DNA of 64,000 nucleotides from Vicinamibacterales bacterium (GTDB lineage Bacteria > Acidobacteriota > Vicinamibacteria > Vicinamibacterales > 2-12-FULL-66-21), in NCBI GenBank assembly GCA_036496585.1, contig DASXLB010000004.1:112929-176928 (forward strand), in the 5' to 3' direction. The translations under genes were made by a program, and so were the position numbers. A model generated the notes under the pieces. It had not been told where the DNA came from. It was given only the letters and a program-made list of their open reading frames with translations, and made no database searches. Of the stretch, positions 1 through 64,000 are shown in pieces (positions within the stretch are counted from its first letter, which is position 1; every line of letters begins with the position of its first letter).

Positions 1-2389
1 GCAGTCCGATCTCGCGCCTGCGCTCGCTGACCCCGCCGGCCAGGATGCCGTAGATGCCGATCGCCGCGAGCCCGAGCGCGATCGCGGCAAAGCCCCCGAA
101 CACGCGTAGCGCGAAGCGGCGCTGCGCCTCGGACGCCTCGACCAGCGCCGACAGTGTCGCGACGCGGACGATCGGCTGATCCTTGTCGAGCGTCCAGATG
201 GCCTGCTCCACGCCACGGGCGAGCGCCGCCGGGTTGCCGATCGCGCGGACGACGTAGGACATGGTTGTCTCGGGGTACCACGTTTGATCGACGCTCAGGT
301 AGACCGCGTCGGCATCGGTCGCCGCGAGCGACGCCTGCCGGACGTTGCCGGCGACGCCGACAATCGTGAACGGGCCTGCCGATCCGACGTGCAGCCGTCG
401 GCCGATCGGATCGTCGCCGCCGAAGCGCGCCGCCGCGAGCGCCGCGCTGATCACGACGACCGCGGGCGCGTCGCGGCGATCGTGCTCGTCTATGCCCCGG
501 CCGCGCAGGATCGGGATGCCGGTCGTGTCGAAGTAGCCGGGGCTCACCGCGTAGCGGTAGACCGCGAAGCGGTCGGCCGGTCGTCCGCCCTCTTCGTCGA
601 ACCGCGCGCCGTACTCGTCGCGGTCGCCGCTGAGTGGCAGCTGCGAGGTCGCCGCCGCGGCGGTGACACCCGGGACGCGCCGCACCGCGTCGAGCGCCTG
701 CAGGTGAAAGCGCGCCGCCGCCGCCGGTTCGTTGAAGCGGCGCCCCGCAAGCTGCAGCTGCAGCGACAGCCGATCGGAGGTCTCGAAGCCGAGCGGCATC
801 GACAGCAGGCCGCCGATGCTGCGCATCAGCAGACCGGCGCCGACCAGCAGCACCAGGGCCAGCGCCACTTCGGCGACGACCAGCAGGCGGCGGACGCGGC
901 CGTGACCGCCCGCGCTGCGGTGTGACGCATCCTGGATGTCGCGATGCGGATCGCGGCCGGCGGCTTCGAGCGCCGGCAGCGTTCCGAAAGCGAGGCCGGC
1001 GATGGTTGCCAGCGCGAGCGCAAAGGCGAGGACCTGGCCGTCGACCGCGATCGCGGCGACGCGTGGCAGCGCGGCCGGCGCGATCGTGACCAGCGCCCGG
1101 ACGGCGAACACGGCGAACACGACGCCCGCGACCGCCGAGAGGACGGCCAGCAGCACGCTTTCGGTCAGCACGTGTAGGACCAGTCGTGCCCGTCCGGCGC
1201 CGAGCGCCGCCCGCAGCGCGAACTCGCCGCGGCGGTGCGCTCCCCTGGCGAGGAGCAGGTTGGTGACGTTGACGCAGGCGATGATCAAGACCAGCAGGAC
1301 AGCACCCGTCATCGCCACCAGCACCGGCCGGACACCGGCGACGAGCGTGCCATGCAGCGAGGCGATCGACACCTGCGTGTCAGGGGCGTAGGTTTCGGGA
1401 CGATGCGCCGCGATCATCGCCCGTCCCGCCGCGGCGGCGTCGAGTGTGGCCGATGCCAGGCTCTGCCGGTCCGCGAGCCGCACGATCGTCCGGAGGTGGT
1501 GTCCCCATTCGCGGCCGTCGCTCGGCAGCGCCGGGTCGTACTGCAGGGGCGTCCAGATTTCGGCCGCGGGTGCCAGCACGTCCTCGAACGCCGCCGGCAT
1601 CACGCCGGCGACGACGTAGGGCGTGTCGTCGAGACGCACGGTGCTGCCGACGATCGCCGGATCGGCGGCGAATCGGCGCCGCCAGAGCGAATCGGCGACG
1701 ATCGCCACCCTTGCGGCCCCCGGGCGGTCGTCGTCGGGGGTGAAGTCGTGGCCGAAGGCCGGCGCGACGCCGAGGGCGGCGAAGAAGCCGGAGGTGACGC
1801 GCTGTCCCTCGAGACGCTCCGGCACGTCGCGCCCGGCCAGCGCCGGCTGCCACCGGCGCATCGCCGCCAGCGCGTCGAACGTGCGTGTCTCCTCGGCCAG
1901 CGCGCGGTACATGGCGAATGTGCTCACATCGGCGCGGCCGTTCTCGAGCACGATGCCGATGCGATCGGCGGCAGGGTAGGGAAGCGGCGCGAACAGGATC
2001 GGGTTCACGGCGCTGAAGATCGCCGTGCTGGCGCCGACGCCGATCGCCAGCGTCAGAACGGCGACGGTGGTGAAGCCGGGGGAGCGACGCAGCCGCCGCG
2101 CGCCCTGCCGCACGTCGTCGACGAGCGTCGCCGCGAGGTGCTCCCAGCCGGACGATCGCACGCTTTCACGGATGGCGACGGAGTCTCCCCACGCGAGACG
2201 CGCGCGCCGGCGCGCCTCGGCCGGAGGGACGCCGCCGGCTTCCAGGTCGGCGGCCGATTCATCGAGGAAGTGACGGATCTCGTCGTCGGTGTCGCGGTCG
2301 GCGCGGGCCGGATCGCGCAGCGCGCGGATGCCGCGAACGAGGGCGGGCCAGCGCCAGCCTCGCCGAGGCGTCAGCGGCGGAGGGGCCAC
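1..2389 (-). CDS. ADOP-type (MacB-like, duplicated FtsX) permease with N-terminal cytoplasmic prefix; 3' end cut by window edge
   Basis: Absent from the ORF track because it runs off the left edge. Reverse-strand reading from GTG 2389 gives MAPPPLTPRRGWRWPALVRGIRALRDPARADRDTDDEIRHFLDESAADLEAGGVPPAEARRRARLAWGD. In the same frame, positions 130-2 read EAQRRFALRVFGGFAAIALGLAAIGIYGILAGGVSERRREIGL (FtsX domain). The start lies 2 nt after the PadR stop (TGA 2394-2392). Frame continuity was checked only at both ends. Confidence 0.85.
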   Translation of the reverse strand, partial: MAPPPLTPRRGWRWPALVRGIRALRDPARADRDTDDEIRHFLDESAADLEAGGVPPAEARRRARLAWGDSVAIRESVRSSGWEHLAATLVDDVRQGARRLRRSPGFTTVAVLTLAIGVGASTAIFSAVNPILFAPLPYPAADRIGIVLENGRADVSTFAMYRALAEETRTFDALAAMRRWQPALAGRDVPERLEGQRVTSGFFAALGVAPAFGHDFTPDDDRPGAARVAIVADSLWRRRFAADPAIVGSTVRLDDTPYVVAGVMPAAFEDVLAPAAEIWTPLQYDPALPSDGREWGHHLRTIVRLADRQSLASATLDAAAAGRAMIAAHRPETYAPDTQVSIASLHGTLVAGVRPVLVAMTGAVLLVLIIACVNVTNLLLARGAHRRGEFALRAALGAGRARLVLHVLTESVLLAVLSAVAGVVFAVFAVRALVTIAPAALPRVAAIAVDGQVLAFALALATIAGLAFGTLPALEAAGRDPHRDIQDASHRSAGGHGRVRRLLVVAEVALALVLLVGAGLLMRSIGGLLSMPLGFETSDRLSLQLQLAGRRFNEPAAAARFHLQALDAVRRVPGVTAAAATSQLPLSGDRDEYGARFDEEGGRPADRFAVYRYAVSPGYFDTTGIPILRGRGIDEHDRRDAPAVVVISAALAAARFGGDDPIGRRLHVGSAGPFTIVGVAGNVRQASLAATDADAVYLSVDQTWYPETTMSYVVRAIGNPAALARGVEQAIWTLDKDQPIVRVATLSALVEASEAQRRFALRVFGGFAAIALGLAAIGIYGILAGGVSERRREIGL

Positions 2390-2391
2390 GG

Positions 2392-2718
2392 TCAGCTCTC
2401 CGCCTTCAACAGGCGCGCGATCGCTCCGGCGCGCCGCGCCCAGTCGGCCGTCTCGACATCGAGCTGCCTGCGGCCGGCCCGAGTCAGGCTGTACACGCGC
2501 GCGCGCCGGGCGTTCTCGGTCTGCCGCCACTCGGCCTCGAGCCAGCCGGCGCCTTCGAGGCGCTGCAGCGCGGTCAGCAACGAGCCGGGGTTGACCTTGA
2601 AGACGCCGCGCGACATCTGCTCGACTCGGCGGGCGATGCCGAAGCCGTGCATCGGCGCCAGGCTGAGGGTCTTGAGAATCAGCATGTCGAGGGTGCCCGG
2701 GATCATCTCGTCGGCCAT
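2392..2718 (-). CDS. PadR family transcriptional regulator
   Basis: 108-aa track ORF. Winged-helix PadR signature IPGTLDMLILKTLSLAPMHGFGIARRVEQ...LLTALQRLEGAGWLEAEW...RRARVYSLTRAGRRQL. Sits directly upstream of the ADOP permease. Confidence 0.93.
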   Translation of the reverse strand: MADEMIPGTLDMLILKTLSLAPMHGFGIARRVEQMSRGVFKVNPGSLLTALQRLEGAGWLEAEWRQTENARRARVYSLTRAGRRQLDVETADWARRAGAIARLLKAES

Positions 2719-2724
2719 GCCCCG

Positions 2725-2753
2725 ACGCTACCCCTTCTCATCTTGGCTGTCAA
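2725..2753 (-). promoter_or_regulatory. Sigma70-like promoter of the PadR gene: -35 TTGACA (2753-2748), 17-nt spacer, -10 TAGCGT (2730-2725), 6 nt to ATG
   Basis: The reverse strand reads TCACATCTTGACAGCCAAGATGAGAAGGGGTAGCGTCGGGGCATG. The -35 is a perfect consensus with optimal spacing, and the -10 fits TANNNT. Only 6 nt separate the -10 from the start codon, implying a leaderless mRNA. Confidence 0.55.
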
Positions 2754-2760
2754 GATGTGA
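2736..2760. promoter_or_regulatory. Inverted repeat CATCTTG-N5-CAAGATG (perfect core 2739-2757; 10-bp arms with 1 mismatch over 2736-2760), candidate PadR operator
   Basis: Read directly from the sequence. It overlaps the -35 and spacer of the PadR promoter and lies in the divergent region toward the VOC gene at 2796. Confidence 0.45.
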
Positions 2761-2795
2761 GCCGCAAGAGGAGCCGGATCGTGGTGAAATAGGGC

Positions 2796-3188
2796 GTGGC
2801 CCTCGCCCATTTCACACTCGCCACCCCGGACATCGACCGGACCGCCGCGTTCCTGGAGCGGACGCTCGGCTACGCCCGCAAGCGGCTGCCGCCCAACGTG
2901 GTGGGCGAAGCCATCTGGCTCGACATCGGCGGCGGCCAGGAGCTGCACGTGCTGCACGTGCCGGGCTTCGCCATCTCCGCGTTCGAGGCGGAGTACGGCC
3001 GGCACGTGGCGCTCTTCCATCCCCGGTCGGCCTTTCCGGCGCTGAAGGCCCGGCTGCTCGGTGAGGGGGGCGTCCTGATCGATCCGATCCGGCCGACGCC
3101 GTTCGAGCGGTTCTTCTTCCGCGAGCCGGTCAACGGCTACGTCTTCGAGATCATCGATCTGGAACGCGCGTCGCGAACGAGCGAGTGA
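2796..3188 (+). CDS. VOC (glyoxalase/bleomycin-resistance/dioxygenase) family protein
   Basis: 130-aa track ORF with GTG start. The sequence HFTLATPDIDRTAAFLERTLGY...ELHVLHV...HVALFHP...GYVFEIIDL is typical of VOC-fold proteins. Confidence 0.75.
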   Translation: MALAHFTLATPDIDRTAAFLERTLGYARKRLPPNVVGEAIWLDIGGGQELHVLHVPGFAISAFEAEYGRHVALFHPRSAFPALKARLLGEGGVLIDPIRPTPFERFFFREPVNGYVFEIIDLERASRTSE

Positions 3189-3227
3189 CGCTGCCGGGGA
3201 GCCCGCAGGGCGACGCCCCGCTGATGA

Positions 3228-3617
3228 CTAGCGAGCGAGCCATTTGGACCAGTAGAACGTCATCGGCACCGGCCCGGTGTTGGTGATGCCGTGCAGCACG
3301 TCACCGGCGCAGTACATCATGTCGCCGGGGCCCACCTGGGTCGTCACGCCGGCGCACTCGATCTCGCCGGTGCCGCTCGCGATGGTCAGCGTCTCCTCTT
3401 CCGGATGCCGGTGCGGCGGATGCGGGCTGGCGCCAGGCTCGAGCACCGCCATGCCGGTGCACATCCCGCCCAGCATGTCGGTCGGGCCGTTGTAGTGCAC
3501 GAAGACCCGGCAGCCTGGATGGAGCTCGGCCGGCACGGCGTCGATCGTGATGACACCGTCCTGCAGTTTCGCCGCGGTGGTCGCCGCGTCGACTTTGGCG
3601 TTGGGGGTTTGAGCCAT
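3228..3617 (-). CDS. Cupin domain protein
   Basis: C-terminal 129 codons of track ORF 3228..3761. Cupin motifs GASPHPPHRHPEEETLTIASGTGE and GDVLHGITNTG. I moved the start to ATG 3617 (MAQTPNAK) because the upstream 48 codons overlap the 5' end of the divergent gene at 3658. Confidence 0.8.
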   Translation of the reverse strand: MAQTPNAKVDAATTAAKLQDGVITIDAVPAELHPGCRVFVHYNGPTDMLGGMCTGMAVLEPGASPHPPHRHPEEETLTIASGTGEIECAGVTTQVGPGDMMYCAGDVLHGITNTGPVPMTFYWSKWLAR

Positions 3618-3644
3618 GGGTGAAATTCTATAAGAGGTCGGAGG

Positions 3645-3650
3645 TAGTAT
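3645..3650 (+). promoter_or_regulatory. -10-like box TAGTAT, 7 nt upstream of ATG 3658
   Basis: Fits TANNNT. A GGAGG sits 13 nt upstream of the ATG (long spacing), so leadered versus leaderless is ambiguous. Confidence 0.3.
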
Positions 3651-3657
3651 CGCCACC

Positions 3658-5868
3658 ATGACCGAGCTCACCCGGCGTGCGTTCCTGCAGACGACGGCTG
3701 CGGCCGGCGCGTTCGCGTCGGTCGGATTCACGGACGCGTCCGCCGCACAGCCGCCCGCCACGTGGTTCGACCGGCCAATGCGCTGGGTTCAGCTGACGCT
3801 GGTCGAAAACGATCCCGGGCGATTCGACCCGCAGTTCTGGCTCGACTACTTCGGGCGTCTGCACGCCGACGCCGCGACCCTGAGCGCCGGCGGCATCGTC
3901 GCCTACTACCCGACCGACGTGCCGCTGCACCATCGCAGCGCCTGGCTCGGCGACGGGGATCCGTTCGGCACGCTCGTCAAGGGCTGCCGCGCGCTCGACA
4001 TGAACGTGGTCGCGCGCGTCGATCCGCACGCCGTGCGCGACGAGGTCCGCCAGGCGCATCCCGACTGGATCGCGGTGACGGCCGACGGCCAGCCGCGCCG
4101 CCACTGGGCGAACCCCGACCTGTGGGTCAGCTGCGCGCTCGGCCCCTACAACTTCGACTTCATGGATCGCGTCAATCGCGAGATCGTCGCCAAGTACGCG
4201 GTCGACGGCGTGTTCGCGAATCGCTGGGCGCCGCAGGGGGGCGACTGTTACTGCGTGCACTGTCAGGAGAACTTCCGCCGCGCCGCCGGCCTCGCGCTGC
4301 CGCGCACGACCGATCCGCGCGATCCGGTGCGGCGCCGCTTCGTCGAGTGGCGCGTGGCACGCCTGACCGAGCTGTGGCAGCACTGGGACGCCAGTATCCG
4401 CGGCGTCCGCGCCGAAGCCCGCTTCATTCCGAACGGCCCGCCCGACATGAAGACGGCGGCGGAGCTTGCCGACATCCAGTTCGCCGACTTCCAGGCCCGC
4501 CGCGGGCTGACGCCGCCGTGGGCGAACGGCCGCCGCGCCAAGGAGTTCCGCGCCGTGATGGGGCGCAAGCCGGTCGCCGGCATCTTCAGCGTCGGTCTCG
4601 AGGAGCCGTATCGCTGGAAGGACTCGGTGCAGACCGAGCCGGAAGTGCAGCTCTGGGTTGCCGACGCCACCGCCCACGGCATGCGCCCCTGGGTGACCAA
4701 GTTCTCGGGCGTCGTCTACGACCGGCGCTGGCTGCCGATCGTCGAGCGCATCTACGACTGGCACTACCGGCACGAGCGCTATCTGCGCAACGAGCGCTCG
4801 CTCGCCCGCGTCGCGCTGCTGCACTCGGAACAGACCGAGGCGTTCCACCCGGGGATGGCGGACGGGGCCCGCCACGCGGATCACGTGCTCGGCATGTACC
4901 AGGCGCTGGTCGAGGCGCGCGTGCCGTTCGACATGGTGCACGAGGCGCTGCTCACGCCCGATCGCCTCGATCAATACCGGCTGCTGGTGCTCGCCGACGC
5001 GGCGGCGCTGTCGGTGCCGCAGTGCGAGGCGATTCGCCGCTATCTGCAGCGCGGCGGCAGCCTGATCGCGACGTTCGCCACGTCGCTCTTCGACGAGGTG
5101 GGTGTGCAGCGCCCCGATTTCGCGCTCGCCGACGTCTTCGGCGTCTCGTACGGCGGCCGTGTCGAAGGACCGATGCACAACTCCTATCTGGCGCTCGAGT
5201 CGGGAGCGGACGGCCGCCGCCATCCGATCCTCGCGGGTCTCGAAGGGACGCCCCGCATCATCAACGGTGTGTTCCGCCTCGACGTCCGCCCGGCCGGGTC
5301 AGACCGGGGTCAAACGGGGGTCAGACCCGCGTCTGACCCCGGTCTGACCCCGGCGCCCCTGACGCTCATTCCGCCGTATCCCGATCTGCCGATGGAGGAC
5401 GTCTACCCGCGGGTGCCCCACACCGACACGCCGGGTGTCTACCTGCGCGATCTCGGCCGCAGCCGCGTCGTCTATTTTCCGTGGGACATCGACCGGACGT
5501 TCTGGGACGTGCTCGCCGTCGATCACCTCACACTGTTGAAGAACGCGGTGACGTGGGCGGCGAACGGACCGTCACCGGTGACCGTCGACGGCCCGGGCGT
5601 GCTCGACGTCGCGATCTGGCGACAGGCGGCGTCGACGACCGTGCACCTGGTCAATCTCACGAACCCGATGATGATGAAGGGGCCGTTGCGCGAGGCGATC
5701 CCGGTCGGTCCGCTGCACGTGCGCGTGCCGCTGACCGACGGCCGTCGTCCGTCGAAGGTCTCGTTGCTGACGGCCGGCACCGCCGTGCCGGTCCGCATCG
5801 AGAACGGCGTCCTGCTGGTCGACGTGCCGTCGGTGGCCGTGCACGAAGTGATTGCGATCGACGACTAG
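3658..5868 (+). CDS. TAT-exported GH42-like / putative glycoside hydrolase with beta-galactosidase-trimerisation-like C-terminal region
   Basis: 736-aa track ORF. Twin-arginine signal MTELTRRAFLQTTAAAGAFASV. The CYCVHC cluster resembles the CxCxxC zinc site of GH42 beta-galactosidases. Family call is from motif recollection only. Confidence 0.7.
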   Translation: MTELTRRAFLQTTAAAGAFASVGFTDASAAQPPATWFDRPMRWVQLTLVENDPGRFDPQFWLDYFGRLHADAATLSAGGIVAYYPTDVPLHHRSAWLGDGDPFGTLVKGCRALDMNVVARVDPHAVRDEVRQAHPDWIAVTADGQPRRHWANPDLWVSCALGPYNFDFMDRVNREIVAKYAVDGVFANRWAPQGGDCYCVHCQENFRRAAGLALPRTTDPRDPVRRRFVEWRVARLTELWQHWDASIRGVRAEARFIPNGPPDMKTAAELADIQFADFQARRGLTPPWANGRRAKEFRAVMGRKPVAGIFSVGLEEPYRWKDSVQTEPEVQLWVADATAHGMRPWVTKFSGVVYDRRWLPIVERIYDWHYRHERYLRNERSLARVALLHSEQTEAFHPGMADGARHADHVLGMYQALVEARVPFDMVHEALLTPDRLDQYRLLVLADAAALSVPQCEAIRRYLQRGGSLIATFATSLFDEVGVQRPDFALADVFGVSYGGRVEGPMHNSYLALESGADGRRHPILAGLEGTPRIINGVFRLDVRPAGSDRGQTGVRPASDPGLTPAPLTLIPPYPDLPMEDVYPRVPHTDTPGVYLRDLGRSRVVYFPWDIDRTFWDVLAVDHLTLLKNAVTWAANGPSPVTVDGPGVLDVAIWRQAASTTVHLVNLTNPMMMKGPLREAIPVGPLHVRVPLTDGRRPSKVSLLTAGTAVPVRIENGVLLVDVPSVAVHEVIAIDD
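5296..5351. repeat. REP-like nested palindromic element: three GGGTCA(G/A)AC units followed by two inverted GTCTGACCCC units, in-frame inside the GH42-like CDS
   Basis: Sequence is GGGTCAGACC GGGGTCAAAC GGGGGTCAGACCC GC GTCTGACCCC GGTCTGACCCC. The core GGGGTCAGAC-CCGC-GTCTGACCCC (5317-5340) is a perfect 10-bp stem. A second 10-bp tier (5306-5315 / 5342-5351) has 1 mismatch. Both strands translate to near-identical peptides in the ORF track (GQTGV[KR]RGSDPRLTPV). Confidence 0.8.
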
Positions 5869-5896
5869 CGCCGGCCCCTCGGATCAGGCCGGGGAC

Positions 5897-7243
5897 TCAG
5901 GTGATCTGCGGCAGCGTCCACGGCGCGCGGTACGGGCGCAGGACGTACTTCTCCTGCTCGGCGTCGTCGGCGATCGTCTCGGCGGCGATGTCCCAGTGCA
6001 CGCGGCGGCCGGTGCGGAAGGCGATGTTCCCGAGGTGGCAGGCGATCATCGAGTTGTGGCCGACCTCGACATCGGACGTGGGACGCTGGCGCGAGTCGAG
6101 GCAGTCGAGGAAATCCTTCATGTGCGCCAGGCCCATGTCGCCGGAAGCGCCGCGGTGCGGCTCACCCTGCATGCGGTAGCGCTTCTTGCCGTTCGTCGTT
6201 TCGGTCTCGGGCAGCACTTCCCAGCCGCTGCGGTCGACCACGAGCACGCCGTTGTTGCCGTGGAAGGCGACGCCGTGGTCGCGCATGTAGGGTCCCTGGC
6301 CGATCGCCGTCGCGTGCTCCCAGATCACGCTGTAGCCCTCGTATTCCCAGAGGGCCTGCTGCGTGTCGGGCGTCTCCTCCGCGTCTTCGGGGAATCCGAA
6401 CTTGCCGCCGACCGAGGTCGCTGATTTCGGCGCCGTGACGCCCATGCCCCAGTTGGCGACGTCGAGCATGTGCGCGCCCCAGTCGGTCATCAGGCCGCCC
6501 GAATAATCGTAGTACCAGCGAAAATTGAAGTGGAAGCGGTTCTTGTTGAACGGCCGTTTCGCTGCCGGACCGAGCCACATGTCGTAGTCGACGCTCGCCG
6601 GCGGCGCCGTGTCGGGCACCGGCGCGATGTTGCCCATCCAGTCCTGATAGGCCCACGCCTTGACGACGCGGATCGTGCCGAGCGCGCCGGATTTCACGTA
6701 GGCGATCGCATCCTTGAAATGGTTCGAGCTGCGCTGCTGCGTGCCCATCTGCACGACGCGGTTGTAGCGCCGCGCCGCCTTGACCATCACCCGGCCTTCG
6801 CCGATCGTCAGCGCCAGCGGCTTCTCGACGTAGACGTCCTTGCCGGCCTGGCAGGCCAGGACCGTCGGCAGGGCGTGCCAGTGATCGGGGGTGCCGATGA
6901 TCACCGCGTCGACGTCCTGGCGATCGAGGACGCGCCGGAAATCGCGCCCGGCGTTGTCGGGCTGCTGATTGAATTCGCCGTGGACGCGCTGGGCCGCTTT
7001 GGCGAGCTGCTCGTCGTCCACGTCGCAGAGGGCGACGACCTGCGCGCCGAGCCGCAGCGCGTTGCGCAGGTCGGAAGTGCCCTGGCCGCCGCAGCCGATG
7101 AGCGCGACGCGGACGCGCCGGTTGGCGCCGGCAGCTCGGTCCTGGGATTCGGCGTTCGACGCCATCGACGTGGCCAGCACGCCGCCGGCGGCGCCGGTGG
7201 CGGCGTGCTTCAGGAATGTCCGGCGGCTGCTCACGGGTCTCAT
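5897..7243 (-). CDS. TAT-exported Gfo/Idh/MocA family oxidoreductase
   Basis: Track ORF 5897..7267. Start set to ATG 7243 (MRPVSSRRTFLKHAATGAAGG, twin-arginine signal), which is preceded by GGAGGTGAAG. Rossmann motif VALIGCGGQG and the EKP motif VYVEKPLA are present. Confidence 0.88.
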   Translation of the reverse strand: MRPVSSRRTFLKHAATGAAGGVLATSMASNAESQDRAAGANRRVRVALIGCGGQGTSDLRNALRLGAQVVALCDVDDEQLAKAAQRVHGEFNQQPDNAGRDFRRVLDRQDVDAVIIGTPDHWHALPTVLACQAGKDVYVEKPLALTIGEGRVMVKAARRYNRVVQMGTQQRSSNHFKDAIAYVKSGALGTIRVVKAWAYQDWMGNIAPVPDTAPPASVDYDMWLGPAAKRPFNKNRFHFNFRWYYDYSGGLMTDWGAHMLDVANWGMGVTAPKSATSVGGKFGFPEDAEETPDTQQALWEYEGYSVIWEHATAIGQGPYMRDHGVAFHGNNGVLVVDRSGWEVLPETETTNGKKRYRMQGEPHRGASGDMGLAHMKDFLDCLDSRQRPTSDVEVGHNSMIACHLGNIAFRTGRRVHWDIAAETIADDAEQEKYVLRPYRAPWTLPQIT

Positions 7244-7366
7244 CTTCACCTCCGACGCCGTCACCATAGCGCGGGCGCGCCGGCGTTGTCACGGACGATC
7301 GTCGGGCCGCCGCCGCGGGCGCACCGCGGGTGTAGACTGACGGCTTTCCCTTTGAAGGAGGAACCC

Positions 7367-7876
7367 ATGAACGCAGATCAGGCCCGTGCAGTCGCCGACG
7401 CGATGATCGGGTCGCTCGAGAGCGAATCGGTCGCGACCCGCAAGGTCATCGCCGCGGTTCCGGCTGCCAACCGCGACTACAGGCCGGACGCGAAATCGCG
7501 GACGGCGTGGGAGATCGCCACGCATCTGGCGACGAGCGACATCTGGTTCGCCGACTGCATCCTCAACGGCAAATTCGACTGGACGGGCGACCCGCCGCTG
7601 CCGAAGGAGTTCACCGATCCGGGGGCCGTGGCGAAATGGCACGAGAAGCATTTCGGCGAGAAGCTCGCCGCGATCCGCGCCTTGACGCCGGCGCAGCTGC
7701 TCGCCGACGCAGATTTCTTCGGATCGAAAGGGCCGGTCGTGACGTATCTCGTGGCCTTCAACAACCATCACATCCATCATCGCGGTCAGCTCGCGGCGTA
7801 TCTGCGTGCGGCCGGCTCGAAGGTGCCGGCCATCTACGGCATCAGCGCCGACGAGAACCTGATGGCACAGGCCTGA
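7367..7876 (+). CDS. DinB family protein
   Basis: C-terminal part of track ORF 6470..7876. ATG 7367 is preceded by GAAGGAGG. The sequence MNADQARAVADAMIGSLESES...WEIATHLA...NNHHIHHRGQLAAYLR is a typical DinB/YfiT-like His triad fold. Confidence 0.85.
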   Translation: MNADQARAVADAMIGSLESESVATRKVIAAVPAANRDYRPDAKSRTAWEIATHLATSDIWFADCILNGKFDWTGDPPLPKEFTDPGAVAKWHEKHFGEKLAAIRALTPAQLLADADFFGSKGPVVTYLVAFNNHHIHHRGQLAAYLRAAGSKVPAIYGISADENLMAQA

Positions 7877-7879
7877 CGG

Positions 7880-8230
7880 GTGGCCGATCGGGGGGCCCGC
7901 CTCGTCTATTCCTCGGCGGCCGGGCGCGTCTGCAGGAGTTGCGGGCAGCCCGAACGCGGGTGCCGCTGCGGCGAGAAACCGTCGGCGGCGGTGCCCGGCC
8001 GGCCGGTCGCCAAACTCCGGGTCGAACGGGCCGGGCGCGGCGGCAAGACGGTCACGGTCGTGTTCGGGCTGCCGGAGAACGCGGATTTCCTGAGGGATCT
8101 GGCGCAGGATCTCAAGAAGGCGTGTGGGACCGGCGGCGCCGTCCGCACCGACGGCGTCGAGCTGCAGGGGGATCAGTGCGACCGGGTGCGGGAGCTCCTG
8201 GTTGCACGGAATTTCACAGTCAAAGGCTAG
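7880..8230 (+). CDS. yciH: SUI1/eIF1-family translation initiation factor-like protein (YciH-like)
   Basis: 116-aa track ORF. N-terminal Cys-rich segment CRSCGQPERGCRCG, then a SUI1 core: RVERAGRGGKTVTVVFGL...LAQDLKKACGTGGAV...GVELQGD. Confidence 0.85.
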   Translation: MADRGARLVYSSAAGRVCRSCGQPERGCRCGEKPSAAVPGRPVAKLRVERAGRGGKTVTVVFGLPENADFLRDLAQDLKKACGTGGAVRTDGVELQGDQCDRVRELLVARNFTVKG

Positions 8231-8288
8231 GTGTTCGTTCTTTTGAGAGATCGGCTATACTCGGCCCCTCTTTTTCTTAAGGACGGAC

Positions 8289-8492
8289 ATGGCTTCGAAC
8301 GGCACGATCAAGCGTCTGGTTAGCGACAAGGGTTTCGGGTTCATCCTGGCGGAAGACGGCGCGGAGTACTTCTTCCACAATTCCGCGTGCCAGGGCACGC
8401 GCTTCGACCAGCTGCGTGAGGGACAGCCCGTCACGTTCGAGAAGGGTCAGGGCCCCAAGGGCCCGCGCGCCGAGAACGTTCGCGTCGCCTAG
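8289..8492 (+). CDS. cspA: Cold-shock domain protein (CspA family)
   Basis: 67-aa track ORF. RNP-1-like KGFGFI and RNP-2-like YFFH motifs. AAGGA Shine-Dalgarno; AT-rich upstream region containing TATACT (8256-8261). Confidence 0.93.
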   Translation: MASNGTIKRLVSDKGFGFILAEDGAEYFFHNSACQGTRFDQLREGQPVTFEKGQGPKGPRAENVRVA

Positions 8493-8516
8493 TCAGGCGA
8501 CAGCGTGCTGAGCGGA

Positions 8517-8541
8517 GGCCGGTAGCGGGGCGCTGCCGGCC
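8517..8541 (+). terminator. GC-rich hairpin downstream of csp (GGCCGGTAGCG-GGG-CGCTGCCGGCC)
   Basis: 11-bp stem (one G-U pair) with a 3-nt loop, 25 nt after the csp stop. There is no U-tract, so terminator function is uncertain. Confidence 0.35.
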
Positions 8542-8650
8542 GGCCGAGCCGTCGCATTTCAGCGTCGGCGCACTATCGGTTCGACTCGTCCGCATCCATT
8601 CAGCGCCACCGCAGAAGCCGGCGCCGCCGGTATGATGGGGATATTCCCTG

Positions 8651-9628
8651 ATGCCGGCCCCGCTGCGTCTCGCCTTGCTCGGGTGTGGATTGATCGCCCG
8701 GGTGCACAGCCGTAATCTGCGCCGTCTCGGACGCGCGGACATCGTGCCCTCCTATGCGAGTCGCGATCGTGCGAAGGCCGAGGCGTATCGCCAGCGCTAC
8801 GGCGGCGTCGCCAGTTACGGCGACTACGACGCGGCGATCACCGATCCGTCGATCGATGCCGTGCTGATCGCGGTGCCGCCGAAGTTCCATCTGGAGCTGA
8901 CGCTGCGGGCGCTCGCGGCCGGCAAGCACGTGATCGTGGAGAAACCGGCGTTCCCCTCGATCGACAGCTACCAGACCGCGGCCGCGGCGCGCGATCGCGC
9001 CGGACGCGTGGTCCTCGTCGGCGAGAACGATCACTACAAGCCGCTCGCGGTCCGGCTCCGCCGGCTGCTCGCGGAAGGCCTGATCGGCGACATGCTGTTC
9101 GCGCACTACGTCACCATCGCGCGGCGGCTCAAGACCGCCGACGACTGGCGCAACGACGAGACGCTGGCCGGCGGCGATGCGTTCTTCGAGGAAGGGATCC
9201 ACTGGCTGCACTTCGCCGCCAGCCTCGGTCCGCGCATCGTCCGCATCGAGGGGATGCGGCCGAGCGCCGCGGGCGGCGGCGGCGATCGCCGCGCCAAGAG
9301 CATGATGGTGGCGTTCCAGTACGACAACAGCGCCGCCGGCACGCTCTATTACTCGCGCGAGGTTCCGTCGCTGCTGCGCGGCATGCGTCTCTCGAAGATC
9401 TTCGGACGCCGCGGCGTCATCACGTTCGAGTCGAACGGCTTGTTCATCGTCGCGCGCGGTCAATTCATGCCGCGGCTGATCTGGCCGGGGATGAACGATT
9501 TCCGCGGCTACCGCGCGATGTATCGCGATTTCGTCGGCGCGATCCGCAGCGGTGCGCCGCCGCAGATGAGCCTCGAGCGCGCCAGGGAGGACCATCGGCT
9601 GATGGACGAGGTGTACGGTTCGCTGTGA
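8651..9628 (+). CDS. Gfo/Idh/MocA family oxidoreductase
   Basis: 325-aa track ORF. Rossmann motif RLALLGCGLIARVH and the motif HVIVEKPAF. Its stop overlaps the start of the next gene. Confidence 0.85.
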   Translation: MPAPLRLALLGCGLIARVHSRNLRRLGRADIVPSYASRDRAKAEAYRQRYGGVASYGDYDAAITDPSIDAVLIAVPPKFHLELTLRALAAGKHVIVEKPAFPSIDSYQTAAAARDRAGRVVLVGENDHYKPLAVRLRRLLAEGLIGDMLFAHYVTIARRLKTADDWRNDETLAGGDAFFEEGIHWLHFAASLGPRIVRIEGMRPSAAGGGGDRRAKSMMVAFQYDNSAAGTLYYSREVPSLLRGMRLSKIFGRRGVITFESNGLFIVARGQFMPRLIWPGMNDFRGYRAMYRDFVGAIRSGAPPQMSLERAREDHRLMDEVYGSL

Positions 9629-11166
9629 TCCAGTCCTACGACATCATCGTCATCGGCACCGGCGCCGGTGGCGGCACGATCGCGCAGGCGCTCGCCGGGT
9701 CGGGAGCGCGGCTGCTGGTGATCGAGCGCGGCGACTTCGTCGCGCAGGAAGACGAGAACTGGAGCGCGGCGGCGGTCTGGAAGGACCTTCGCTACCGCAC
9801 CCGGGAGACGTGGCTGGACAACGAAGGCCGCGAGTTCCGCCCCTACACGCACTACAACGTCGGCGGCAACACGAAGTTCTGGGGCAGCGTGCTCTACCGG
9901 CTGCGGCGCGAAGACTTCCATGACGTGCAGCACGCCGACGGCGTATCGCCGGCGTGGCCCATCGACTACGACACGCTGGCGCCGTACTACGATCGCGCCG
10001 AACGTCTGTACCGCGTGCGCGGCGGGCTCGGCGACGATCCGACCGAGCCGCCGCACGCCGCGCCGTACCCGTTTCCGGCCGTGCCGCATGCGCCGGGGAT
10101 GGGCCGCATCGCCGACCGGCTGCGCGGGCTGGGGCTGCATCCGTCGCCGCTGCCGCTCGGGCTGATCGACGTCGGCGGCCCGAACGGCTGCCGCCTGTGC
10201 AACACCTGCAACTCGTTCGTCTGCCGCATCCACGCCAAGAGCGACGCCGACGTCGTCGCGGTGCGCCCGCTGCAGGCGGCGGCGAACGTGACGCTGTGGA
10301 CCAACGCCACGGCGCGGCGGCTGCTGACCGATCCGGCGGGCCGGACAGTGACGGCCGTCGAGATCGAGCGCGGCGGCGCCGTCGAGGTCGTCGCGGCGCC
10401 AACGGTCGTCGTCTCGTGCGGCGCGATCAATTCCGCCGCGCTGCTGCTGCGGTCGGCGACCGACAAGCACCCGCACGGCCTCGCCAACTCGTCGGGCCTC
10501 GTCGGCCGGCGCTACATGGCGCACCTGGCGACGATGCTCGAGGGGGTGCGCTGGCAGACGAACCACGACGAGTTCCAGAAGACGCTCGCCATCAACGATT
10601 TCTACCTCGCCGGCGCGCACGCGCCGTATCCGCTCGGGCAAATCCAGTCGCAGGGGCGGACGCACGCGATCATGGCCAAGATCACCGGCGACGCCTGGGT
10701 CTACAAGGGGATCGCGATGCGCCACATTCCCCTCTGGGCCTACCAGCGGTGGGTGTCGCGCGCCACCGACTGGCTGGCGATGACCGAGGACCTGCCCGAT
10801 CCCGACAACCGCGTCCGGCTCGCGCCTGATGGACGCATCGTGCTCGACGTGCGCCAGAACAACCAGCGCGCGCACGCCAGGCTCGTCGACACGTTGCGGG
10901 AGATTCTCGGCAGGCTCGGCTACTGGTCGCCGAAGGTGTTCGCGCACATGGCCGGCACCAAGAACACGACGCATCAGTGCGGCACGCTCGTTTTCGGCCG
11001 CGACCCGCGCACCTCGGTGCTCGACCCATGGTGCCGCGCGCACGACGTCGACAACCTCTTCGTCGTCGACGCGTCGTTCTTCCCCTCGTCGGCGGCCGTC
11101 AACCCCGGCCTGACGATCGCGGCGCAGGCGCTTCGTACCGCCGATCACATCATGGGGGTCGCATGA
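9625..11166 (+). CDS. GMC family FAD-dependent oxidoreductase
   Basis: 513-aa track ORF. N-terminal YDIIVIGTGAGGGTIA FAD motif and C-terminal GMC signature HQCGTLVFG...NLFVVDASFFPSS. Overlaps both neighbours by 4 nt. Confidence 0.9.
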   Translation: MIQSYDIIVIGTGAGGGTIAQALAGSGARLLVIERGDFVAQEDENWSAAAVWKDLRYRTRETWLDNEGREFRPYTHYNVGGNTKFWGSVLYRLRREDFHDVQHADGVSPAWPIDYDTLAPYYDRAERLYRVRGGLGDDPTEPPHAAPYPFPAVPHAPGMGRIADRLRGLGLHPSPLPLGLIDVGGPNGCRLCNTCNSFVCRIHAKSDADVVAVRPLQAAANVTLWTNATARRLLTDPAGRTVTAVEIERGGAVEVVAAPTVVVSCGAINSAALLLRSATDKHPHGLANSSGLVGRRYMAHLATMLEGVRWQTNHDEFQKTLAINDFYLAGAHAPYPLGQIQSQGRTHAIMAKITGDAWVYKGIAMRHIPLWAYQRWVSRATDWLAMTEDLPDPDNRVRLAPDGRIVLDVRQNNQRAHARLVDTLREILGRLGYWSPKVFAHMAGTKNTTHQCGTLVFGRDPRTSVLDPWCRAHDVDNLFVVDASFFPSSAAVNPGLTIAAQALRTADHIMGVA

Positions 11167-11675
11167 AAGCGCGTTCCTTCAGCCACACCGGGATCACCGT
11201 CTCGGATTTCAACCGCACGGTGAGGTTCTGGTGGCGCGTGTTCGGCTGCCCGCTGGTCGGCGTCACGGACGCGCCGGCCGATCGCGTCAGCGGCTTCTTC
11301 GGCGCGCCGCCCGGCGGCACCTGCAAGATCGGCTGGATCCGCATGCCGGGCGGCGGCGTGATCGAGATTTTCCATTTCGAGCCGCAGCTGCCGCCGCACC
11401 TCCTCGAATGGCACCGCCGGGGCCTGTCGCACATCTGCCTCAACGTGCGCGGCATCCGCCGATGGTACGACTATCTGTCGAAGGCAGACGGCATCGAGAT
11501 CGTCGGCCCGCCAGAACAATCCCCGCGCGGACATTGGCTGTTCTTCGTGAAGGATTTCGACGGCAACCTGATCGAAATCACCGACCTCGGGCACATGTAC
11601 TACGTGCTCGGCTGGCTGGGGCCGCTCGGTGGATTTCTGTTCCGGCGGGGCCGCTACAAACAGTATTACGTCTGA
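11163..11675 (+). CDS. VOC family protein
   Basis: ATG 11163 overlaps the GMC stop (ATGA). MKARSFSHTGITVSDFNRTVRFW...GVIEIFHF...HICLNV...FFVKDFDGNLIEI is typical of the VOC fold. It is the last gene of a three-gene operon (8651-11675). Confidence 0.8.
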   Translation: MKARSFSHTGITVSDFNRTVRFWWRVFGCPLVGVTDAPADRVSGFFGAPPGGTCKIGWIRMPGGGVIEIFHFEPQLPPHLLEWHRRGLSHICLNVRGIRRWYDYLSKADGIEIVGPPEQSPRGHWLFFVKDFDGNLIEITDLGHMYYVLGWLGPLGGFLFRRGRYKQYYV

Positions 11676-11694
11676 CGCACGGCGCGCGCGGCGC

Positions 11695-12867
11695 TTACCG
11701 GCTCTTCCGCGCCCGGATCGTCACCTTGTAGTTGTTCTCCGCATTCAGGTTGACGAGCGAAACGAAGGCGCGTCCATTGCGGTCGGTGCCGATCGTGGCC
11801 GACTGCGACACGCCCGACACCTCCCAGCCCTTTGGCAGTACGACCGTATTGCGCAGCCCCTTCAGGGTCCGCTGGAAGACGAGCTCGCCTCCGACGAGTG
11901 TGTAGCTGGGCGCCTTCACAGAGCCGGTCAGCTTCAGGTGGGCGCTCTGGCGGTCGTCGGTGATCGGGACCTCGAGTTTTGCAAACGTCGCCCCTTTGTC
12001 CTTGACGATCGACAACTCGTGCGCCGTGTCGAGATCGGTCACCTTCAGATCCCGCAGCTCGAGGTAGGACAGTGAGTCGAGCCGCGCGCGCGGGCCCTTG
12101 CGATAGTCGCTGTAGATCTGCTCGAGGGCGATCTGCCCGGACTCGGGCGCGTCGAGGTCGTAGAGCGTCTTGACGTCATCGAAGAACATGTCGTCGAACG
12201 GCGACGGCGTGAAGGCCGCCGCGGTAGGTCGCGCATGGATCGTCAGCGGATTCGACTGGCCGCTCGGATTGGCGAAGGCGAGCTTCAGCCGCCCGTCGGC
12301 CGTGGTCGAGAGCTGCGCGGCGACGTCAGACGAGATGAACGCGTAGCCCTTCGGCAGGATCACGCCGAGGCGGTAGCCGGCCAGGCTGCGTACCCAGACG
12401 ACGTCCGTGCCGTCCATCATGTAGGTACGGGCGTCCTTGTAGGTCTTGTACACGAGGATCCGGCCGATGCCGCCTTCCGGCACGGGATGAACGAGCGTGG
12501 CGCGGATCTGGTGGGCGTCAGCCTCCCCTGGCACCGGTTCGTACGTGAACGTGAGCGGCCGGCCGGTTCGCGGGTCGTAGACTTCGACGCCGCTGCCTTC
12601 GCTGCCGCCGCGCGTCGCGTTCACCATCTCGGTCGCGCCGGCTCTGGCGGTCTCGAAGAGGTAGCGGATCCGGAACGCCTCGCTGCCCGGCTCGAGAATC
12701 GCGTACTCGGTATACGCGTCCTGCGTGAAATAGCGGCTGACCGGTGCGCTCGGCCGGAGCGAACCGTCGGGATTGAGGCCGCCGGGGAACGGCTGACTGC
12801 CGCGCTGCGCGCTCAACAACGCCACGCTGACGAGTGCGCCGGCCGTGACTGTCATCCATCTCGACAT
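11695..12867 (-). CDS. Secreted hypothetical protein with internal two-fold duplication
   Basis: 390-aa track ORF with signal peptide MSRWMTVTAGALVSVALLSAQ. Both halves end with the related segments LGVILPKGYAFISSDVAAQLSTTADGRLKLAFANPSGQSNPLTIHARP and NTVVLPKGWEVSGVSQSATIGTDRNGRAFVSLVNLNAENNYKVTIRARK. I do not recognise the family. Confidence 0.75.
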   Translation of the reverse strand: MSRWMTVTAGALVSVALLSAQRGSQPFPGGLNPDGSLRPSAPVSRYFTQDAYTEYAILEPGSEAFRIRYLFETARAGATEMVNATRGGSEGSGVEVYDPRTGRPLTFTYEPVPGEADAHQIRATLVHPVPEGGIGRILVYKTYKDARTYMMDGTDVVWVRSLAGYRLGVILPKGYAFISSDVAAQLSTTADGRLKLAFANPSGQSNPLTIHARPTAAAFTPSPFDDMFFDDVKTLYDLDAPESGQIALEQIYSDYRKGPRARLDSLSYLELRDLKVTDLDTAHELSIVKDKGATFAKLEVPITDDRQSAHLKLTGSVKAPSYTLVGGELVFQRTLKGLRNTVVLPKGWEVSGVSQSATIGTDRNGRAFVSLVNLNAENNYKVTIRARKSR

Positions 12868-12873
12868 CCGGGC

Positions 12874-12879
12874 AGGATA
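12874..12879 (-). promoter_or_regulatory. -10-like box TATCCT, 6 nt upstream of ATG 12867
   Basis: The reverse strand reads TATCCT GCCCGG ATG, with no SD. This is part of the recurrent leaderless pattern. Confidence 0.35.
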
Positions 12880-12968
12880 GCATCGCCAGCGAATGACACG
12901 CTGCGACGCCAGGAGTATCGTCTACGGATGCCGGTGCCTCCCCACGCTCCTGGGACAGGAGTGAGCTC

Positions 12969-14576
12969 GTGCGGCTGAGTCTCGCGGTCACGGTGGCCAT
13001 GGCGGCGGCGGCCGTCGCCGGCGCGGTGGTGCCGGCGCGGGCTCAACACACCGGCCATCTGGGCACGGTGACGTTCGCCAATTCCTGCGGCGCCTCAGTG
13101 CAGCCGGCGCTCGCGCGCGGCGTAGCGCTGCTCCATTCGTTCGAGTTCGGCGCCGCGATCGACGCATTCGGGGACGTTGCAGCGGCGGATCCTTCGTGCG
13201 GCATCGCGGTCTGGGGGATTGCGCTGTCGCAGTGGGGAAACCCGTTCTCTCCAGCGCCGCGAGCGGCGCCGCAGCTGTCCACCGGACGCGACACAGTGCA
13301 GCGCGCGAAGGCGACGGGCGCCAGGACGCCACGCGAACGCGCCTATATCGACGCGGTGTCATCGCTCTACGATCGGTTCGACACCCTCGATCAGCACACG
13401 CGCATGGTCGCGTATCGGGATGCGATGGCGCGTCTCGTAGACGCGTATCCAGACGACACCGAGGCGAAGGCGTTCTACGGTGCGGCGCTCGCGGCGGCGG
13501 CGGATCCGACCGACAAGAGCTACGCCGATCAGTTGAAGGCCGGCGCGATGCTCGAGGTCCTCTGGGCGAAGCAGCCGGATCACCCCGGACTCGCGCACTA
13601 CATCATCCACGCCTATGACGTCCCGGCCCTGGCGCCAAAGGCGGTCGAAGCGGCACGCCGCTACGCGACGATCGCGCCCGACGCCCCGCACGCGCTGCAC
13701 ATGCCCTCGCACACCTTCACCCGCCTCGGCTACTGGCAGGACTCGATCGACACCAACATCCTGTCGGCGGCGTCGGCGAAGCGCGGCGGCAACGTCAACG
13801 AAGCGCTGCACGCCAGCGACTACGAGATCTACGCGTACCTGCAGACGGGGCAGGATGCCAAGGCCCGCGCCATCCTCGAAGACGCGCCGCGCATCGCGGC
13901 CAGTCAGAACCGGACCGCTGGCGCGGCTCCCCCCGCGGCCGCCGACTATGCGCTGGCGGCCATTCCGGCCCGCTACGCGCTCGAGCGCGGCGTGTGGGCG
14001 GAGGCCGCGCAGCTCGAGGTGAGGCCTACCGGGACGGCCTACGCCGAAGCGCTCACCTGGTTTGCGCGCGGCCTCGGCGGCGCGCGGGCCGGCGGCACAG
14101 CGGAGGCGAAGGACGCCTCCCGCGAGTTGCAGCTCAGGATCGACGCACTGAACAAGTCTGGCGACAAGTACTGGGCGGAGCAGGTCGCGATTCAAGGGCT
14201 CGCCGTCTCGGCGTGGCTCGCCCTGGCGGACGGACGCTCCGATGCCGCACTGCAGACGATGAGCGAGGCGGCCGATCGGGAGGACGCGACCGAGAAGTCG
14301 GCGATCTCTCCAGGTCCGATCGCCCCGGGACGCGAGCTGCTCGCCGAGATGCTGATGCAGCTGAAGCGTCCATCGGACGCGCTCCTCGAGTTCAGGAAAA
14401 CGATGGCCAAGGAGCCGAATCGCTTCCGCGCCCTGGCAGGCGCGGCGGAGGCGGCGGAGCAGTCCGGCGACGCGAGCTCGGCGGGCGAGTATCGCCGCCA
14501 TCTCGCCGAGATTTGCAGGAACGGCGACACGCCAGGCCGTCCCGCCTTGCAGAAAGCGCGTTCCAGCAGCCGGTGA
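12969..14576 (+). CDS. Secreted TPR-like / all-helical protein with conserved His motifs
   Basis: 535-aa track ORF with GTG start preceded by AGGAG. Signal peptide MRLSLAVTVAMAAAAVAGAVVPARA. Helical repeat-like sequence with the motifs HYIIHAYD, HALHMPSHTF and ALHASDYE. Confidence 0.75.
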   Translation: MRLSLAVTVAMAAAAVAGAVVPARAQHTGHLGTVTFANSCGASVQPALARGVALLHSFEFGAAIDAFGDVAAADPSCGIAVWGIALSQWGNPFSPAPRAAPQLSTGRDTVQRAKATGARTPRERAYIDAVSSLYDRFDTLDQHTRMVAYRDAMARLVDAYPDDTEAKAFYGAALAAAADPTDKSYADQLKAGAMLEVLWAKQPDHPGLAHYIIHAYDVPALAPKAVEAARRYATIAPDAPHALHMPSHTFTRLGYWQDSIDTNILSAASAKRGGNVNEALHASDYEIYAYLQTGQDAKARAILEDAPRIAASQNRTAGAAPPAAADYALAAIPARYALERGVWAEAAQLEVRPTGTAYAEALTWFARGLGGARAGGTAEAKDASRELQLRIDALNKSGDKYWAEQVAIQGLAVSAWLALADGRSDAALQTMSEAADREDATEKSAISPGPIAPGRELLAEMLMQLKRPSDALLEFRKTMAKEPNRFRALAGAAEAAEQSGDASSAGEYRRHLAEICRNGDTPGRPALQKARSSSR

Positions 14577-14601
14577 AATCGGGAGGGGGAAACGGCCGAG
14601 G

Positions 14602-14823
14602 TCAGCGCCGGCGACCGCGATCGGTATGCCGCCGCATCACGATCGTCACTTCGTGTTCCACCGGTGTGTCGTCCACGATTTGCACGCGCGCCGCCGACCT
14701 CTTCCCTATCAGGCCCGGATCCCAGTCGCGACCTTCGATCCGCTCAACATCGTAGGTCTGCACGCCCTGCATTGCGTGCTCGAGGGCGTCGACGGCATCT
14801 CGGCGGAGTTTGACGACGCTCAT
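14602..14823 (-). CDS. Small hypothetical protein (73 aa), last gene of the argG-linked cassette
   Basis: Track ORF with balanced composition: MSVVKLRRDAVDALEHAMQGVQTYDVERIEGRDWDPGLIGKRSAARVQIVDDTPVEHEVTIVM. Its ATG overlaps the upstream stop (ATGA at 14820-14823). No family recognised. Confidence 0.55.
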   Translation of the reverse strand: MSVVKLRRDAVDALEHAMQGVQTYDVERIEGRDWDPGLIGKRSAARVQIVDDTPVEHEVTIVMRRHTDRGRRR

Positions 14824-15461
14824 GCCTCCCGACGCTGCATGGCAGATGCCGTGGTGACGGCGCGTCGAGCTGGCAGCAGAGCCGCGGCCCCGAGCAGCAG
14901 CGCGATCGCTGCGAACGCGAGGTAGCCGGCCGAGCTCGGCTGCTGCACCTGCGCGATAGACCCGAACGTCGCCGCGTCGAAGACGGCGACCAGTACGCGT
15001 CCGGTCGCGCTCGCGGCCGGCTCCGCCAGCGCCGCCAGGACGACGAACTTGAGGATGAGCCCGGCGCCGAGAATCACCGCGAGACTGCGCAGCAGGCGGA
15101 CGCGATCCGGCTGCGCGACGATGGTGTTGAGCAGCAGGACGAACAGGAACGCCGCGACGAAGAACCGCGGCAGCCCGCTGCCCGGAGTGATCATCGTCAG
15201 CACCGCCGCCGCCGCGACGAGGAGCGCGATGAGGACGACCGCGCCGTTGGCGTTGGCCAGGATTGGCCGTGAGCCATGCAGCAGTCGAGCGGGATCGAGG
15301 GCGCCGCTGCGGATGAGCGCCGCCACGACGAGCGTGCCGAGCACGAGCGAGTACGGCGTGGGCGGGACGAAGACCAGCGGCGCGCCGGGTTGGACGCCCG
15401 CCATCAGCGTCGCTGTGAGCAGCATCAGCGGAAGCACGATCGCTTCGCGAACCGAGCTCAT
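14820..15461 (-). CDS. Polytopic integral membrane protein, unknown function
   Basis: 213-aa track ORF with about 6 hydrophobic segments (e.g. AIVLPLMLLTATLMAGV, FFVAAFLFVLLLNTIVA, ILGAGLILKFVVLAALA). ATGA overlaps with both neighbours. Confidence 0.75.
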   Translation of the reverse strand: MSSVREAIVLPLMLLTATLMAGVQPGAPLVFVPPTPYSLVLGTLVVAALIRSGALDPARLLHGSRPILANANGAVVLIALLVAAAAVLTMITPGSGLPRFFVAAFLFVLLLNTIVAQPDRVRLLRSLAVILGAGLILKFVVLAALAEPAASATGRVLVAVFDAATFGSIAQVQQPSSAGYLAFAAIALLLGAAALLPARRAVTTASAMQRREA

Positions 15462-15958
15462 TTGCGTTTCCTGAACACCCGCAGCGGATTGAAGTCCGCC
15501 GCTTCGATCGTCAGGCCCCGCTCGAGCTCCGCCCGCAGTTCGTCGGCCGAGTGCATCTGGAGATCGGGATCGTCGACGACCAGCCGCCCGTCCGGAGCGA
15601 CCGCGATCGCCCGGTCGACCGCCGCCAGTCCCTTCGTGAACAGCGGGTCGTCGTCATAGAGCCGTCCCCACCCTTCGCGGTAAAAGGCGTAGGCGATGTA
15701 GAACTGCGTGCGGGCGTCGCGCTGCGCGCGATCGGCGCGGCCGAACGCCGCGCGCGCTTCCGGGAACTGATCGTGCCGGAAGAACTGCAGCCCGTCGTCG
15801 AACGCCGGTCGATCGATCGCGTAGACGCCCGCCATCGCGGTGAGTCCGCCGCTCACCTCCGCCACCGACTGTGGCTGGTTGGCGTAGATCCACGCGATCA
15901 GCGCCCCATAGCCCAGCGCCATCGCCAGTCCGCCCGCTCTGATGACCGTGTCCCGCAC
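15458..15958 (-). CDS. N-terminally membrane-anchored protein with TPR-like helical domain, unknown function
   Basis: 166-aa track ORF. One TM segment (GGLAMALGYGALIAWIYA), then FFRHDQFPEARAAFGRADRAQRDARTQFYIAYAFYREGW. Confidence 0.7.
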   Translation of the reverse strand: MRDTVIRAGGLAMALGYGALIAWIYANQPQSVAEVSGGLTAMAGVYAIDRPAFDDGLQFFRHDQFPEARAAFGRADRAQRDARTQFYIAYAFYREGWGRLYDDDPLFTKGLAAVDRAIAVAPDGRLVVDDPDLQMHSADELRAELERGLTIEAADFNPLRVFRKRK

Positions 15959-15979
15959 CTGGGTATCGCCCGCGTCCGC

Positions 15980-18808
<2,829 letters not shown>

Positions 18809-18830
18809 GGAGGACGGGCGGTCGGTCCTC

Positions 18831-19730
18831 CTACGGCAGCGTCTTCCGGACCGCGACGTATCCCGTCCGCGCGCGGACTTTGTAGGCCGGGTTCGTCGCC
18901 CGCACGCGGATGCTGTGGTACTGGCCGTCGCCGGGGTGCGGCGAGGAATAGCCGATCACGTATTGACTATTGAGCTCGTCGGCGATGTTCTTGGTCGCCA
19001 CGTCGAGATCCTCGGTCGCGCGGACGAGCTCGGTGTGGCCGCCGCTCTGGCTGGTGATCTCGTTCAGGGTCTCCAGGCTGACCCGGTGCGCGATGTACTG
19101 CGGCTCCGGCGTATCGATGGCGATCGCGTAGACGAAGGCGTCGCTGCGGACCAGCGCCGGCCGCAGGTCGTGCAGCGTGACGTCGCTCGCGGTATCGGCG
19201 CCGTCGGTGACGAGCACGAGCGCCGCGCGCTCGCGCGGCCGGTTCTGGAGGTAGGGCATGGCGGCGACCATCGCGTCGTAGATCGCGGTGGAGCCGGTCG
19301 GCCGCAGCGCCGTCAGCGAATCGTGGACGCCGGTCGCGTCGCTCTGCCAGCCGAAGAGCAAAGCCGGCTGGTGGTTGAACGTCATCAGAAAGAACGCGTC
19401 GGCCGGATCGAGGAGCGAGGTCAGGAAGCGCTCCACCGCCCCCTCGGCGTCCTTGATGCGGCGGCCGAACATGCTGTCGCTGATGTCGAGCAGCAGACCC
19501 AGGCCGAGCGGGACCCGCTCGTTGGTGAACTGCGAGATGGGCACCGGCACGCCGTCCTCGGAGACCTCGAATGCCTCGCGCGGCAGCCCGGTGACCAGCT
19601 TGCCGTTCTCGTCGCGCACCGTCGCGGTCGCCACGGTGAGCTCGACGCTCGACCTCAGCCGCGGCCGTTGTTCCGCGCCAAGGCCCACCGCCGTGATCAC
19701 CGCCAGCGCCGCCACCGTCCACCGACTCAC
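18831..19730 (-). CDS. VWA domain protein of the acidobacterial TIGR03436-like type
   Basis: Track ORF 18831..19787. Typical N-terminal beta region (VELTVATATVRDENGKLVTGLPREAFEVSEDG), MIDAS-like LLLDISDSM, and C-terminal LNSQYVIGYSS...HSIRVR. Start tentatively moved to GTG 19730 (VSRWTVAALAVITAVGLGA signal peptide); ATG 19787 remains possible. Confidence 0.82.
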   Translation of the reverse strand: MSRWTVAALAVITAVGLGAEQRPRLRSSVELTVATATVRDENGKLVTGLPREAFEVSEDGVPVPISQFTNERVPLGLGLLLDISDSMFGRRIKDAEGAVERFLTSLLDPADAFFLMTFNHQPALLFGWQSDATGVHDSLTALRPTGSTAIYDAMVAAMPYLQNRPRERAALVLVTDGADTASDVTLHDLRPALVRSDAFVYAIAIDTPEPQYIAHRVSLETLNEITSQSGGHTELVRATEDLDVATKNIADELNSQYVIGYSSPHPGDGQYHSIRVRATNPAYKVRARTGYVAVRKTLP

Positions 19731-19816
19731 CCGTCCAGTGTAAACCCCGCCGCCGCTTCCGCCCGTGGCACAATAGCCCGGGGCCATTACGGCACCCCAC
19801 GGTCGAGGAGGACGCG

Positions 19817-19960
19817 ATGGAACAGAAATGCGCGCATCCGGCTTGCTCCTGCACCGTCTCTTCTGATGGCGAATTCGGTAAGTACTGCAGCGATCACTGT
19901 AAGAAAGCGGGGAGCATCAGCGAGCTGCGCTGTGGCTGCCATCACACCGGCTGCAAGTAG
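19817..19960 (+). CDS. Small Cys/His-rich protein, bacterial metallothionein-like (SmtA/BmtA-type)
   Basis: Not in the ORF track (47 codons). Sequence: MEQKCAHPACSCTVSSDGEFGKYCSDHCKKAGSISELRCGCHHTGCK. It has 8 Cys and 4 His. A strong SD (GAGGAGGA) ends 5 nt upstream of the ATG. The pattern KCA..C.C.V...YCS..C...CG.HTGC parallels SmtA (KCACEPCLCNV...YYCSEACADGH...CGHTGCNC, recalled from memory). Confidence 0.65.
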   Translation: MEQKCAHPACSCTVSSDGEFGKYCSDHCKKAGSISELRCGCHHTGCK

Positions 19961-19993
19961 CTGCGGGATGTCCCGCTCCGGAGGCACAACAAG

Positions 19994-20842
19994 ATGAAGC
20001 GCTGGTCCGCGACGCTCCTCCTCCTTTTCGTGTGCTCGGTCGTCGCACACGCCGACGTCACCATCGTGCAGAAAACGACGGCCGAAGGCGGCATGGCGTC
20101 GATGGCTCAGTCAGGCGGATTGCCGACCCCGACGATCACCACTCGAATCAAGGGCACGAAAGGGCGGATGGACGTCGATCTCGGCAGCGCCAACCTGCCG
20201 GGCAACATGTCGACGATTACCGATGCCGGCGCGAAGCAGGTGGTCCTGCTGGACCACAATCAGAAGACCGCGCGCACGTCGGGGGCGCCGGTGCAGCCGG
20301 CGACCGGGCAGCCGTCCGCGGGCAGCCTCGAGAATTCGGTGGCCCCGACCGGCCGGTCGCAGACGATCGACGGGTTGAAGTGCGACGAGTACGCGTTCAA
20401 CACCACGATGAACCTCTCGCAGATGGGTGGCGCGCAGGTACCGCCCGAAGCCGCCGCCGCCATGCAGGGCGTCACCATGATCATGAAGGGGTCGATGTGG
20501 GTCGCCAAGGAGGCGCCCGGCGCCGCCGAATACGCCGCCTACCAGAAAGCCATGTCAGGTGCCGACCTGGCTGGCGCGGCGATGGGGGCAACCGGGGTAA
20601 GCCTGCCCGGCATGGAGCGGATGGCCAAGGCGATGGCCACCGTGCAGGGTGTGCCGGTGCTGACCGAGGTCACGATGACGATCGAAGCCGGGCCAGGGGC
20701 CTCCGACAACGCCCGCCAGATGGCAGCCATGATGGCCGGCATGGGCGCGATGAAGGTGACGACGAGAGTCCTCTCGATGAAGACCGACGCGATTGCCGAC
20801 GATGTGTTCCTGGTCCCGGCGGGTTATCAGGTCATCAAGTAG
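19994..20842 (+). CDS. Secreted methionine-rich protein (DUF4412-like)
   Basis: 282-aa track ORF with GGAGG SD and signal peptide MKRWSATLLLLFVCSVVAHA. 23 Met by my count (about 8%), clustered as AAAMQGVTMIMKGSMW, PGMERMAKAMATV and RQMAAMMAGMGAMK. The DUF4412 resemblance is from recollection only. Confidence 0.8.
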   Translation: MKRWSATLLLLFVCSVVAHADVTIVQKTTAEGGMASMAQSGGLPTPTITTRIKGTKGRMDVDLGSANLPGNMSTITDAGAKQVVLLDHNQKTARTSGAPVQPATGQPSAGSLENSVAPTGRSQTIDGLKCDEYAFNTTMNLSQMGGAQVPPEAAAAMQGVTMIMKGSMWVAKEAPGAAEYAAYQKAMSGADLAGAAMGATGVSLPGMERMAKAMATVQGVPVLTEVTMTIEAGPGASDNARQMAAMMAGMGAMKVTTRVLSMKTDAIADDVFLVPAGYQVIK

Positions 20843-20850
20843 GCGCGAGC

Positions 20851-22299
20851 TCACCGGCGCCGGGTGTAGGCGACCAGCTTCGACTCCGTCATCTCTTCGA
20901 TCGCATAGCGGACGCCTTCGCGCCCGAGGCCCGACTGCTTGACGCCGCCGTACGGCATGTGGTCGACGCGGAACGCCGAGCTGTCGTTGACGATGATGCC
21001 GCCGGCGTCGATGCCGTCGATGGCGGCGTCGATCACCCGCTGGTCATGGCTGAAGATCCCCGCCTGCAGGCCGAACTCGCTGTCGTTGGCCGCCGCGATC
21101 GCCTGGCCGATCTCGTCGTAACGGGTCAGCGACACGACCGGCCCGAACAGCTCCCGGCAGTTCACTCGGGCGGTCGCCGGCGCTCCCTCGATCACCGTCG
21201 GTTCCCAGACCGACCCGTGCCGGACGCCGCCGGTCAGCACCACCGCGCCGGCAGCACGCGCCTCGTCGATCCATTCGCCGATTCGGTCCGCGGCGGCCGC
21301 GTCGATGACCGGCCCGACATCGGTCGACTCGTCGAGCGGATCCCCAATCTTCAGGGCGCGCGCGCGGGCGACGATCGCCGCGCTGAACGCGTCGTAGATC
21401 GCCGCGTGCACATAGATGCGCTGCGCCGAGATGCACGACTGCCCGGCGTAGGCGAAGCCGCCCGATGCGACACGTTCGGCGGCGTGGCCGGCGTCGGCGT
21501 CGGCGTGCACGATCACCGCGGCGTTGCCGCCCAGTTCCAGCGTGACGCGTTTGCGGCCGGCGCGCGACTTCAGCATCCAGCCGACCGGCGCGCTTCCGGT
21601 GAAGGTGAGCAGCTTGATCCGATCGTCTTCGACGAGGTGCAGCGTGTCGTCGTTGCTGCAGGGGAAGACGGCGAGCGCGTCGGGCGGCCAGCCCGCGTCG
21701 AGGATGAGGCGCCCGAGCAGCAGCGCCGAGACCGGCGTCCGCGGACCGGGCCGCAGGATCAGCGGGTTGCCCGCGGCGAGCGCCGGCGCCACCTTGTGCG
21801 CGACCAGGTTCACCGGAAAATTGAACGGCGTGATCCCGACGATCGGTCCGAGCGGCACCCGCCGGACCAGCGCCTCACGCCCCTCGGTGCCGGGCAGCCA
21901 GTCGAGCGGCAGGATTTCGCCGGTGATGCGCCTGGCCTCCTCGGCGCCGACGCGCAGCACGAACGCGGCGCGGTCGACCTCGACGCGTGCGAGGGCGATC
22001 GGTTTGCCGGCTTCGAGCGCGATCGTCTCTGCGAACTCGTCGCGGCGCTGCGCCACCGCCGCCGCAATCCGCTCGAGCACCGCCGCGCGCTTCCACGAGG
22101 GCAGCCGTCTGGTCGTCTCGAACGATCGGGCCGCGGCGGCGATCGCCCGCTCGATTTCGGCGGCGCCGGCGCTGTGGACCGTCGCCACCAGCGATCCGTC
22201 GTACGGCGACCGCACGTCGAACGTCGAGCCCGTCTCGACCCGGGTGCCGTGCAGCAGAATTCCGAAGTCTCCGAGCCGGCTCGCCGCGCTGGTTCCCAT
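20851..22299 (-). CDS. NAD(P)-dependent aldehyde dehydrogenase family protein
   Basis: Track ORF 20851..22347. Motifs ELGGNAAVIV and catalytic Cys in YAGQSCISAQRIYV. Start set to ATG 22299 (MGTSAASRLGDFGILLHG), which has TACCAT 7 nt upstream. Confidence 0.9.
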   Translation of the reverse strand: MGTSAASRLGDFGILLHGTRVETGSTFDVRSPYDGSLVATVHSAGAAEIERAIAAAARSFETTRRLPSWKRAAVLERIAAAVAQRRDEFAETIALEAGKPIALARVEVDRAAFVLRVGAEEARRITGEILPLDWLPGTEGREALVRRVPLGPIVGITPFNFPVNLVAHKVAPALAAGNPLILRPGPRTPVSALLLGRLILDAGWPPDALAVFPCSNDDTLHLVEDDRIKLLTFTGSAPVGWMLKSRAGRKRVTLELGGNAAVIVHADADAGHAAERVASGGFAYAGQSCISAQRIYVHAAIYDAFSAAIVARARALKIGDPLDESTDVGPVIDAAAADRIGEWIDEARAAGAVVLTGGVRHGSVWEPTVIEGAPATARVNCRELFGPVVSLTRYDEIGQAIAAANDSEFGLQAGIFSHDQRVIDAAIDGIDAGGIIVNDSSAFRVDHMPYGGVKQSGLGREGVRYAIEEMTESKLVAYTRRR

Positions 22300-22306
22300 G
22301 ACCCCG

Positions 22307-22312
22307 ATGGTA
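22307..22312 (-). promoter_or_regulatory. -10-like box TACCAT, 7 nt upstream of ATG 22299
   Basis: The reverse strand reads TACCAT CGGGGTC ATG, with no SD. Confidence 0.3.
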
Positions 22313-22404
22313 CGCCAGGCACGGTGACCCCATGCCAGGGCGGCCACGATCCGTAACGGCTTACTCGCCGCGTAATCGCTTCGCCCGTAAGTCGCTGACG
22401 GACG

Positions 22405-22427
22405 CCTGGATCGCCGTCAAATCCAGG
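22405..22427. promoter_or_regulatory. Inverted repeat CCTGGAT-N9-ATCCAGG upstream of the cupredoxin gene
   Basis: Perfect 7-bp arms, read directly from the sequence, 51 nt upstream of ATG 22478. It is preceded by GTAA/TTAC half-site repeats at 22353-22390. Confidence 0.3.
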
Positions 22428-22477
22428 GCATCCGCCTTGCTCCGCATGGGCTCACGGTTCCCTGGAGGACACACGTC

Positions 22478-22900
22478 ATGTTCAAGGCAGGTTCGGTAGC
22501 CCTGGTGCTGGCAGCCGTGCTCGTCGCGGCGAGTTGCGGCGGCAGCAGCAGCGGCGCCAGTACGCCTACGACCCCGACGTCCACCGGCGTTCTCGCCCAG
22601 ACGACGATCACGATTACGATCTCCGGCTCGAACGGCAAGACTGCCTTCAGTCCGAATCCGGCCACCGTCGACAAGGGCCAGCTCGTCGTGTTCAAGAACG
22701 CCGATGTCGTCACGCACCACATCATGCTCGACGATGGCTCGCTGCAGACGGCCGACATCCCCCCGGGCGGCTCGAGCGCCGCGGTCGCGATGGGGACGAG
22801 CGGTTCGAGCACGTATCACTGCACGATTCACCCCACGATGGTGGGCGGTTTCAACGGCGCGGATGCTGAGCCCCCGCCCTGCAACCAGGCGTATTGCTGA
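22478..22900 (+). CDS. Cupredoxin (plastocyanin/azurin-like type-1 copper) lipoprotein
   Basis: 140-aa track ORF with GGAGGA SD. Lipobox LVAASC with a Ser/Thr-rich linker. Type-1 Cu ligand pattern: His in VVTHHIML, then YHCTIHPTMVG (Cys-X2-His-X2-Met). Confidence 0.82.
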   Translation: MFKAGSVALVLAAVLVAASCGGSSSGASTPTTPTSTGVLAQTTITITISGSNGKTAFSPNPATVDKGQLVVFKNADVVTHHIMLDDGSLQTADIPPGGSSAAVAMGTSGSSTYHCTIHPTMVGGFNGADAEPPPCNQAYC

Positions 22901-22967
22901 GGGGCGGGAGGATCGCGCATTGCACCGTGTGCCCCCGCGGCCTTCATCAAAGGACGGGGGACACGAC

Positions 22968-23444
22968 ATGGCAGCACGGCAGTACACCAATCCCGACTCG
23001 CTGTCCGACGCGCGGAGATGGGCCGCGATCGGCCTCGGCGCGGCTGCGGCGGCGCTCGCGCTGACCCAACTCAGGCGGGCGCACGGCCGCGGTGGCTTTG
23101 GCGCGAATGCGTCACCCCCCGTATCAAAGGCGTTCACGATCAACCGCCCGCCCGACGAGGTCGCGCATCTGTGGAACGAGCTGGATCCGTTCGGCGATAT
23201 CGTCGAGCACGTCCGCTTCGATCTCGCGCCGGGCAGTCGCGGCACCGAAGTGCGCGTGCAGTTCCAGCCGGCGTGGTTTGGACGGCGCAGCCCCGCGCGG
23301 GTGCAGGAACAGCTTCGCCAGTTCAAGCAGCTGGTTGAGACCGGCGAAATCGCCCGCGCCGGCTGCAACGGCGCAGTGACGTCGTTCGGCGACACGCCTG
23401 AAGGCGGGCGCGTCGAACAACTGTTCGTCGGAGGCGCGCGATGA
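22968..23444 (+). CDS. SRPBCC (cyclase/dehydrase-like) family protein with N-terminal membrane anchor
   Basis: Within track ORF 22704..23444, with ATG 22968 after AAAGGACGGGGGA. The segment [18 protein letters not shown] is followed by [20 protein letters not shown]...[16 protein letters not shown]. Its stop overlaps the next start (ATGA). Confidence 0.7.
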
Positions 23445-24613
23445 GGGCCAACTGCTGGATGGGCACGAAGCGAGTCGAGGTCCGACGGGTGCCCGACCCC
23501 GTGATCCTCAACCCCCACGACGCGATCATCCGGGTCACGAGCACCGCCATCTGCGGATCCGATGTGCATCTCTACGACGGATTCATCCCGACCATGCACA
23601 AGGGGGACGTCCTCGGCCACGAGTTCATGGGCGTGGTCGTGGAAGTCGGCAAGGGGGTGAAGCACCTTCGCCGCGGCGATCGCGTGGTCGTGCCGTTTCC
23701 GATTGCCTGCGGCCGGTGCAACATGTGCCAGGCGCAGCTGTTCTCGCTCTGCGAGAACTCGAATCCCAACGCGTGGGAGGCCGAGCAGCTGTGGGGCTAT
23801 TCTCCCTGCGGCATTTTCGGCTACTCGCACATGCTCGGCGGCTATCCGGGCGGCCAGGCGGAATACGTGCGGGTGCCGTTTGCGGATGTCGGTCCCTTGA
23901 AGGTGCCTGGCGAACTCTCCGACGATCAGGCGCTGTTCCTGTCCGACATCTTTCCGACCGGCTACATGGCGGCGGAGCAATCGAACATCAAGCCAGGGAG
24001 CGTGGTTGCGGTGTGGGGCTGCGGACCGGTCGGGCAGTTCGCCATCGCCAGCGCCTACCTGCTCGGGGCGGAGCGGGTCATCGCCATCGATCGCTTCGAG
24101 TCCCGCATGCGCATCGCCCGCGACCGCGCCGGCGCGGAGACCATCAACTACGAGAACACCGACGTCTACGAAGCGATTCGGGAGATGACCGGTGGCCGCG
24201 GCGCCGACGCGTGCATCGATGCGGTCGGCATGGAAGCGCACGCGGCCAATTCCTGGCACCTCTACGACAAGGCGAAGACGATGCTGATGATGGAGACCGA
24301 GCGGGGCGCGGCCGTGCGCCAGGCCATCATGTGCTGCCGCAACGGCGGCACCGTGTCGATCGCCGGCGTCTACGGCGGGTTCATGGACAAGTTCCCGATC
24401 GGCGCGATCGTCAACCGCTCGCTCACCATCAAGAGCGGCCAGACGCACGTGCATCGCTATCTGCGCCCGCTGCTGCAGCGGATTGTCGCCGGCGAGATCG
24501 ATCCGAGTTTCGTCATCACGCACCGGCTCCCGCTCGACCAGGCGCCGTTCGCCTACGACATCTTCACCAACAAGCAGGACGACTGCCTGAAGGTGGTGCT
24601 GAAAGCGGCGTAA
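23441..24613 (+). CDS. Zinc-dependent alcohol dehydrogenase family (glutathione-independent formaldehyde dehydrogenase-like)
   Basis: 390-aa track ORF. Motifs [20 protein letters not shown], structural Zn site CGRCNMCQ...C, and Rossmann VWGCGPVG. Confidence 0.92.
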
Positions 24614-24689
24614 GCGCGAGCGGTGCCGTCAGCTGGCCGCATCCAACGACCCGGCCCGCCCGATGCGACGCGCGTTTAGGGGGCCGGCG

Positions 24690-25760
24690 CTACTTCGGCG
24701 GAATCGCCGCGATTGCGTCGGTCAGCGGCCCGCGCAGCTCGTCGTAGACGCGGTGCAGCGTCCAGTCGACGAAGTACACCTTGAACTGTTCGTTCAGCTT
24801 CGGATCGTCTTTGGTGATCGCAACCATACGATCGTGCAGGCGGGGGAAGATCTCCTCCTTTGCCTGATCGGGGTCGAGGCCGCGTGCCTGCGCGTCCCGG
24901 CCCTCCTTCAGCAGCTCGCGCAACCCGTCGATGGTCGCGTGCAAGAGTGCCTTGTCGCGCAGCGGCTCGCCGTGGCCGGGGACGATGACCACGGGGTCGA
25001 GCGCGTCGAGCCGCTCCAGCGTCTTCAGCCAGCCGGATGGATACGAGCTCAGGCCGAAGGTGATCGGATTGACCAGCAGATCGCCGCTGACGACGATCCG
25101 GTCGTCGGGCAGGTACAGGAAGGTGTCGCCGGGAGTGATCGCGCGATCCTCGTGCAGGACCTGGACGCGGCGGCCGCCGAGATCGAGGTCCAGCCGCGTC
25201 GTATAGGTCGTGTCGGGCAGGACGAGACGTGCGTTCTCCTTCTGCTCGAGGAAGAAGCGGTCTTCCGCGGCGAGCGGCGCCAGCGTCGCATCCGTCTGCG
25301 CGCGCTTCTCGAGCGAGGCGACGTAGTCGGGCAACTGCTGTTCGAGTCCGGGGCGGTTGAATTCGATCGCCGGCCCTGCCATCAGGGTCTTGGTCTTCTC
25401 GTGCGCGATCACTTTCACGCCCGGAAACGCGGCCGTGTAGGTCTCGGTGCCGTACCAATGGTCCCAGTGCCAGTGCGAGTTGACGACGTAGCGGATCGGC
25501 TTCGGCGTGAGCTTCCGGATCTCGGCGAGCACGCGTGCCGCCGCTGCCGGCGTGCCGTTGGTGTCGAACACGAGCACGGCGTCGCGGCCGACGATCGCGA
25601 CCGAGTTGCCGTCGAGGCCGACGTCACCGTACGGCTTCGACACGAACGCATGGACACCCGTCGCGACGTCGATGCGCTGCGGCGCCGGGCGGACATAGTC
25701 GGCGCGCGGCAGCGCCGCCGCGCCGGTGATGAGCAGGATCCCGATCGATGGCCGTCGCAT
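24690..25760 (-). CDS. MBL-fold metallo-hydrolase, secreted
   Basis: 356-aa track ORF. Signal peptide MRRPSIGILLITGAAALPRA and the HxHxDH motif NSHWHWDHWYG. Confidence 0.88.
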   Translation of the reverse strand: MRRPSIGILLITGAAALPRADYVRPAPQRIDVATGVHAFVSKPYGDVGLDGNSVAIVGRDAVLVFDTNGTPAAAARVLAEIRKLTPKPIRYVVNSHWHWDHWYGTETYTAAFPGVKVIAHEKTKTLMAGPAIEFNRPGLEQQLPDYVASLEKRAQTDATLAPLAAEDRFFLEQKENARLVLPDTTYTTRLDLDLGGRRVQVLHEDRAITPGDTFLYLPDDRIVVSGDLLVNPITFGLSSYPSGWLKTLERLDALDPVVIVPGHGEPLRDKALLHATIDGLRELLKEGRDAQARGLDPDQAKEEIFPRLHDRMVAITKDDPKLNEQFKVYFVDWTLHRVYDELRGPLTDAIAAIPPK

Positions 25761-25767
25761 GCGCCTT

Positions 25768-25773
25768 TATAAT
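25768..25773 (+). promoter_or_regulatory. Consensus -10 box TATAAT, 6 nt upstream of ATG 25780
   Basis: The sequence reads TATAAT TCAGGG ATG inside a 19-bp divergent intergenic region. There is no SD, implying a leaderless transcript. The complementary strand offers TATAAA 5 nt from the MBL start. Confidence 0.45.
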
Positions 25774-25779
25774 TCAGGG

Positions 25780-27111
25780 ATGCCGCTGCTCGTCACGCTT
25801 CTGCTGGCGTTGGTCACAAACCTCGACGCCCAGGCGCCGGCGGCGCTGTCCGACGCCGACTACACGGCGCACGCGGCGGCGGTGCTCGCCTCGATCGCCT
25901 CGAAGAACTACGCCGGCGTCGAAGCGCAGTTCGACGACCGGATGAAGGCCGCGCTGCCGCCGGGACGCTTCGGCGCCGGCTGGGATTCCCTGCTCATGCA
26001 GGCAGGCGCGCTCAAGCAGTGCGGCAGTCACGTGCGGGTGCGCGCGATCGACGACAAGCACATGGTCATCCAGACCTGCGAGTTCGAGAAAGCCAAGCTC
26101 GATTTCCAGATCGCCTTCGATCCCGCCAATCGGATTTCGGGCCTGGCGTTCCGTCCGGCGGCCGCCGCGGCCGCCCCCTATTCGCCGCCGCCGTACGCGA
26201 CGCCATCGTCGTACGGGTCGAGCGACGTTACGGTCGGGTCCGGCGAATGGGCGCTGCCAGGGACGCTGACGCTGCCCAACGGGGCAGGGCCGTTTCCCGG
26301 CATCGTGCTGGTGCACGGATCGGGGGCGAACGATCGTGATGAAACGGTCGGGGCGAACCGGCCGTTTGCCGATCTGGCCGCCGGCCTCGCCTCACGCGGC
26401 ATCGCCGTGCTGCGCTACGACAAACGGACGCGCGTCTACGGCCCGAAGATGGCGGCGCTGAAATCGTGGACGGTCAAGGAGGAGGTCGTCGACGACGCGC
26501 TCGCGGCGGCGGCGGTGCTGCGCGCGACCCCCCGCGTCGATCCCGCGCGCGTCTACGTGCTCGGACACAGCCTCGGCGGCATGCTGATCCCGCGCATCGC
26601 CTCCGCCGATCCCAAACTGGCCGGCCTCATCGTCATGGCCGGCGCCGCGCGGCCGCTCGAGAACGCCCTCGTCGAGCAGACGAAGTACCTGGCGGAGGCC
26701 GACGGCACTGTGACGCCAGACGAACAGAAGCAGATCGACGCCACGTCGATGGTCGCGGACCGGATTCGCGCGCTGACCCCGGCGGATGCCGCGGCCGGCC
26801 AGTACGTGTTGAACGCGCCGGCGTCGTACTGGGTAGACCTGAAAGGCTTCGACGCGCCCACCGCCGCGAAGACGCTCGGGCAGCCGTTCCTTGTCCTGCA
26901 GGGAGAGCGCGACTACCAGGTGACGATGAACGACTTCGCGCGCTGGAAAGCGGCGCTCGCCGGCCGATCGAACGTCGTCTTCCATTCGTATCCGGCGCTG
27001 AACCACCTCTTCCTGCCCGGCACCGGCAAGAGCCTGCCGGCCGAGTACGAACAGCCTTCGCACGTCGACCAGGCGGTCGTCGACGACATCGCCGCCTGGA
27101 TCAAGCGGTAG
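25780..27111 (+). CDS. Secreted alpha/beta hydrolase with N-terminal DUF3887-like domain
   Basis: Within track ORF 25726..27111. Start set to ATG 25780 (MPLLVTLLLALVTNLDAQAP signal peptide). Nucleophile elbow is LGHSLGG. Confidence 0.85.
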   Translation: MPLLVTLLLALVTNLDAQAPAALSDADYTAHAAAVLASIASKNYAGVEAQFDDRMKAALPPGRFGAGWDSLLMQAGALKQCGSHVRVRAIDDKHMVIQTCEFEKAKLDFQIAFDPANRISGLAFRPAAAAAAPYSPPPYATPSSYGSSDVTVGSGEWALPGTLTLPNGAGPFPGIVLVHGSGANDRDETVGANRPFADLAAGLASRGIAVLRYDKRTRVYGPKMAALKSWTVKEEVVDDALAAAAVLRATPRVDPARVYVLGHSLGGMLIPRIASADPKLAGLIVMAGAARPLENALVEQTKYLAEADGTVTPDEQKQIDATSMVADRIRALTPADAAAGQYVLNAPASYWVDLKGFDAPTAAKTLGQPFLVLQGERDYQVTMNDFARWKAALAGRSNVVFHSYPALNHLFLPGTGKSLPAEYEQPSHVDQAVVDDIAAWIKR

Positions 27112-27134
27112 CGCGGGGCGCGGCTCGCGCTGCG

Positions 27135-27557
27135 CTAGTCCTCGTCGCGGAAGCGTCCGCGCGTGCGTTTGGCGTCCCCACGGCGTTTCTTGACGTCGAC
27201 GCGCCGCTGCTTCGCCGCGCGCGACGGCTTCGTCTTGCGACGCCGCTTCGGCCGAACCAGGGCGCGGCGAATCAGGTCGACCAGCCGTGCACGCGCCTCG
27301 TCGCGGTTCTGGGACTGGGTCCGGTGCTCGCGGGCATCGATCACGATGATGCCCGCGTCGGTCACGCGAGAGCCGGACAGGGTCCGCAGACGATCGCGAA
27401 CCTCGCCGCTCAGTCCCGATCGCGACGGATCGAAGCGGAGCTGGACCGCCGTCGCAACCTTGTTGACGTTCTGGCCGCCCGGGCCCGACGCGCGGACGAA
27501 CCGCTCCTCGAGCGCGTCTTCAGGGATCAGGATGTCGGGCGTCACCACCAGCGGCAT
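27135..27557 (-). CDS. arfB: Alternative ribosome-rescue factor ArfB (peptidyl-tRNA hydrolase, GGQ class)
   Basis: 140-aa track ORF. GGQ motif in SGPGGQNVNKVATAV, plus the Lys/Arg-rich C-terminal tail typical of ArfB/YaeJ. Confidence 0.92.
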   Translation of the reverse strand: MPLVVTPDILIPEDALEERFVRASGPGGQNVNKVATAVQLRFDPSRSGLSGEVRDRLRTLSGSRVTDAGIIVIDAREHRTQSQNRDEARARLVDLIRRALVRPKRRRKTKPSRAAKQRRVDVKKRRGDAKRTRGRFRDED

Positions 27558-27572
27558 GTCAGCTCACCGGCT

Positions 27573-28493
27573 CTACTGCGGTCCGACGCCCGTGACGCGC
27601 GTCTTCACGGCGTAGAGCCCGGTCCGCGCCGTGATGAAGAGCGTCCGGTGATCGCTGCCGGCGAAGGCGACGTTGGCCGGCGCCTGCTCCACTGGGATGC
27701 TCTCGATCTCCGTGCCGCTCTTGCCGAAGACGTGGACCGCCCGGCCTGACGTCAGGTAGACGTTCCCCTCGGAATCGATCGTCATGCCGTCGGATCCCAT
27801 GTCGCAGAACGGCCGCTTGTTGGCCAGGGTGCCGTCGGCGGCGATGTCGTAGACGAACGTCTTGCGGCCGCGGATGTCCGACACGTAGAGCGTGCGGCCG
27901 TCCGGCGTGCCGATGATGCCGTTGGGCTGCTGCATGTCGTCGATGATGCGCGTCATTTTCTTGGTCGCCCGCGAATAGACGTAGACGGTTTCCGGACTCT
28001 CTTTCGGTCCGCGGTTCCACCACTTGCGGGCGTAGTACGGATCGGTGAAATAGATCAGGCCGGTCTTCGGATTGACCCAGACGTCGTTGGGTCCGTTGAG
28101 CAGCTTGCCTTCGTAGGTGTTGAACAGCGGCGTCACCGTCTTCGTCGCCGGATCGATCGACCACATCTCGTTCTTCTCGTCGGCGCAGGCGATCAGCTGG
28201 CCGTGCTCGTCGAACGTCATGCCGTTGCTGTAGCCGCTGGGCTGCATGAAGGTGGTCAGCTTGCCGGCCGTGTCGTACTCCATGATCCGGTTGTTGTCCT
28301 GATCGACGAAAAACAGATTGCCCCGATCGTCCGACGCCGGACCTTCGGTGAAGATGAAGTCGCCGGCGATCTTGTCGACGGTCGCGCCTGGCGCGAGCAC
28401 GCTCGGGGCGCCTGCCTGTGGCGCGGCGGTGAACACGGCCCGGGCGGGAACAAGGGAACCGGCGGCGAGCAGGAGGAGAACGGCGCGTTTCAT
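27573..28493 (-). CDS. SMP-30/gluconolactonase/LRE family beta-propeller protein, secreted
   Basis: C-terminal 306 codons of track ORF 27573..29219. Start set to ATG 28493 (MKRAVLLLLAAGSLVPARA). Typical motifs FTEGPA, NGMTFD, LNGPNDV, PNGI, SDGMTIDSEGNVY. TATAGT lies 6 nt upstream. Confidence 0.88.
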   Translation of the reverse strand: MKRAVLLLLAAGSLVPARAVFTAAPQAGAPSVLAPGATVDKIAGDFIFTEGPASDDRGNLFFVDQDNNRIMEYDTAGKLTTFMQPSGYSNGMTFDEHGQLIACADEKNEMWSIDPATKTVTPLFNTYEGKLLNGPNDVWVNPKTGLIYFTDPYYARKWWNRGPKESPETVYVYSRATKKMTRIIDDMQQPNGIIGTPDGRTLYVSDIRGRKTFVYDIAADGTLANKRPFCDMGSDGMTIDSEGNVYLTSGRAVHVFGKSGTEIESIPVEQAPANVAFAGSDHRTLFITARTGLYAVKTRVTGVGPQ

Positions 28494-28499
28494 GAACGC

Positions 28500-28505
28500 A
28501 CTATA
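28500..28505 (-). promoter_or_regulatory. -10-like box TATAGT, 6 nt upstream of ATG 28493
   Basis: The reverse strand reads TATAGT GCGTTC ATG, with no SD. Confidence 0.42.
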
Positions 28506-28534
28506 GCGCGTGACGCCGCGCGTCGCGCCCGTGG

Positions 28535-31192
28535 CTATCCGACGTTTCGCATGCCGGCGGCGATGCCGTTGACCGTCACCAGAAAAGCCCGCCACAGGTT
28601 GTCGTCGACGCCGCGGCCGCCGCGCAGGTGCGTGAGGAGCGCGATCTGGACGAAGTTGATCGGATCGACGTAGGGGTTGCGGACGTCGATCGACCGGCGC
28701 AGCACCGGATTGTCTTCGAGCAGCACGCGCGCCCCGAGCGCGTCGAGGACCGCCTCCCGGGCCCGCATGAGCCGGGCGCGCAGGTCGGTGCCGACGTCGC
28801 GCAGCTCCGGCGGCACCAGCGCGCGATCGTAGGCGTCGGCGATCCCCGGCTCCGCCTCGGCGAGCGCCATCTCGATCAGGCGCAGCGTGGCGTTGAAGAA
28901 CGGCCACTCGCGCGCCATCCGCCGCACCAGATCCTGTTCGCCGCGCGCCGCGGCGGCGTCGAGCGCCTCGCCGGTGCCGAGCCACGACGGCAGCAGCAGC
29001 CGCGTCTGCGTCCAGGCGAAGACCCACGGAATGGCGCGCAGCGATTCGACGCCGCCGCGGCTGCCGCGCCGGGCCGGCCGGCTGCCGATCGGCGCGCGCG
29101 CGATCTCCTGCTCCGGCGTGGCGCTGTGAAAGTAGGCGAGAAATCGCGGGTCGTCGTAGACGGTGCGCCGGTAGACGGCGTGCGCGTCGCCCGCCAGCCG
29201 TTCCATCGCGCCCCGCCATGCTTCGGGGACGGCTGCCGGCGCTTCGAGCGAGGCGCGCAGCACCGAGGTCACGTAGACCTCGAGCGTGCGCAGCGCGATC
29301 TCCGGCAGCCCGAACTGTTCCTCGATCATCTCCCCCTGCACGGTCACCCGCAGCCGCCCGTTGATCGATCCCGGCGGCTGCGATCGCATCGCCAGCGGGA
29401 TCGGTCCGCCGCCGCGGCCGATGCTGCCGCCGCGACCGTGGAACAGCGTCAGCTCGACACCCGCGTCGCGCGCCGCGGCGACCACCGCCTCCTGCGCCTT
29501 GTACAGATGCCAGTTCGCGGCGAGCCGCCCGCCGTCCTTGGCGGAGTCGGAGTACCCGATCATCACCTCGCTGGGGGGCTGCACCCCGCCGGACCCCGCC
29601 GCACCGTCGCCGGCGGAGATCCCGCCGACGCGCAGCGATCGTGGCTCGCTCGCGGCGCCGGTTCGCGGCGTCCAGAGGGCCCGCATCGTCTCACCGGCCT
29701 GCTCGAGCGTCGCGACTTCCTCGAAGAGCGGGACGACGCGCAAGGACGAGCCGTGGGCCTGCTGCAGGTACTCGACGGCCAGTACGTCGGACGGCGTCCG
29801 GGCCATCGAAATGACGTAGGCACCCAGCGAGTCGCGCGGGATTTCGGCGATCGCGCGGAAGGTGGCGAGCGCCTCGTCGACGTCGGGGCCGGCGTCGAGA
29901 TCGCGGGGCACCGGCGTGCGCTCACGCATCGCGTGGCGGAGGAACTGCTGCCGCGCGTCCTCGCTCCATTCGGTGTAGCGTCCAAGCCCGAGGCGGCCGG
30001 TTAGCGCGTCCAGTACCTGCGCGTGGCGTTCCGCGTGCTGGCGGATGTCGAGGCGGACGAGCGAGGTGCCGAAGGCGGCGATCCGGCGGAGCACGTCGGT
30101 GAGACGCCCGTCGGCGAGCAGGGGCTGCCCGGTCTCGATGAGCGACCGGTGGCAGAGCTCCAGCGCGTCGCGCAGCTCGCGGGCGCCAACGTGATGATCG
30201 GGTTCGCGCAGCCGGCGCGCCAGGTGGCGCATGACCGCGCGGTACGGTTCGCGGGCGCCGCCGGTCGCGTCGCGCAGCTCGGCGGTCGCCGCCGTGATCG
30301 GCAGCTCGCCGGCCAGCGCGTCGAGTTCCCGCGCGTAGAGCGACGCGGCGAGCGCGCGCGCGGCGGCGCAGGCCTCGCGCGTGACCTCGGCGGTGATCGC
30401 CGGGTTGCCGTCGCGATCGCCGCCGATCCACGAGCCGAACACGATCGGCGCGGCGGCCAGCGGCAGGCGCGCGCCGGTCGCTTCGAGGAGGGCGCGGTCC
30501 ATGGCGCGGAGGCAGCGCGGCAGCGCGTCCCACAGCGTCTGCTCGAAGATGTAGAGGCCGCTGCGGACTTCGTCGAGCGGCCGCGGCTTCTGACGCCGCA
30601 CGTCCTCCGTGCCCCACATCGCGAGAATCTCGCGGCGAAGCCCGGCTTCGACCTCCTCGCGCTCGAACGCGCTGAGGTCGCCGCGATCGTGGCGCTCGAG
30701 CGCCGCCGCGACGCGGGCGTGGGCGGCGGCGAGCGTGCGGCGGGTGATCGTCGTCGGATGCGCGGTGACGACCAGCGCGATCTGCATCCGGCCCGCGGCG
30801 GCGTGCAGATCCTCGGGCGACGCGCCTGCCTCGAGGATCTTCGGAAAGATCTGCTGACAGGATCCGCGCTGGCCCCGCGACGCGTCCTCGCGCTGATAGT
30901 CGCGCCGCCGCCGCACGCGGTGGTGCTGCTCGGCGATGTTGGCGAGCGCCAGGAAGTGCGCGAAGGCGCGCGCCACCGGCACCGCCATCTCGAGCGGCAG
31001 GTCGCGCAGCGGCTTCTCGAGCCGCCCGACGTCCTGCGCGGCCTCCTGACGCGCCGCCTTGGCGGCCCGCCGGATCCGCTCCACCGTCTCGAACAGCGCG
31101 TCCCCCTCGCGCGCCCGGATCGTGTCGCCGAGCATGCCGCCGAGCATCGACACGTCTTCGCGCAGCCGCTGGTGAGGATCGGCGGGACTCAC
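28535..31192 (-). CDS. ppc: Phosphoenolpyruvate carboxylase
   Basis: 3' portion of the 2358-aa track ORF. GTG 31192 gives VSPADPHQRLREDVSMLGGMLGDTIR (canonical Ppc N-terminus). Internal motifs VVTAHPT and GYSDSAKDGG are present, and the C-terminus is NGIAAGMRNVG. 885 aa. The start overlaps the upstream stop (GTGA). Confidence 0.95.
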   Translation of the reverse strand: MSPADPHQRLREDVSMLGGMLGDTIRAREGDALFETVERIRRAAKAARQEAAQDVGRLEKPLRDLPLEMAVPVARAFAHFLALANIAEQHHRVRRRRDYQREDASRGQRGSCQQIFPKILEAGASPEDLHAAAGRMQIALVVTAHPTTITRRTLAAAHARVAAALERHDRGDLSAFEREEVEAGLRREILAMWGTEDVRRQKPRPLDEVRSGLYIFEQTLWDALPRCLRAMDRALLEATGARLPLAAAPIVFGSWIGGDRDGNPAITAEVTREACAAARALAASLYARELDALAGELPITAATAELRDATGGAREPYRAVMRHLARRLREPDHHVGARELRDALELCHRSLIETGQPLLADGRLTDVLRRIAAFGTSLVRLDIRQHAERHAQVLDALTGRLGLGRYTEWSEDARQQFLRHAMRERTPVPRDLDAGPDVDEALATFRAIAEIPRDSLGAYVISMARTPSDVLAVEYLQQAHGSSLRVVPLFEEVATLEQAGETMRALWTPRTGAASEPRSLRVGGISAGDGAAGSGGVQPPSEVMIGYSDSAKDGGRLAANWHLYKAQEAVVAAARDAGVELTLFHGRGGSIGRGGGPIPLAMRSQPPGSINGRLRVTVQGEMIEEQFGLPEIALRTLEVYVTSVLRASLEAPAAVPEAWRGAMERLAGDAHAVYRRTVYDDPRFLAYFHSATPEQEIARAPIGSRPARRGSRGGVESLRAIPWVFAWTQTRLLLPSWLGTGEALDAAAARGEQDLVRRMAREWPFFNATLRLIEMALAEAEPGIADAYDRALVPPELRDVGTDLRARLMRAREAVLDALGARVLLEDNPVLRRSIDVRNPYVDPINFVQIALLTHLRGGRGVDDNLWRAFLVTVNGIAAGMRNVG

Positions 31193-32046
31193 GGCAGGAG
31201 GCGCCGGCTGTGGAGGAACGAGGCGACGGCGGGGAAGAAGCGCGGGTCCTTCTCGCTGGCGTAGATGTGGCCGCCCGCCACTTCCACGAACTGCTTCGGC
31301 TGCGGCGCCGCCGCGAACAGCCGGCGGGCCTCGCCGATCGGCACCACGACGTCTTCGGGACTGTGCAGGAACAGGATCGGCGCGTGAATGGCGCCGACCC
31401 GCAGGATCGACTCGAAGGGATTCCGGATGATCAACCGTACAGGAAACATCGGGTACCGCTGCTGGCCGATGGCGACGATCGAGGCGGGCGCTCCCTCGAG
31501 GACCACCGCGGCGGCGTCGACATGCGACGCCAGCGTGACCGCGACCGCCGAGCCGAGCGACCAGCCGTAGATCACGATGTGCTGCGGATCGACGTGCCGG
31601 CGGGTGCGCAGGTAGTCGTACCAGTGCGCGGCGTCTTCGGCGAGCCCCGGCTCGGTCGGCGTGCCGGCGAGGCCGCCGAAGCCGCGATACTCGGGCGCCA
31701 GCACGTTGACGCCGAGGGCGCGCAACCGCTCGTAGTGCAGCACGTTCATACGGCTGGCGAGGGTGCTGTCGTTGCCGTGCAGATAGACCACCCACACCGC
31801 GGCGCCGGGCGACACCGCCGGCATCAGCCACGCCCTGCCGGTGGGCCGGCCGCCGGTGGCTGCCGGCGGCTCCTCGAGCTGTTCGTAGGGCTGCGCCGGC
31901 CGCCGCGCGTCGAACGGCGCATCGGCGCGGAACACGAGCCGCGTCTCGTTGGCGATCAGCCAGCCGATCGTGGCGGCGTAGGCGACGACCACCAGCGTCA
32001 GCACGCCTGCGATCGCGCGTCTCCACGTCAGCCCTGAGCGGTCCAT
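31189..32046 (-). CDS. Alpha/beta hydrolase (membrane-anchored, S9/S33-like)
   Basis: Track ORF 31189..32229. Start set to ATG 32046 (MDRSGLTWRRAIAGVLTLVVVAYAATIGWLIA, TM anchor). Nucleophile elbow is IYGWSLGSAVA. Translationally coupled to ppc. Confidence 0.82.
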   Translation of the reverse strand: MDRSGLTWRRAIAGVLTLVVVAYAATIGWLIANETRLVFRADAPFDARRPAQPYEQLEEPPAATGGRPTGRAWLMPAVSPGAAVWVVYLHGNDSTLASRMNVLHYERLRALGVNVLAPEYRGFGGLAGTPTEPGLAEDAAHWYDYLRTRRHVDPQHIVIYGWSLGSAVAVTLASHVDAAAVVLEGAPASIVAIGQQRYPMFPVRLIIRNPFESILRVGAIHAPILFLHSPEDVVVPIGEARRLFAAAPQPKQFVEVAGGHIYASEKDPRFFPAVASFLHSRRLLP

Positions 32047-32134
32047 TGCTGGGGAAAGATGGTACCATCCACGCGCTCCGGCGCGAACCGCGGCTCTTCC
32101 GGGGCCTTGGCGAGGTGAAATTGGAGACAAGAGC

Positions 32135-35100
32135 ATGAAGAACTCGTCGCTCGCCGCGGTGTGCGCCGCGGGCACGCTGATCGTGTCCGCACTGAGCAGC
32201 CGGCCGGCGGCCAACGGCGCGCCGACCAAGCTGCTGCGGATGCCGACGGTCAGCGCGACGCAGATCGCCTTCGCCTACGCCAACAACATCTGGACAGTGG
32301 ATCGGGCTGGCGGCGCCGCGCGCCGCCTGACCAGCTTCCAGGGGCAGACCACCAACCCGCACTTCTCGCCAGACGGCCGCTGGATCGCCTTCAGCGGCGA
32401 GTACGCCGGCAACGTCGACGTCTACGTCGTCGCGGCCGACGGCGGCGAGCCGAAGCGGCTGACCTGGCACCCGGGCGCCGACGCGGTGCAGGGCTGGACG
32501 CCAGACGGGAAATCGATCGTCTTCGCGTCGAGCCGTGCCACTGCCGCGCCGACCGGCGCACCGCGCTTCTGGACGGTGCCGGCCGACGGCGGCATTGAGG
32601 AGCCGATGGCGCTGCCGCGCGGCTACCAGGGAAAGATCTCGTCCGACGGCACGCACATCGCGTATCGCATGAACAACTCCTGGGACGAGGAGCGCCGCAA
32701 CTACCGCGGCGGCCAGAACCGGCCGATCTGGATCGTCGACCTCAAGACCTACGAGCTCGTCTCGCCGCCGTGGACCAACTCGAAGGACATCGACCCGGTC
32801 TGGGTCGGCGACGCCGTCTACTTCCTCTCGGATCGCGACGGCGTGTCGAACGTGTGGAGCTTCGACACCAGGGCGAAGACGCTCGCGCAGGCGACGAAGT
32901 TCACCGACTTCGACGTCAAGACGCTGGATGCGAGCGGCAGCACCGTGGTCTTCGAGCAGGCGGGGCAGATCCACGAACTGGACGCGAAGAGCGGCAAGGA
33001 GAAGATCGTCCCGATTACCGCCGCCGGAGATTTTCCGTGGATGATGCCGCGTTGGGAGGACGTGACGGCGCGGATGACCAGCATCGCGCTGTCGCCGACC
33101 GGCAAGCGGATCGTCGTCGAATCGCGCGGCGAGATTTTCACGATCCCCGTCGAAAAAGGGGACGTCCGCAACCTGTCGCACTCGAGCGGATCGGCCGAGC
33201 GCGATCCGGCCTGGTCGCCCGACGGCAAGTACGTGTCGTACTTCAGCGACAAGTCCGGCGAGTACAAGCTGATCATCGAGCCGCAGGACGGCCTCGGCAC
33301 GCCGCGCGAGATTCCGCTCGAAGGGAAATTTCACTACTACACGCCGTCGTGGTCGCCCGACTCGAAGCGCCTGCTCTATACCGACACCAACCTGAGCGTG
33401 TGGGTGCTCGACGTCGCCAGCGGCGAGGGACGGATCGTCGGCCGCGATCCGTGGATGGTGCCGCAGCGCACCGAGAATCCCTCGTGGAGTCCCGACTCCA
33501 AGTACGTCGCCTATGCGGCCCACCTCAACACGCTCTACAAGGCGATCTTCATCAGCAACGTCGAGACGGGTGAATCGAAGCAGGTGACCGACGGCCTGGC
33601 GGACGCGACCTGGCCAGTCTGGGACGCGAGCGGCAAGTACGTGTGGTTCCTGGCCTCGACCGACTTCGGCCTGCGGTCGCAGTGGCTCGACATGACGTCC
33701 TACGACCACAACGAGAACTTCGGGCTGTACCTCGCGGTGCTGAAGAAGGGGGAGCCGAGCCCGCTCCTGCCTGAGAGCGACGAAGACACCGGCGTCACCT
33801 TCGCGCCAGGACGCGGTACGCCTGAGGCCCCGGGCGGCCGCGGCCGTGGCGGACGCGGTGCGGCCGCGGACCAGGCGGGCGACTCCGCCCCGCGTGGCGA
33901 CGCGGCGGCGTCGCAGGAGCAGCCGGACCGCGCGCCGCGCGTCCCGGTAACCGTCCAGATCGATTTCGACGGCCTGTCGCAGCGCATCGTCGCGATTCCC
34001 AACGTGCCGGTGCGCGACTACGACAAGCTGCTGCCCGGCGTTGCCGGCACCGTCTTCTACGAGCAGGCCGCGGCGGCCGGCGAAGACGATGGCGGCGGGA
34101 GAGGCGGCGCGGCGGGCGGCAACGCCGTCATCCGCTACCGCCTCAGCGATCGCCGTGCTGCGACGTTCGTCACCAGCGCGGCCGATTACGCGGTCAGCGC
34201 CGACGGGCGCAAGCTGCTGTATCGGACCGGCGGCGGCGGCCGCGGCGGCGGCCGCGGTCCGGCTGGCGGCGCCACCGGTCCGGGACTGTTTCTCGTCGAC
34301 GCGGATCGCAATCCGCCGGCGGCAGGACAGGGGCGCGTCAACGCGACGCTGCGGATGTATCTCGAGCCGAAGGACGAGTTCAGGCAGATCTTCGACGAGG
34401 GTTGGCGCAACCAGCGCGACTATCTCTACGTGCCGAACATGCACGGCACCGACTGGGCGAAGGACAGGGAGATGTACGGCCAGTTCCTGCCGTACGTGAA
34501 TCACCGCGCCGATCTCAACTACCTGCTCGACATGATGGGCGCCGAGATTTCGATCGGCCACTCGTACGTCCGCGGTGGCGACATGCCCGACGTGCCGCCG
34601 TCGATTGGCGGCCTGCTCGGCGCCGACTTCACCGTCGACAGCGGCCGCTACAAGATCGCGCGCATCTACGACACCGAGAGCTGGAATCCGGATCTGCGCG
34701 CGCCGCTCGCCGCGCCGGGCGTCGACGTCAAGGTCGGCGACTTCGTGGTCGCCGTCAACGGCATCGAGCTCAAGGCGCCCGACAACATCTACCGCCTGCT
34801 CGACGGCACGGCGAACCGTCAGACGGTGCTGGCGATCAACAGCCGTCCGGCGATGGAGGGGGCCAGACAGGTGACGGTGATCCCGGTCGCCAACGAGCAG
34901 ACGCTGCGCACGCGCGCCTGGGTCGAGGCGAACCGGCGGCTCGTCGACAAGCTGTCGAACGGCCAGCTCGCCTACGTGTATCTGCCCAACACCGGCCAGC
35001 CCGGCTACACCAGCATGAATCGCTACTACTTCTCGCAGCAGGACAAGAAGGGAGCGATCGTCGACGAACGCTACAACGGCGGCGGCTCGGCGGCGGACTA

Positions 35101-35579
35101 CATCATCGACGTGCTGCAGCGCGATTTCGACGGCTACTTCAACAACGTTGCCGGCGATCGCGTGCCGTTCACGAGCCCGGCGGCCGGGATCTGGGGACCC
35201 AAGGTGATGATCATCAACGAAATGGCCGGCTCCGGCGGCGACCTGATGCCCTACATGTTCCGGCACCGCAAGGTCGGCCTGCTGGTCGGCAAACGCACCT
35301 GGGGCGGCCTCGTCCATACCGCCGACACGCCGACGTTCATCGACGGCGGCTCGATGATCGCGCCGCGCGGCGGCTTCTTCGATCGCGACGGCAAGTGGGC
35401 GGTCGAAAACGAGGGCGTCGCTCCCGACGTCGACGTGGAGAACTGGCCGAAGGACGTGATCGCCGGCCACGACCCCCAGCTCGAGCGCGCCGTGCAGGAA
35501 GGGCTGCGCATGTTGAAGGAGAAGCCGGTCGAGCGATTGATGAAGGAGCCGGCGCCGCCGACGCCGGGAAAGCGCAAGG

Positions 35580-35590
<11 letters not shown>
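32135..35590 (+). CDS. Tricorn protease homolog (beta-propellers + PDZ + S41 peptidase), secreted
   Basis: 1151-aa track ORF with GGAGA SD. N-terminal LLRMPTVSATQIAFAYANNIWTV...NPHFSPDGRWIAFSGEY...VYVV is tricorn-like. TolB-like SPDG repeats are present, and the C-terminal S41 region contains INEMAGSGGD. It also contains three Gly/Arg-rich low-complexity inserts. Confidence 0.9.
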
Positions 35591-38156
<2,566 letters not shown>

Positions 38157-38171
38157 GACGTCCTCCTGAGC

Positions 38172-38582
38172 TCACGCTGCGGGAGACACCGGCCACGGTT
38201 CCGGGTGGCTCGCCGCGATCATCGCGGCGCCGGCCAGCGCGACGTTCTTCATGAAATTGATCATGTCGGCCTGGCGTGCCTGCGGGTTCTCCACATTCCA
38301 GAAGGCGTGCATGGTCGGCGTCACGCCGGCGAGAAACGTCGTAATCAATGCCGAGCCGAGCTTCGGCTTGTAGCCCGTCAGCAGGCTGAAGCCGCCAACC
38401 GCCAACAGGACGCCGCTGCCCTGGACCGCGAGCTTCGCGGCCGGTATGCCCTTGGCCTCTGCGTAGCCGGCCATCTGATCGGCGTGCAGCAGGTGATTGA
38501 TGCCGTTGTAGAGAAAGAAGCCGCCGAAGATGACTCGACCGATCATCAAGGGAATCGTCTCAGCCTTTTCGTGATTGGACAT
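38172..38582 (-). CDS. DoxX family membrane protein
   Basis: 136-aa track ORF. RVIFGGFFLYNGINHL...GSALITTFLAGVTPTMHAFW is typical of DoxX. GGGAGAA SD. Confidence 0.85.
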   Translation of the reverse strand: MSNHEKAETIPLMIGRVIFGGFFLYNGINHLLHADQMAGYAEAKGIPAAKLAVQGSGVLLAVGGFSLLTGYKPKLGSALITTFLAGVTPTMHAFWNVENPQARQADMINFMKNVALAGAAMIAASHPEPWPVSPAA

Positions 38583-38618
38583 TTTCTGTTCTCCCAGGTC
38601 ATCGCATAATCACGACGC

Positions 38619-39497
38619 GTGCCGCCTGCGAACCGTTCAGCTCGGGTACCCGCCTACCTCGCGCTGCTGGCGGCGATCGCCGGCATCGCCTGGTCGGCGA
38701 TCCTCGTCCGCTGGGCGGGTGTGCCGGGCGCGGTCTCCGCGTTCTACCGCGTACTGGTGGCGGGCGTCGTGCTGCTGCCGTGGAGGCTGATGCGTGGCCC
38801 CACCCGGCCGATCGCCTCCCGCGCCGCGGTCATCGCGGTGTTCGGGGGCGTGTTCTTCGCGCTCGACATCGCGCTGTGGAATACCTCGGTCATGCACACC
38901 GGCGCCGCGGTCGCGTCGATCCTCGGCAACAACACGCCGATCTTCGTCGGCATCCTCACCTGGCTGGTGCTGCGCCGGCGTCCGCGCGCCGCGTTCTGGA
39001 TCGGGCTGTCGCTCTCGGTCGTCGGCTGCCTGTTGATCATGGTCGGCCCCGTGCACGCCGGCTCGGCGCCGATCACGGTGTTCGGCAACCTCATGGCGAT
39101 CGCCGCCAGCTTCTTTTTCGCCGGCTACCTGGTGACGACCGAGCGGGTCCGCCGCGAGATGGACACGCTGACCTTCAACGCGCTGGCGATTGCCGGCAGC
39201 ATCCTGACCATGCTGATCGTGTGCGTCGCGATGCGCTTCCCGCTGACCGGCTATCCGCCGCGCGCCTGGCTGGCGCTCGTCGCGCTCGGCCTCGTCTCGC
39301 AGCTCGCGTCGTACTACGCGCTCGTCTACGCACTCGGCCACCTGCCGGCGACGCTGACGTCGGTGGGACTGCTGGCGCAGGTCCCGTCGACCGCGTTCCT
39401 CGCCTGGCTCCTGCTCGGCGAGCCGCTGACGCCACTGCAGCTCGCCGGCGGCGCGGTCGTACTGGCTGGTATCGTCGTGGTCAATCGCGGCCGGTGA
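38619..39497 (+). CDS. EamA/DMT superfamily transporter
   Basis: 292-aa track ORF with GTG start, 10 predicted TM segments and two EamA-like halves. CATAAT lies 8 nt upstream of the start. Confidence 0.85.
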   Translation: MPPANRSARVPAYLALLAAIAGIAWSAILVRWAGVPGAVSAFYRVLVAGVVLLPWRLMRGPTRPIASRAAVIAVFGGVFFALDIALWNTSVMHTGAAVASILGNNTPIFVGILTWLVLRRRPRAAFWIGLSLSVVGCLLIMVGPVHAGSAPITVFGNLMAIAASFFFAGYLVTTERVRREMDTLTFNALAIAGSILTMLIVCVAMRFPLTGYPPRAWLALVALGLVSQLASYYALVYALGHLPATLTSVGLLAQVPSTAFLAWLLLGEPLTPLQLAGGAVVLAGIVVVNRGR

Positions 39498-39538
39498 GCC
39501 GCGCCGCGGTCGTGTCTCGTCTCAGGCGGGGTCAGACC

Positions 39539-39886
39539 TCAGAACCCGGCCGCGCGCATCAGCGAACCGACCAGCAGCTCGACGCCGAGGACGAGCGTCG
39601 CCACCGACGCGACGAACAGGGCCGCCCGAAGCAGCGTCAGCGGGGCGCCGTCGCGGAACGCGGTGCGGCCGTCGAGGGCCAGGCCGGCGACGACCTCGTG
39701 CACGGGCGGCGCCACGAACCAGCCGCGCAGCCGCTGCGCCGACAGGCCGGCGGCGATCGCGGCGCACTCACCGGCCAGCCACAGCGAACGGGATCGGCCC
39801 CGCAAACGACGGCACTCCGCTTCCTCGAGGAGATCGCCGAGGATCGCCTCACGGTCGATGGCGGGGATGAAGCGGGCGAACAGCAT
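39539..39886 (-). CDS. Small membrane protein coupled to PadR (permease-prefix-like N-terminal helix plus 1-2 TM segments)
   Basis: 3' part of track ORF 39539..40117. ATG 39886 overlaps the PadR stop (ATGA). Sequence: MLFARFIPAIDREAILGDLLEEAECRRL...PLTLLRAALFVASVATLVLGVELLVGSLM. The REAILGDLLEE helix resembles N-terminal extensions seen on some FtsX-type permeases (recollection). Confidence 0.6.
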   Translation of the reverse strand: MLFARFIPAIDREAILGDLLEEAECRRLRGRSRSLWLAGECAAIAAGLSAQRLRGWFVAPPVHEVVAGLALDGRTAFRDGAPLTLLRAALFVASVATLVLGVELLVGSLMRAAGF

Positions 39887-40215
39887 CACGCGTTGTCCAG
39901 CACGGTTTCGTAGTCGCGCCACAGCGACAAGAACATCTCGCGCGATTCGCGCAGCGCCTTGAGGCCGGCCGGCTTCAGCTTGAAGAACCGCTTGGCACGG
40001 CCGCCCCGCTCCGGCGTGCTCTCGCCGAGCTTCGACGTCAGGAGACCCTTCTGCTCGAGCCGTTTCAGCGCGACGTAGACGGTCGCGCGGGACACCTCGC
40101 GTCCACTGCTGGCGCACACTTCGTCCAGAATGGGAATGCCGTAAGCCTCCGGGCCCAGCCGCAGGATGGCCAGGAGCACCAGATGCTCGATGTCACCGAG
40201 GTCGACGCGCGTCAT
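39886..40215 (-). CDS. PadR family transcriptional regulator
   Basis: Track ORF 39886..40251. Start set to ATG 40215 (MTRVDLGDIEHLVLLAILRLGPEAYGIPILDEV...VYVALKRLEQKGLLTS). Confidence 0.9.
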   Translation of the reverse strand: MTRVDLGDIEHLVLLAILRLGPEAYGIPILDEVCASSGREVSRATVYVALKRLEQKGLLTSKLGESTPERGGRAKRFFKLKPAGLKALRESREMFLSLWRDYETVLDNA

Positions 40216-40222
40216 CTTCTTT

Positions 40223-40260
40223 CGCAACCATTTTACGGCCGTTGTCGTCAAATAGTTGCG
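40223..40260. promoter_or_regulatory. Inverted repeat CGCAACCATTT-N16-AAATAGTTGCG in the PadR/ADOP divergent region, candidate operator
   Basis: 11-bp arms with 1 mismatch, read directly from the sequence. It overlaps TAAAAT (40235-40230, minus strand, 14 nt from the PadR ATG) and the TTGTCG-17-GATATT candidate promoter (40242-40270, plus strand) of the permease gene. Confidence 0.45.
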
Positions 40261-40286
40261 TTTCGATATTAATCGCAGCCCATCCC

Positions 40287-42767
40287 ATGCGCTACGCCCT
40301 CCGCACGCTGCTCAAGAGCCCGGCCTATGCCGCGGTCACGATCCTGACGCTCGCCCTCGGGATCGGCGCCAATACCGCCATTTTCAGCGTCGTCAACGGC
40401 GTGATGCTGAAGCCGCTGCCGTACCCCAGGCCGGACCGCCTGATGCTCCTGACGAGCACCTTCCCGAATCTCGGGTTCGACCGCTTCTGGATTTCGCTGC
40501 CGGAGTGGGCGGAGTTCAAGGAGCGCAACAGGTCGTTCAAGGACGTCGGCGCCTACCGTGACGGCTCCGTCAACCTCGGCACGCCGGAACAGCCGCGGCG
40601 CGTCAACAGCATGGTCGTCACGCCCGAATTGATCGACGTGCTCGGCGTGCCGTCGCTGCGCGGCCGTACGTTCAACGCCAACGACTCGGCCCCCGGGGCC
40701 GAGGGCGTCGCCATCCTGTCCTACGCCGCCTGGAAGAGCAACTTCGGCGGCGAGGAGAGCGTCGTCGGCCGGGTCGTCCAGATCGACGGCGCCCCGACCC
40801 GCGTCGTCGGCATCATGCCGTCCGGCTACGACATCCACGACGAGCGCGTCGAGGTGATCCTGCCGCTGACGATCGACCCGACGACCTTTGCGAACCGCCG
40901 CGGCAGCCACTTCCTCTACATGATTGGCCGGCTCAAGGACGGCGTCAGCGCCGGCCAGGCACAAGCCGACCTCGATTCGATGATTACGCAGTGGCGCGGG
41001 CTGAGCGGCAATAAGCATTCGCCGACCCCCGGCACCCTGCCGCCGGGCGTCACCACGGGTGTGCCGTTCGTGCACCTCATCCAGATGCATCCGATGAAGT
41101 CCGACATGGTCGGCAGCATCGCCACCGCGCTCTGGGTGCTGCAGGGAGCGGTCGGCTTCGTCCTGCTCATCGCCTGCGCCAATCTCGCCAACCTGATCCT
41201 CGCGCGGGCGGAGTCGCGGCAGAAGGAATTCGCGATCCGTTCGGCGCTCGGCGCCGGACGCGGCCGCCTGCTGCAGCAGTTCCTCACCGAGGGCGTCGTC
41301 CTCGCATTGATCGGCGGCGCCCTCGGCGCCGGGTTGGGCTACGCCGGGGTCCGCGGGTTGCTCGCCGCGAATGCCGACAGCATTCCGCGCGCGCTCGAGA
41401 TTTCGCTCGACTGGAAAGTGTTGGTGTTCACCCTGGTAGTGTCGATCGTCACCGGCCTGGTGTTCGGGATGGCGCCGCTGCTGCACCTACGCGAGCAGGT
41501 CGTGTCGCTCACCCTCAAGGAGGGCGGTCAACGCGCCACCGCCGGTTCGGCCCGCGCCCGCGTGCGCAGCGGCCTGGTGATGGCCGAAGTCGCGCTCGCA
41601 GTGGTGCTCGTCGTCGGCGCCGGCCTGCTGGTGCGCAGCTTCCAGAAGCTGATGACCGTTGATGCCGGCTTCAATCGCGACCGGCTGACGACGTTCGGCA
41701 TCGTGCTGCCGCCGTCCACCTACAAGAAGGCGGAGGATCGGCTTGCCTTCTTCAACCGCCTGCAGGATCGACTGCGCGAGTACCCCGGCGTGACCGCCGT
41801 GGCCTCCATGTCGGGATTGCCGCCGAACCGGCCGGTCAACGCCAACGACACGGACTTCGACGACTACACGGCGCAGCAGGGGCAGCCGGCCGAGAACGTC
41901 GACTACTACCAGGCCGTCAGCCTCGAATACCTGAAGACGATGGGGATTCCGATCGTCAAGGGACGCGGCTTCGACACGGCGGACGTCAACGGCGCGCCGG
42001 TGCTGCTCGTCAACGAGACGCTGGAAAAGACGTTCTATACGTTCCGCGGCCTCGAGGCGGTCGGCCACCGCGTCAACGTCTTCACCGGCCAGGGGCCGAA
42101 GGGGATCACGCAGTTCACGATCACCGGCGTCGTCCGCGACGTGAAGCAGGGCGGCATGGCGAGCAAGACCGGCACCGAGCTCTATTTTCTCAACGAGCAG
42201 GGGCCGCGGCTCACGGGCTTCGCACCGACCAGCATGAACGTCGTGATTCGTTCGGTCGTGCCAGAGGGGGCGCTGGCGCAGGAGATTCAGCGGTCCGTGC
42301 GCGCGCAGGACCCGACGCTGCCCATCGTCAAGCTGCGGACGATGGACGAGGTATTCGCCGATGCCGCGTCGCGGCCGCGCTTCCTCGCCGAACTGCTCGC
42401 GATCTTCGCCGGCCTGGCGCTGGCGCTGGCTGCGATCGGCACCTACGGGATTCTGTCTTACTCGGTGAGCGAGCGGACGCGCGAGATCGGCATCCACATG
42501 GCGCTCGGCGCGACGCGCGGCAGCGTGCTCGGGATGATTCTCGGGCAGGGACTGCGTCTCACCATCGTCGGCCTGGTGACCGGGCTCGTCGCCTCGTTCG
42601 GCCTGACGCGTCTGCTGCAGGCACAGCTCTTCAACGTCAAGCCGACCGACCCGGCGACCCTGACCGGCGTCGCCGTCTTCATCGCGATCGTGGCGTTCAT
42701 CGCCTGCTACGTGCCGGCGCAGCGGGCGACGCGCGTCGACCCGATGGTGACGCTGCGCGAGTCGTAG
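40287..42767 (+). CDS. ADOP-type (MacB-like, duplicated FtsX) permease
   Basis: Within track ORF 40242..42767. ATG 40287 gives MRYALRTLLKSPAYAAVTILTLALGIGANTAIFSVVNGVMLKPLPYP, the canonical ADOP N-terminus. There are two FtsX blocks (…CANLANLILARAESRQKEFAIRSALGA… and …SVSERTREIGIHMALGA…). Confidence 0.93.
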   Translation: MRYALRTLLKSPAYAAVTILTLALGIGANTAIFSVVNGVMLKPLPYPRPDRLMLLTSTFPNLGFDRFWISLPEWAEFKERNRSFKDVGAYRDGSVNLGTPEQPRRVNSMVVTPELIDVLGVPSLRGRTFNANDSAPGAEGVAILSYAAWKSNFGGEESVVGRVVQIDGAPTRVVGIMPSGYDIHDERVEVILPLTIDPTTFANRRGSHFLYMIGRLKDGVSAGQAQADLDSMITQWRGLSGNKHSPTPGTLPPGVTTGVPFVHLIQMHPMKSDMVGSIATALWVLQGAVGFVLLIACANLANLILARAESRQKEFAIRSALGAGRGRLLQQFLTEGVVLALIGGALGAGLGYAGVRGLLAANADSIPRALEISLDWKVLVFTLVVSIVTGLVFGMAPLLHLREQVVSLTLKEGGQRATAGSARARVRSGLVMAEVALAVVLVVGAGLLVRSFQKLMTVDAGFNRDRLTTFGIVLPPSTYKKAEDRLAFFNRLQDRLREYPGVTAVASMSGLPPNRPVNANDTDFDDYTAQQGQPAENVDYYQAVSLEYLKTMGIPIVKGRGFDTADVNGAPVLLVNETLEKTFYTFRGLEAVGHRVNVFTGQGPKGITQFTITGVVRDVKQGGMASKTGTELYFLNEQGPRLTGFAPTSMNVVIRSVVPEGALAQEIQRSVRAQDPTLPIVKLRTMDEVFADAASRPRFLAELLAIFAGLALALAAIGTYGILSYSVSERTREIGIHMALGATRGSVLGMILGQGLRLTIVGLVTGLVASFGLTRLLQAQLFNVKPTDPATLTGVAVFIAIVAFIACYVPAQRATRVDPMVTLRES

Positions 42768-42778
42768 CGTCCCGCTAC
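42764..42778. terminator. Short hairpin GTAGCG-TCC-CGCTAC containing both convergent stop codons
   Basis: 6-bp stem with a 3-nt loop. It includes TAG 42765-42767 (plus gene) and CTA 42775-42777 (minus gene). Weak, so function is uncertain. Confidence 0.2.
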
Positions 42779-45276
42779 TCGTATCGCAGCGCGCGCATCG
42801 GATCGATGAGCGAGGCGCGGCGCGCCGGCACGAAGCCGGCGGCGAGGGCGACCATCGTCAGCAGCGCGGCCGAGATGGCCAGCACCGCCGGATCCCATGC
42901 CTTCAATTCGAACAGGATCGAGCCGGCGCTGTAGCCGACGCCGACGGCGCCAGCGAGCCCGATGAGACCGCCGATCAGGGTCATCCACGCCACCTGCCGC
43001 AGCACCATCGTGCGGACGCGGCCGGGGCCGGCGCCGAGCGCCATGCGCAGCCCGATCTCGCGGGTCCGCTGCGACACCGTGTAGGCGAGCACGCCGTAGA
43101 GGCCGACCGCCGCCAGCAGCGTCGCCAGCCCGGCGAAGAGCGACGACAGCGTCGTCATCATCCGGTCGAGGAACGTGTTGTCGCGCACCTGCTGGGTGAG
43201 CGTCTTCAGGTTTTCCATAGGCAGGTTCGGATCGAGGCGCTTGACCGCGGCGGTGACCGCGGCCGCGAACGTCGCGGGATCGGCCGACGTGCGCACGTAG
43301 ATCGAGGCCGATCCCATGGCCTGGTCCTGGCGATACGGCTTGAAGAACAGCGGCGGAATCTTGCGCTTCACCTCGCTGTACTTGGCGTTCTGCGCGATGC
43401 CGACGATCAGCGTGTCGAGCTTGCTGCGATAGCCCTGCCCAGAGCCCATCATCTTGCCGACGGCGTCGCGCCCGAGGCCGAACTTCCTGGCGAACTCCTC
43501 ATTGACGATGGCGACCTGTTGCGCGCCGCGCACGTCGGCGTCGGTGAACTCGCGGCCGGCCATCATCGGGATTCCCATGGCCGAAAAATAGCCCGGCCCG
43601 ACTTCGTTGAAGCGGGAGTTGCTGTCGGTATCGGGACCGGCGTCGAATCCCTGCACGGCGACGTCGTTGCCCCAGTTGCTGCCCGAGAGGACCGGTACCG
43701 TCGAGAGCGTGACGGCGGTGACGCCGGGCAGCGTCCGCACTTCCTCCTCGACGCGCTGGAAGAAGAGGCGCGTGCGCTCGGTCGTGTAGCCGCTCAGCCG
43801 CGGCGACAGGCTGAAGGCGACCACGTTGTCGATCTTGATGCCGAGATCGACGCGGCTCACCTGGATCAGGCTCTTGACGAAGAATCCCGAGGCCGCGAGC
43901 AGCAGCATCGATAGCGCGATCTGCGTGGTCGCCAGCGCGAGGCGGAAGCGCGCCGCCCCTTTCGCGCCGGACGGCTGCCCGGCCTGCCCCTTCAGCGTCG
44001 AGACGAGATCGGGCCGCGTGCTGTGCAGCGCCGGGAAGAGCCCGAACAGGAGTCCGGTGCCGATGGTCAGCAGGCCGGCGAACGCGATCGCGCGTCCGCT
44101 GAGCGTGAACGCCATCGTCTGCGCCACTTCAGCCGGCATCAGCGCGAGGATCAGAGCCAGCGTGCCCTTGGCGACGAAGAGGCCGGCGACGCCGCCGAGC
44201 AGCGCCAGCAGCAGCGACTCAATCAGGAGCTGGCCGATCAACCGGCTGCGGCTCGCGCCGATCGACAGCCGCACCGCCATCTCGCCGGCGCGCGCCGCCG
44301 AGCGCGCCAGTAGCAGGTTGGCGATGTTGGCGCAGGCGATCAGCAGGACGAAGCCGGTGACGCCGAGCAGCAGGTAGAGCGGGGTCGAGGCCTCGCGGCG
44401 CACGCTGCTCTGGCCGAGGCCGCCGGGTTCGACGAGCACGTGCTTGGCCCTGAACTTCGTCATCGTCGCGTCGCTCATGCCTTTCTGCAGCGGCGCCTCG
44501 ACGTCGTTGACGATCGCGTGGTACTGCGCGTCGAGCGTCTGGCGCGCCCCCTCGACGGCGGCGCCGGGCCGCATGCGCGCGAAGAGATAGAGCGAATAGT
44601 TGGAGCGGTTGTCCCAGGCACGCCAGCCCGGGTGCATCGCGCTCCGCAGCGTGATCGGCACGAAGACGGCCGGCCGGGCGCCGAGCGTCGTCCCGTCGAA
44701 GCCGCGCGCCGCGACGCCGACGATGGTGAGCGTCTGGCCGTTGACGATCATCGTCTGGTTGAGCACGTTCGGATCGCCGCCGAACTTCGACGTCCAGTAG
44801 TCGTGGCTCAGGACCGCGACCGGCGCCTCGCCGACCAGGCGATCGTCGTTCGAATCGAACAGCCGCCCGAGAGCAGGTCGTGTCTGCAGCACCTGGAAGT
44901 AATTCCCCGAGACCATCAGTCCTTCGCCGTTGAGCGTCTGGCCCGCGAACGACATGTTGGCGTCGAAGAGCAGATGCGCCGCGACGCCGGTGAACACCGT
45001 TTGCACCTTCTGCAGATCGCGAAACATCGCGTAGCTGAAGACCGTGTCGCAATCGCCTGCCTGCCCGCAGTTCTGCGAGCCGGGTTTGGGGCCCGGCGCC
45101 GAGAGGTTGACGAGCTCGGCCGGGCGCGGCACCGGCAGCGACTCGACCAGCATCTGGTTGAAGCAGGAGTAGATGGCCGCGTTGGCGCCGATGCCGAGCG
45201 CCAGCGAGACGATGGCGATGGCGGTCACGAACGGAGTCTTGAAGAGCGTCCGCAGGGCGTACTTGAGGGAGGACAT
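42775..45276 (-). CDS. ADOP-type (MacB-like, duplicated FtsX) permease
   Basis: 3' part of track ORF 42775..45762. ATG 45276 gives MSSLKYALRTLFKTPFVTAIAIVSLALGIGANAAIYSCFNQML. Two FtsX blocks (…ANIANLLLARSAARAGEMAVRLSIGA… and …VSQRTREIGLRMALGA…). Confidence 0.93.
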   Translation of the reverse strand: MSSLKYALRTLFKTPFVTAIAIVSLALGIGANAAIYSCFNQMLVESLPVPRPAELVNLSAPGPKPGSQNCGQAGDCDTVFSYAMFRDLQKVQTVFTGVAAHLLFDANMSFAGQTLNGEGLMVSGNYFQVLQTRPALGRLFDSNDDRLVGEAPVAVLSHDYWTSKFGGDPNVLNQTMIVNGQTLTIVGVAARGFDGTTLGARPAVFVPITLRSAMHPGWRAWDNRSNYSLYLFARMRPGAAVEGARQTLDAQYHAIVNDVEAPLQKGMSDATMTKFRAKHVLVEPGGLGQSSVRREASTPLYLLLGVTGFVLLIACANIANLLLARSAARAGEMAVRLSIGASRSRLIGQLLIESLLLALLGGVAGLFVAKGTLALILALMPAEVAQTMAFTLSGRAIAFAGLLTIGTGLLFGLFPALHSTRPDLVSTLKGQAGQPSGAKGAARFRLALATTQIALSMLLLAASGFFVKSLIQVSRVDLGIKIDNVVAFSLSPRLSGYTTERTRLFFQRVEEEVRTLPGVTAVTLSTVPVLSGSNWGNDVAVQGFDAGPDTDSNSRFNEVGPGYFSAMGIPMMAGREFTDADVRGAQQVAIVNEEFARKFGLGRDAVGKMMGSGQGYRSKLDTLIVGIAQNAKYSEVKRKIPPLFFKPYRQDQAMGSASIYVRTSADPATFAAAVTAAVKRLDPNLPMENLKTLTQQVRDNTFLDRMMTTLSSLFAGLATLLAAVGLYGVLAYTVSQRTREIGLRMALGAGPGRVRTMVLRQVAWMTLIGGLIGLAGAVGVGYSAGSILFELKAWDPAVLAISAALLTMVALAAGFVPARRASLIDPMRALRYE

Positions 45277-45326
45277 GGCCTGTTGGACGAGACCACGGGT
45301 CCCGAAGTTTACCGGCGCCGGCGGTG

Positions 45327-46337
45327 CTATTCCGGGAGCGTCGCCAGAATCCGCTTGGGATCGATGCGCCAGACCGTGCCCCCGCGAAGGTTGGTCAGCC
45401 ATACCCAGCCGCCGCCGGCCCGTATCGAGTCCCCCCCGTCGCCGAAGAACTGCTGTGCGACCTTGTTGGTGGACGGATCGATCCTGGTGATCGGGTACTC
45501 GAAAACCGTGGCCCAGACGGAGCCTTCGCCCGCCGAGATTTCGCCGCCGCCGCCGGGGATGCCCGCCTCGATCGTCGCGGCCACCTTGTTCGTGTTCATG
45601 TCGACGCGCGTGATCGATCCGTCCCCCTGGTTGAGCGTCCAGACGGCGCCCTCGCCGACGGTGAGGAAGCGCGGCTTCGGGCCGACCGGGATGGTCTCCT
45701 CGATCACGTTGGTCTGCGCGTTGACGCGCGTCAGCAGGTTCTTCTCCGAGCTCGTCACCCACACGGCGTTGCCGCCGAACGCGACGGCATATGATCCCGG
45801 CGCGACATTGATCTCGGCGACGACCCTGTTCGTCGCCGGATCGACGCGTGCCAGCGTGCCCAGCTTGTCGGTCAGGATCCAGAAGCTGCCGGCGCCGGCG
45901 GCAACGCCCCCTTCGGAATCACCGATCGTCACCGGGAAGGTCGCCTGCGTCTTGCCGTCCTTCAGATCGAGCCGGCTGACCGTGGAGTCACCGCAGTTGG
46001 GCACCCAGAGCGTGCCGAACGCCGCCGCAAGCCCCGAGCAGGGGGCCTTGCCGACCGCAAACGTCGTGACGGTGTCGCTTGCCGGATCGAGCCGCGAGAC
46101 GGTGTTCTTCGGTTCGTTCGACACCCAGAGATCCTTGTCGGCCGCCATCCAGTCGGGCGCGCCCGGCACCGCGTAGACGGCCGCCGGTTTCAGTTTCGTG
46201 ATTGGGATGCGAACCCCCGGTGTCGCGACACCGGGACGCTTGGGCCGCGCCGGCGCGGCGGCCGGTTGGGCGGGCGTCTGGGCCAGTCCGAGCAACGGCG
46301 CGCAGAGGCAGGCAGCGAGAAACGGCAGTTTGCGCAT
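45327..46337 (-). CDS. Secreted beta-propeller repeat protein (YVTN/Vgb-like repeats)
   Basis: Track ORF 45327..46385. Start set to ATG 46337 (MRKLPFLAACLCAPLLGLAQ). Repeated units: TVSRLD, LARVDPATNRVVAEI, LTRVNAQTNVIEETI, ITRVDMNTNKVAATI, ITRIDPSTNKVAQQF. Confidence 0.8.
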   Translation of the reverse strand: MRKLPFLAACLCAPLLGLAQTPAQPAAAPARPKRPGVATPGVRIPITKLKPAAVYAVPGAPDWMAADKDLWVSNEPKNTVSRLDPASDTVTTFAVGKAPCSGLAAAFGTLWVPNCGDSTVSRLDLKDGKTQATFPVTIGDSEGGVAAGAGSFWILTDKLGTLARVDPATNRVVAEINVAPGSYAVAFGGNAVWVTSSEKNLLTRVNAQTNVIEETIPVGPKPRFLTVGEGAVWTLNQGDGSITRVDMNTNKVAATIEAGIPGGGGEISAGEGSVWATVFEYPITRIDPSTNKVAQQFFGDGGDSIRAGGGWVWLTNLRGGTVWRIDPKRILATLPE

Positions 46338-46387
46338 GGCTTCAGGTGCGAACTGCGGCATAATAGCCCCTCTTTCCACCGGCACGC

Positions 46388-49483
<3,096 letters not shown>

Positions 49484-49510
49484 CTGCGGATTGCCAACAG
49501 CCAACTTTTC

Positions 49511-50944
49511 ATGCACAAACTCCGCGCGCCGGTGACCCGCCGCCAGGCCCTCTGCACCATGGGCAACGGCTTCGGTCTGCTCGCGTTCGCCAGCCTGGTC
49601 GGGCGTTCGCTCGACCTCGCCGCGCAGACGCCGGGGCTCCATCATCCCGCCAGGGCCAAGCATGTCATCTTCCTGTTCATGAACGGCGGCCTGTCGCAGG
49701 TCGACAGCTTCGACCCGAAGCCGATGCTCGAGAAGTACAACGGCCAGCCGCTGCCGGGCGGTGCGGTGGCGACCGAACGGCGGACCGGCGGTTTGATGAA
49801 GTCGCCGTTCGCGTTCAAGCGGTACGGCAAGAGCGGGCTCGAGGTCAGCGAGCTGTTTCCGATGGTCGGCGAGCACGCCGACGACATCTGCGTGATCCGG
49901 TCGATGTACACCGACATCCCGAACCACGAGCCGTCGCTGCTGATGATGAACACCGGCCACACGCAGGTCGGCCGTCCGTCGATGGGGGCCTGGCTGACCT
50001 ACGGGCTCGGCACCGACAACCACAACCTGCCCGGCTTCGTGGTCCTCTGTCCGGAGACGCCGACCACGGTCGGATCGCCGCTCTGGAGCAGCGCCTTCCT
50101 GCCGGCCGTGCACCAGGGCACCTTCATCCGCGACAAGGTGGAGAAGAAGGATCAGATCGTCGAGAAGGACTTCGACCCGAAGACGCTCGTCTCCTACGTC
50201 AGCAACGACAAGTTCACGCTCGACGAGCAGCGGCGCGAGATCGATCTGGCGGCCGCGCTCGACAAGCTGCGCGCCGACCGCGAGCACATCGCCGATCCGC
50301 AGCTCGAGGCCGCCATCAGCTCGATGGAGGTCGCTTACCGGATGCAGACCGAGGCGCCGGAGGTGTTCGACATCCGCAAGGAGAGCAAGGCGACGCTGGA
50401 GCTCTACGGCCCGGGCAGCACCGCGCGCAGCTGCCTGATGGCGGTGCGCCTCGTGCAGAAGGGGGTGCGGATGGTGCAGGTCTACTACTCGTCGGGCGAT
50501 CCGTGGGACGCGCACGGCGATCTGTACTCGCAGCACCGCAAGCCGGCCTTCGACTCCGACCGTCCGTTCGCCGCCGTGATCAAGGATCTCAAGTCGCGCG
50601 GCCTGTTCGACGAGACGATCGTCGTGTGCGGTTCGGAGTTCGGCCGGACGCCGGTCGCCGAAATCGGCTCCGGCGGCGGCGGCTTCAATGCCGGCCGCGA
50701 TCACAATCCGTTCGGCTTCTCGATGTGGCTCGCCGGCGGCGGATTCAAGGGCGGGACCGTCTACGGCGCGACCGACGACTTCGGCTTCAAGGCGATCGAG
50801 AAGCCGATGCACGTGCACGACCTGCACGCCACCATCCTGTATCTGCTGGGCATCGATCACACCAAGCTGACGTATCGTTACAGCGGCCGCGACTTCCGGT
50901 TGACCGACGTCGCCGGCACCGTCGTCAAGGAGATCCTCGCCTGA
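49511..50944 (+). CDS. DUF1501 domain protein (sulfatase/alkaline-phosphatase-like fold), TAT signal
   Basis: 477-aa track ORF. VTRRQALCTMGNGFGLLAFASL, then HVIFLFMNGGLSQVDSFDPKP and CGSEFGRTP...GRDHNP, typical of DUF1501 partners of DUF1553 proteins. Confidence 0.9.
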   Translation: MHKLRAPVTRRQALCTMGNGFGLLAFASLVGRSLDLAAQTPGLHHPARAKHVIFLFMNGGLSQVDSFDPKPMLEKYNGQPLPGGAVATERRTGGLMKSPFAFKRYGKSGLEVSELFPMVGEHADDICVIRSMYTDIPNHEPSLLMMNTGHTQVGRPSMGAWLTYGLGTDNHNLPGFVVLCPETPTTVGSPLWSSAFLPAVHQGTFIRDKVEKKDQIVEKDFDPKTLVSYVSNDKFTLDEQRREIDLAAALDKLRADREHIADPQLEAAISSMEVAYRMQTEAPEVFDIRKESKATLELYGPGSTARSCLMAVRLVQKGVRMVQVYYSSGDPWDAHGDLYSQHRKPAFDSDRPFAAVIKDLKSRGLFDETIVVCGSEFGRTPVAEIGSGGGGFNAGRDHNPFGFSMWLAGGGFKGGTVYGATDDFGFKAIEKPMHVHDLHATILYLLGIDHTKLTYRYSGRDFRLTDVAGTVVKEILA

Positions 50945-50946
50945 TC

Positions 50947-51552
50947 ATGACTGCTCGAGACCCGCGCATCGACGCCTACATCGCCAAGGCACGGCCGTTC
51001 GCCCAGCCCATCCTCGCGCGCATCCGCAAGGCCGTGCACGCCGGCTGTCCCGACGCCGGCGAATCGATCAAGTGGGGGATGCCGGCCTTCTCCTACAAGG
51101 GGCCGCTCGCCGGCATGGCCGCGTTCAAGGCCCACTGTGCGCTCGCCTTCTGGAAGGCGTCGCTGATGCAGACGGTGCCGCAGGCCAAACGCCGGGAAGC
51201 GATGGGACAGTTCGGCCGCTTCGAGTCGATCGACGACGTGCCGTCCGAGCGCGCGCTCGTGAAGATGGTGAAGGAAGCGGTGGCGCTCAACGAGTCGGGC
51301 GCCAGGGTCGTGCGCCGGCGCGCCGCGCCGAAAGCGCCGCCGAAGGCGCCAGCCGACCTGCTCGCCGCGCTGAAAAAGCATGGCAAGGCGATCGCCGCCT
51401 GGACCGACTTCCCGCCGTCCCATCAGCGCGAGTACGTCGAGTGGATCACCGAAGCCAAGACCGAGGCCACACGAGCAAGGCGCCTCGAAACGGCGGTGGC
51501 CTGGATCGCCGAAGGCAGGGGACGCAACTGGAAGTACGAGCGGGGCCGATGA
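50947..51552 (+). CDS. DUF1801 + YdeI/OmpD-associated family protein
   Basis: In track ORF 50503..51552, with ATG 50947 2 nt after the DUF1501 stop. N-terminal IKWGMPAFSYKG...FKAHCALAFW, and C-terminal PPSHQREYVEWITEAKTEATRARRLETAVAWI. Confidence 0.8.
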   Translation: MTARDPRIDAYIAKARPFAQPILARIRKAVHAGCPDAGESIKWGMPAFSYKGPLAGMAAFKAHCALAFWKASLMQTVPQAKRREAMGQFGRFESIDDVPSERALVKMVKEAVALNESGARVVRRRAAPKAPPKAPADLLAALKKHGKAIAAWTDFPPSHQREYVEWITEAKTEATRARRLETAVAWIAEGRGRNWKYERGR

Positions 51553-51610
51553 ACGATGACGGCCGACAGCTCACGGCAAACTGCTGACTGCTAACTGACG
51601 AGGAATCCCG

Positions 51611-52138
51611 ATGAAGCACACGATCGTGACCTTGGCCCTGGTGTTCACCGCTGCCACCGCCTTCGCGCAGAATCCCGTCAGCGACGTGCTCCGGAACAAC
51701 TGGAACAGCGTCAAGAAGAACATCAAGGAATCCGCCGAGATGATGCCGGAGGAGCACTACGGCTTCAAGCCCACTCCGGACGTCCGCAGCGCCGGCGAGA
51801 TTCTCGCCCACGTGGCTGGCGCCAGCTACGAGTTCTGCGCATCGGCGAAGAACGAAAAGGCGCCGTTCCACGAGGACTCCTTCGAGGGCAAGATGACGAC
51901 CAAGGCGCAGATCGTCAAGGTCACCAACGACGCCATCGCCTATTGCGACGCGGCCTTCGCCGCGGTGACCGACGCCAATGCCGGCGAGAAAGTGCAGGCC
52001 GCGTTCGGCGGCACCGGTCAGACGACGCGCGCGGCGTCGCTGGTCGGCCAGATCGGCCACGACAACGAGCACTACGGCAACCTGGTGACCTATTTCCGGC
52101 TGAAGGGGTTGGTTCCCCCTTCGTCGCGGCGGCAGTAG
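51611..52138 (+). CDS. DinB family protein, secreted
   Basis: 175-aa track ORF with GAGGAA SD. Signal peptide MKHTIVTLALVFTAATAFAQ. DinB-like His pattern (ILAHVAG...GHDNEHYGNLVTY). Confidence 0.82.
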   Translation: MKHTIVTLALVFTAATAFAQNPVSDVLRNNWNSVKKNIKESAEMMPEEHYGFKPTPDVRSAGEILAHVAGASYEFCASAKNEKAPFHEDSFEGKMTTKAQIVKVTNDAIAYCDAAFAAVTDANAGEKVQAAFGGTGQTTRAASLVGQIGHDNEHYGNLVTYFRLKGLVPPSSRRQ

Positions 52139-52140
52139 GC

Positions 52141-52156
52141 CGTCGCATTGGCGACG
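52141..52156 (+). terminator. Hairpin CGTCGC-ATTG-GCGACG immediately after the dinB-like stop
   Basis: 6-bp perfect stem, 2 nt after TAG 52136-52138, followed by the T/A-rich TAATAT. Small stem, low confidence. Confidence 0.3.
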
Positions 52157-52162
52157 TAATAT
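52157..52162 (+). promoter_or_regulatory. -10-like box TAATAT, 6 nt upstream of ATG 52169
   Basis: The sequence reads TAATAT AGCGAC ATG, with no SD. Confidence 0.42.
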
Positions 52163-52168
52163 AGCGAC

Positions 52169-52507
52169 ATGGCTCCACTCATCCACGCCATGACCACCAC
52201 CGCCAACGCCCTGGACGGCTACCGCACGACGAAGTCGCTCGGAATCGTCCGCGGCATCACCGTGCGATCGCGCTCGCTGATCGGGTCGATTGGCGCCGGC
52301 CTGCAGACACTGGTCGGCGGCAACATCACGCTGCTGACCGAGTTGTGCGAACTGGCGCGCACCGAGGCGTTCGATCTGATGCTGCAGCACGCCACCGAAG
52401 TCGGGGCCAATGCGGTCATCGCCGTCCGCTACGACGCGACCGAGGTGATGAAGGGGGTGACTGAGGTCCTGTGTTACGGAACCGCCGTCATCGTCGAACG
52501 CACGTAG
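52169..52507 (+). CDS. ybjQ: YbjQ family (UPF0145, heavy-metal-binding-domain-like) protein
   Basis: 112-aa track [33 protein letters not shown]...[23 protein letters not shown] is typical of YbjQ. Confidence 0.85.
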
Positions 52508-53688
52508 CGCTGGGGCGGGCCTTCACCGTCGTCGCGATGGCGGCCGCCGTGTCGGCGCAGTCGCCGCCGCGCACGGTCGTGGCGATCGGCACCGCGCTCG
52601 ACGGCAGGGGCGGTGTGCTCCACGACACCCGTCTCGTGATCGAGGGCGGCAGGATCGCCGCGATCGATCCCGACGCCGCGCCGATCGACATCGATCTGCG
52701 CAGTCGCGTGCTCATGCCCGGCTGGATCGACACGCACGTCCATCTCAACTGGCATTTCGACGATCGCCACGTGTCGGTCGCCGGTGGCGAGCCGGTGGAG
52801 CAGTCGGCGGTGTTCACCGCCGAGAATGCCTGGATCACCCTGCAGGGCGGCTTCACGACGGTGCAGAGCGTCGGCGCGGCGATCGAAGGGGTTGTCCGCG
52901 ACCGGGTGGAGCGCGGGCGTCTGCCGGGGCCGCGCATCCTCACGTCGCTGCGGCAGATCCAGGACCGCAGCGGGGATCCCGACCAGCTGCGCGCCCTGGT
53001 CCGACAGACGAAGCAGGAAGGGGCGGACGTCATCAAGCTGTTCGCGACCTCCGGTCTCGGCGCCGGCGGCGATCAGACAATGACCGATGCGCAGATCCAG
53101 GCCGTGTGCTCGGAGGCGAAGGCGGCCGGCCTGCGATCGGTCGTACACGCGATCGGTGATCCGGGGGCGAAGGCGGCGGTGCTCGCCGGCTGCACGTCGA
53201 TCGAGCACGGCACCTTCATCTCGAACGAGACGCTCGATCTGATGGCGGCGCGCGGCACCTACTTCGACCCCAACCTGCTGGTGCTGCACAACTATCTCGA
53301 CAACGGCGCCGGCTTTCCGACGTTCACCACGCAGACGCTCCAGACCATCGAGAAGGGGATCGCGCCGACGGCCGACGCGCTGCGGCGGGCGCGGGCGCGG
53401 CATGTGAAGATCGTGTTCGGCACCGACGCCGTCGCCGGCGCGCACGGACGCAACGCCGAGGAGTTCGTCTACCGGGTCAGGGAAGCCGGCGAAACGCCGG
53501 CCAACGTCCTGATCAGCGCGACCTCGCTCTCGGCCGAATCCCTGGGGCTCGGCGACCGGATCGGCGCCATCGCGATCGGCTACGAGGCTGACCTGGTCGC
53601 CACCGAGGGCAATCCGCTCGATGACATCACCGCGGTCCGCCGCGTCAGGTTCGTGATGAAGCGGGGACAGGTCTACAGGAACCAATGA
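52471..53688 (+). CDS. Secreted amidohydrolase family protein
   Basis: 405-aa track ORF. The GTG start overlaps ybjQ by 37 nt (start uncertain; ATG 52537 is an alternative). HxH motif in [13 protein letters not shown]. Confidence 0.82.
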
Positions 53689-55370
53689 CTCGCCTGACGC
53701 TGTCCGGCCTGCTCTGCGCGCTCGCCGTGCTGCGCCCCGCGGCGTCCGCCCTTCAGTCGCCCTTCGACGTCCTGATCGTCCACGGCCATGTCGTCGACGG
53801 CACCGGCTCGCCGTGGTACGCCGCCGACATCGGCATCCGCGGCGGGCGCATCGCGGCGATCGGGCATCTCGCCGGCCTGCCGGCGGCGCAGACGATCGAC
53901 GCCGGCGGACGGGTCGTCGCGCCTGGATTCATCGATCTGCTGGGCCAGTCCGAGCTGACCGTGCTCGTCGAGCCGACGCTGCCCTCCAAGATTTTCCAGG
54001 GCATCACCACCGAGATCACCGGCGAGGGGGGCTCGGTGGCGCCGCTCGACGCCGCGATCGTCGCGGCCGACAAGGTCACCTACGATCACTTCGGCATCGT
54101 GCCCGACTGGCGGAACCACGCGCAGTATTTCGCACGGGTCGAGAAGCAGGGCCTGGGCATCAACATGGCGCACTACGTCGGGGCGACCCAGGTGCGGCGG
54201 ATGGTGCTCGGGGACGCGGATCGGCAGCCGACGCCGGCCGACCTCGATCGCATGCGGGCGCTGGTGCGCGAGGCGATGGAGCAGGGGGCGGTCGGCGTGT
54301 CGACGTCGCTGCAGTACGCCCCGGCTCCCTACGCGAAGACGGAGGAACTGATCGCCCTCGCCTCCGAGGCGGCGAAGTACGGCGGCGTCTACGCGACGCA
54401 TTTGCGCTCGGAAGGCGATGCCGTGCTCGACGCGCTCGACGAGGCGATTCGGATCGGCCGCGAGGCGGGGATTCCGGTCGAAATCTGGCACGTCAAGGCC
54501 GCCGGCCGGCGCAACTGGGGCCGGATGAAGGAGATCGTCGCGAAGATCGACGAGGCGCGCCGACAGGGCGTCGACATCTCCGCCGACACCTATGGCTATG
54601 CCGCCTGGTTCAACTCGCTCTCCGCGTTCGTGCCGCCGTGGGCGCACGACGGCGGCGACGAGCGATTGATCGCACGGCTGAAGGATCCGGCCACCCGCGC
54701 GAAGATCCGCGCCGACATGACCAATCCCGACGACCGGTCGTGGGACAACGAATGGCAGGAGATTCCCGGACCGGAGTCGGTGCTGATCGGCGCCGTCCAG
54801 AACCCCGAGCTCAGGGGCATTCAAGGCAAGACTTTGAAAGATGCTGCGGGCGCCTGGAAGCTCGATCCAATCGATGCACTCTGTGAGATCCTGATCCGCG
54901 ATCACGCGTTCACGGAAGTGGCGGTGTTTGCGATGGCGGAAGGCGACGTGTCGATGGCGGTGGCGCAGCCGTGGGTCGCGTTCGACAACGACTCGCAGGG
55001 AACGGCGCCGACGGGGCGGCTCGGCCAGGAGCACCCGCATCCGCGCGCCTACGGCACCTTTCCACGCGTGCTGCGCAAGTTCGTCCGCGAAGACAAGCTG
55101 CTATCGCTCGAGGAGGCCATCCGCAAAATGAGCGCGCTCGCCGCCCAGAAGATGCGCCTCGCCGATCGCGGCGTGCTCAAGGCGGGGATCTGGGCCGACA
55201 TCGTCGTCTTCGACCCGGCGTCGGTGACCGACGTCGCGACGTTCGCCGAGCCGAACCAGCTGTCGAAGGGCATGGACGCGGTGCTGGTCAACGGCGTCCC
55301 GGTGATCGCCGGCGGCAAGGCGACCGGCGCATTGCCGGGCCGTGTTCTTCGCGGCGCCGGCACCCGATGA
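53685..55370 (+). CDS. N-acyl-D-amino-acid deacylase (D-aminoacylase) family protein, secreted
   Basis: 561-aa track ORF with ATGA overlap to the upstream gene. FDVLIVHGHVVDGTGSPWYAADIGIRGGRIAAIG...APGFIDLLGQSE is typical of the family. The usual HxH after GFID is replaced by LLG. Confidence 0.85.
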   Translation: MTRLTLSGLLCALAVLRPAASALQSPFDVLIVHGHVVDGTGSPWYAADIGIRGGRIAAIGHLAGLPAAQTIDAGGRVVAPGFIDLLGQSELTVLVEPTLPSKIFQGITTEITGEGGSVAPLDAAIVAADKVTYDHFGIVPDWRNHAQYFARVEKQGLGINMAHYVGATQVRRMVLGDADRQPTPADLDRMRALVREAMEQGAVGVSTSLQYAPAPYAKTEELIALASEAAKYGGVYATHLRSEGDAVLDALDEAIRIGREAGIPVEIWHVKAAGRRNWGRMKEIVAKIDEARRQGVDISADTYGYAAWFNSLSAFVPPWAHDGGDERLIARLKDPATRAKIRADMTNPDDRSWDNEWQEIPGPESVLIGAVQNPELRGIQGKTLKDAAGAWKLDPIDALCEILIRDHAFTEVAVFAMAEGDVSMAVAQPWVAFDNDSQGTAPTGRLGQEHPHPRAYGTFPRVLRKFVREDKLLSLEEAIRKMSALAAQKMRLADRGVLKAGIWADIVVFDPASVTDVATFAEPNQLSKGMDAVLVNGVPVIAGGKATGALPGRVLRGAGTR

Positions 55371-56344
55371 GCGCGCGGCTGTCGGCGGCGCTGGTCATCG
55401 CGCTCGTGTCGGTGTCGATCGCGCCGTCGGCTCAGGCACCGTTCCGGAGCGGGGCGCAGACGGTGGCCGTCTACACGACGGTGACCGACGCGGCCGGTGG
55501 CCTCGTCACCGATCTCGACAAGGACAAGTTCGAGATCTTCGACGACGGGAAGCCGCAGACGATCACCACCTTTGCCAGCGATCTCCAGCCGATCACGGTC
55601 GTGATGATGCTCGACCGCAGCGGCAGCATGGTCGGCAACTTCGGACTCGTGGAGAAGGCCGCGGAAACGTTCGTCGAACGGCTGTTGCCTGGCGACAAGG
55701 CGCGCATCGGCAGCTTCTCGAACCGTATCGAAGTCGATCCCCAGTCGTTCACCAACAGCAAGGAGGAGCTGACCGGTATCCTGCGCACCGAATTGCAGGA
55801 GGCCGGTCCGACGCCGCTCTGGAATGCCGTCGGCGTCGGCATGACGGGGCTGCTGCACGTGGAGGGGCGGCGTGTCGTGCTGGTCTTCACCGACGGCATG
55901 GACAACCCGATGAACGGCAGCCCGAACAATCTCTCGCTGAAGGGTGTGGCCAAGCGCGCCGACGAAGAGGACGTGATGGTCTACGCGATCGGGCTGGCGA
56001 GCGCCGAGGACGGATTCCATCGCGGCTACGGCGGATCCGGCGGCGGTCGTGGCTACGGCGGGTTCGGCGGGCGGGGCGGCGGCGGACGGGGCCGCGGCTA
56101 CACGGATCGCCCCGACCCCGGGCTGCAGACGCTCACGGCCGCCAGCGGCGGCGGCTATTTCGAGCTGACCAGGACCGCCGATCTGACGTCGACGTTCGCG
56201 CGCGTCGCCGACGAACTGCACCGCCAGTATCTGATCGGGTTCGTGCCGCAGAAGAACGACGGCAAGAGCCACCGGCTCGAAGTGCACGTCAAGGGCGACG
56301 GACTCGTCGCCCGCGCCCGCAAGAGCTACGTCGCTCCGAAGTGA
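55367..56344 (+). CDS. VWA domain protein of the acidobacterial TIGR03436-like type with an RGG/GY low-complexity insert
   Basis: In track ORF 54971..56344; ATG 55367 overlaps the upstream stop (ATGA). Signal peptide MSARLSAALVIALVSVSIAPSAQA. MIDAS-like MMLDRSGSM. C-terminal LHRQYLIGFVP...HRLEVHV. The insert is RGYGGSGGGRGYGGFGGRGGGGRGRGY. Confidence 0.88.
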   Translation: MSARLSAALVIALVSVSIAPSAQAPFRSGAQTVAVYTTVTDAAGGLVTDLDKDKFEIFDDGKPQTITTFASDLQPITVVMMLDRSGSMVGNFGLVEKAAETFVERLLPGDKARIGSFSNRIEVDPQSFTNSKEELTGILRTELQEAGPTPLWNAVGVGMTGLLHVEGRRVVLVFTDGMDNPMNGSPNNLSLKGVAKRADEEDVMVYAIGLASAEDGFHRGYGGSGGGRGYGGFGGRGGGGRGRGYTDRPDPGLQTLTAASGGGYFELTRTADLTSTFARVADELHRQYLIGFVPQKNDGKSHRLEVHVKGDGLVARARKSYVAPK

Positions 56345-56380
56345 GCCGCAGCGGAGGCGATCGCGCGGCCCTGCCTCGAA

Positions 56381-57238
56381 TCACGCTCTCTGCAATTGCA
56401 CGATCGCCGACCACGGGCGCTTCGGATTGCGCTGCTTCGGCTCCGGCAATGCGGCGAACAGCTTCAGCAGCCAGGGCAGCCGGTTCTGCGTGCGCGCCTC
56501 CTTCAACAGCGACTCGACCCGCACCGGCGTCCAGCCGAGCGGCCGGAAGAAGTCGGGTCCTTCAGCCGGAGCGAACTGGAAAGCGGCGCCGGCGTCGACA
56601 ATCGCCTGTCCGGTCTGCCGCGCCAGCACCTGCAACAAGCCCGGCGAGGCGACGTCGATCACCCAACGGCGGAACGAGGGCTGCGCCGCCACGTCGTGCG
56701 CCAGGGTGCTCACCTGCGCCGGAGACAGATAGATGAGCAGTCCCTCCGTGAGCACCAGCGCGTCGCGCGCGCCGACACTGACGGCAGCGAAGAACGCCTG
56801 CCGCGCCGCTTCGTCTGAGAGATCGAGGCGCACGCGCTCGAGCGCGCAGCGCGGGACGGCGTCGCCGAGCACCGCCTCCTTGTAGTCGAAGATAGCCGGC
56901 AGATCGACTTCGACCCATCGCAGCGCTGCCGGCAGCGGCATGCGGTAGGGGCGCGTGTCGAGGCCGGCCGCGAGATTGACGACGAGATCGACACCGGCGC
57001 CGATGGCGTCCTCGATCATCCGGTCGATCAGCGTCGTGCGGGCCACGAACGCCCAGGCGTTGCGGTCGCCGAACTGCGGAGACTTCGCGATCCGCGCCCC
57101 TCGCTCGCCGGCCAGCGCCCGCGCGTAGGGATCGTGGAAGTGCGCGTCCGGCCTCTCGCTCTCCACCGCCCGGTAGTGGGCGACCCAGACGGCGGTGTCG
57201 GAGATGTTGCGGACCGGGCGGTCGTCCGATGGCTCCAT
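56381..57238 (-). CDS. Class I SAM-dependent methyltransferase (leucine carboxyl methyltransferase / TIGR00027-like)
   Basis: Track ORF 56381..57244. ISDTAVWVAHYRAVESERPDAHFHDPYA...VVNLAAGLDTRPYR. Start moved to ATG 57238, which has TAGACT exactly 6 nt upstream; GTG 57244 is the alternative. Confidence 0.85.
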   Translation of the reverse strand: MEPSDDRPVRNISDTAVWVAHYRAVESERPDAHFHDPYARALAGERGARIAKSPQFGDRNAWAFVARTTLIDRMIEDAIGAGVDLVVNLAAGLDTRPYRMPLPAALRWVEVDLPAIFDYKEAVLGDAVPRCALERVRLDLSDEAARQAFFAAVSVGARDALVLTEGLLIYLSPAQVSTLAHDVAAQPSFRRWVIDVASPGLLQVLARQTGQAIVDAGAAFQFAPAEGPDFFRPLGWTPVRVESLLKEARTQNRLPWLLKLFAALPEPKQRNPKRPWSAIVQLQRA

Positions 57239-57244
57239 CCGCAC

Positions 57245-57250
57245 AGTCTA
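57245..57250 (-). promoter_or_regulatory. -10-like box TAGACT, 6 nt upstream of ATG 57238
   Basis: The reverse strand reads TAGACT GTGCGG ATG. Confidence 0.4.
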
Positions 57251-57277
57251 CGTCGCGAGGCCGTCCCGACGCGGTAT

Positions 57278-57318
57278 TCTGTCTCCCTCTTTCACAGACC
57301 TTGGCAGCAGGAGACAGA
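57278..57318 (+). promoter_or_regulatory. Inverted repeat TCTGTCTCC-N23-GGAGACAGA whose right arm contains the SD of the sortilin-like gene
   Basis: Perfect 9-bp arms, read directly from the sequence. The right arm ends 2 nt before GTG 57321. An alternative partner ACAGA sits at 57294-57298. Confidence 0.35.
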
Positions 57319-57320
57319 GC

Positions 57321-60023
57321 GTGAAACGATTCGTGTTCGGACTCGGCGCCGCCGGCGTGCTCGCGGCAGGTGCGTTTGCGACCGGCGCCGCAACGCAGGC
57401 GGCGGCGGTCGATCCGTCGCTCTACGGCGCGCTCAAGTGGCGGATGATCGGGCCTTTTCGCGCCGGCCGCGTCAACGCGGTGACCGGCGTGCCGGGCCAG
57501 CCGACGACGTTCTACTTCGGGTCGGTCGGCGGCGGTGTGTGGAAGTCGGCGAACAGCGGCCGCACCTGGGCGCCGATCTTCGACCGCGCCGGCGTCGCCT
57601 CGATCGGCGCGCTTGCGGTGGCGCCCTCGGATCCCGCCGTGCTCTACGTCGGCACCGGCGAGGCCGACATGCGCGATTCGATCCAGTTCGGCGACGGGGT
57701 GTACCGCTCGTCCGACGGCGGCGCCACCTGGAAGCACGTCGGTCTCGATTCGACGCGGCAAATCGGACGCGTCATCGTGCACCCGCGCGACCCGAACATC
57801 GTGTTCGTGGCCGCGCTGGGACACGTCTACGGCCCCAATCCCGATCGCGGTGTCTACCGGTCGAGGGACGGTGGCGGCACCTGGCAGAAGGTGCTCTTCA
57901 AGGGCGACAGCGTCGGCGCGATCGACATCGCCTTCGATCCGTCGAATCCGCAGACGCTCTACGCCGCGATGTGGGCCGTCCGCCGGCCGCCGTGGTTCAT
58001 CTACGCGCCGGCGAACCTTCCGGGCAGCGGGCTGTTCAAGTCGGCCGACGGCGGCACGACCTGGACGCAGCTGACCCACGGGCTTCCGACGGAAGGTCTC
58101 GGCCGCATGGGGATTGCGATCCCGGCCGCGAACCCGAAGCGGATCTACGTGATCGCCGACGCGAAGGAAGGCGGACTGTTCCGCTCGGACGATGCCGGCG
58201 CGAGCTTCGCCAGGATGTCGGGTGACACCCGCATCTGGCAGCGCGGCTGGTACTTCGAGAAGGTCACCGCCGACCCGAAGAACGCCGACGTCGTCTACGT
58301 GCCCAACACCGGCGTCTACCGGTCGGCTGACGGCGGCAAGAGCTGGGGCGCCCCAATCAAGGCGTCGCCGGGCGGCGACGACTATCACATGGTGTGGATC
58401 TCGCCCGACGACCCGAACCGCCTGATCGTCGGCGGCGACCAGGGGACGATCGTCTCGGTGGACGGCGCCCGCACGTGGAGTTCCTGGTATAACCAGGCGA
58501 CGGCCCAGCTCTATCACGTCGCGCCGGATTACCGCTTTCCCTACTGGCTCACCGCTGCGCAGCAGGACAGCGGTGCTGTCACGACGCCGTCGCGCGCCGC
58601 GATGGGCACGATCTCGATGCACCACTGGCTGCCGCTCTGCGCGGGCGGCGAAAGTGGCTACACCGCCCCCGATCCGCTGCACCCGGACATCGTGTTCGGC
58701 GGTACCGTCGAAAAATGCAACGTCGAGACCGGGGCGACCAGAAACGTCACCCCGGAGGTGCCGCGCGAAGGCGTGTCGTATCGGCACGCCTGGACGCAGC
58801 CACTCGTCTTCTCGCAGGCGGATCGCCGCGCGCTCTACTTCGCCAACCAGTTCGTCTACAAGACGACGGACGGCGGCGAGACGTGGACGAAGATCAGCGA
58901 CGACCTGACGCGTGAAGACCCCGGCGTGCCGCCGACTCTCGACGCCGCGGCGGCGGCCGACGCGCCGGAAGGAAAACGCCGCGGCGTCGTCTATACGCTG
59001 GCGCCGTCGCCCGTTCGTGCCGCGCTCGTCTGGGCCGGCACCGACGACGGCCTGGTGCAGGTGACGTCGGACGACGGCGGGACGTGGCAGAACGTGACCC
59101 CGCCCGAGCTGACCGCCTGGACCAAGGTGACGATGATCGAAGCGTCTCATTTCGACGCGATGACCGCCTACGTCGCCGTCGAGCGCCACCAGCTCGAGGA
59201 CTATGACCCGCATCTCTACCGCACGCGCGACGGCGGCAAGACGTGGCAGTCGATCACCGGAGGGCTGCCGCCGGGGGTGTACGCGCAGACTGTCAAGGAG
59301 GATCCGCAGAGCCGCGGGTTGCTGTTCTGCGGCACCGAACGCGCCGTCTACGTCTCCTTTGACGAGGGCGATTCCTGGCAGTCGCTGCAACTGAACCTGC
59401 CGGCCACGTCGATGCGCGATCTCGCCGTCAAGGGGGACGACCTTGTCGTCGCCACTCACGGTCGCGGCTTCTGGGTGCTCGACGACATCACCGCGCTGCG
59501 GCAGCTCGACGCGAAGTCGACTGCGGCCGCTGCGATTCTCTTCAGGCCGGCGGACGCCTACGACCTGCCGGCTCCGAGCGAACAGGGCACGCCGCTGCCG
59601 AAAGACGAACCGCAGGCGGAGAATCCGGCGTCGGGAGCGATCATCGACTTCTACCTGAAGTCGGCGTCCGAGGGTCCGGTGTCGCTCGAGATTCTCGACG
59701 CCGCCGGGGCGGTGATCCGGCGTTATGCCAGCGACGATCGTCCGCAGCCGCGCGATCCGGACACGCTCGCCGTCCAGACGATATGGGCGCCGAGTCCTGA
59801 GCCGCTGCCGTCGAGTGCGGGATTGCACCGCTGGGTCTGGGATCTGCGCCCGACGCCGCCGGCAGGTGGCCGTGGCCGCGGCGCGGGCGGAGGCGGTGGG
59901 GGCGGCGGCCGCGGCCGCGGCGCCAGTGTGGCGCATGGTGTCTATAGCGTTCGTTTGACGGTGAACGGCACCGCCTACACGCAGCCGCTCGTCGTCCATG
60001 CGGATCCGCGAGGAGGAGTCTGA
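57321..60023 (+). CDS. Sortilin/VPS10-like BNR (Asp-box) beta-propeller protein, secreted
   Basis: In track ORF 57195..60023. GTG 57321 follows GGAGA, with signal peptide VKRFVFGLGAAGVLAAGAFA. Repeated Asp-box-like motifs (SANSGRTW, SSDGGATW, SRDGGGTW, SADGGTTW, SDDAGASF, SADGGKSW, TTDGGETW, SDDGGTW, TRDGGKTW, FDEGDSW). Confidence 0.9.
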   Translation: MKRFVFGLGAAGVLAAGAFATGAATQAAAVDPSLYGALKWRMIGPFRAGRVNAVTGVPGQPTTFYFGSVGGGVWKSANSGRTWAPIFDRAGVASIGALAVAPSDPAVLYVGTGEADMRDSIQFGDGVYRSSDGGATWKHVGLDSTRQIGRVIVHPRDPNIVFVAALGHVYGPNPDRGVYRSRDGGGTWQKVLFKGDSVGAIDIAFDPSNPQTLYAAMWAVRRPPWFIYAPANLPGSGLFKSADGGTTWTQLTHGLPTEGLGRMGIAIPAANPKRIYVIADAKEGGLFRSDDAGASFARMSGDTRIWQRGWYFEKVTADPKNADVVYVPNTGVYRSADGGKSWGAPIKASPGGDDYHMVWISPDDPNRLIVGGDQGTIVSVDGARTWSSWYNQATAQLYHVAPDYRFPYWLTAAQQDSGAVTTPSRAAMGTISMHHWLPLCAGGESGYTAPDPLHPDIVFGGTVEKCNVETGATRNVTPEVPREGVSYRHAWTQPLVFSQADRRALYFANQFVYKTTDGGETWTKISDDLTREDPGVPPTLDAAAAADAPEGKRRGVVYTLAPSPVRAALVWAGTDDGLVQVTSDDGGTWQNVTPPELTAWTKVTMIEASHFDAMTAYVAVERHQLEDYDPHLYRTRDGGKTWQSITGGLPPGVYAQTVKEDPQSRGLLFCGTERAVYVSFDEGDSWQSLQLNLPATSMRDLAVKGDDLVVATHGRGFWVLDDITALRQLDAKSTAAAAILFRPADAYDLPAPSEQGTPLPKDEPQAENPASGAIIDFYLKSASEGPVSLEILDAAGAVIRRYASDDRPQPRDPDTLAVQTIWAPSPEPLPSSAGLHRWVWDLRPTPPAGGRGRGAGGGGGGGGRGRGASVAHGVYSVRLTVNGTAYTQPLVVHADPRGGV

Positions 60024-60159
60024 GAGACGCGAACGGCGAGGCGCGCGCGCCGACGATTCAGTAACTGAGCCACGCGATCCCCGCGTTCGGACTCGCCGAG
60101 CCGCCGCGCCGCATACGGCTGAGTGAAGGCGCCCGGGCCTGCGGTCGATAGGCCGATCG

Positions 60160-60984
60160 ATGGCTCCGGCGGCACCGCACGAGCAGCTCAGGCGCGCGCG
60201 CGCGCAGCGCGGCGAGGATCTCGCGGCACTGGCGAGTCGGACGGGACTGCGTCCACAGCACGCCCGCGCCATTGAAGAGGGGCGGTACGGCGACCTTCCG
60301 CCCGGGATCTACGGCCGGGCCGCGATCCGGTCGTTTGCCGCCGCCTACGCGCTCGACGCGGAGGCCGTGCTGGCCGACTGCGAACCGCTGCTGCCGCGCA
60401 TCGAGAACCCGATTGACGCGCTGGCGCGAAGGCGCGGCGTCGTCACCGTTTCCGCGGCCGCCCCGCCGGCGTCGGGCGCGTCCCGACAGCCGGCCTGGCA
60501 GCCGTTCGCGGCGGCGTCGCTCGATGGCGCGGTCAACGGCGCGCTGCTCCTGCTCGTCAGCGGCGGCGCCGCGATCCTGGCTCGCGTGTCGGTTGCCACC
60601 CTCCATCGTGCGTCGGCGCCGCTCCTGCTCGTCGGCCTGGTGCTCGGCCTGGGCTACTACGTGTGGCTGGGCGGGTTGAGCGGGACGACGCTCGGCGAGT
60701 ATGCCGTCGGACCCGAGCCGCGGCGGCGCGACCCGCGGCCGCTGACGCTGCGCGCGATCTTCCTTCGCACGCTGGCCGCTGCGACCGCCGACGCGCGGGC
60801 GATCCACCGCGCCGGCGCCTGGGTCGGCCGCTCGTTCACATCCGCTGGCGTGGCGGGTACCGATCGGCTGCCCGCGACTTCGCCTTCTCCGCCTCCACCG
60901 CGCGATCGCGAGGAGCGGCTGACGTGGTCAACGAGTCGACGAGCGTCCGTGCCGCCGCCGCCACTTCGTCCACGGCGCGGGTGA
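60160..60984 (+). CDS. HTH (RodZ/XRE-like) + RDD domain membrane protein
   Basis: 274-aa track ORF. N-terminal LRRARAQRGEDLAALASRTGLRPQHARAIEEGRYGDLP, and TM segments typical of RDD (AVNGALLLLVSGGAAIL, LLLVGLVLGLGYYVWLGG). The last 50 or so codons are Pro/Arg/Ser-rich and run antisense to the next gene. Confidence 0.7.
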   Translation: MAPAAPHEQLRRARAQRGEDLAALASRTGLRPQHARAIEEGRYGDLPPGIYGRAAIRSFAAAYALDAEAVLADCEPLLPRIENPIDALARRRGVVTVSAAAPPASGASRQPAWQPFAAASLDGAVNGALLLLVSGGAAILARVSVATLHRASAPLLLVGLVLGLGYYVWLGGLSGTTLGEYAVGPEPRRRDPRPLTLRAIFLRTLAAATADARAIHRAGAWVGRSFTSAGVAGTDRLPATSPSPPPPRDREERLTWSTSRRASVPPPPLRPRRG

Positions 60985-61117
60985 ACGCCTCTTCATTGGC
61001 TCTCGACGGCTTGCTGAAGCCGCTGATCTTGCGCACGAACTGCAGCGACGCCCCCCGTACTTCATCCTCGGTGACGGGCGGTTCGAAATTGAAGAGCGGC
61101 CGGATGTTGCGGCACAT
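60836..61117 (-). CDS. DUF2277 domain protein
   Basis: 93-aa track ORF. MCRNIRPLFNFEPPVTEDEVRGASLQFVRKISGFSKPSRANEEAF matches my recollection of the conserved DUF2277 N-terminus. Confidence 0.85.
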   Translation of the reverse strand: MCRNIRPLFNFEPPVTEDEVRGASLQFVRKISGFSKPSRANEEAFTRAVDEVAAAARTLVDSLTTSAAPRDRAVEAEKAKSRAADRYPPRQRM

Positions 61118-61123
61118 CCTTTT

Positions 61124-61129
61124 ACGTTA
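61124..61129 (-). promoter_or_regulatory. -10-like box TAACGT, 6 nt upstream of ATG 61117
   Basis: The reverse strand reads TAACGT AAAAGG ATG. AAAAGG could alternatively be a weak SD. Confidence 0.3.
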
Positions 61130-61140
61130 ACATCCCGCGC

Positions 61141-62610
61141 ATGCGGATTCAGACTCGACTGCTGGGGCCGGCCGTGGCCCTGGCCTCGACGCCGCGCACC
61201 GCCGCGCTGGCGGTCGCGCTGGCAGCGGCGATCGTCATCCTGCCGGCCGCACAGACCGGACAGTTTTCCACGACCGTCCGCGGCTTCATCACGGTCGACG
61301 CTCCCGGCGTCGCGCTGACGCACGTCCGCGTCATCGACGGCACCGGCGCGCCGGCCAGGGACGATCAGACGATCGTCATCCGCGGCGGCAACATCGCCGA
61401 GATCGGCGACACGGCTCGCGTCAAGGCGCCCGACGGCGCGACGACGATCGATCTCACCGGCAAGTCGGTGATACCGGGGCTCGTCATGGTGCACGAGCAC
61501 ACCTACTATCCAACCGGTCCTGGTGTCTACGGCCAGCTCGGGCTGAGCTTCGCGCGCCTGTATCTGGCCGGCGGCGTGACGTCGATGCGGACGGCGGGCA
61601 ACACGAATGGCGTGATGGACATCGAGCTGAAGCGGCAGATCGACGCCGGCACCCAGGCAGGTCCGTCGATCGACGCGACTGCACCGTACCTCAACGGACC
61701 GCAGGGGATGCTGCAGATGCACCCGCTGAAGGATGCCGAAGACGCGCGAAAGCAGGTGGCCTACTGGGCCGACATGGGATCGACGTCGTTCAAGGCCTAC
61801 ATGCAGATCACACGCGACGAGCTGAAGGCGTCGATCGAAGAAGCGCACAAGCGGAGCATGAAGATCACCGGGCATCTCTGCTCGGTGACGTACTCGGAAG
61901 CCGCGGATCTCGGCATCGACAATCTGGAGCACGGCTTCATGGCCGCGACCGACTTCGTGGCCGACAAGCAACCCGATGTCTGTCCCGGACAGGCGGTTGG
62001 TCAGCGGACGATCGCGGCGCTGGACGAGAACGGCGCCCCGTTCAAGGCGCTGGTGCAGAAGCTCGTCGACAAGCATGTGGCGCTCACTTCGACGCTGACG
62101 GTCTTCGAGACGTTCACCCCGGGCCGGCCGCTGCCGCCGGGTCTCGACGTCCTGCTGCCGGAACTGAAGCAGCAGTTCGAGGCGAACTACGCGCGGACCG
62201 CGCAGAATCCGCAGTCGCTCTACGCGACGCTCTTCCCAAAGGGGATGGCGCTCGAGCGCGCCTTCGTCCGCGCTGGCGGCATGCTCATCGCCGGCACCGA
62301 TCCGACCGGCGGTGGCGGCGTCGTTCCCGGCTACTCGAACGAGCGCCAGCTCGAGCTGCTCGTCGAGGCCGGCTTCATGCCGCTCGAAGCGATCCGGATC
62401 GGCACGCTCAACGGCGCGACGTATCTCGGCCGCGAGGCGCGCATCGGCTCGATTGCGGTCGGCAAGCAGGCGGACCTCGTCGTCATCGGGGGCAATCCGT
62501 CGACGACGATCGGCGACGTGCGGAAGGTCGAGACGGTGTTCAAGCAGGGCGTCGGCTTCGATCCGGCGAAGCTGCGCGCCTCGGTGACGGGGAAAGTTGG
62601 ACTGTGGTAG
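61141..62610 (+). CDS. Secreted amidohydrolase family protein
   Basis: 489-aa track ORF with an N-terminal signal/anchor. ALTHVRVIDGTG...IPGLVMVHEHTYY (metal-binding HxH) and a C-terminal GKQADLVVIGGNP motif. Confidence 0.85.
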   Translation: MRIQTRLLGPAVALASTPRTAALAVALAAAIVILPAAQTGQFSTTVRGFITVDAPGVALTHVRVIDGTGAPARDDQTIVIRGGNIAEIGDTARVKAPDGATTIDLTGKSVIPGLVMVHEHTYYPTGPGVYGQLGLSFARLYLAGGVTSMRTAGNTNGVMDIELKRQIDAGTQAGPSIDATAPYLNGPQGMLQMHPLKDAEDARKQVAYWADMGSTSFKAYMQITRDELKASIEEAHKRSMKITGHLCSVTYSEAADLGIDNLEHGFMAATDFVADKQPDVCPGQAVGQRTIAALDENGAPFKALVQKLVDKHVALTSTLTVFETFTPGRPLPPGLDVLLPELKQQFEANYARTAQNPQSLYATLFPKGMALERAFVRAGGMLIAGTDPTGGGGVVPGYSNERQLELLVEAGFMPLEAIRIGTLNGATYLGREARIGSIAVGKQADLVVIGGNPSTTIGDVRKVETVFKQGVGFDPAKLRASVTGKVGLW

Positions 62611-62629
62611 CTCACAGGAGTATCGACTG

Positions 62630-63703
62630 ATGCTGTTTCAGGCCGTGGCGCTGTCTCTGGTGTTGCAGGCGGGTGGCGGACGCGCGCAGTTCCAGGCGCC
62701 GCCGATGACCGAGTCGGACTTCGTCATCAAGGATTTCACGTTCAACTCGGGTGAGACCCTTCCGGAGCTGCGGATTCACTACCGTACGTTCGGCACCCCG
62801 AAGAAGAACGCCCAGGGCGTTGTCACCAACGCGGTGCTGATCATGCACGGCACGGGCGGGACCGGCGCGCAGTTCGTCGGGCGCGGGTTCGCCGGCGAGC
62901 TGTTCATGCCCGGCCAGCCGCTCGACGCGACGAAGTTCTACGTCATCCTTCCCGACGACATCGGCCATGGCAAGTCGAGCAAGCCGAGCGACGGGCGGCG
63001 CGCGAAATTCCCGAAATTCGGCTACCAGGACATGCTGACCGCGGAGCACGCGCTGCTCACCCGAGGCCTCGGCGTGAATCACCTGCGACTCGTGATGGGC
63101 ACGTCGATGGGCGGCATGCACACGTGGCTCTGGGGCGAGCGCTGGCCCGACTTCATGGACGCGCTGATGCCGCTCGCCAGCGTGCCGGGCCAGATCTCCG
63201 GCCGCAATCGGGTCTGGCGGCGCGTCGTCATCGACGCGATCAGGAACGATCCGGCGTGGCAGGGAGGCGACTACACGACGCAGCCGCCAAGCGCCCGCAC
63301 CGCGGCCGAGATGCTGTGGCTGGTGAGCAGCAATCCGGCGATCCGTTCCCGGAGCGCGCCGACGCTCGCCCAGGCCGATCGAGAAATCGACGCCTACGTC
63401 GCCAACTGGGTCAGGAACAACGACGCCAACGACCAGCTCTATGCGCTCGAGGCCTCGTTCGACTACGACCCGGGCCCGAATCTCGAAAAGATCACGGCGC
63501 CGCTGTTCGCGGTGAACTCCGCCGACGATTTGGTCAACCCGCCGGAGATCGGCGTGCTCGAGAAAGAGATCACGCGAGTGCCCAAGGGGCGCGCCATCAT
63601 GATTGCGTTCAGCGACAAGACGGCCGGCCACGGCACGCATACGCTGGCGGCGGTGTGGAAGGACTATCTCGTCGAGCTGCTGAAGGTGTCGGAAAAGCCG
63701 TAA
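62630..63703 (+). CDS. Secreted alpha/beta hydrolase, homoserine O-acetyltransferase (MetX)-like fold
   Basis: In track ORF 62597..63703, with ATG 62630 (MLFQAVALSLVLQAGGGRAQ). LPELRIHYRTFG...AVLIMHGTGG...GTSMGGMH nucleophile elbow. Confidence 0.82.
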   Translation: MLFQAVALSLVLQAGGGRAQFQAPPMTESDFVIKDFTFNSGETLPELRIHYRTFGTPKKNAQGVVTNAVLIMHGTGGTGAQFVGRGFAGELFMPGQPLDATKFYVILPDDIGHGKSSKPSDGRRAKFPKFGYQDMLTAEHALLTRGLGVNHLRLVMGTSMGGMHTWLWGERWPDFMDALMPLASVPGQISGRNRVWRRVVIDAIRNDPAWQGGDYTTQPPSARTAAEMLWLVSSNPAIRSRSAPTLAQADREIDAYVANWVRNNDANDQLYALEASFDYDPGPNLEKITAPLFAVNSADDLVNPPEIGVLEKEITRVPKGRAIMIAFSDKTAGHGTHTLAAVWKDYLVELLKVSEKP

Positions 63704-63773
63704 CTCAGGTCCGCGTTCACTCGCCACGGCGGCTTCTAGTCGGCCCGACTACTATCGCCTCGCGTTGGTGCGG

Positions 63774-63779
63774 TACAGT
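63774..63779 (+). promoter_or_regulatory. -10-like box TACAGT, 6 nt upstream of ATG 63786
   Basis: The sequence reads TACAGT GGACGG ATG. Confidence 0.33.
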
Positions 63780-63785
63780 GGACGG

Positions 63786-64000
63786 ATGCGACATCGCTCG
63801 AGATTTCTCGTGGGTGCTGCCGTCGTTTGCGCCACCGCGCTCGCGACCGCGCAGGCTCCTGCGACGCGTGCCCCACAACCCGCGTCACGGGCCACGCAGC
63901 CCGCCACCCGCGCCGCCAAGCCCGCTACGGCGCCGCAGATGGCGGCGGTCGATCCGGCGCTCTTCAAGGGCCTCCAATACCGCCTCGTCGGCCCTTCACG
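63786..64000 (+). CDS. Second sortilin/BNR-like secreted protein (paralog of 57321..60023), 5' fragment cut by window edge
   Basis: Not in the track (runs off the right edge). Sequence: MRHRSRFLVGAAVVCATALATAQAPATRAPQPASRATQPATRAAKPATAPQMAAVDPALFKGLQYRLVGPS. It parallels AVDPSLYGALKWRMIGPF at the N-terminus of the 57321 gene. Confidence 0.7.
   Translation, partial: MRHRSRFLVGAAVVCATALATAQAPATRAPQPASRATQPATRAAKPATAPQMAAVDPALFKGLQYRLVGPS

Follow-up and report, generated by a model that had tools for sequence, protein, structure and literature searches.

TANNNT boxes 6–7 nt upstream of operon-first start codons suggest frequent leaderless mRNAs beside Shine-Dalgarno-led genes in a Vicinamibacterales bacterium

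In the stretch of Vicinamibacterales DNA analyzed here (64 kb, hereafter the window; genome GC content, 69%), hexamers that fit TANNNT and resemble the -10 promoter element stand a few nucleotides in front of a number of start codons, which raises the question of whether the mRNAs of these genes begin at the start codon itself. The preliminary description of this DNA listed ten such hexamers, eight with a 6-nt and two with a 7-nt spacer, and all of them were found where it had placed them. Multiplying 0.1545 x 0.158 x 0.1545 does give its chance figure of about 0.4% for each site, which is conservative, because the observed frequency of TANNNT was just 0.08% of positions (102 occurrences in the whole 64-kb window, both strands together).

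The distances between TANNNT and ATG were counted across the window with no use of gene calls. TANNNT-N6-ATG occurred 12 times and TANNNT-N7-ATG four times, and each of the spacers 0–5 and 8–30 gave zero to five matches, mostly zero to two. In 100 dinucleotide-preserving shuffles of the window, the N6 count was 2.34 ± 1.41 with a maximum of 5, and none of the shuffles reached 12. The N7 count was not significant by itself (4 observed vs. 2.48 in the shuffles); all four N7 matches fell exactly where a coding region begins. TANNNT-N6-TTG was absent from the window, and TANNNT-N6-CTG occurred twice, at background level. The offset and shuffle controls that the preliminary description had proposed, run on the window, thus gave a sharp peak at spacers 6–7 only. 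It is hardly credible that this peak reflects chance together with selection bias, that is, start codons picked because a TANNNT preceded them. Several in-frame starts are usual in a genome of 69% GC, and four of the 16 N6/N7 ATG matches were not at gene starts (11455(-), 43578(-), 58715(+), and 12928(+)), a number equal to that expected by chance. Against such a bias, the peak was present without gene calls and beyond the reach of every shuffle, and the spacing was kept in orthologues with diverged flanking DNA, as described below. Further, the starts preferred earlier at 22299, 25780, 28493, and 57238 agreed with codon-usage boundaries, Pfam domain boundaries, and the JGI gene calls, which are independent and were taken from near-identical contigs.

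We then placed the boxes on our own map of the window, comprising 54 genes, 34 operon-first and 20 internal, with operons assigned by strand and gap. The TANNNT profile at the 54 starts showed nine matches at N6, four at N7, and zero to three at each of the remaining offsets between 0 and 29 (background, 0.42 per offset; Poisson P ~8e-10 for N6). All 13 N6/N7 boxes preceded operon-first genes (13/34 vs. 0/20 internal genes; Fisher P = 9e-4), corresponding to 38% of transcription units and 24% of genes in this 64-kb sample. The pattern before starts is therefore confirmed as real and is larger than first listed: the list of ten was accurate and incomplete, since it missed the cupin, amidohydrolase, and VWA-domain genes at 3617(-), 61141(+), and 19730(-), the last with a GTG start (Table 1). 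The start codons of the 13 box genes were 12 ATG and one GTG.

Table 1. Start-proximal boxes in the window, with JGI gene calls and domain matches
Gene	Region	Strand	Box	Spacer (nt)	Start codon	JGI call or Pfam match
PadR	2716..2730	-	TAGCGT 2725-2730	6	ATG 2718	Pfam PadR, residues 14-87
Cupin gene	3615..3630	-	TAGAAT 3625-3630	7	ATG 3617	JGI: same 129-aa product
GHL6/GH42M glycosidase	3645..3660	+	TAGTAT 3645-3650	7	ATG 3658	JGI: same 736-aa product
390-aa protein	12865..12879	-	TATCCT 12874-12879	6	ATG 12867	no Pfam match
VWA-domain gene	19728..19742	-	TACACT 19737-19742	6	GTG 19730	JGI start 19715 instead
Aldehyde dehydrogenase	22297..22312	-	TACCAT 22307-22312	7	ATG 22299	JGI: 482 aa, same start
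Lactamase_B gene	25758..25774	-	AATTAT 25769-25774	8	ATG 25760	JGI: 356 aa, same start
DUF3887/alpha-beta hydrolase	25768..25782	+	TATAAT 25768-25773	6	ATG 25780	JGI: 443 aa
SMP-30/gluconolactonase (SGL)	28491..28505	-	TATAGT 28500-28505	6	ATG 28493	JGI: 306 aa
YbjQ_1 gene	52157..52171	+	TAATAT 52157-52162	6	ATG 52169	JGI: 112 aa (L159)
LCM-family methyltransferase	57236..57250	-	TAGACT 57245-57250	6	ATG 57238	JGI: 285 aa
DUF2277 gene	61115..61129	-	TAACGT 61124-61129	6	ATG 61117	
Amidohydrolase	61128..61143	+	TAACAT 61128-61133	7	ATG 61141	JGI: 489 aa
Sortilin/BNR-repeat gene	63774..63788	+	TACAGT 63774-63779	6	ATG 63786	

The listed starts had been said to lack a convincing Shine-Dalgarno (SD) sequence, and this was borne out by scoring SD-like motifs 4–12 nt upstream of each start: none of the 13 box genes carried one, compared with 14 of the 41 remaining genes (P = 0.013). 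The GGAGG of the glycosidase gene at 3658 lies 13 nt before the ATG, beyond the normal SD distance. Six genes named as SD-led (7243, 7367, 12969, 19817, 19994, and 22478) all have the motif, at 12969 in the form AGGAG and not GGAGG. A leaderless mode alongside an SD-led one, as proposed earlier, was thus supported by the offset control, the restriction to operon-first genes, the absence of SD motifs, and the conserved spacing.

The reading that we favor, with a probability of roughly 85%, is that the boxes are sigma-70-type -10 elements giving leaderless mRNAs at 13 of the 34 transcription units, with the other genes leadered. RNA polymerase would begin transcription at the first base of the start codon (A or G) or at most one base away from it, and the resulting mRNAs would lack both a 5′ UTR and an SD site, so that translation would begin on the 5′-terminal AUG (once GUG). 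The remaining first genes and the genes inside operons would be translated from leadered mRNAs, in many cases with an SD. Initiation at a 5′-terminal start codon occurs in Actinobacteria and Deinococcus. That the boxes are active promoters, that transcription start sites (TSSs) coincide with start codons, and that ribosomes initiate on the 5′-terminal codon are all three inferred from the DNA sequence.

Since a -10 hexamer spans -12 to -7, a 6-nt spacer would place +1 on the A of the ATG. It is unlikely that the promoters are real and yet produce very short leaders of 1–5 nt, at any rate in the cases with a 7-nt spacer and in Lactamase_B, a near-leaderless gene without TANNNT. Four of the 13 cases do have a 7-nt spacer, which would allow transcription to start one nucleotide ahead of the start codon, the AATTAT of Lactamase_B stands 8 nt away, and small secondary TANNNT peaks were seen at spacers 12 and 14 (argG 18158, 18188, 32046, 8651, and 40215), suggesting that SD-less leaders of 5–8 nt also exist here. 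Against this, nine of the 13 have the 6-nt spacer, and a start codon that begins with A or G offers the purine preferred by RNA polymerase. A 5′ UTR of up to 5 nt is conventionally counted as leaderless, so short leaders would refine the proposed mechanism and not replace it.

The promoter assignment was further examined by a search for accompanying elements. The best match to TTGACA 16–19 bp upstream of the 13 boxes averaged 2.54, compared with 2.44 at random positions (P = 0.40), and the extended -10 motif TGn was found in just two of the 13; PadR was the sole case with a consensus -35 (TTGACA, 17-bp spacer). Because no -35 consensus accompanies the boxes, it is the -10 element by itself that identifies them as putative promoters. 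An uninformative -35 has also been described for high-GC leaderless lineages. Within the boxes, T1, A2, and T6 were conserved and the middle was free, and a repeated or mobile promoter element was rejected because the 13 upstream regions had nothing in common beyond these three positions. The lack of a -35 consensus would also fit an account in which promoters lie further upstream and the TA-rich hexamer is an SD-independent translation signal in the mRNA, for example an A/U-rich, unstructured landing site for ribosomes comparable to the non-SD motifs of Bacteroidetes or cyanobacteria; the absence of SD motifs from the box genes agrees with it, and 27 of the 41 other genes also lack a clear SD. 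We regard this account as very improbable. Such a signal should precede internal genes too, and none of the 20 has it at N6/N7; T1, A2, and T6 with a free middle form the sigma-70 -10 pattern and not a generic A/U-rich tract; and the same hexamer type stands at ordinary promoter distance before leadered genes, as with TAGACT 25 nt upstream of the SD-led 7367 and with CGTATAAT ahead of SD-led 12969 orthologues. Further, start codons 19–23 bp apart would push upstream promoters deep into the neighboring coding region.

This last point concerns three divergent pairs, 25760/25780, 61117/61141, and 3617/3658, whose start codons are separated by 19, 23, and 40 bp, respectively. Both strands have one -10 box in each of these spacers, which are too short to fit a promoter of the usual kind together with a 5′ UTR. 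The Lactamase_B and hydrolase boxes share the palindromic TTTATAATT in a 19-bp intergenic region, an arrangement kept in a relative (L084) with a 20-bp intergenic region. The DUF2277 and amidohydrolase boxes stand back to back with a 2-bp overlap in a 23-bp intergenic region. Outside the divergent pairs, the SGL box lies in a gap of 41 nt that follows the stop codon of the PEP carboxylase gene, and the YbjQ_1 box within a 30-nt gap of a same-strand gene cluster. Bidirectional sigma-70 promoters that arise from -10 symmetry (Warman et al. 2021, summarized in PMC10268837) are described with divergent TSSs 7–25 bp apart and a mode of 18 bp, and with reciprocally paired -7T and -11A. The palindromic TTTATAATT shared by 25760(-) and 25780(+) may resemble the symmetry in that account: if AATTAT is the box on the bottom strand, the -11A of this box would pair with the -7T of the top-strand TATAAT, which predicts TSSs 18 bp apart. 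At the sequence level, the start codons of 25760/25780 and 61117/61141 are 20 and 24 bp apart, the latter distance lying within the 7–25 bp given there. Unlike the promoters of that account, which mostly yield antisense or non-coding RNA, those of the window are predicted to yield two leaderless mRNAs for annotated proteins, and the 61117/61141 boxes overlap by 2 bp and not by 5.

Conservation of the spacing was examined in relatives. That of the DUF2277 and amidohydrolase genes was kept in six of six related genomes, despite an inversion and a longer intergenic spacer (72–73 bp in L167 and L171 vs. 23 bp in the window): the former retained TANNNT-N6-ATG in L161, L164/165, L167, L170 (where the gene is inverted), and L171, and the latter N6/N7 in L161, L165, L167, L170, and L171. 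Orthologues of the VWA-domain gene in five Vicinamibacterales (L003, L009, L019, L021, and L023) had a GTG placed N6/N7 after a TACACT or TAGACT box. In comparison contigs with 68–87% protein identity, TATAAT-N6-ATG of the hydrolase was kept in L083 and L084 (68–70% identity) and TATAGT-N6-ATG of SGL in L084 (86%). Methyltransferase orthologues had TAGGCT-N7 in L167 and TAGAGT-N6 in L171, and the pattern was not kept in that of L170; sortilin/BNR orthologues had TACAGT-N7 in L164/165 and TAGAGT-N6 in L167, and in L158 the reading frame of this gene is open over 1036 aa. The box was missing from more distantly related orthologues of PadR (L006), YbjQ (L015), and DUF2277 (L087), those of PadR and YbjQ carrying an SD-like motif in its place.

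The N6/N7 peak itself recurred in close relatives, with 8 and 7 matches vs. about 1.2 in 79 kb and, in a second set, 7 and 8 vs. about 1.4 in 43 kb; similar peaks in these 122 kb of close relatives accompany the 38% share of the 64-kb window. The unfiltered profile of 25 Acidobacteriota/Vicinamibacterales loci around argG (454 kb) had no peak, and with a coding-start filter the same loci gave 8, 10, and 9 matches at N6–N8 vs. a background of about 4.5, a mild, broad bump like that of a Burkholderiales control. A high frequency throughout the phylum or order was therefore dropped, and the high leaderless share may be restricted to a sub-lineage or to the region of the window. In L158, which extends 8.6 kb past the right end, none of four more transcription-unit starts was leaderless; three had a TANNNT or NANNNT box at least 19 nt upstream, two of these also with an SD (16033 and 16085). 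Exact-protein look-ups for 62627-63703 and PadR, made to extend the sample beyond the window, returned no match.

The preliminary description knew of no characterization in this lineage. This holds in part. For the phylum, Zheng et al. 2011 (BMC Genomics 12:361; PMC3160421, Table 2), whose leaderless signature was a TANNNT some 12 bp ahead of the start codon, predicted such genes in three of three Acidobacteria genomes, at 9.7–19.4% of genes; nothing specific to Vicinamibacterales was found, nor were TSS, ribosome-profiling, or N-terminal data for any acidobacterium in the literature searched. The window resembles those genomes in phylum, in the distance of the box (about 12 bp counted from its first T), and in the reasoning applied, and differs in a higher local share (24% of 54 genes in a 64-kb sample). 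Group C of GeneMarkS-2 is defined by a Pribnow box 6–8 nt from the start, with 25–50% of operons predicted leaderless (PMC6028130), compared with 38% in this 64-kb window. Its separation from group B (Bacteroidetes-type non-SD) turns on a motif before internal genes vs. first genes only (PMC6028130), and here the motif preceded 0 of 20 internal genes. Like group C and Actinobacteria (Mycobacterium, Streptomyces, and Corynebacterium), the window combines TANNNT 6–8 nt before first genes with an uninformative -35 and SD motifs on remaining genes. Mycobacteria can use either ATG or GTG at the 5′ end of an mRNA (PMC4633059), and GTG appears to be in use here too, in one conserved case (VWA). Unlike in Actinobacteria, ATG is more dominant (12/13), and the pattern in this different phylum, Acidobacteriota, is known from sequence. 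The window and the unrelated Deinococcus-Thermus have in common a high GC content, a TAnnnT box near position -10 relative to the start codon, and a large share of genes affected; in Deinococcus-Thermus the share is higher and experimentally verified (36–46% of genes, PMC3160421; in D. deserti, 167 of 262 mapped genes, PMC6028130).

The architecture, the motif, and its occurrence in Acidobacteria are thus already known from the literature since 2011 and are modeled by GeneMarkS-2, and no new mechanism is revealed. We tentatively consider it possible that a Vicinamibacterales clade (Acidobacteriota subdivision 6) has about 35–40% leaderless transcription units, conserved GUG leaderless genes, and bidirectional promoters of 19–23 bp that give two leaderless mRNAs. 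If so, the clade would reach a level like that of Actinobacteria or Deinococcus, well above the 10–19% of genes predicted in the 2011 Acidobacteria genomes and above the argG-sampled relatives, and a third major soil phylum would have acquired, or kept, efficient leaderless initiation on its own. Together, the sequence and comparative evidence points to an abundant, hard-to-culture group of soil Acidobacteria that may rely heavily on leaderless translation, which is relevant to promoter and expression design and to the reading of metatranscriptomes.

For annotation, the -10 box fixes starts left ambiguous by ORF-based calling in this lineage. The existing VWA call is probably five codons too short, and the absence of the DUF2277 gene, in which Pfam profile positions 1–78 align to residues 1–78, from existing calls is a probable error. 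Lastly, TATCGT-N6-ATG at 12928 would open a leaderless 16-aa upstream ORF ahead of the SD-led 12969; this candidate was set aside as probably accidental, because relatives with SD-led orthologues of 12969 have CGTATAAT there, with no ATG at +1, and the TATCGT box is probably the promoter of 12969 itself.

When the window (64 kb; G+C 69%, A 15.8%, T 15.5%) was scanned without gene calls, an ATG lay exactly 6 nt after the -10-like hexamer TANNNT in 12 cases and 7 nt after it in four, with 0-5 cases, mostly 0-2, at each spacer of 0-5 and 8-30 nt. Dinucleotide-preserving shuffles gave 2.34 +/- 1.41 hits at the 6-nt spacer (N6), and none of 100 shuffles reached 12. The peak, proposed in the preliminary description from ten cases (eight at 6 nt, two at 7 nt), thus stands in the window at N6 against both other offsets and shuffled sequence. 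The N7 count was not remarkable by itself (4 vs. 2.48 in the shuffles); each of the four N7 hits falls precisely on the 5' boundary of a coding region. TTG and CTG in place of ATG, used as a control, gave no signal in the window. Four N6 hits, at 11455(-), 43578(-), 58715(+) and 12928(+), are not gene starts, which is about the number expected by chance. The hexamer is strongly depleted over the whole window: base composition by itself predicts about 480 copies (0.38% of 128,000 positions), and the two strands together have 102, so that each one is considerably informative as a promoter signal in this genome.

A gene map built from self-trained codon-usage log-odds, JGI gene calls on near-identical contigs and Pfam comprised 54 genes, 34 of them first in their transcription unit. 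At the 54 starts, TANNNT occurred nine times at N6 and four times at N7, with 0-3 cases at any of the remaining offsets in the 0-29 range (background 0.42 per offset; Poisson P ~8e-10). All ten hexamers claimed previously were found at the positions and spacings assigned to them; that list was incomplete, and three further cases bring the total to 13. The box at N6/N7 was present in 13/34 first genes vs. 0/20 operon-internal genes (Fisher P = 9e-4). A Shine-Dalgarno (SD)-like motif 4-12 nt upstream was carried by none of the 13 box genes vs. 14 of the 41 other genes (P = 0.013), in agreement with the two modes of initiation that had been claimed. The start codon is ATG in twelve of the box genes and GTG in the remaining one.

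Genes with a TANNNT box before the start codon, and other features of the window (single positions are start codons; N6, N7 and N8 give the spacer between hexamer and start codon)
Feature	Window position	Strand	Details
PadR	2718		
Cupin gene	3617	-	TAGAAT, N7; newly added
GHL6/GH42M gene	3658	+	
Gene 12867	12867		
VWA gene	19730; gene with its box 18831-19742	-	TACACT, N6, GTG start; newly added
Aldehyde dehydrogenase	22299		
Hydrolase	25780	+	TATAAT-N6-ATG on top strand
SGL (SMP-30)	28493		
YbjQ	52169		
LCM methyltransferase	57238		
DUF2277 gene	61117; gene 60836-61117	-	
Amidohydrolase	61141	+	TAACAT, N7; newly added
Sortilin	63786		
Pair 25760/25780	25745-25795	-/+	19 bp between, GCGCCTTTATAATTCAGGG
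Pair 61117/61141	61100-61156	-/+	23 bp between; TAACGT and TAACAT back to back, 2-bp overlap
Pair 3617/3658	3605-3670	-/+	40 bp between; boxes 14 bp apart
Pair 18158/18188 (argG and methyltransferase)	18145-18200		start codons 29 bp apart
argG	16794-18158	-	argininosuccinate synthase
HTH_25 ORF	60160-60984	+	149-nt overlap with DUF2277 gene
16-codon ORF	12916-12978	+	position includes the box; TATCGT-N6-ATG; MPVPPHAPGTGVSSCG

The start sites of the 13 genes are supported independently of the motif. The JGI pipeline picks the same start for 3617, 3658, 22299, 25780, 28493, 52169, 57238 and 61141, among them all four starts that the preliminary description had chosen (22299, 25780, 57238 and 28493), and its start also agrees for the near-leaderless 25760. 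The codon-usage signal sets in within a few codons of each of the 13 starts, and the Pfam domains of the box genes begin at or soon after residue 1 (YbjQ, residue 8; PadR, residue 14; DUF2277, profile positions 1-78 aligned to residues 1-78). The upstream regions have only T1, A2 and T6 of the hexamer in common, resembling the high-GC leaderless lineages, whose motif is written 'TAnnnT', the middle carrying no information (PMC3160421). No common -35 element was detected upstream of the 13 boxes (mean best score 2.54 vs. 2.44 at random sites); TTGACA at 17 bp was found for PadR only, and an extended -10 TG at 2/13 boxes.

The -10 hexamer occupies -12 to -7, so that a 6-nt spacer sets +1 on the A of ATG, and transcription of the 13 genes would begin at the start codon or within one base of it. 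In bacteria, leaderless genes have this box pattern as their standard signature: Zheng et al. 2011 (PMC3160421) took TANNNT, about 12 bp upstream of start codons, as the leaderless signal, and 'group C' of GeneMarkS-2 (1028/4769 bacteria; PMC6028130) has a Pribnow box lying 6-8 nt from where the first genes start in 25-50% of operons. The leaderless mechanism put forward earlier is well supported by the offset and shuffle controls, by operon position, by the SD test and by comparison with relatives. We consider it highly probable (about 85%) that the 13 genes are leaderless. The earlier view that the signal is uncharacterised in this lineage holds for the order Vicinamibacterales and for experimental proof, but not for Acidobacteria, in which Zheng et al. 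2011 found 3/3 genomes positive, with an average of 13.3% of genes (range 9.7-19.4), compared with 19% in Actinobacteria and 39% in Deinococcus-Thermus (PMC3160421). A literature search turned up no acidobacterium with mapped TSSs. The pattern is of use mainly in the annotation of Vicinamibacterales, where start sites can be corrected by it, and as a reason to map TSSs in the phylum.

Five related genomes (L161, L164/165, L167, L170 and L171; 80-87% protein identity) were fetched around the amidohydrolase. In all five, DUF2277 is preceded by TANNNT-N6-ATG and the amidohydrolase by TANNNT-N6/7-ATG, the box spacing being kept even in L167 and L171, where the intergenic spacer ahead of the amidohydrolase measures 72-73 bp, compared with 23 bp in the window. 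On the 1.96-Mb ENA contig L170 (9670-9942, +), DUF2277 is inverted relative to the window and co-directional with the amidohydrolase, with its own TAAGCT-N6-ATG; the predicted promoter and start codon have moved there as one unit. The pattern is kept for sortilin in both genomes having the gene, and for LCM in L167 and L171, with CATACT in L165 and no box in L170. Further leaderless-type starts precede creatininase (L161, L170, L171), an M16 peptidase (L167) and, in L170 and L171, an amidohydrolase whose window orthologue, 53685, is operon-internal. Without gene calls, the N6/N7 counts in the relatives were 8 and 7 vs. ~1.2 (79 kb) and, in a second set, 7 and 8 vs. ~1.4 (43 kb).

The hydrolase orthologues in L083 and L084 (68-70% protein identity) have retained TATAAT-N6-ATG next to diverged DNA further upstream; orthologues of low-GC phyla have AGGAG-type leaders instead. 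In L084, SGL too has retained its TATAGT-N6-ATG, and the divergent Lactamase_B/hydrolase arrangement (20 bp) is preserved. For the VWA gene, TACACT or TAGACT precedes GTG in five Vicinamibacterales MAG loci (L003, L009, L019, L021, L023), with a spacer of 6 nt, or of 7 nt in L003. The JGI start on a near-identical contig is 19715, five codons downstream, but this conservation argues that the true start is GTG 19730. The VWA gene thus appears to be a conserved GUG-initiated leaderless gene; leaderless GUG initiation has precedent in mycobacteria (PMC4633059).

Not all relatives show the box at high frequency. The unfiltered spacer profile was flat over 454 kb from 25 Acidobacteriota/Vicinamibacterales loci around argG, and filtering for coding starts gave only a mild bump (N6-N8 = 8, 10, 9 vs. 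~4.5), comparable to that in a Burkholderiales control. More distant orthologues of PadR (L006), YbjQ (L015) and DUF2277 (L087) have no box, those in L006 and L015 carrying an SD-like motif in its place; a second PadR orthologue (L020) and the 12867 orthologue (L045) have no box either, and none of four further transcription-unit starts in the 8.6 kb past the window's right end is leaderless. The frequency of 38% therefore applies to the window and the clade close to it, with most of the sampling at orthologous loci. Near-identical contigs (L001, L158, L159, L160) come from two JGI soil metagenomes, L158 differing from the window at 4/7956 positions. NCBI labels close homologues of the 489-aa amidohydrolase 'Vicinamibacterales bacterium', and several window genes near argG are syntenic with Vicinamibacterales/Acidobacteriota MAGs (50-70% protein identity). 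The argG product itself (loci L003-L082) has 81-88% identity to such MAGs. Together these findings place the organism, which is uncultured, in the Vicinamibacterales, an order of Acidobacteriota. Many Burkholderiales (Cupriavidus, Variovorax, Rhizobacter, Achromobacter) match the argG product just as closely, suggesting that argG was transferred horizontally or that contigs were mis-binned.

Three divergent gene pairs have spacers of 19, 23 and 40 bp, which argues that there would be no room for anything but transcription starting at the start codon. These pairs, known here from sequence, resemble the bidirectional promoters of sigma-70 -10 symmetry, with divergent TSSs 7-25 bp apart (mode 18 bp), described in PMC10268837; unlike the general case, both products would be leaderless mRNAs. 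In the 25760/25780 pair, 25760 reads AATTAT-N8-ATG on the bottom strand, built on the same palindromic core as the 25780 box, a single TTTATAATT serving both strands. Each of the compact pairs, including a fourth, 18158/18188, has a single -10 box on either strand, and the two boxes overlap or stand back to back. In 18158/18188, the two boxes formed by TACAGTGTA are TACAGT and TACACT, and their spacers of 12 and 14 nt imply SD-less leaders of ~6-8 nt. Small secondary TANNNT peaks at these spacers come from first genes lacking an SD (8651, 18158, 18188, 32046, 40215) and suggest that some leaders are very short (5-8 nt) and SD-less, forming a class beside the strictly leaderless starts.

SD-led genes have the same hexamer type as well, at a usual promoter distance (TAGACT 25 nt ahead of 7367; CGTATAAT ahead of SD-led orthologues of 12969 in four relatives), supporting TANNNT as the -10 element of the lineage. 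The 16-codon ORF opened by TATCGT lies 41 nt upstream of, and overlaps, the SD-led GTG 12969. As a leaderless mini-ORF at 12928 it was rejected, not being conserved: the relatives have CGTATAAT there and no ATG at +1. The TATCGT box probably serves 12969 as its promoter.

In many operon-internal genes (11163, 22968, 27557, 31192, 49511, 50947, 52537, 55367) no SD could be recognised 4-12 nt upstream, and in several the start codon overlaps or abuts the preceding stop codon, suggesting that this organism commonly relies on translational coupling in place of SD pairing. The DUF2277 gene, a full-length Pfam match (E = 2e-35), is not called by JGI on the near-identical L158 and L159 or on the related L164, L165 and L166; a + strand HTH_25 ORF is called in its place (274 aa in the window clade, 276 aa in L164/L165/L166). 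In L161 and L167 this ORF is ~40 aa shorter and overlaps DUF2277 by just 13 nt and 4 nt, respectively; the arrangement is either a real convergent overlap or an over-extended HTH_25 call.

Follow-up and report, generated by a model that had tools for sequence, protein, structure and literature searches.

A candidate dispersed palindromic repeat arrayed in frame in a GH42-like gene of a Vicinamibacterales bacterium

The window analyzed here, a 64-kb stretch of DNA from a Vicinamibacterales bacterium, contains a gene that carries, in frame, five head-to-tail copies of a palindromic unit repeated with an exact 11-nt period. We interpret this array as one copy of a dispersed, self-complementary short-unit repeat that is selfish or neutral, sits here in loop-encoding DNA, and is usually found in spacers at gene 3′ ends; we consider this reading likely, with a probability of about 0.7. 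Because arrays of the unit recur in spacers and in unrelated enzymes, we regard the array as a selfish repeat resembling REPs and the palindromic elements of Rickettsia (RPEs) rather than as a feature of the protein, and we assign it no protein-level function. It persists because the disordered, hypervariable loop of this secreted enzyme is tolerant and because this particular array passes a reading-frame filter.

Selfish palindromic DNA inside protein-coding genes has so far been best documented in the reduced genomes of Rickettsia. We now see this behavior in soil bacteria that are free-living and high in GC, where the element is far simpler and built from self-complementary 11-nt units. Because the unit is so short, its constraints are legible straight from the sequence: a copy number of n = 2 mod 3, forbidden orientations, stops purged from every third reverse unit, and rare variants that are mirrored. 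The arrays would thus be a compact natural example of non-coding repeats entering coding loops and of hairpin-templated concerted evolution. They also inflate loop regions in alignments, produce look-alike peptides (GSDP, GQTP, GVRP, GLTP) in unrelated proteins as well as in spurious ORFs, and are likely hotspots of indels and assembly errors. The features in the window are as follows.

3658..5868, plus strand: host gene, 736 aa; twin-arginine motif TRRAFL near the N terminus; domains GHL6 and GH42M; GH42/GH151/GH164-like three-domain fold
5291..5355, no strand: whole-array palindrome with 32-nt arms (5291-5322 and 5324-5355), 88% complementary, centered on unit 3
5295..5351, plus strand: complete five-unit array, 11 x 5 + 2 = 57 nt, giving the peptide GSDRGQTGVRPASDPGLTP in the host frame
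5295..5351, plus strand: centre bases of the array, A in units 1-3 and T in units 4-5
5296..5305, plus strand: unit 1, GGGTCAGACC, centre A at 5301, read G-S-D
5306..5315, plus strand: unit 2, GGGGTCAAAC, centre at 5312, carrying a G-to-A change that leaves the amino acid unaltered (CAA = Q)
5317..5328, plus strand: unit 3, GGGGTCAGACCC, centre at 5323, read G-V-R-P, tip of the minimum-energy hairpin
5330..5340, minus strand: unit 4, CGTCTGACCCC, centre T at 5334, read (A)-S-D-P
5341..5351, minus strand: unit 5, GGTCTGACCCC, centre T at 5345, read G-L-T-P
5304-5326 with 5331-5353, no strand: alternative palindrome register, from the inverted-repeat search
39528..39538, plus strand: solo unit, GGGGTCAGACC, in a 41-nt spacer between convergent ORFs

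The array was defined by repeat search and by inspection of the sequence at 5296-5351, where a preliminary description of this DNA had placed it. TRF reports a period of 11 with 5.2 copies over 5294-5350, and the repeat search finds three direct copies spaced by 11 and 11 nt and two inverted arms of 23 nt (91%). The unit centres fall at 5301, 5312, 5323, 5334 and 5345. The string GGGTCAGAC occurs five times in the window against 0.56 expected, a number reached in 0 of 100 shuffles. Each unit is a 13-nt palindrome, GGGGTC[A/T]GACCCC, with a 1-nt centre. The order given earlier, three direct units followed by two inverted ones, is correct, with the qualification that 'direct' and 'inverted' copies differ at the centre base only. 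Because each unit is itself palindromic, several hairpin registers exist. In the minimum-energy fold, unit 1 pairs with unit 5 and unit 2 with unit 4, with a folding energy of -33.9 kcal/mol as DNA (z = -5.5) and -57 kcal/mol as RNA (z = -5.3 to -7.3). The two-tier hairpin proposed before is also present, both as a perfect 10-bp stem (5317-5326 paired with 5331-5340) and as a second tier with one mismatch. No terminator-like site was found between 4800 and 6000, and no U/T run follows the array hairpin. Neither target-site duplications nor defined ends were found for the array; the one flanking repeat, the pentamer CCGGC (5290-5294 and 5350-5354), was rejected as a target-site duplication, as CCGG belongs to every unit junction.

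The host protein matches PF14871 (7.6e-16) and PF08532 in Pfam, with a TAT_signal match under its cut-off, and compares with GH151 and GH42 structures at TM scores of 0.63-0.68. As previously claimed, the array is translated in the frame of ORF 3658-5868; the insert corresponds to residues 547-565, an addition of 19 codons. AF2 assigns pLDDT values below 50 to residues 550-566, between strands 538-545 and 592-598, and the loop accepts the added Gly/Ser/Asp/Pro/Thr-rich residues. Four codons of the insert, AGA, TCA, TCT and CAA, occur 0, 1, 0 and 1 times in the remainder of the gene. Because these codons are nearly unused elsewhere, the insert appears to be driven by DNA and not by the protein.

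Comparison with orthologs agrees with the suggestion that the segment is a lineage-specific, in-frame insertion in a loop. The array is missing from 117 of 120 orthologs, the short loop outside the closest clade reads VRPTQPFPSP, and the DNA alignment of L002 with the window has a 45-nt gap at the array. The preliminary description had named orthologs from unrelated taxa with the same peptide encoded by non-palindromic DNA as evidence against it; the sole ortholog DNA that encodes the peptide, L224, is also palindromic. The array boundaries at L224 differ from those in the window by 12 nt upstream and 3 nt downstream. At L003, an extra segment retains two GTCAG motifs exactly 11 nt apart, which may represent decay of an array where it is not maintained. 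The array-bearing orthologs (the query, P0001, L224 and P0012) are dispersed over a star-like tree of poor resolution, such that a single ancestral colonization needs many losses, while recurrent gain needs an unexplained target preference. P0001, P0012 and P0015 are known as peptides, and we deduce the arrangement of their units from these. With 82 aa surrounding the insert as a protein query, the only matches were short pieces of orthologs, all without the insert; the L224 protein as query recovered the ortholog set already obtained, with no array carrier any closer.

Only one of six frames, that of the host gene, is open through the array; the other five meet a TGA inside it. The TGA of unit 4 closes the +3 frame (ORF 3762..5336 stops there) and that of unit 5 closes the +2 frame (ORF 5102..5347). 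The unit had been described as almost stop-free in most frames, which holds for a single unit (five of six frames open) but fails for this array. A complete array of n overlapping units measures 11n+2 nt, and the frame is therefore kept only for n = 2, 5, 8 and so on. We count five units in the window, five at L224 and eight at L228; the peptides of P0001 and P0012 would correspond to five and two. Orientation is restricted as well. The unit with a T centre contains GTC-TGA-C and must therefore avoid one of the three phases; under this rule an array of five units may consist of three forward and two reverse units, but not of two and three. In the HisH array of L227, which has a super-period of 33 nt (96%), every third reverse unit carries GTTGAA or GTCGAA in place of GTCTGA, and the TGA is lost. 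In the gene-internal copies, the copy numbers and orientations that are kept are those that leave the frame open.

The 64-kb window contains one array and one solo unit. The latter, correctly located before in an intergenic spacer, lies between the end of an EamA transporter ORF at 39497 and that of a minus-strand ORF at 39539. This setting is the usual one for the family, yet chance could also account for one extra match. Related contigs, about 38 kb in all, contain no copies of the unit. Other Vicinamibacterales MAGs (L124, L055 and L116) carry intergenic 11-nt arrays, with 10.7 units between convergent genes at L124, and at four Acidobacteriota loci (L012, L029, L040 and L068) copies lie directly past stop codons. 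The neighbors of 74 classifiable intergenic copies are convergent in 30 cases, tandem in 39 and divergent in 5. Members occur singly, as inverted pairs and in clusters; 156 unit matches comprise 103 inverted pairs and 53 direct ones, and copies at L093, L064 and L086 have A- and T-runs. These copies support the assignment of the unit to a dispersed palindromic family that lies mostly between genes and at gene 3′ ends.

Several copies lie inside other genes. At L227, an array of nine forward and eight reverse units, with 88-nt arms that are 95% complementary, is in frame in HisH within a his operon. At L228, eight units (90 nt) are in frame in a HIBADH-like gene; over 33 bases, units 1-3 agree with those of the window at 32, the TCAAAC variant among them, and the G-to-A change of window unit 2 recurs in unit 2 of L228. 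Related in-frame forms with other spacings are present in RimO, SecA and AlaS, and one Planctomycetia MAG has a single 45-nt forward-reverse-reverse element in both RimO and SecA, in different frames. The analogy with rickettsial palindromic elements, drawn before, is therefore sound with respect to behavior.

Evidence on how the arrays evolve comes from comparing the window with L224. Between the two genes, 33% of four-fold sites differ. In the array cores only 2 of 49 positions differ (P = 9e-7), fewer than at first and second codon positions, whereas the linkers differ at 7 of 7 positions (Fisher P = 1.6e-7). Inside any one array, the reverse units exactly complement the forward ones, and this extends to the linkers. 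At L227, units F6 (GGGGTTCAACC) and R3 (GGTTGAACCCC) have a rare variant in common. Conserved cores combined with differing linkers point to hairpin-templated homogenization; the conservation of the cores could instead reflect selection by a putative binding factor.

Based on these observations, we suggest the following course of events. The loop was probably colonized near the base of an ortholog clade with 80-86% identity, and expansion, decay and deletion would have followed in different lineages. Slippage in 11-nt steps would alter the number of units. Fold-back copying templated by the hairpin, in the manner of quasipalindrome template switching, an established mechanism (PMC7202029), would keep the arms reverse-complementary down to their idiosyncratic variants and leave cores uniform and linkers lineage-specific. 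Placement at new sites may be due to a transposase such as RAYT, or to ectopic template switching or gene conversion.

We searched for a mobilizing enzyme and for earlier descriptions of the element. As the preliminary description stated, no RAYT/TnpA-REP gene is present among the 38 called genes of the window, which have no Pfam match to RAYT, Y1_Tnp or any other transposase. The ORFs of 120 genome loci and 37 viral loci (L006-L162) contain no recurrent transposase-like family; all-against-all clustering of ORFs around the copies returned generic families (ABC ATPase, histidine kinase, response regulator) and phage genes, and no candidate mobilizing enzyme. Searching the literature for the unit string in DNA and RNA spellings yielded only unrelated primers and viral sequences and no published description. 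Neither plasmids, searched by BLAST with the array, nor cultured phages, searched with the hairpin, yielded a match, a result to which the low-complexity filter may contribute. A link to the terminal repeat of Tn3 (GGGGTCTGAC...) was also considered and dropped, as the two have nothing in common past those 10 bases.

Could the array have arisen in place? A chance seed, for example V-S-D-R encoded by GTGTCAGACCGG, might have been amplified by slippage and fold-back independently in several lineages, with no genome-wide family. Several observations fit: at least three lineages, none the closest relative of another, have arrays at this loop, the loop is hypervariable in this clade alone, P0012 and P0015 show VSDR at a loop of normal length, and each array is self-consistent inside with linkers that differ between lineages. 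We nevertheless consider a purely local origin unlikely. The identical unit with the same 11-nt period is found in spacers of other Vicinamibacterales and in the unrelated HisH and HIBADH-like genes, the latter with the window's first 33 nt and its rare variant; a 45-nt element recurs within one MAG, in two genes and two frames; and a seed does not account for identical cores at 33% neutral divergence. We think it much less probable still that the array is a contingency locus, in which slipped-strand mispairing would add or remove one unit, the frame would shift, and the enzyme would be cut short at once by the TGAs of the array, turning the glycosidase reversibly ON or OFF. The 11-nt unit does not divide into whole codons, both other forward frames stop within the array, the number of units varies among orthologs (two, as inferred, five, and decayed forms), and arrays of 8-17 units exist in related genomes. 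However, five units are a short tract, and no frameshifted allele was found: a metagenome scan with gene flank plus unit gave one further contig, whose array is in frame. Moreover, family copies are mostly intergenic, and arrays are also present in housekeeping genes (hisH), for which switching would be detrimental.

A function in the host gene was also weighed. The mRNA hairpin could pause ribosomes or mark a processing site between domains of the TAT substrate, or the insert could be a selected flexible linker. Such a role is consistent with the high stability of the hairpin, with cores that outdo first and second codon positions in conservation, and with matching variants that preserve the complementarity of the arms. 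We rate it as very improbable, since nearly all orthologs are without the array and others show decay, no terminator-like tail, promoter or Rfam family was found at the array (Rfam 15 at the gathering score, in the window and 20 loci), the peptide varies by lineage (GVRPASDPGLTP versus GVRLQSDPSLTP), and the same sequence in unrelated genes and spacers is not specific to this gene. Fold-back artifacts, for instance a chimeric read, can yield palindromes, but the probability of an assembly or sequencing artifact is close to nil: L001, an independent metagenome contig with 2 mismatches in 3322 nt, has the same array, homologous arrays are present at L224 and P0001 from other samples, and the reading frame is intact, so that three independent assemblies already contradict it. 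A dispersed selfish or neutral repeat is the reading we adopt.

The core, with variable spacers, also occurs in Acidobacteriota, Actinomycetota, Planctomycetota, Pseudomonadota, Gemmatimonadota and Bacillota, in candidate-phyla-radiation lineages and in phage-like contigs. A scan of viral contigs found 37 stretches for the target, 6 and 12 for two composition-matched palindromes, and 43 for GGGACWGTCC. Sixteen of the 37 viral matches belong to one related virus group and six to a single contig; the excess is thus weaker than it appears, and cross-phylum enrichment is not established. A broader proposal is that the 13-nt palindrome is the recognition or propagation core of an undescribed cross-phylum element, kept by a sequence-specific factor and colonizing coding loops subject to the frame filter, with some arrays perhaps doubling as frameshift switches; we regard it as doubtful. 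Should the recurrence across phyla prove to exceed a selection effect, it would call for a conserved factor or mechanism as yet undescribed.

Among known systems, contingency loci of Neisseria and Haemophilus resemble the array in that a tandem unit of a length not divisible by three lies within a gene whose product is secreted or exposed at the surface. They have 1-8-nt units in many copies and documented variation within populations, which was not observed here. Quasipalindrome mutagenesis explains how imperfect inverted repeats become perfect (PMC7202029) and how rare variants come to be mirrored on both arms (F6/R3 of L227; the T..A linkers of L224), but it is a mutational mechanism and not an element family, and leaves dispersal to new loci unexplained. 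RPEs (Ogata et al. 2000) are single elements of about 105-150 bp, each with a conserved peptide, found in Rickettsia only (summarized in PMC10969869 and PMC3184786). RPEs and the present arrays are alike as selfish palindromes in frame in unrelated, often housekeeping genes, with a lineage-specific peptide at a fold-tolerant site. They differ in that ours are arrays of 11-nt self-complementary units (24-230 nt; 57 nt in the window) in free-living soil bacteria, here a member of the Vicinamibacterales, with copy number and orientation set by a frame rule.

REP, BIME and REPIN sequences are mobilized by RAYT, and REPs are extragenic by definition (PMC3116915, PMC3337134). They share with this family short GC-rich palindromes that occur singly, as inverted pairs or clustered, mainly in convergent spacers and at the 3′ ends of genes, and that form sequence populations within a genome. 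In contrast, the unit lacks the 5′ GTAG tetranucleotide of many REP classes, no RAYT accompanies it in the window, its perfect 13-nt palindrome has a centre of 1 nt where REPs are stem-loops of 20-40 nt, and it forms exact 11-nt tandem arrays, of which this copy and several others are intragenic. Intragenic MITEs, such as ERIC, Coxiella QMITE1 and those of Anabaena (PMC10969869, PMC5896051), are likewise non-autonomous repeats able to fuse in frame with host ORFs. MITEs end in constant terminal inverted repeats, are flanked by target-site duplications and depend on a cognate insertion sequence, and nothing of the kind is seen here; the array boundaries differ between the window and L224, and architectures vary between loci.

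BREs of Betaproteobacteria (Hot et al. 2011) are GC-rich tandem repeats of about 90 bp, variable in copy number at a locus and mostly intergenic, with about nine cases inside protein genes (PMC3110155). Their greater length sets them apart, as do the published supplementary sequences, which are without the core, and a relationship was rejected. BREs were considered because several of the unit matches are from Alcaligenaceae and Oxalobacteraceae.

The array at 5296-5351, GGGTCAGACC GGGGTCAAAC G GGGGTCAGACCC G CGTCTGACCCC GGTCTGACCCC, is a member of a dispersed family of self-complementary short-unit repeats, lodged in a tolerant coding loop. Its TC[A/T]GA centres (5301, 5312, 5323, 5334 and 5345) keep an exact 11-nt period, TRF reports 5.2 copies of period 11, and the 9-mer GGGTCAGAC has five occurrences in the window where 0.56 would be expected. 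A repeat search recovered direct copies at spacings of 11 and 11 nt and two inverted-repeat registers, 5304-5326 / 5331-5353 (91%) and 5291-5322 / 5324-5355 (88%). The three direct and two inverted units of the preliminary description are thus present, but that description overlooked that the single unit is itself a palindrome, GGGGTC[A/T]GACCCC. Because of this, "direct" and "inverted" copies are distinguished by the centre base alone. Together the units make up a single long palindrome, centred on unit 3, that can pair in several registers. Folding of the segment yields -33.9 kcal/mol for DNA and -57 kcal/mol for RNA (z from -5.3 to -7.3). L001, an independent contig differing by 2 mismatches over 3322 nt, has the same array.

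The host ORF (3658-5868) encodes 736 residues, with a twin-arginine TRRAFL at the N-terminus, a Pfam TAT_signal match under the cut-off, and GHL6 and GH42M domains in a three-domain fold resembling GH151/GH42/GH164 (TM 0.63-0.68). The source names of its orthologs point to Vicinamibacterales. Among 120 orthologs, the long insert is present only in the query and P0001; P0009 and P0014 carry different additional residues at this position, and the others have a short loop, a constant VRPTQPFPSP beyond the closest clade. Alignment of the DNA with the ortholog locus L002 leaves a clean 45-nt gap at the array, and the AlphaFold model shows residues 550-566 as coil (pLDDT below 50) flanked by strands 538-545 and 592-598, all of which upholds the earlier proposal of a lineage-specific, in-frame loop insertion. 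The insert codons AGA, TCA, TCT and CAA are used 0, 1, 0 and 1 times elsewhere in the gene, indicating that the sequence is dictated by the DNA repeat and not by coding constraints. Immediately 3' of the insert lies PLTLIPPYPDLPMEDVYPR (5356-5412, residues 567-585), near-invariant in 58 aligned orthologs although the model shows residues 569-584 as low-confidence coil (pLDDT below 50); this segment may represent a conserved extended motif in the GHL6 family.

A single unit leaves five of six frames open, as expected from the view that the unit is almost stop-free in most frames, but this does not extend to the window array, where only the host frame is open and each of the other five contains one TGA. 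A T-centre unit reads GTC-TGA-C in one phase, and the 11-nt period rotates the phase unit by unit. In a five-unit array, T-centre units are permitted at positions 1, 2, 4 and 5 and forbidden at position 3; therefore three forward plus two reverse units are allowed and two plus three are not. A complete array of n overlapping 13-mers spans 11n+2 nt, which is divisible by three only if n = 2 mod 3. The window array is retained because it passes this frame filter.

A metagenome scan for a unit preceded by the conserved INGVFR flank identified L224, whose protein is 82% identical to the host protein. Its array occupies the same loop, GTGTCAGACA GGGGTCAGACT GGGGTCAGACT GC AGTCTGACCCC AGTCTGACCCC, with three forward and two reverse units in the same phase as in the window. 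This array is perfectly palindromic about a point between units 3 and 4, and its minimum-energy RNA fold has 22 bp around a 4-nt loop. Four-fold sites of the two genes differ at 33%, whereas the array cores differ at 2 of 49 positions (P = 9e-7) and the linkers at 7 of 7 (Fisher P = 1.6e-7). In both arrays the reverse units repeat the forward units in exact reverse complement, and this extends to the linker. The array boundaries are 12 nt apart upstream and 3 nt downstream. Array-bearing genes are dispersed across a star-like clade of orthologs: judged from the peptides only, P0001 would have five units (GSD-GQT-GVK-GSD-GQT) and P0012 two (VSDRGLTP). The 8 additional residues of P0009 (L003:4655-4685) are encoded by GGCGTCAGGCG GAAGTCAGAAG, in which two GTCAG are kept exactly 11 nt apart; we read this segment as a probable decayed two-unit remnant.

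In-frame copies also occur in unrelated genes. A phmmer search with the 30-residue insert peptide against 1.84 billion representatives matched 11 proteins, all with an 11-residue periodic peptide of the GSDRGQTGVRP type. One of them, P0153, is HisH, encoded in the L227 operon (hisD-C-B-H-A-F); about 76 residues separate positions 109 and 110 of its TIGR01855 profile match. The in-frame array of this gene (L227:2693-2917, roughly 228 nt) runs through nine forward units, then a spacer, then eight reverse ones, with a period of exactly 11 nt and 88-nt arms that are 95% complementary. Every third reverse unit has GTTGAA or GTCGAA in place of GTCTGA, producing a 33-nt super-period (96%) and eliminating exactly those stops that would lie in frame. 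A rare variant is present in both arms, where reverse unit 3, GGTTGAACCCC, repeats forward unit 6, GGGGTTCAACC, in exact reverse complement, and a linker variant is common to forward unit 7 and reverse unit 2; these mirrored variants indicate that the arms were copied from each other. The HIBADH-like dehydrogenase P0164 carries eight units in 90 nt, the first three matching window units 1-3 at 32 of 33 bases, TCAAAC variant included. A Planctomycetia MAG has an identical 45-nt forward-reverse-reverse element of 15-nt period in RimO (L065:1978-2018), read as GSDP three times, and in SecA (L108:2681-2721), read as GQTP-GLTP-GLTP, so two frames are used. AlaS of a Devosia MAG (L095:1393-1480, minus strand) contains two in-frame 27-nt hairpins, GGGGTCAGACCC-NNN-GGGTCTGACCCC, one slightly decayed, just upstream of the conserved ELCGGTH motif, with the residues PNKAWSV in between.

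Screening a single genome of each species for two units within 24 nt gave at least 120 stretches. At positions left free in the pattern, C follows GACC in 144 of the 156 matches listed and G precedes GGTC in 143, a strong bias that identifies the natural unit as an 11-13-nt palindrome. Most copies among the matches listed have no spanning ORF, and the 74 classifiable intergenic ones lie between 30 convergent, 39 tandem and 5 divergent gene pairs (chi-square about 17 against 25/50/25, P about 2e-4), a strong bias that places these copies at gene 3' ends. In a Vicinamibacterales MAG (L124:3566-3684), an intergenic array of 10.7 units, period 11, separates convergent genes and provides both stops: the first unit contains the TGA of the plus-strand gene and the last, inverted unit the stop of the minus-strand gene. 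Further intergenic examples in this order are L055 and L116, and four Acidobacteriota loci (L012, L029, L040, L068) have copies immediately 3' of stop codons. The solo forward unit reported earlier at 39528 is indeed present, inside a 41-nt spacer between convergent genes.

The core GGGGTC[A/T]GACCCC is found in many phyla (L006-L125), whether paired, in hairpins or in arrays, and with spacers that vary. Among the matches listed, it occurs in Oxalobacteraceae (several per 8 kb), Alcaligenaceae, Gaiellaceae, Ilumatobacteraceae, Planctomycetota, Gemmatimonadaceae, low-GC Lachnospiraceae and candidate-phyla-radiation lineages, and a longer version, AAATGGGGTCAGACCCCATTT, turns up repeatedly in Pseudomonadota and Gemmatimonadota that are unrelated. 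Selection by the search pattern may account for part of this breadth; the recurrence may also reflect convergence or a shared factor. Viral-contig scans gave 37 stretches for the core, a count inflated by one virus clade, against 6, 12 and 43 for control palindromes. The 43 paired stretches belong to the sister palindrome GGGAC[A/T]GTCCC (L181-L223), as frequent as the target, and the 6 and 12 to two composition-matched controls; there may be a preference for cores centred on C[A/T]G. Within L126-L162, about 16 phage-like contigs of high GC that are related to one another and have an HK97-type capsid gene carry a 27-nt hairpin, GGGGTCAGACCC-(GCA/TGC)-GGGTCTGACCCC, several times each (e.g. L141:1111, 4609, 6350), in several cases directly adjoining TAG (e.g. 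L126, L135, L141, L146).

Since cores are uniform, linkers differ by lineage and rare variants are mirrored, we infer slippage plus hairpin-templated copying, which would have shaped unit number and arms (quasipalindrome template switching, PMC7202029). That copies occur in unrelated genes, and in two genes of the same genome, favours the placement of ready-made elements over a purely local origin. The window array behaves like Rickettsia palindromic elements and intragenic BRE, ERIC and MITE copies (PMC10969869, PMC3184786, PMC3110155), and the genomic setting of the family resembles that of REP/BIME/REPIN elements (PMC3116915). However, the array departs from what defines each of them: its length is not in the range of about 100-150 bp, it is without terminal inverted repeats or a target-site duplication, and its unit has no GTAG. 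In agreement with the preliminary description, no RAYT or other transposase was found in the 38 window genes scanned, a set excluding about 9.6-11.7, 16.0-18.8, 27.6-30.0 and 55.4-56.4 kb. No terminator or promoter signal was found at the array, no Rfam family matched, and no published description of the unit was found in the literature searched.

Other features of the window are as follows; the last three lie near the Planctomycete-type pair.
within 11695-14576, 15458-15958 and 30023-31264: four sizeable ORFs (390, 535, 166 and 413 aa), good coding statistics, no Pfam match at E <= 1e-4
46388-50944: Planctomycete-type gene pair, PSCyt1/PSCyt2/PSD1 (DUF1549/DUF1553) then DUF1501
32135-35590: tricorn-like protease
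35580-38156: Ser/Thr kinase with beta-propeller repeats
two MacB/FtsX permeases
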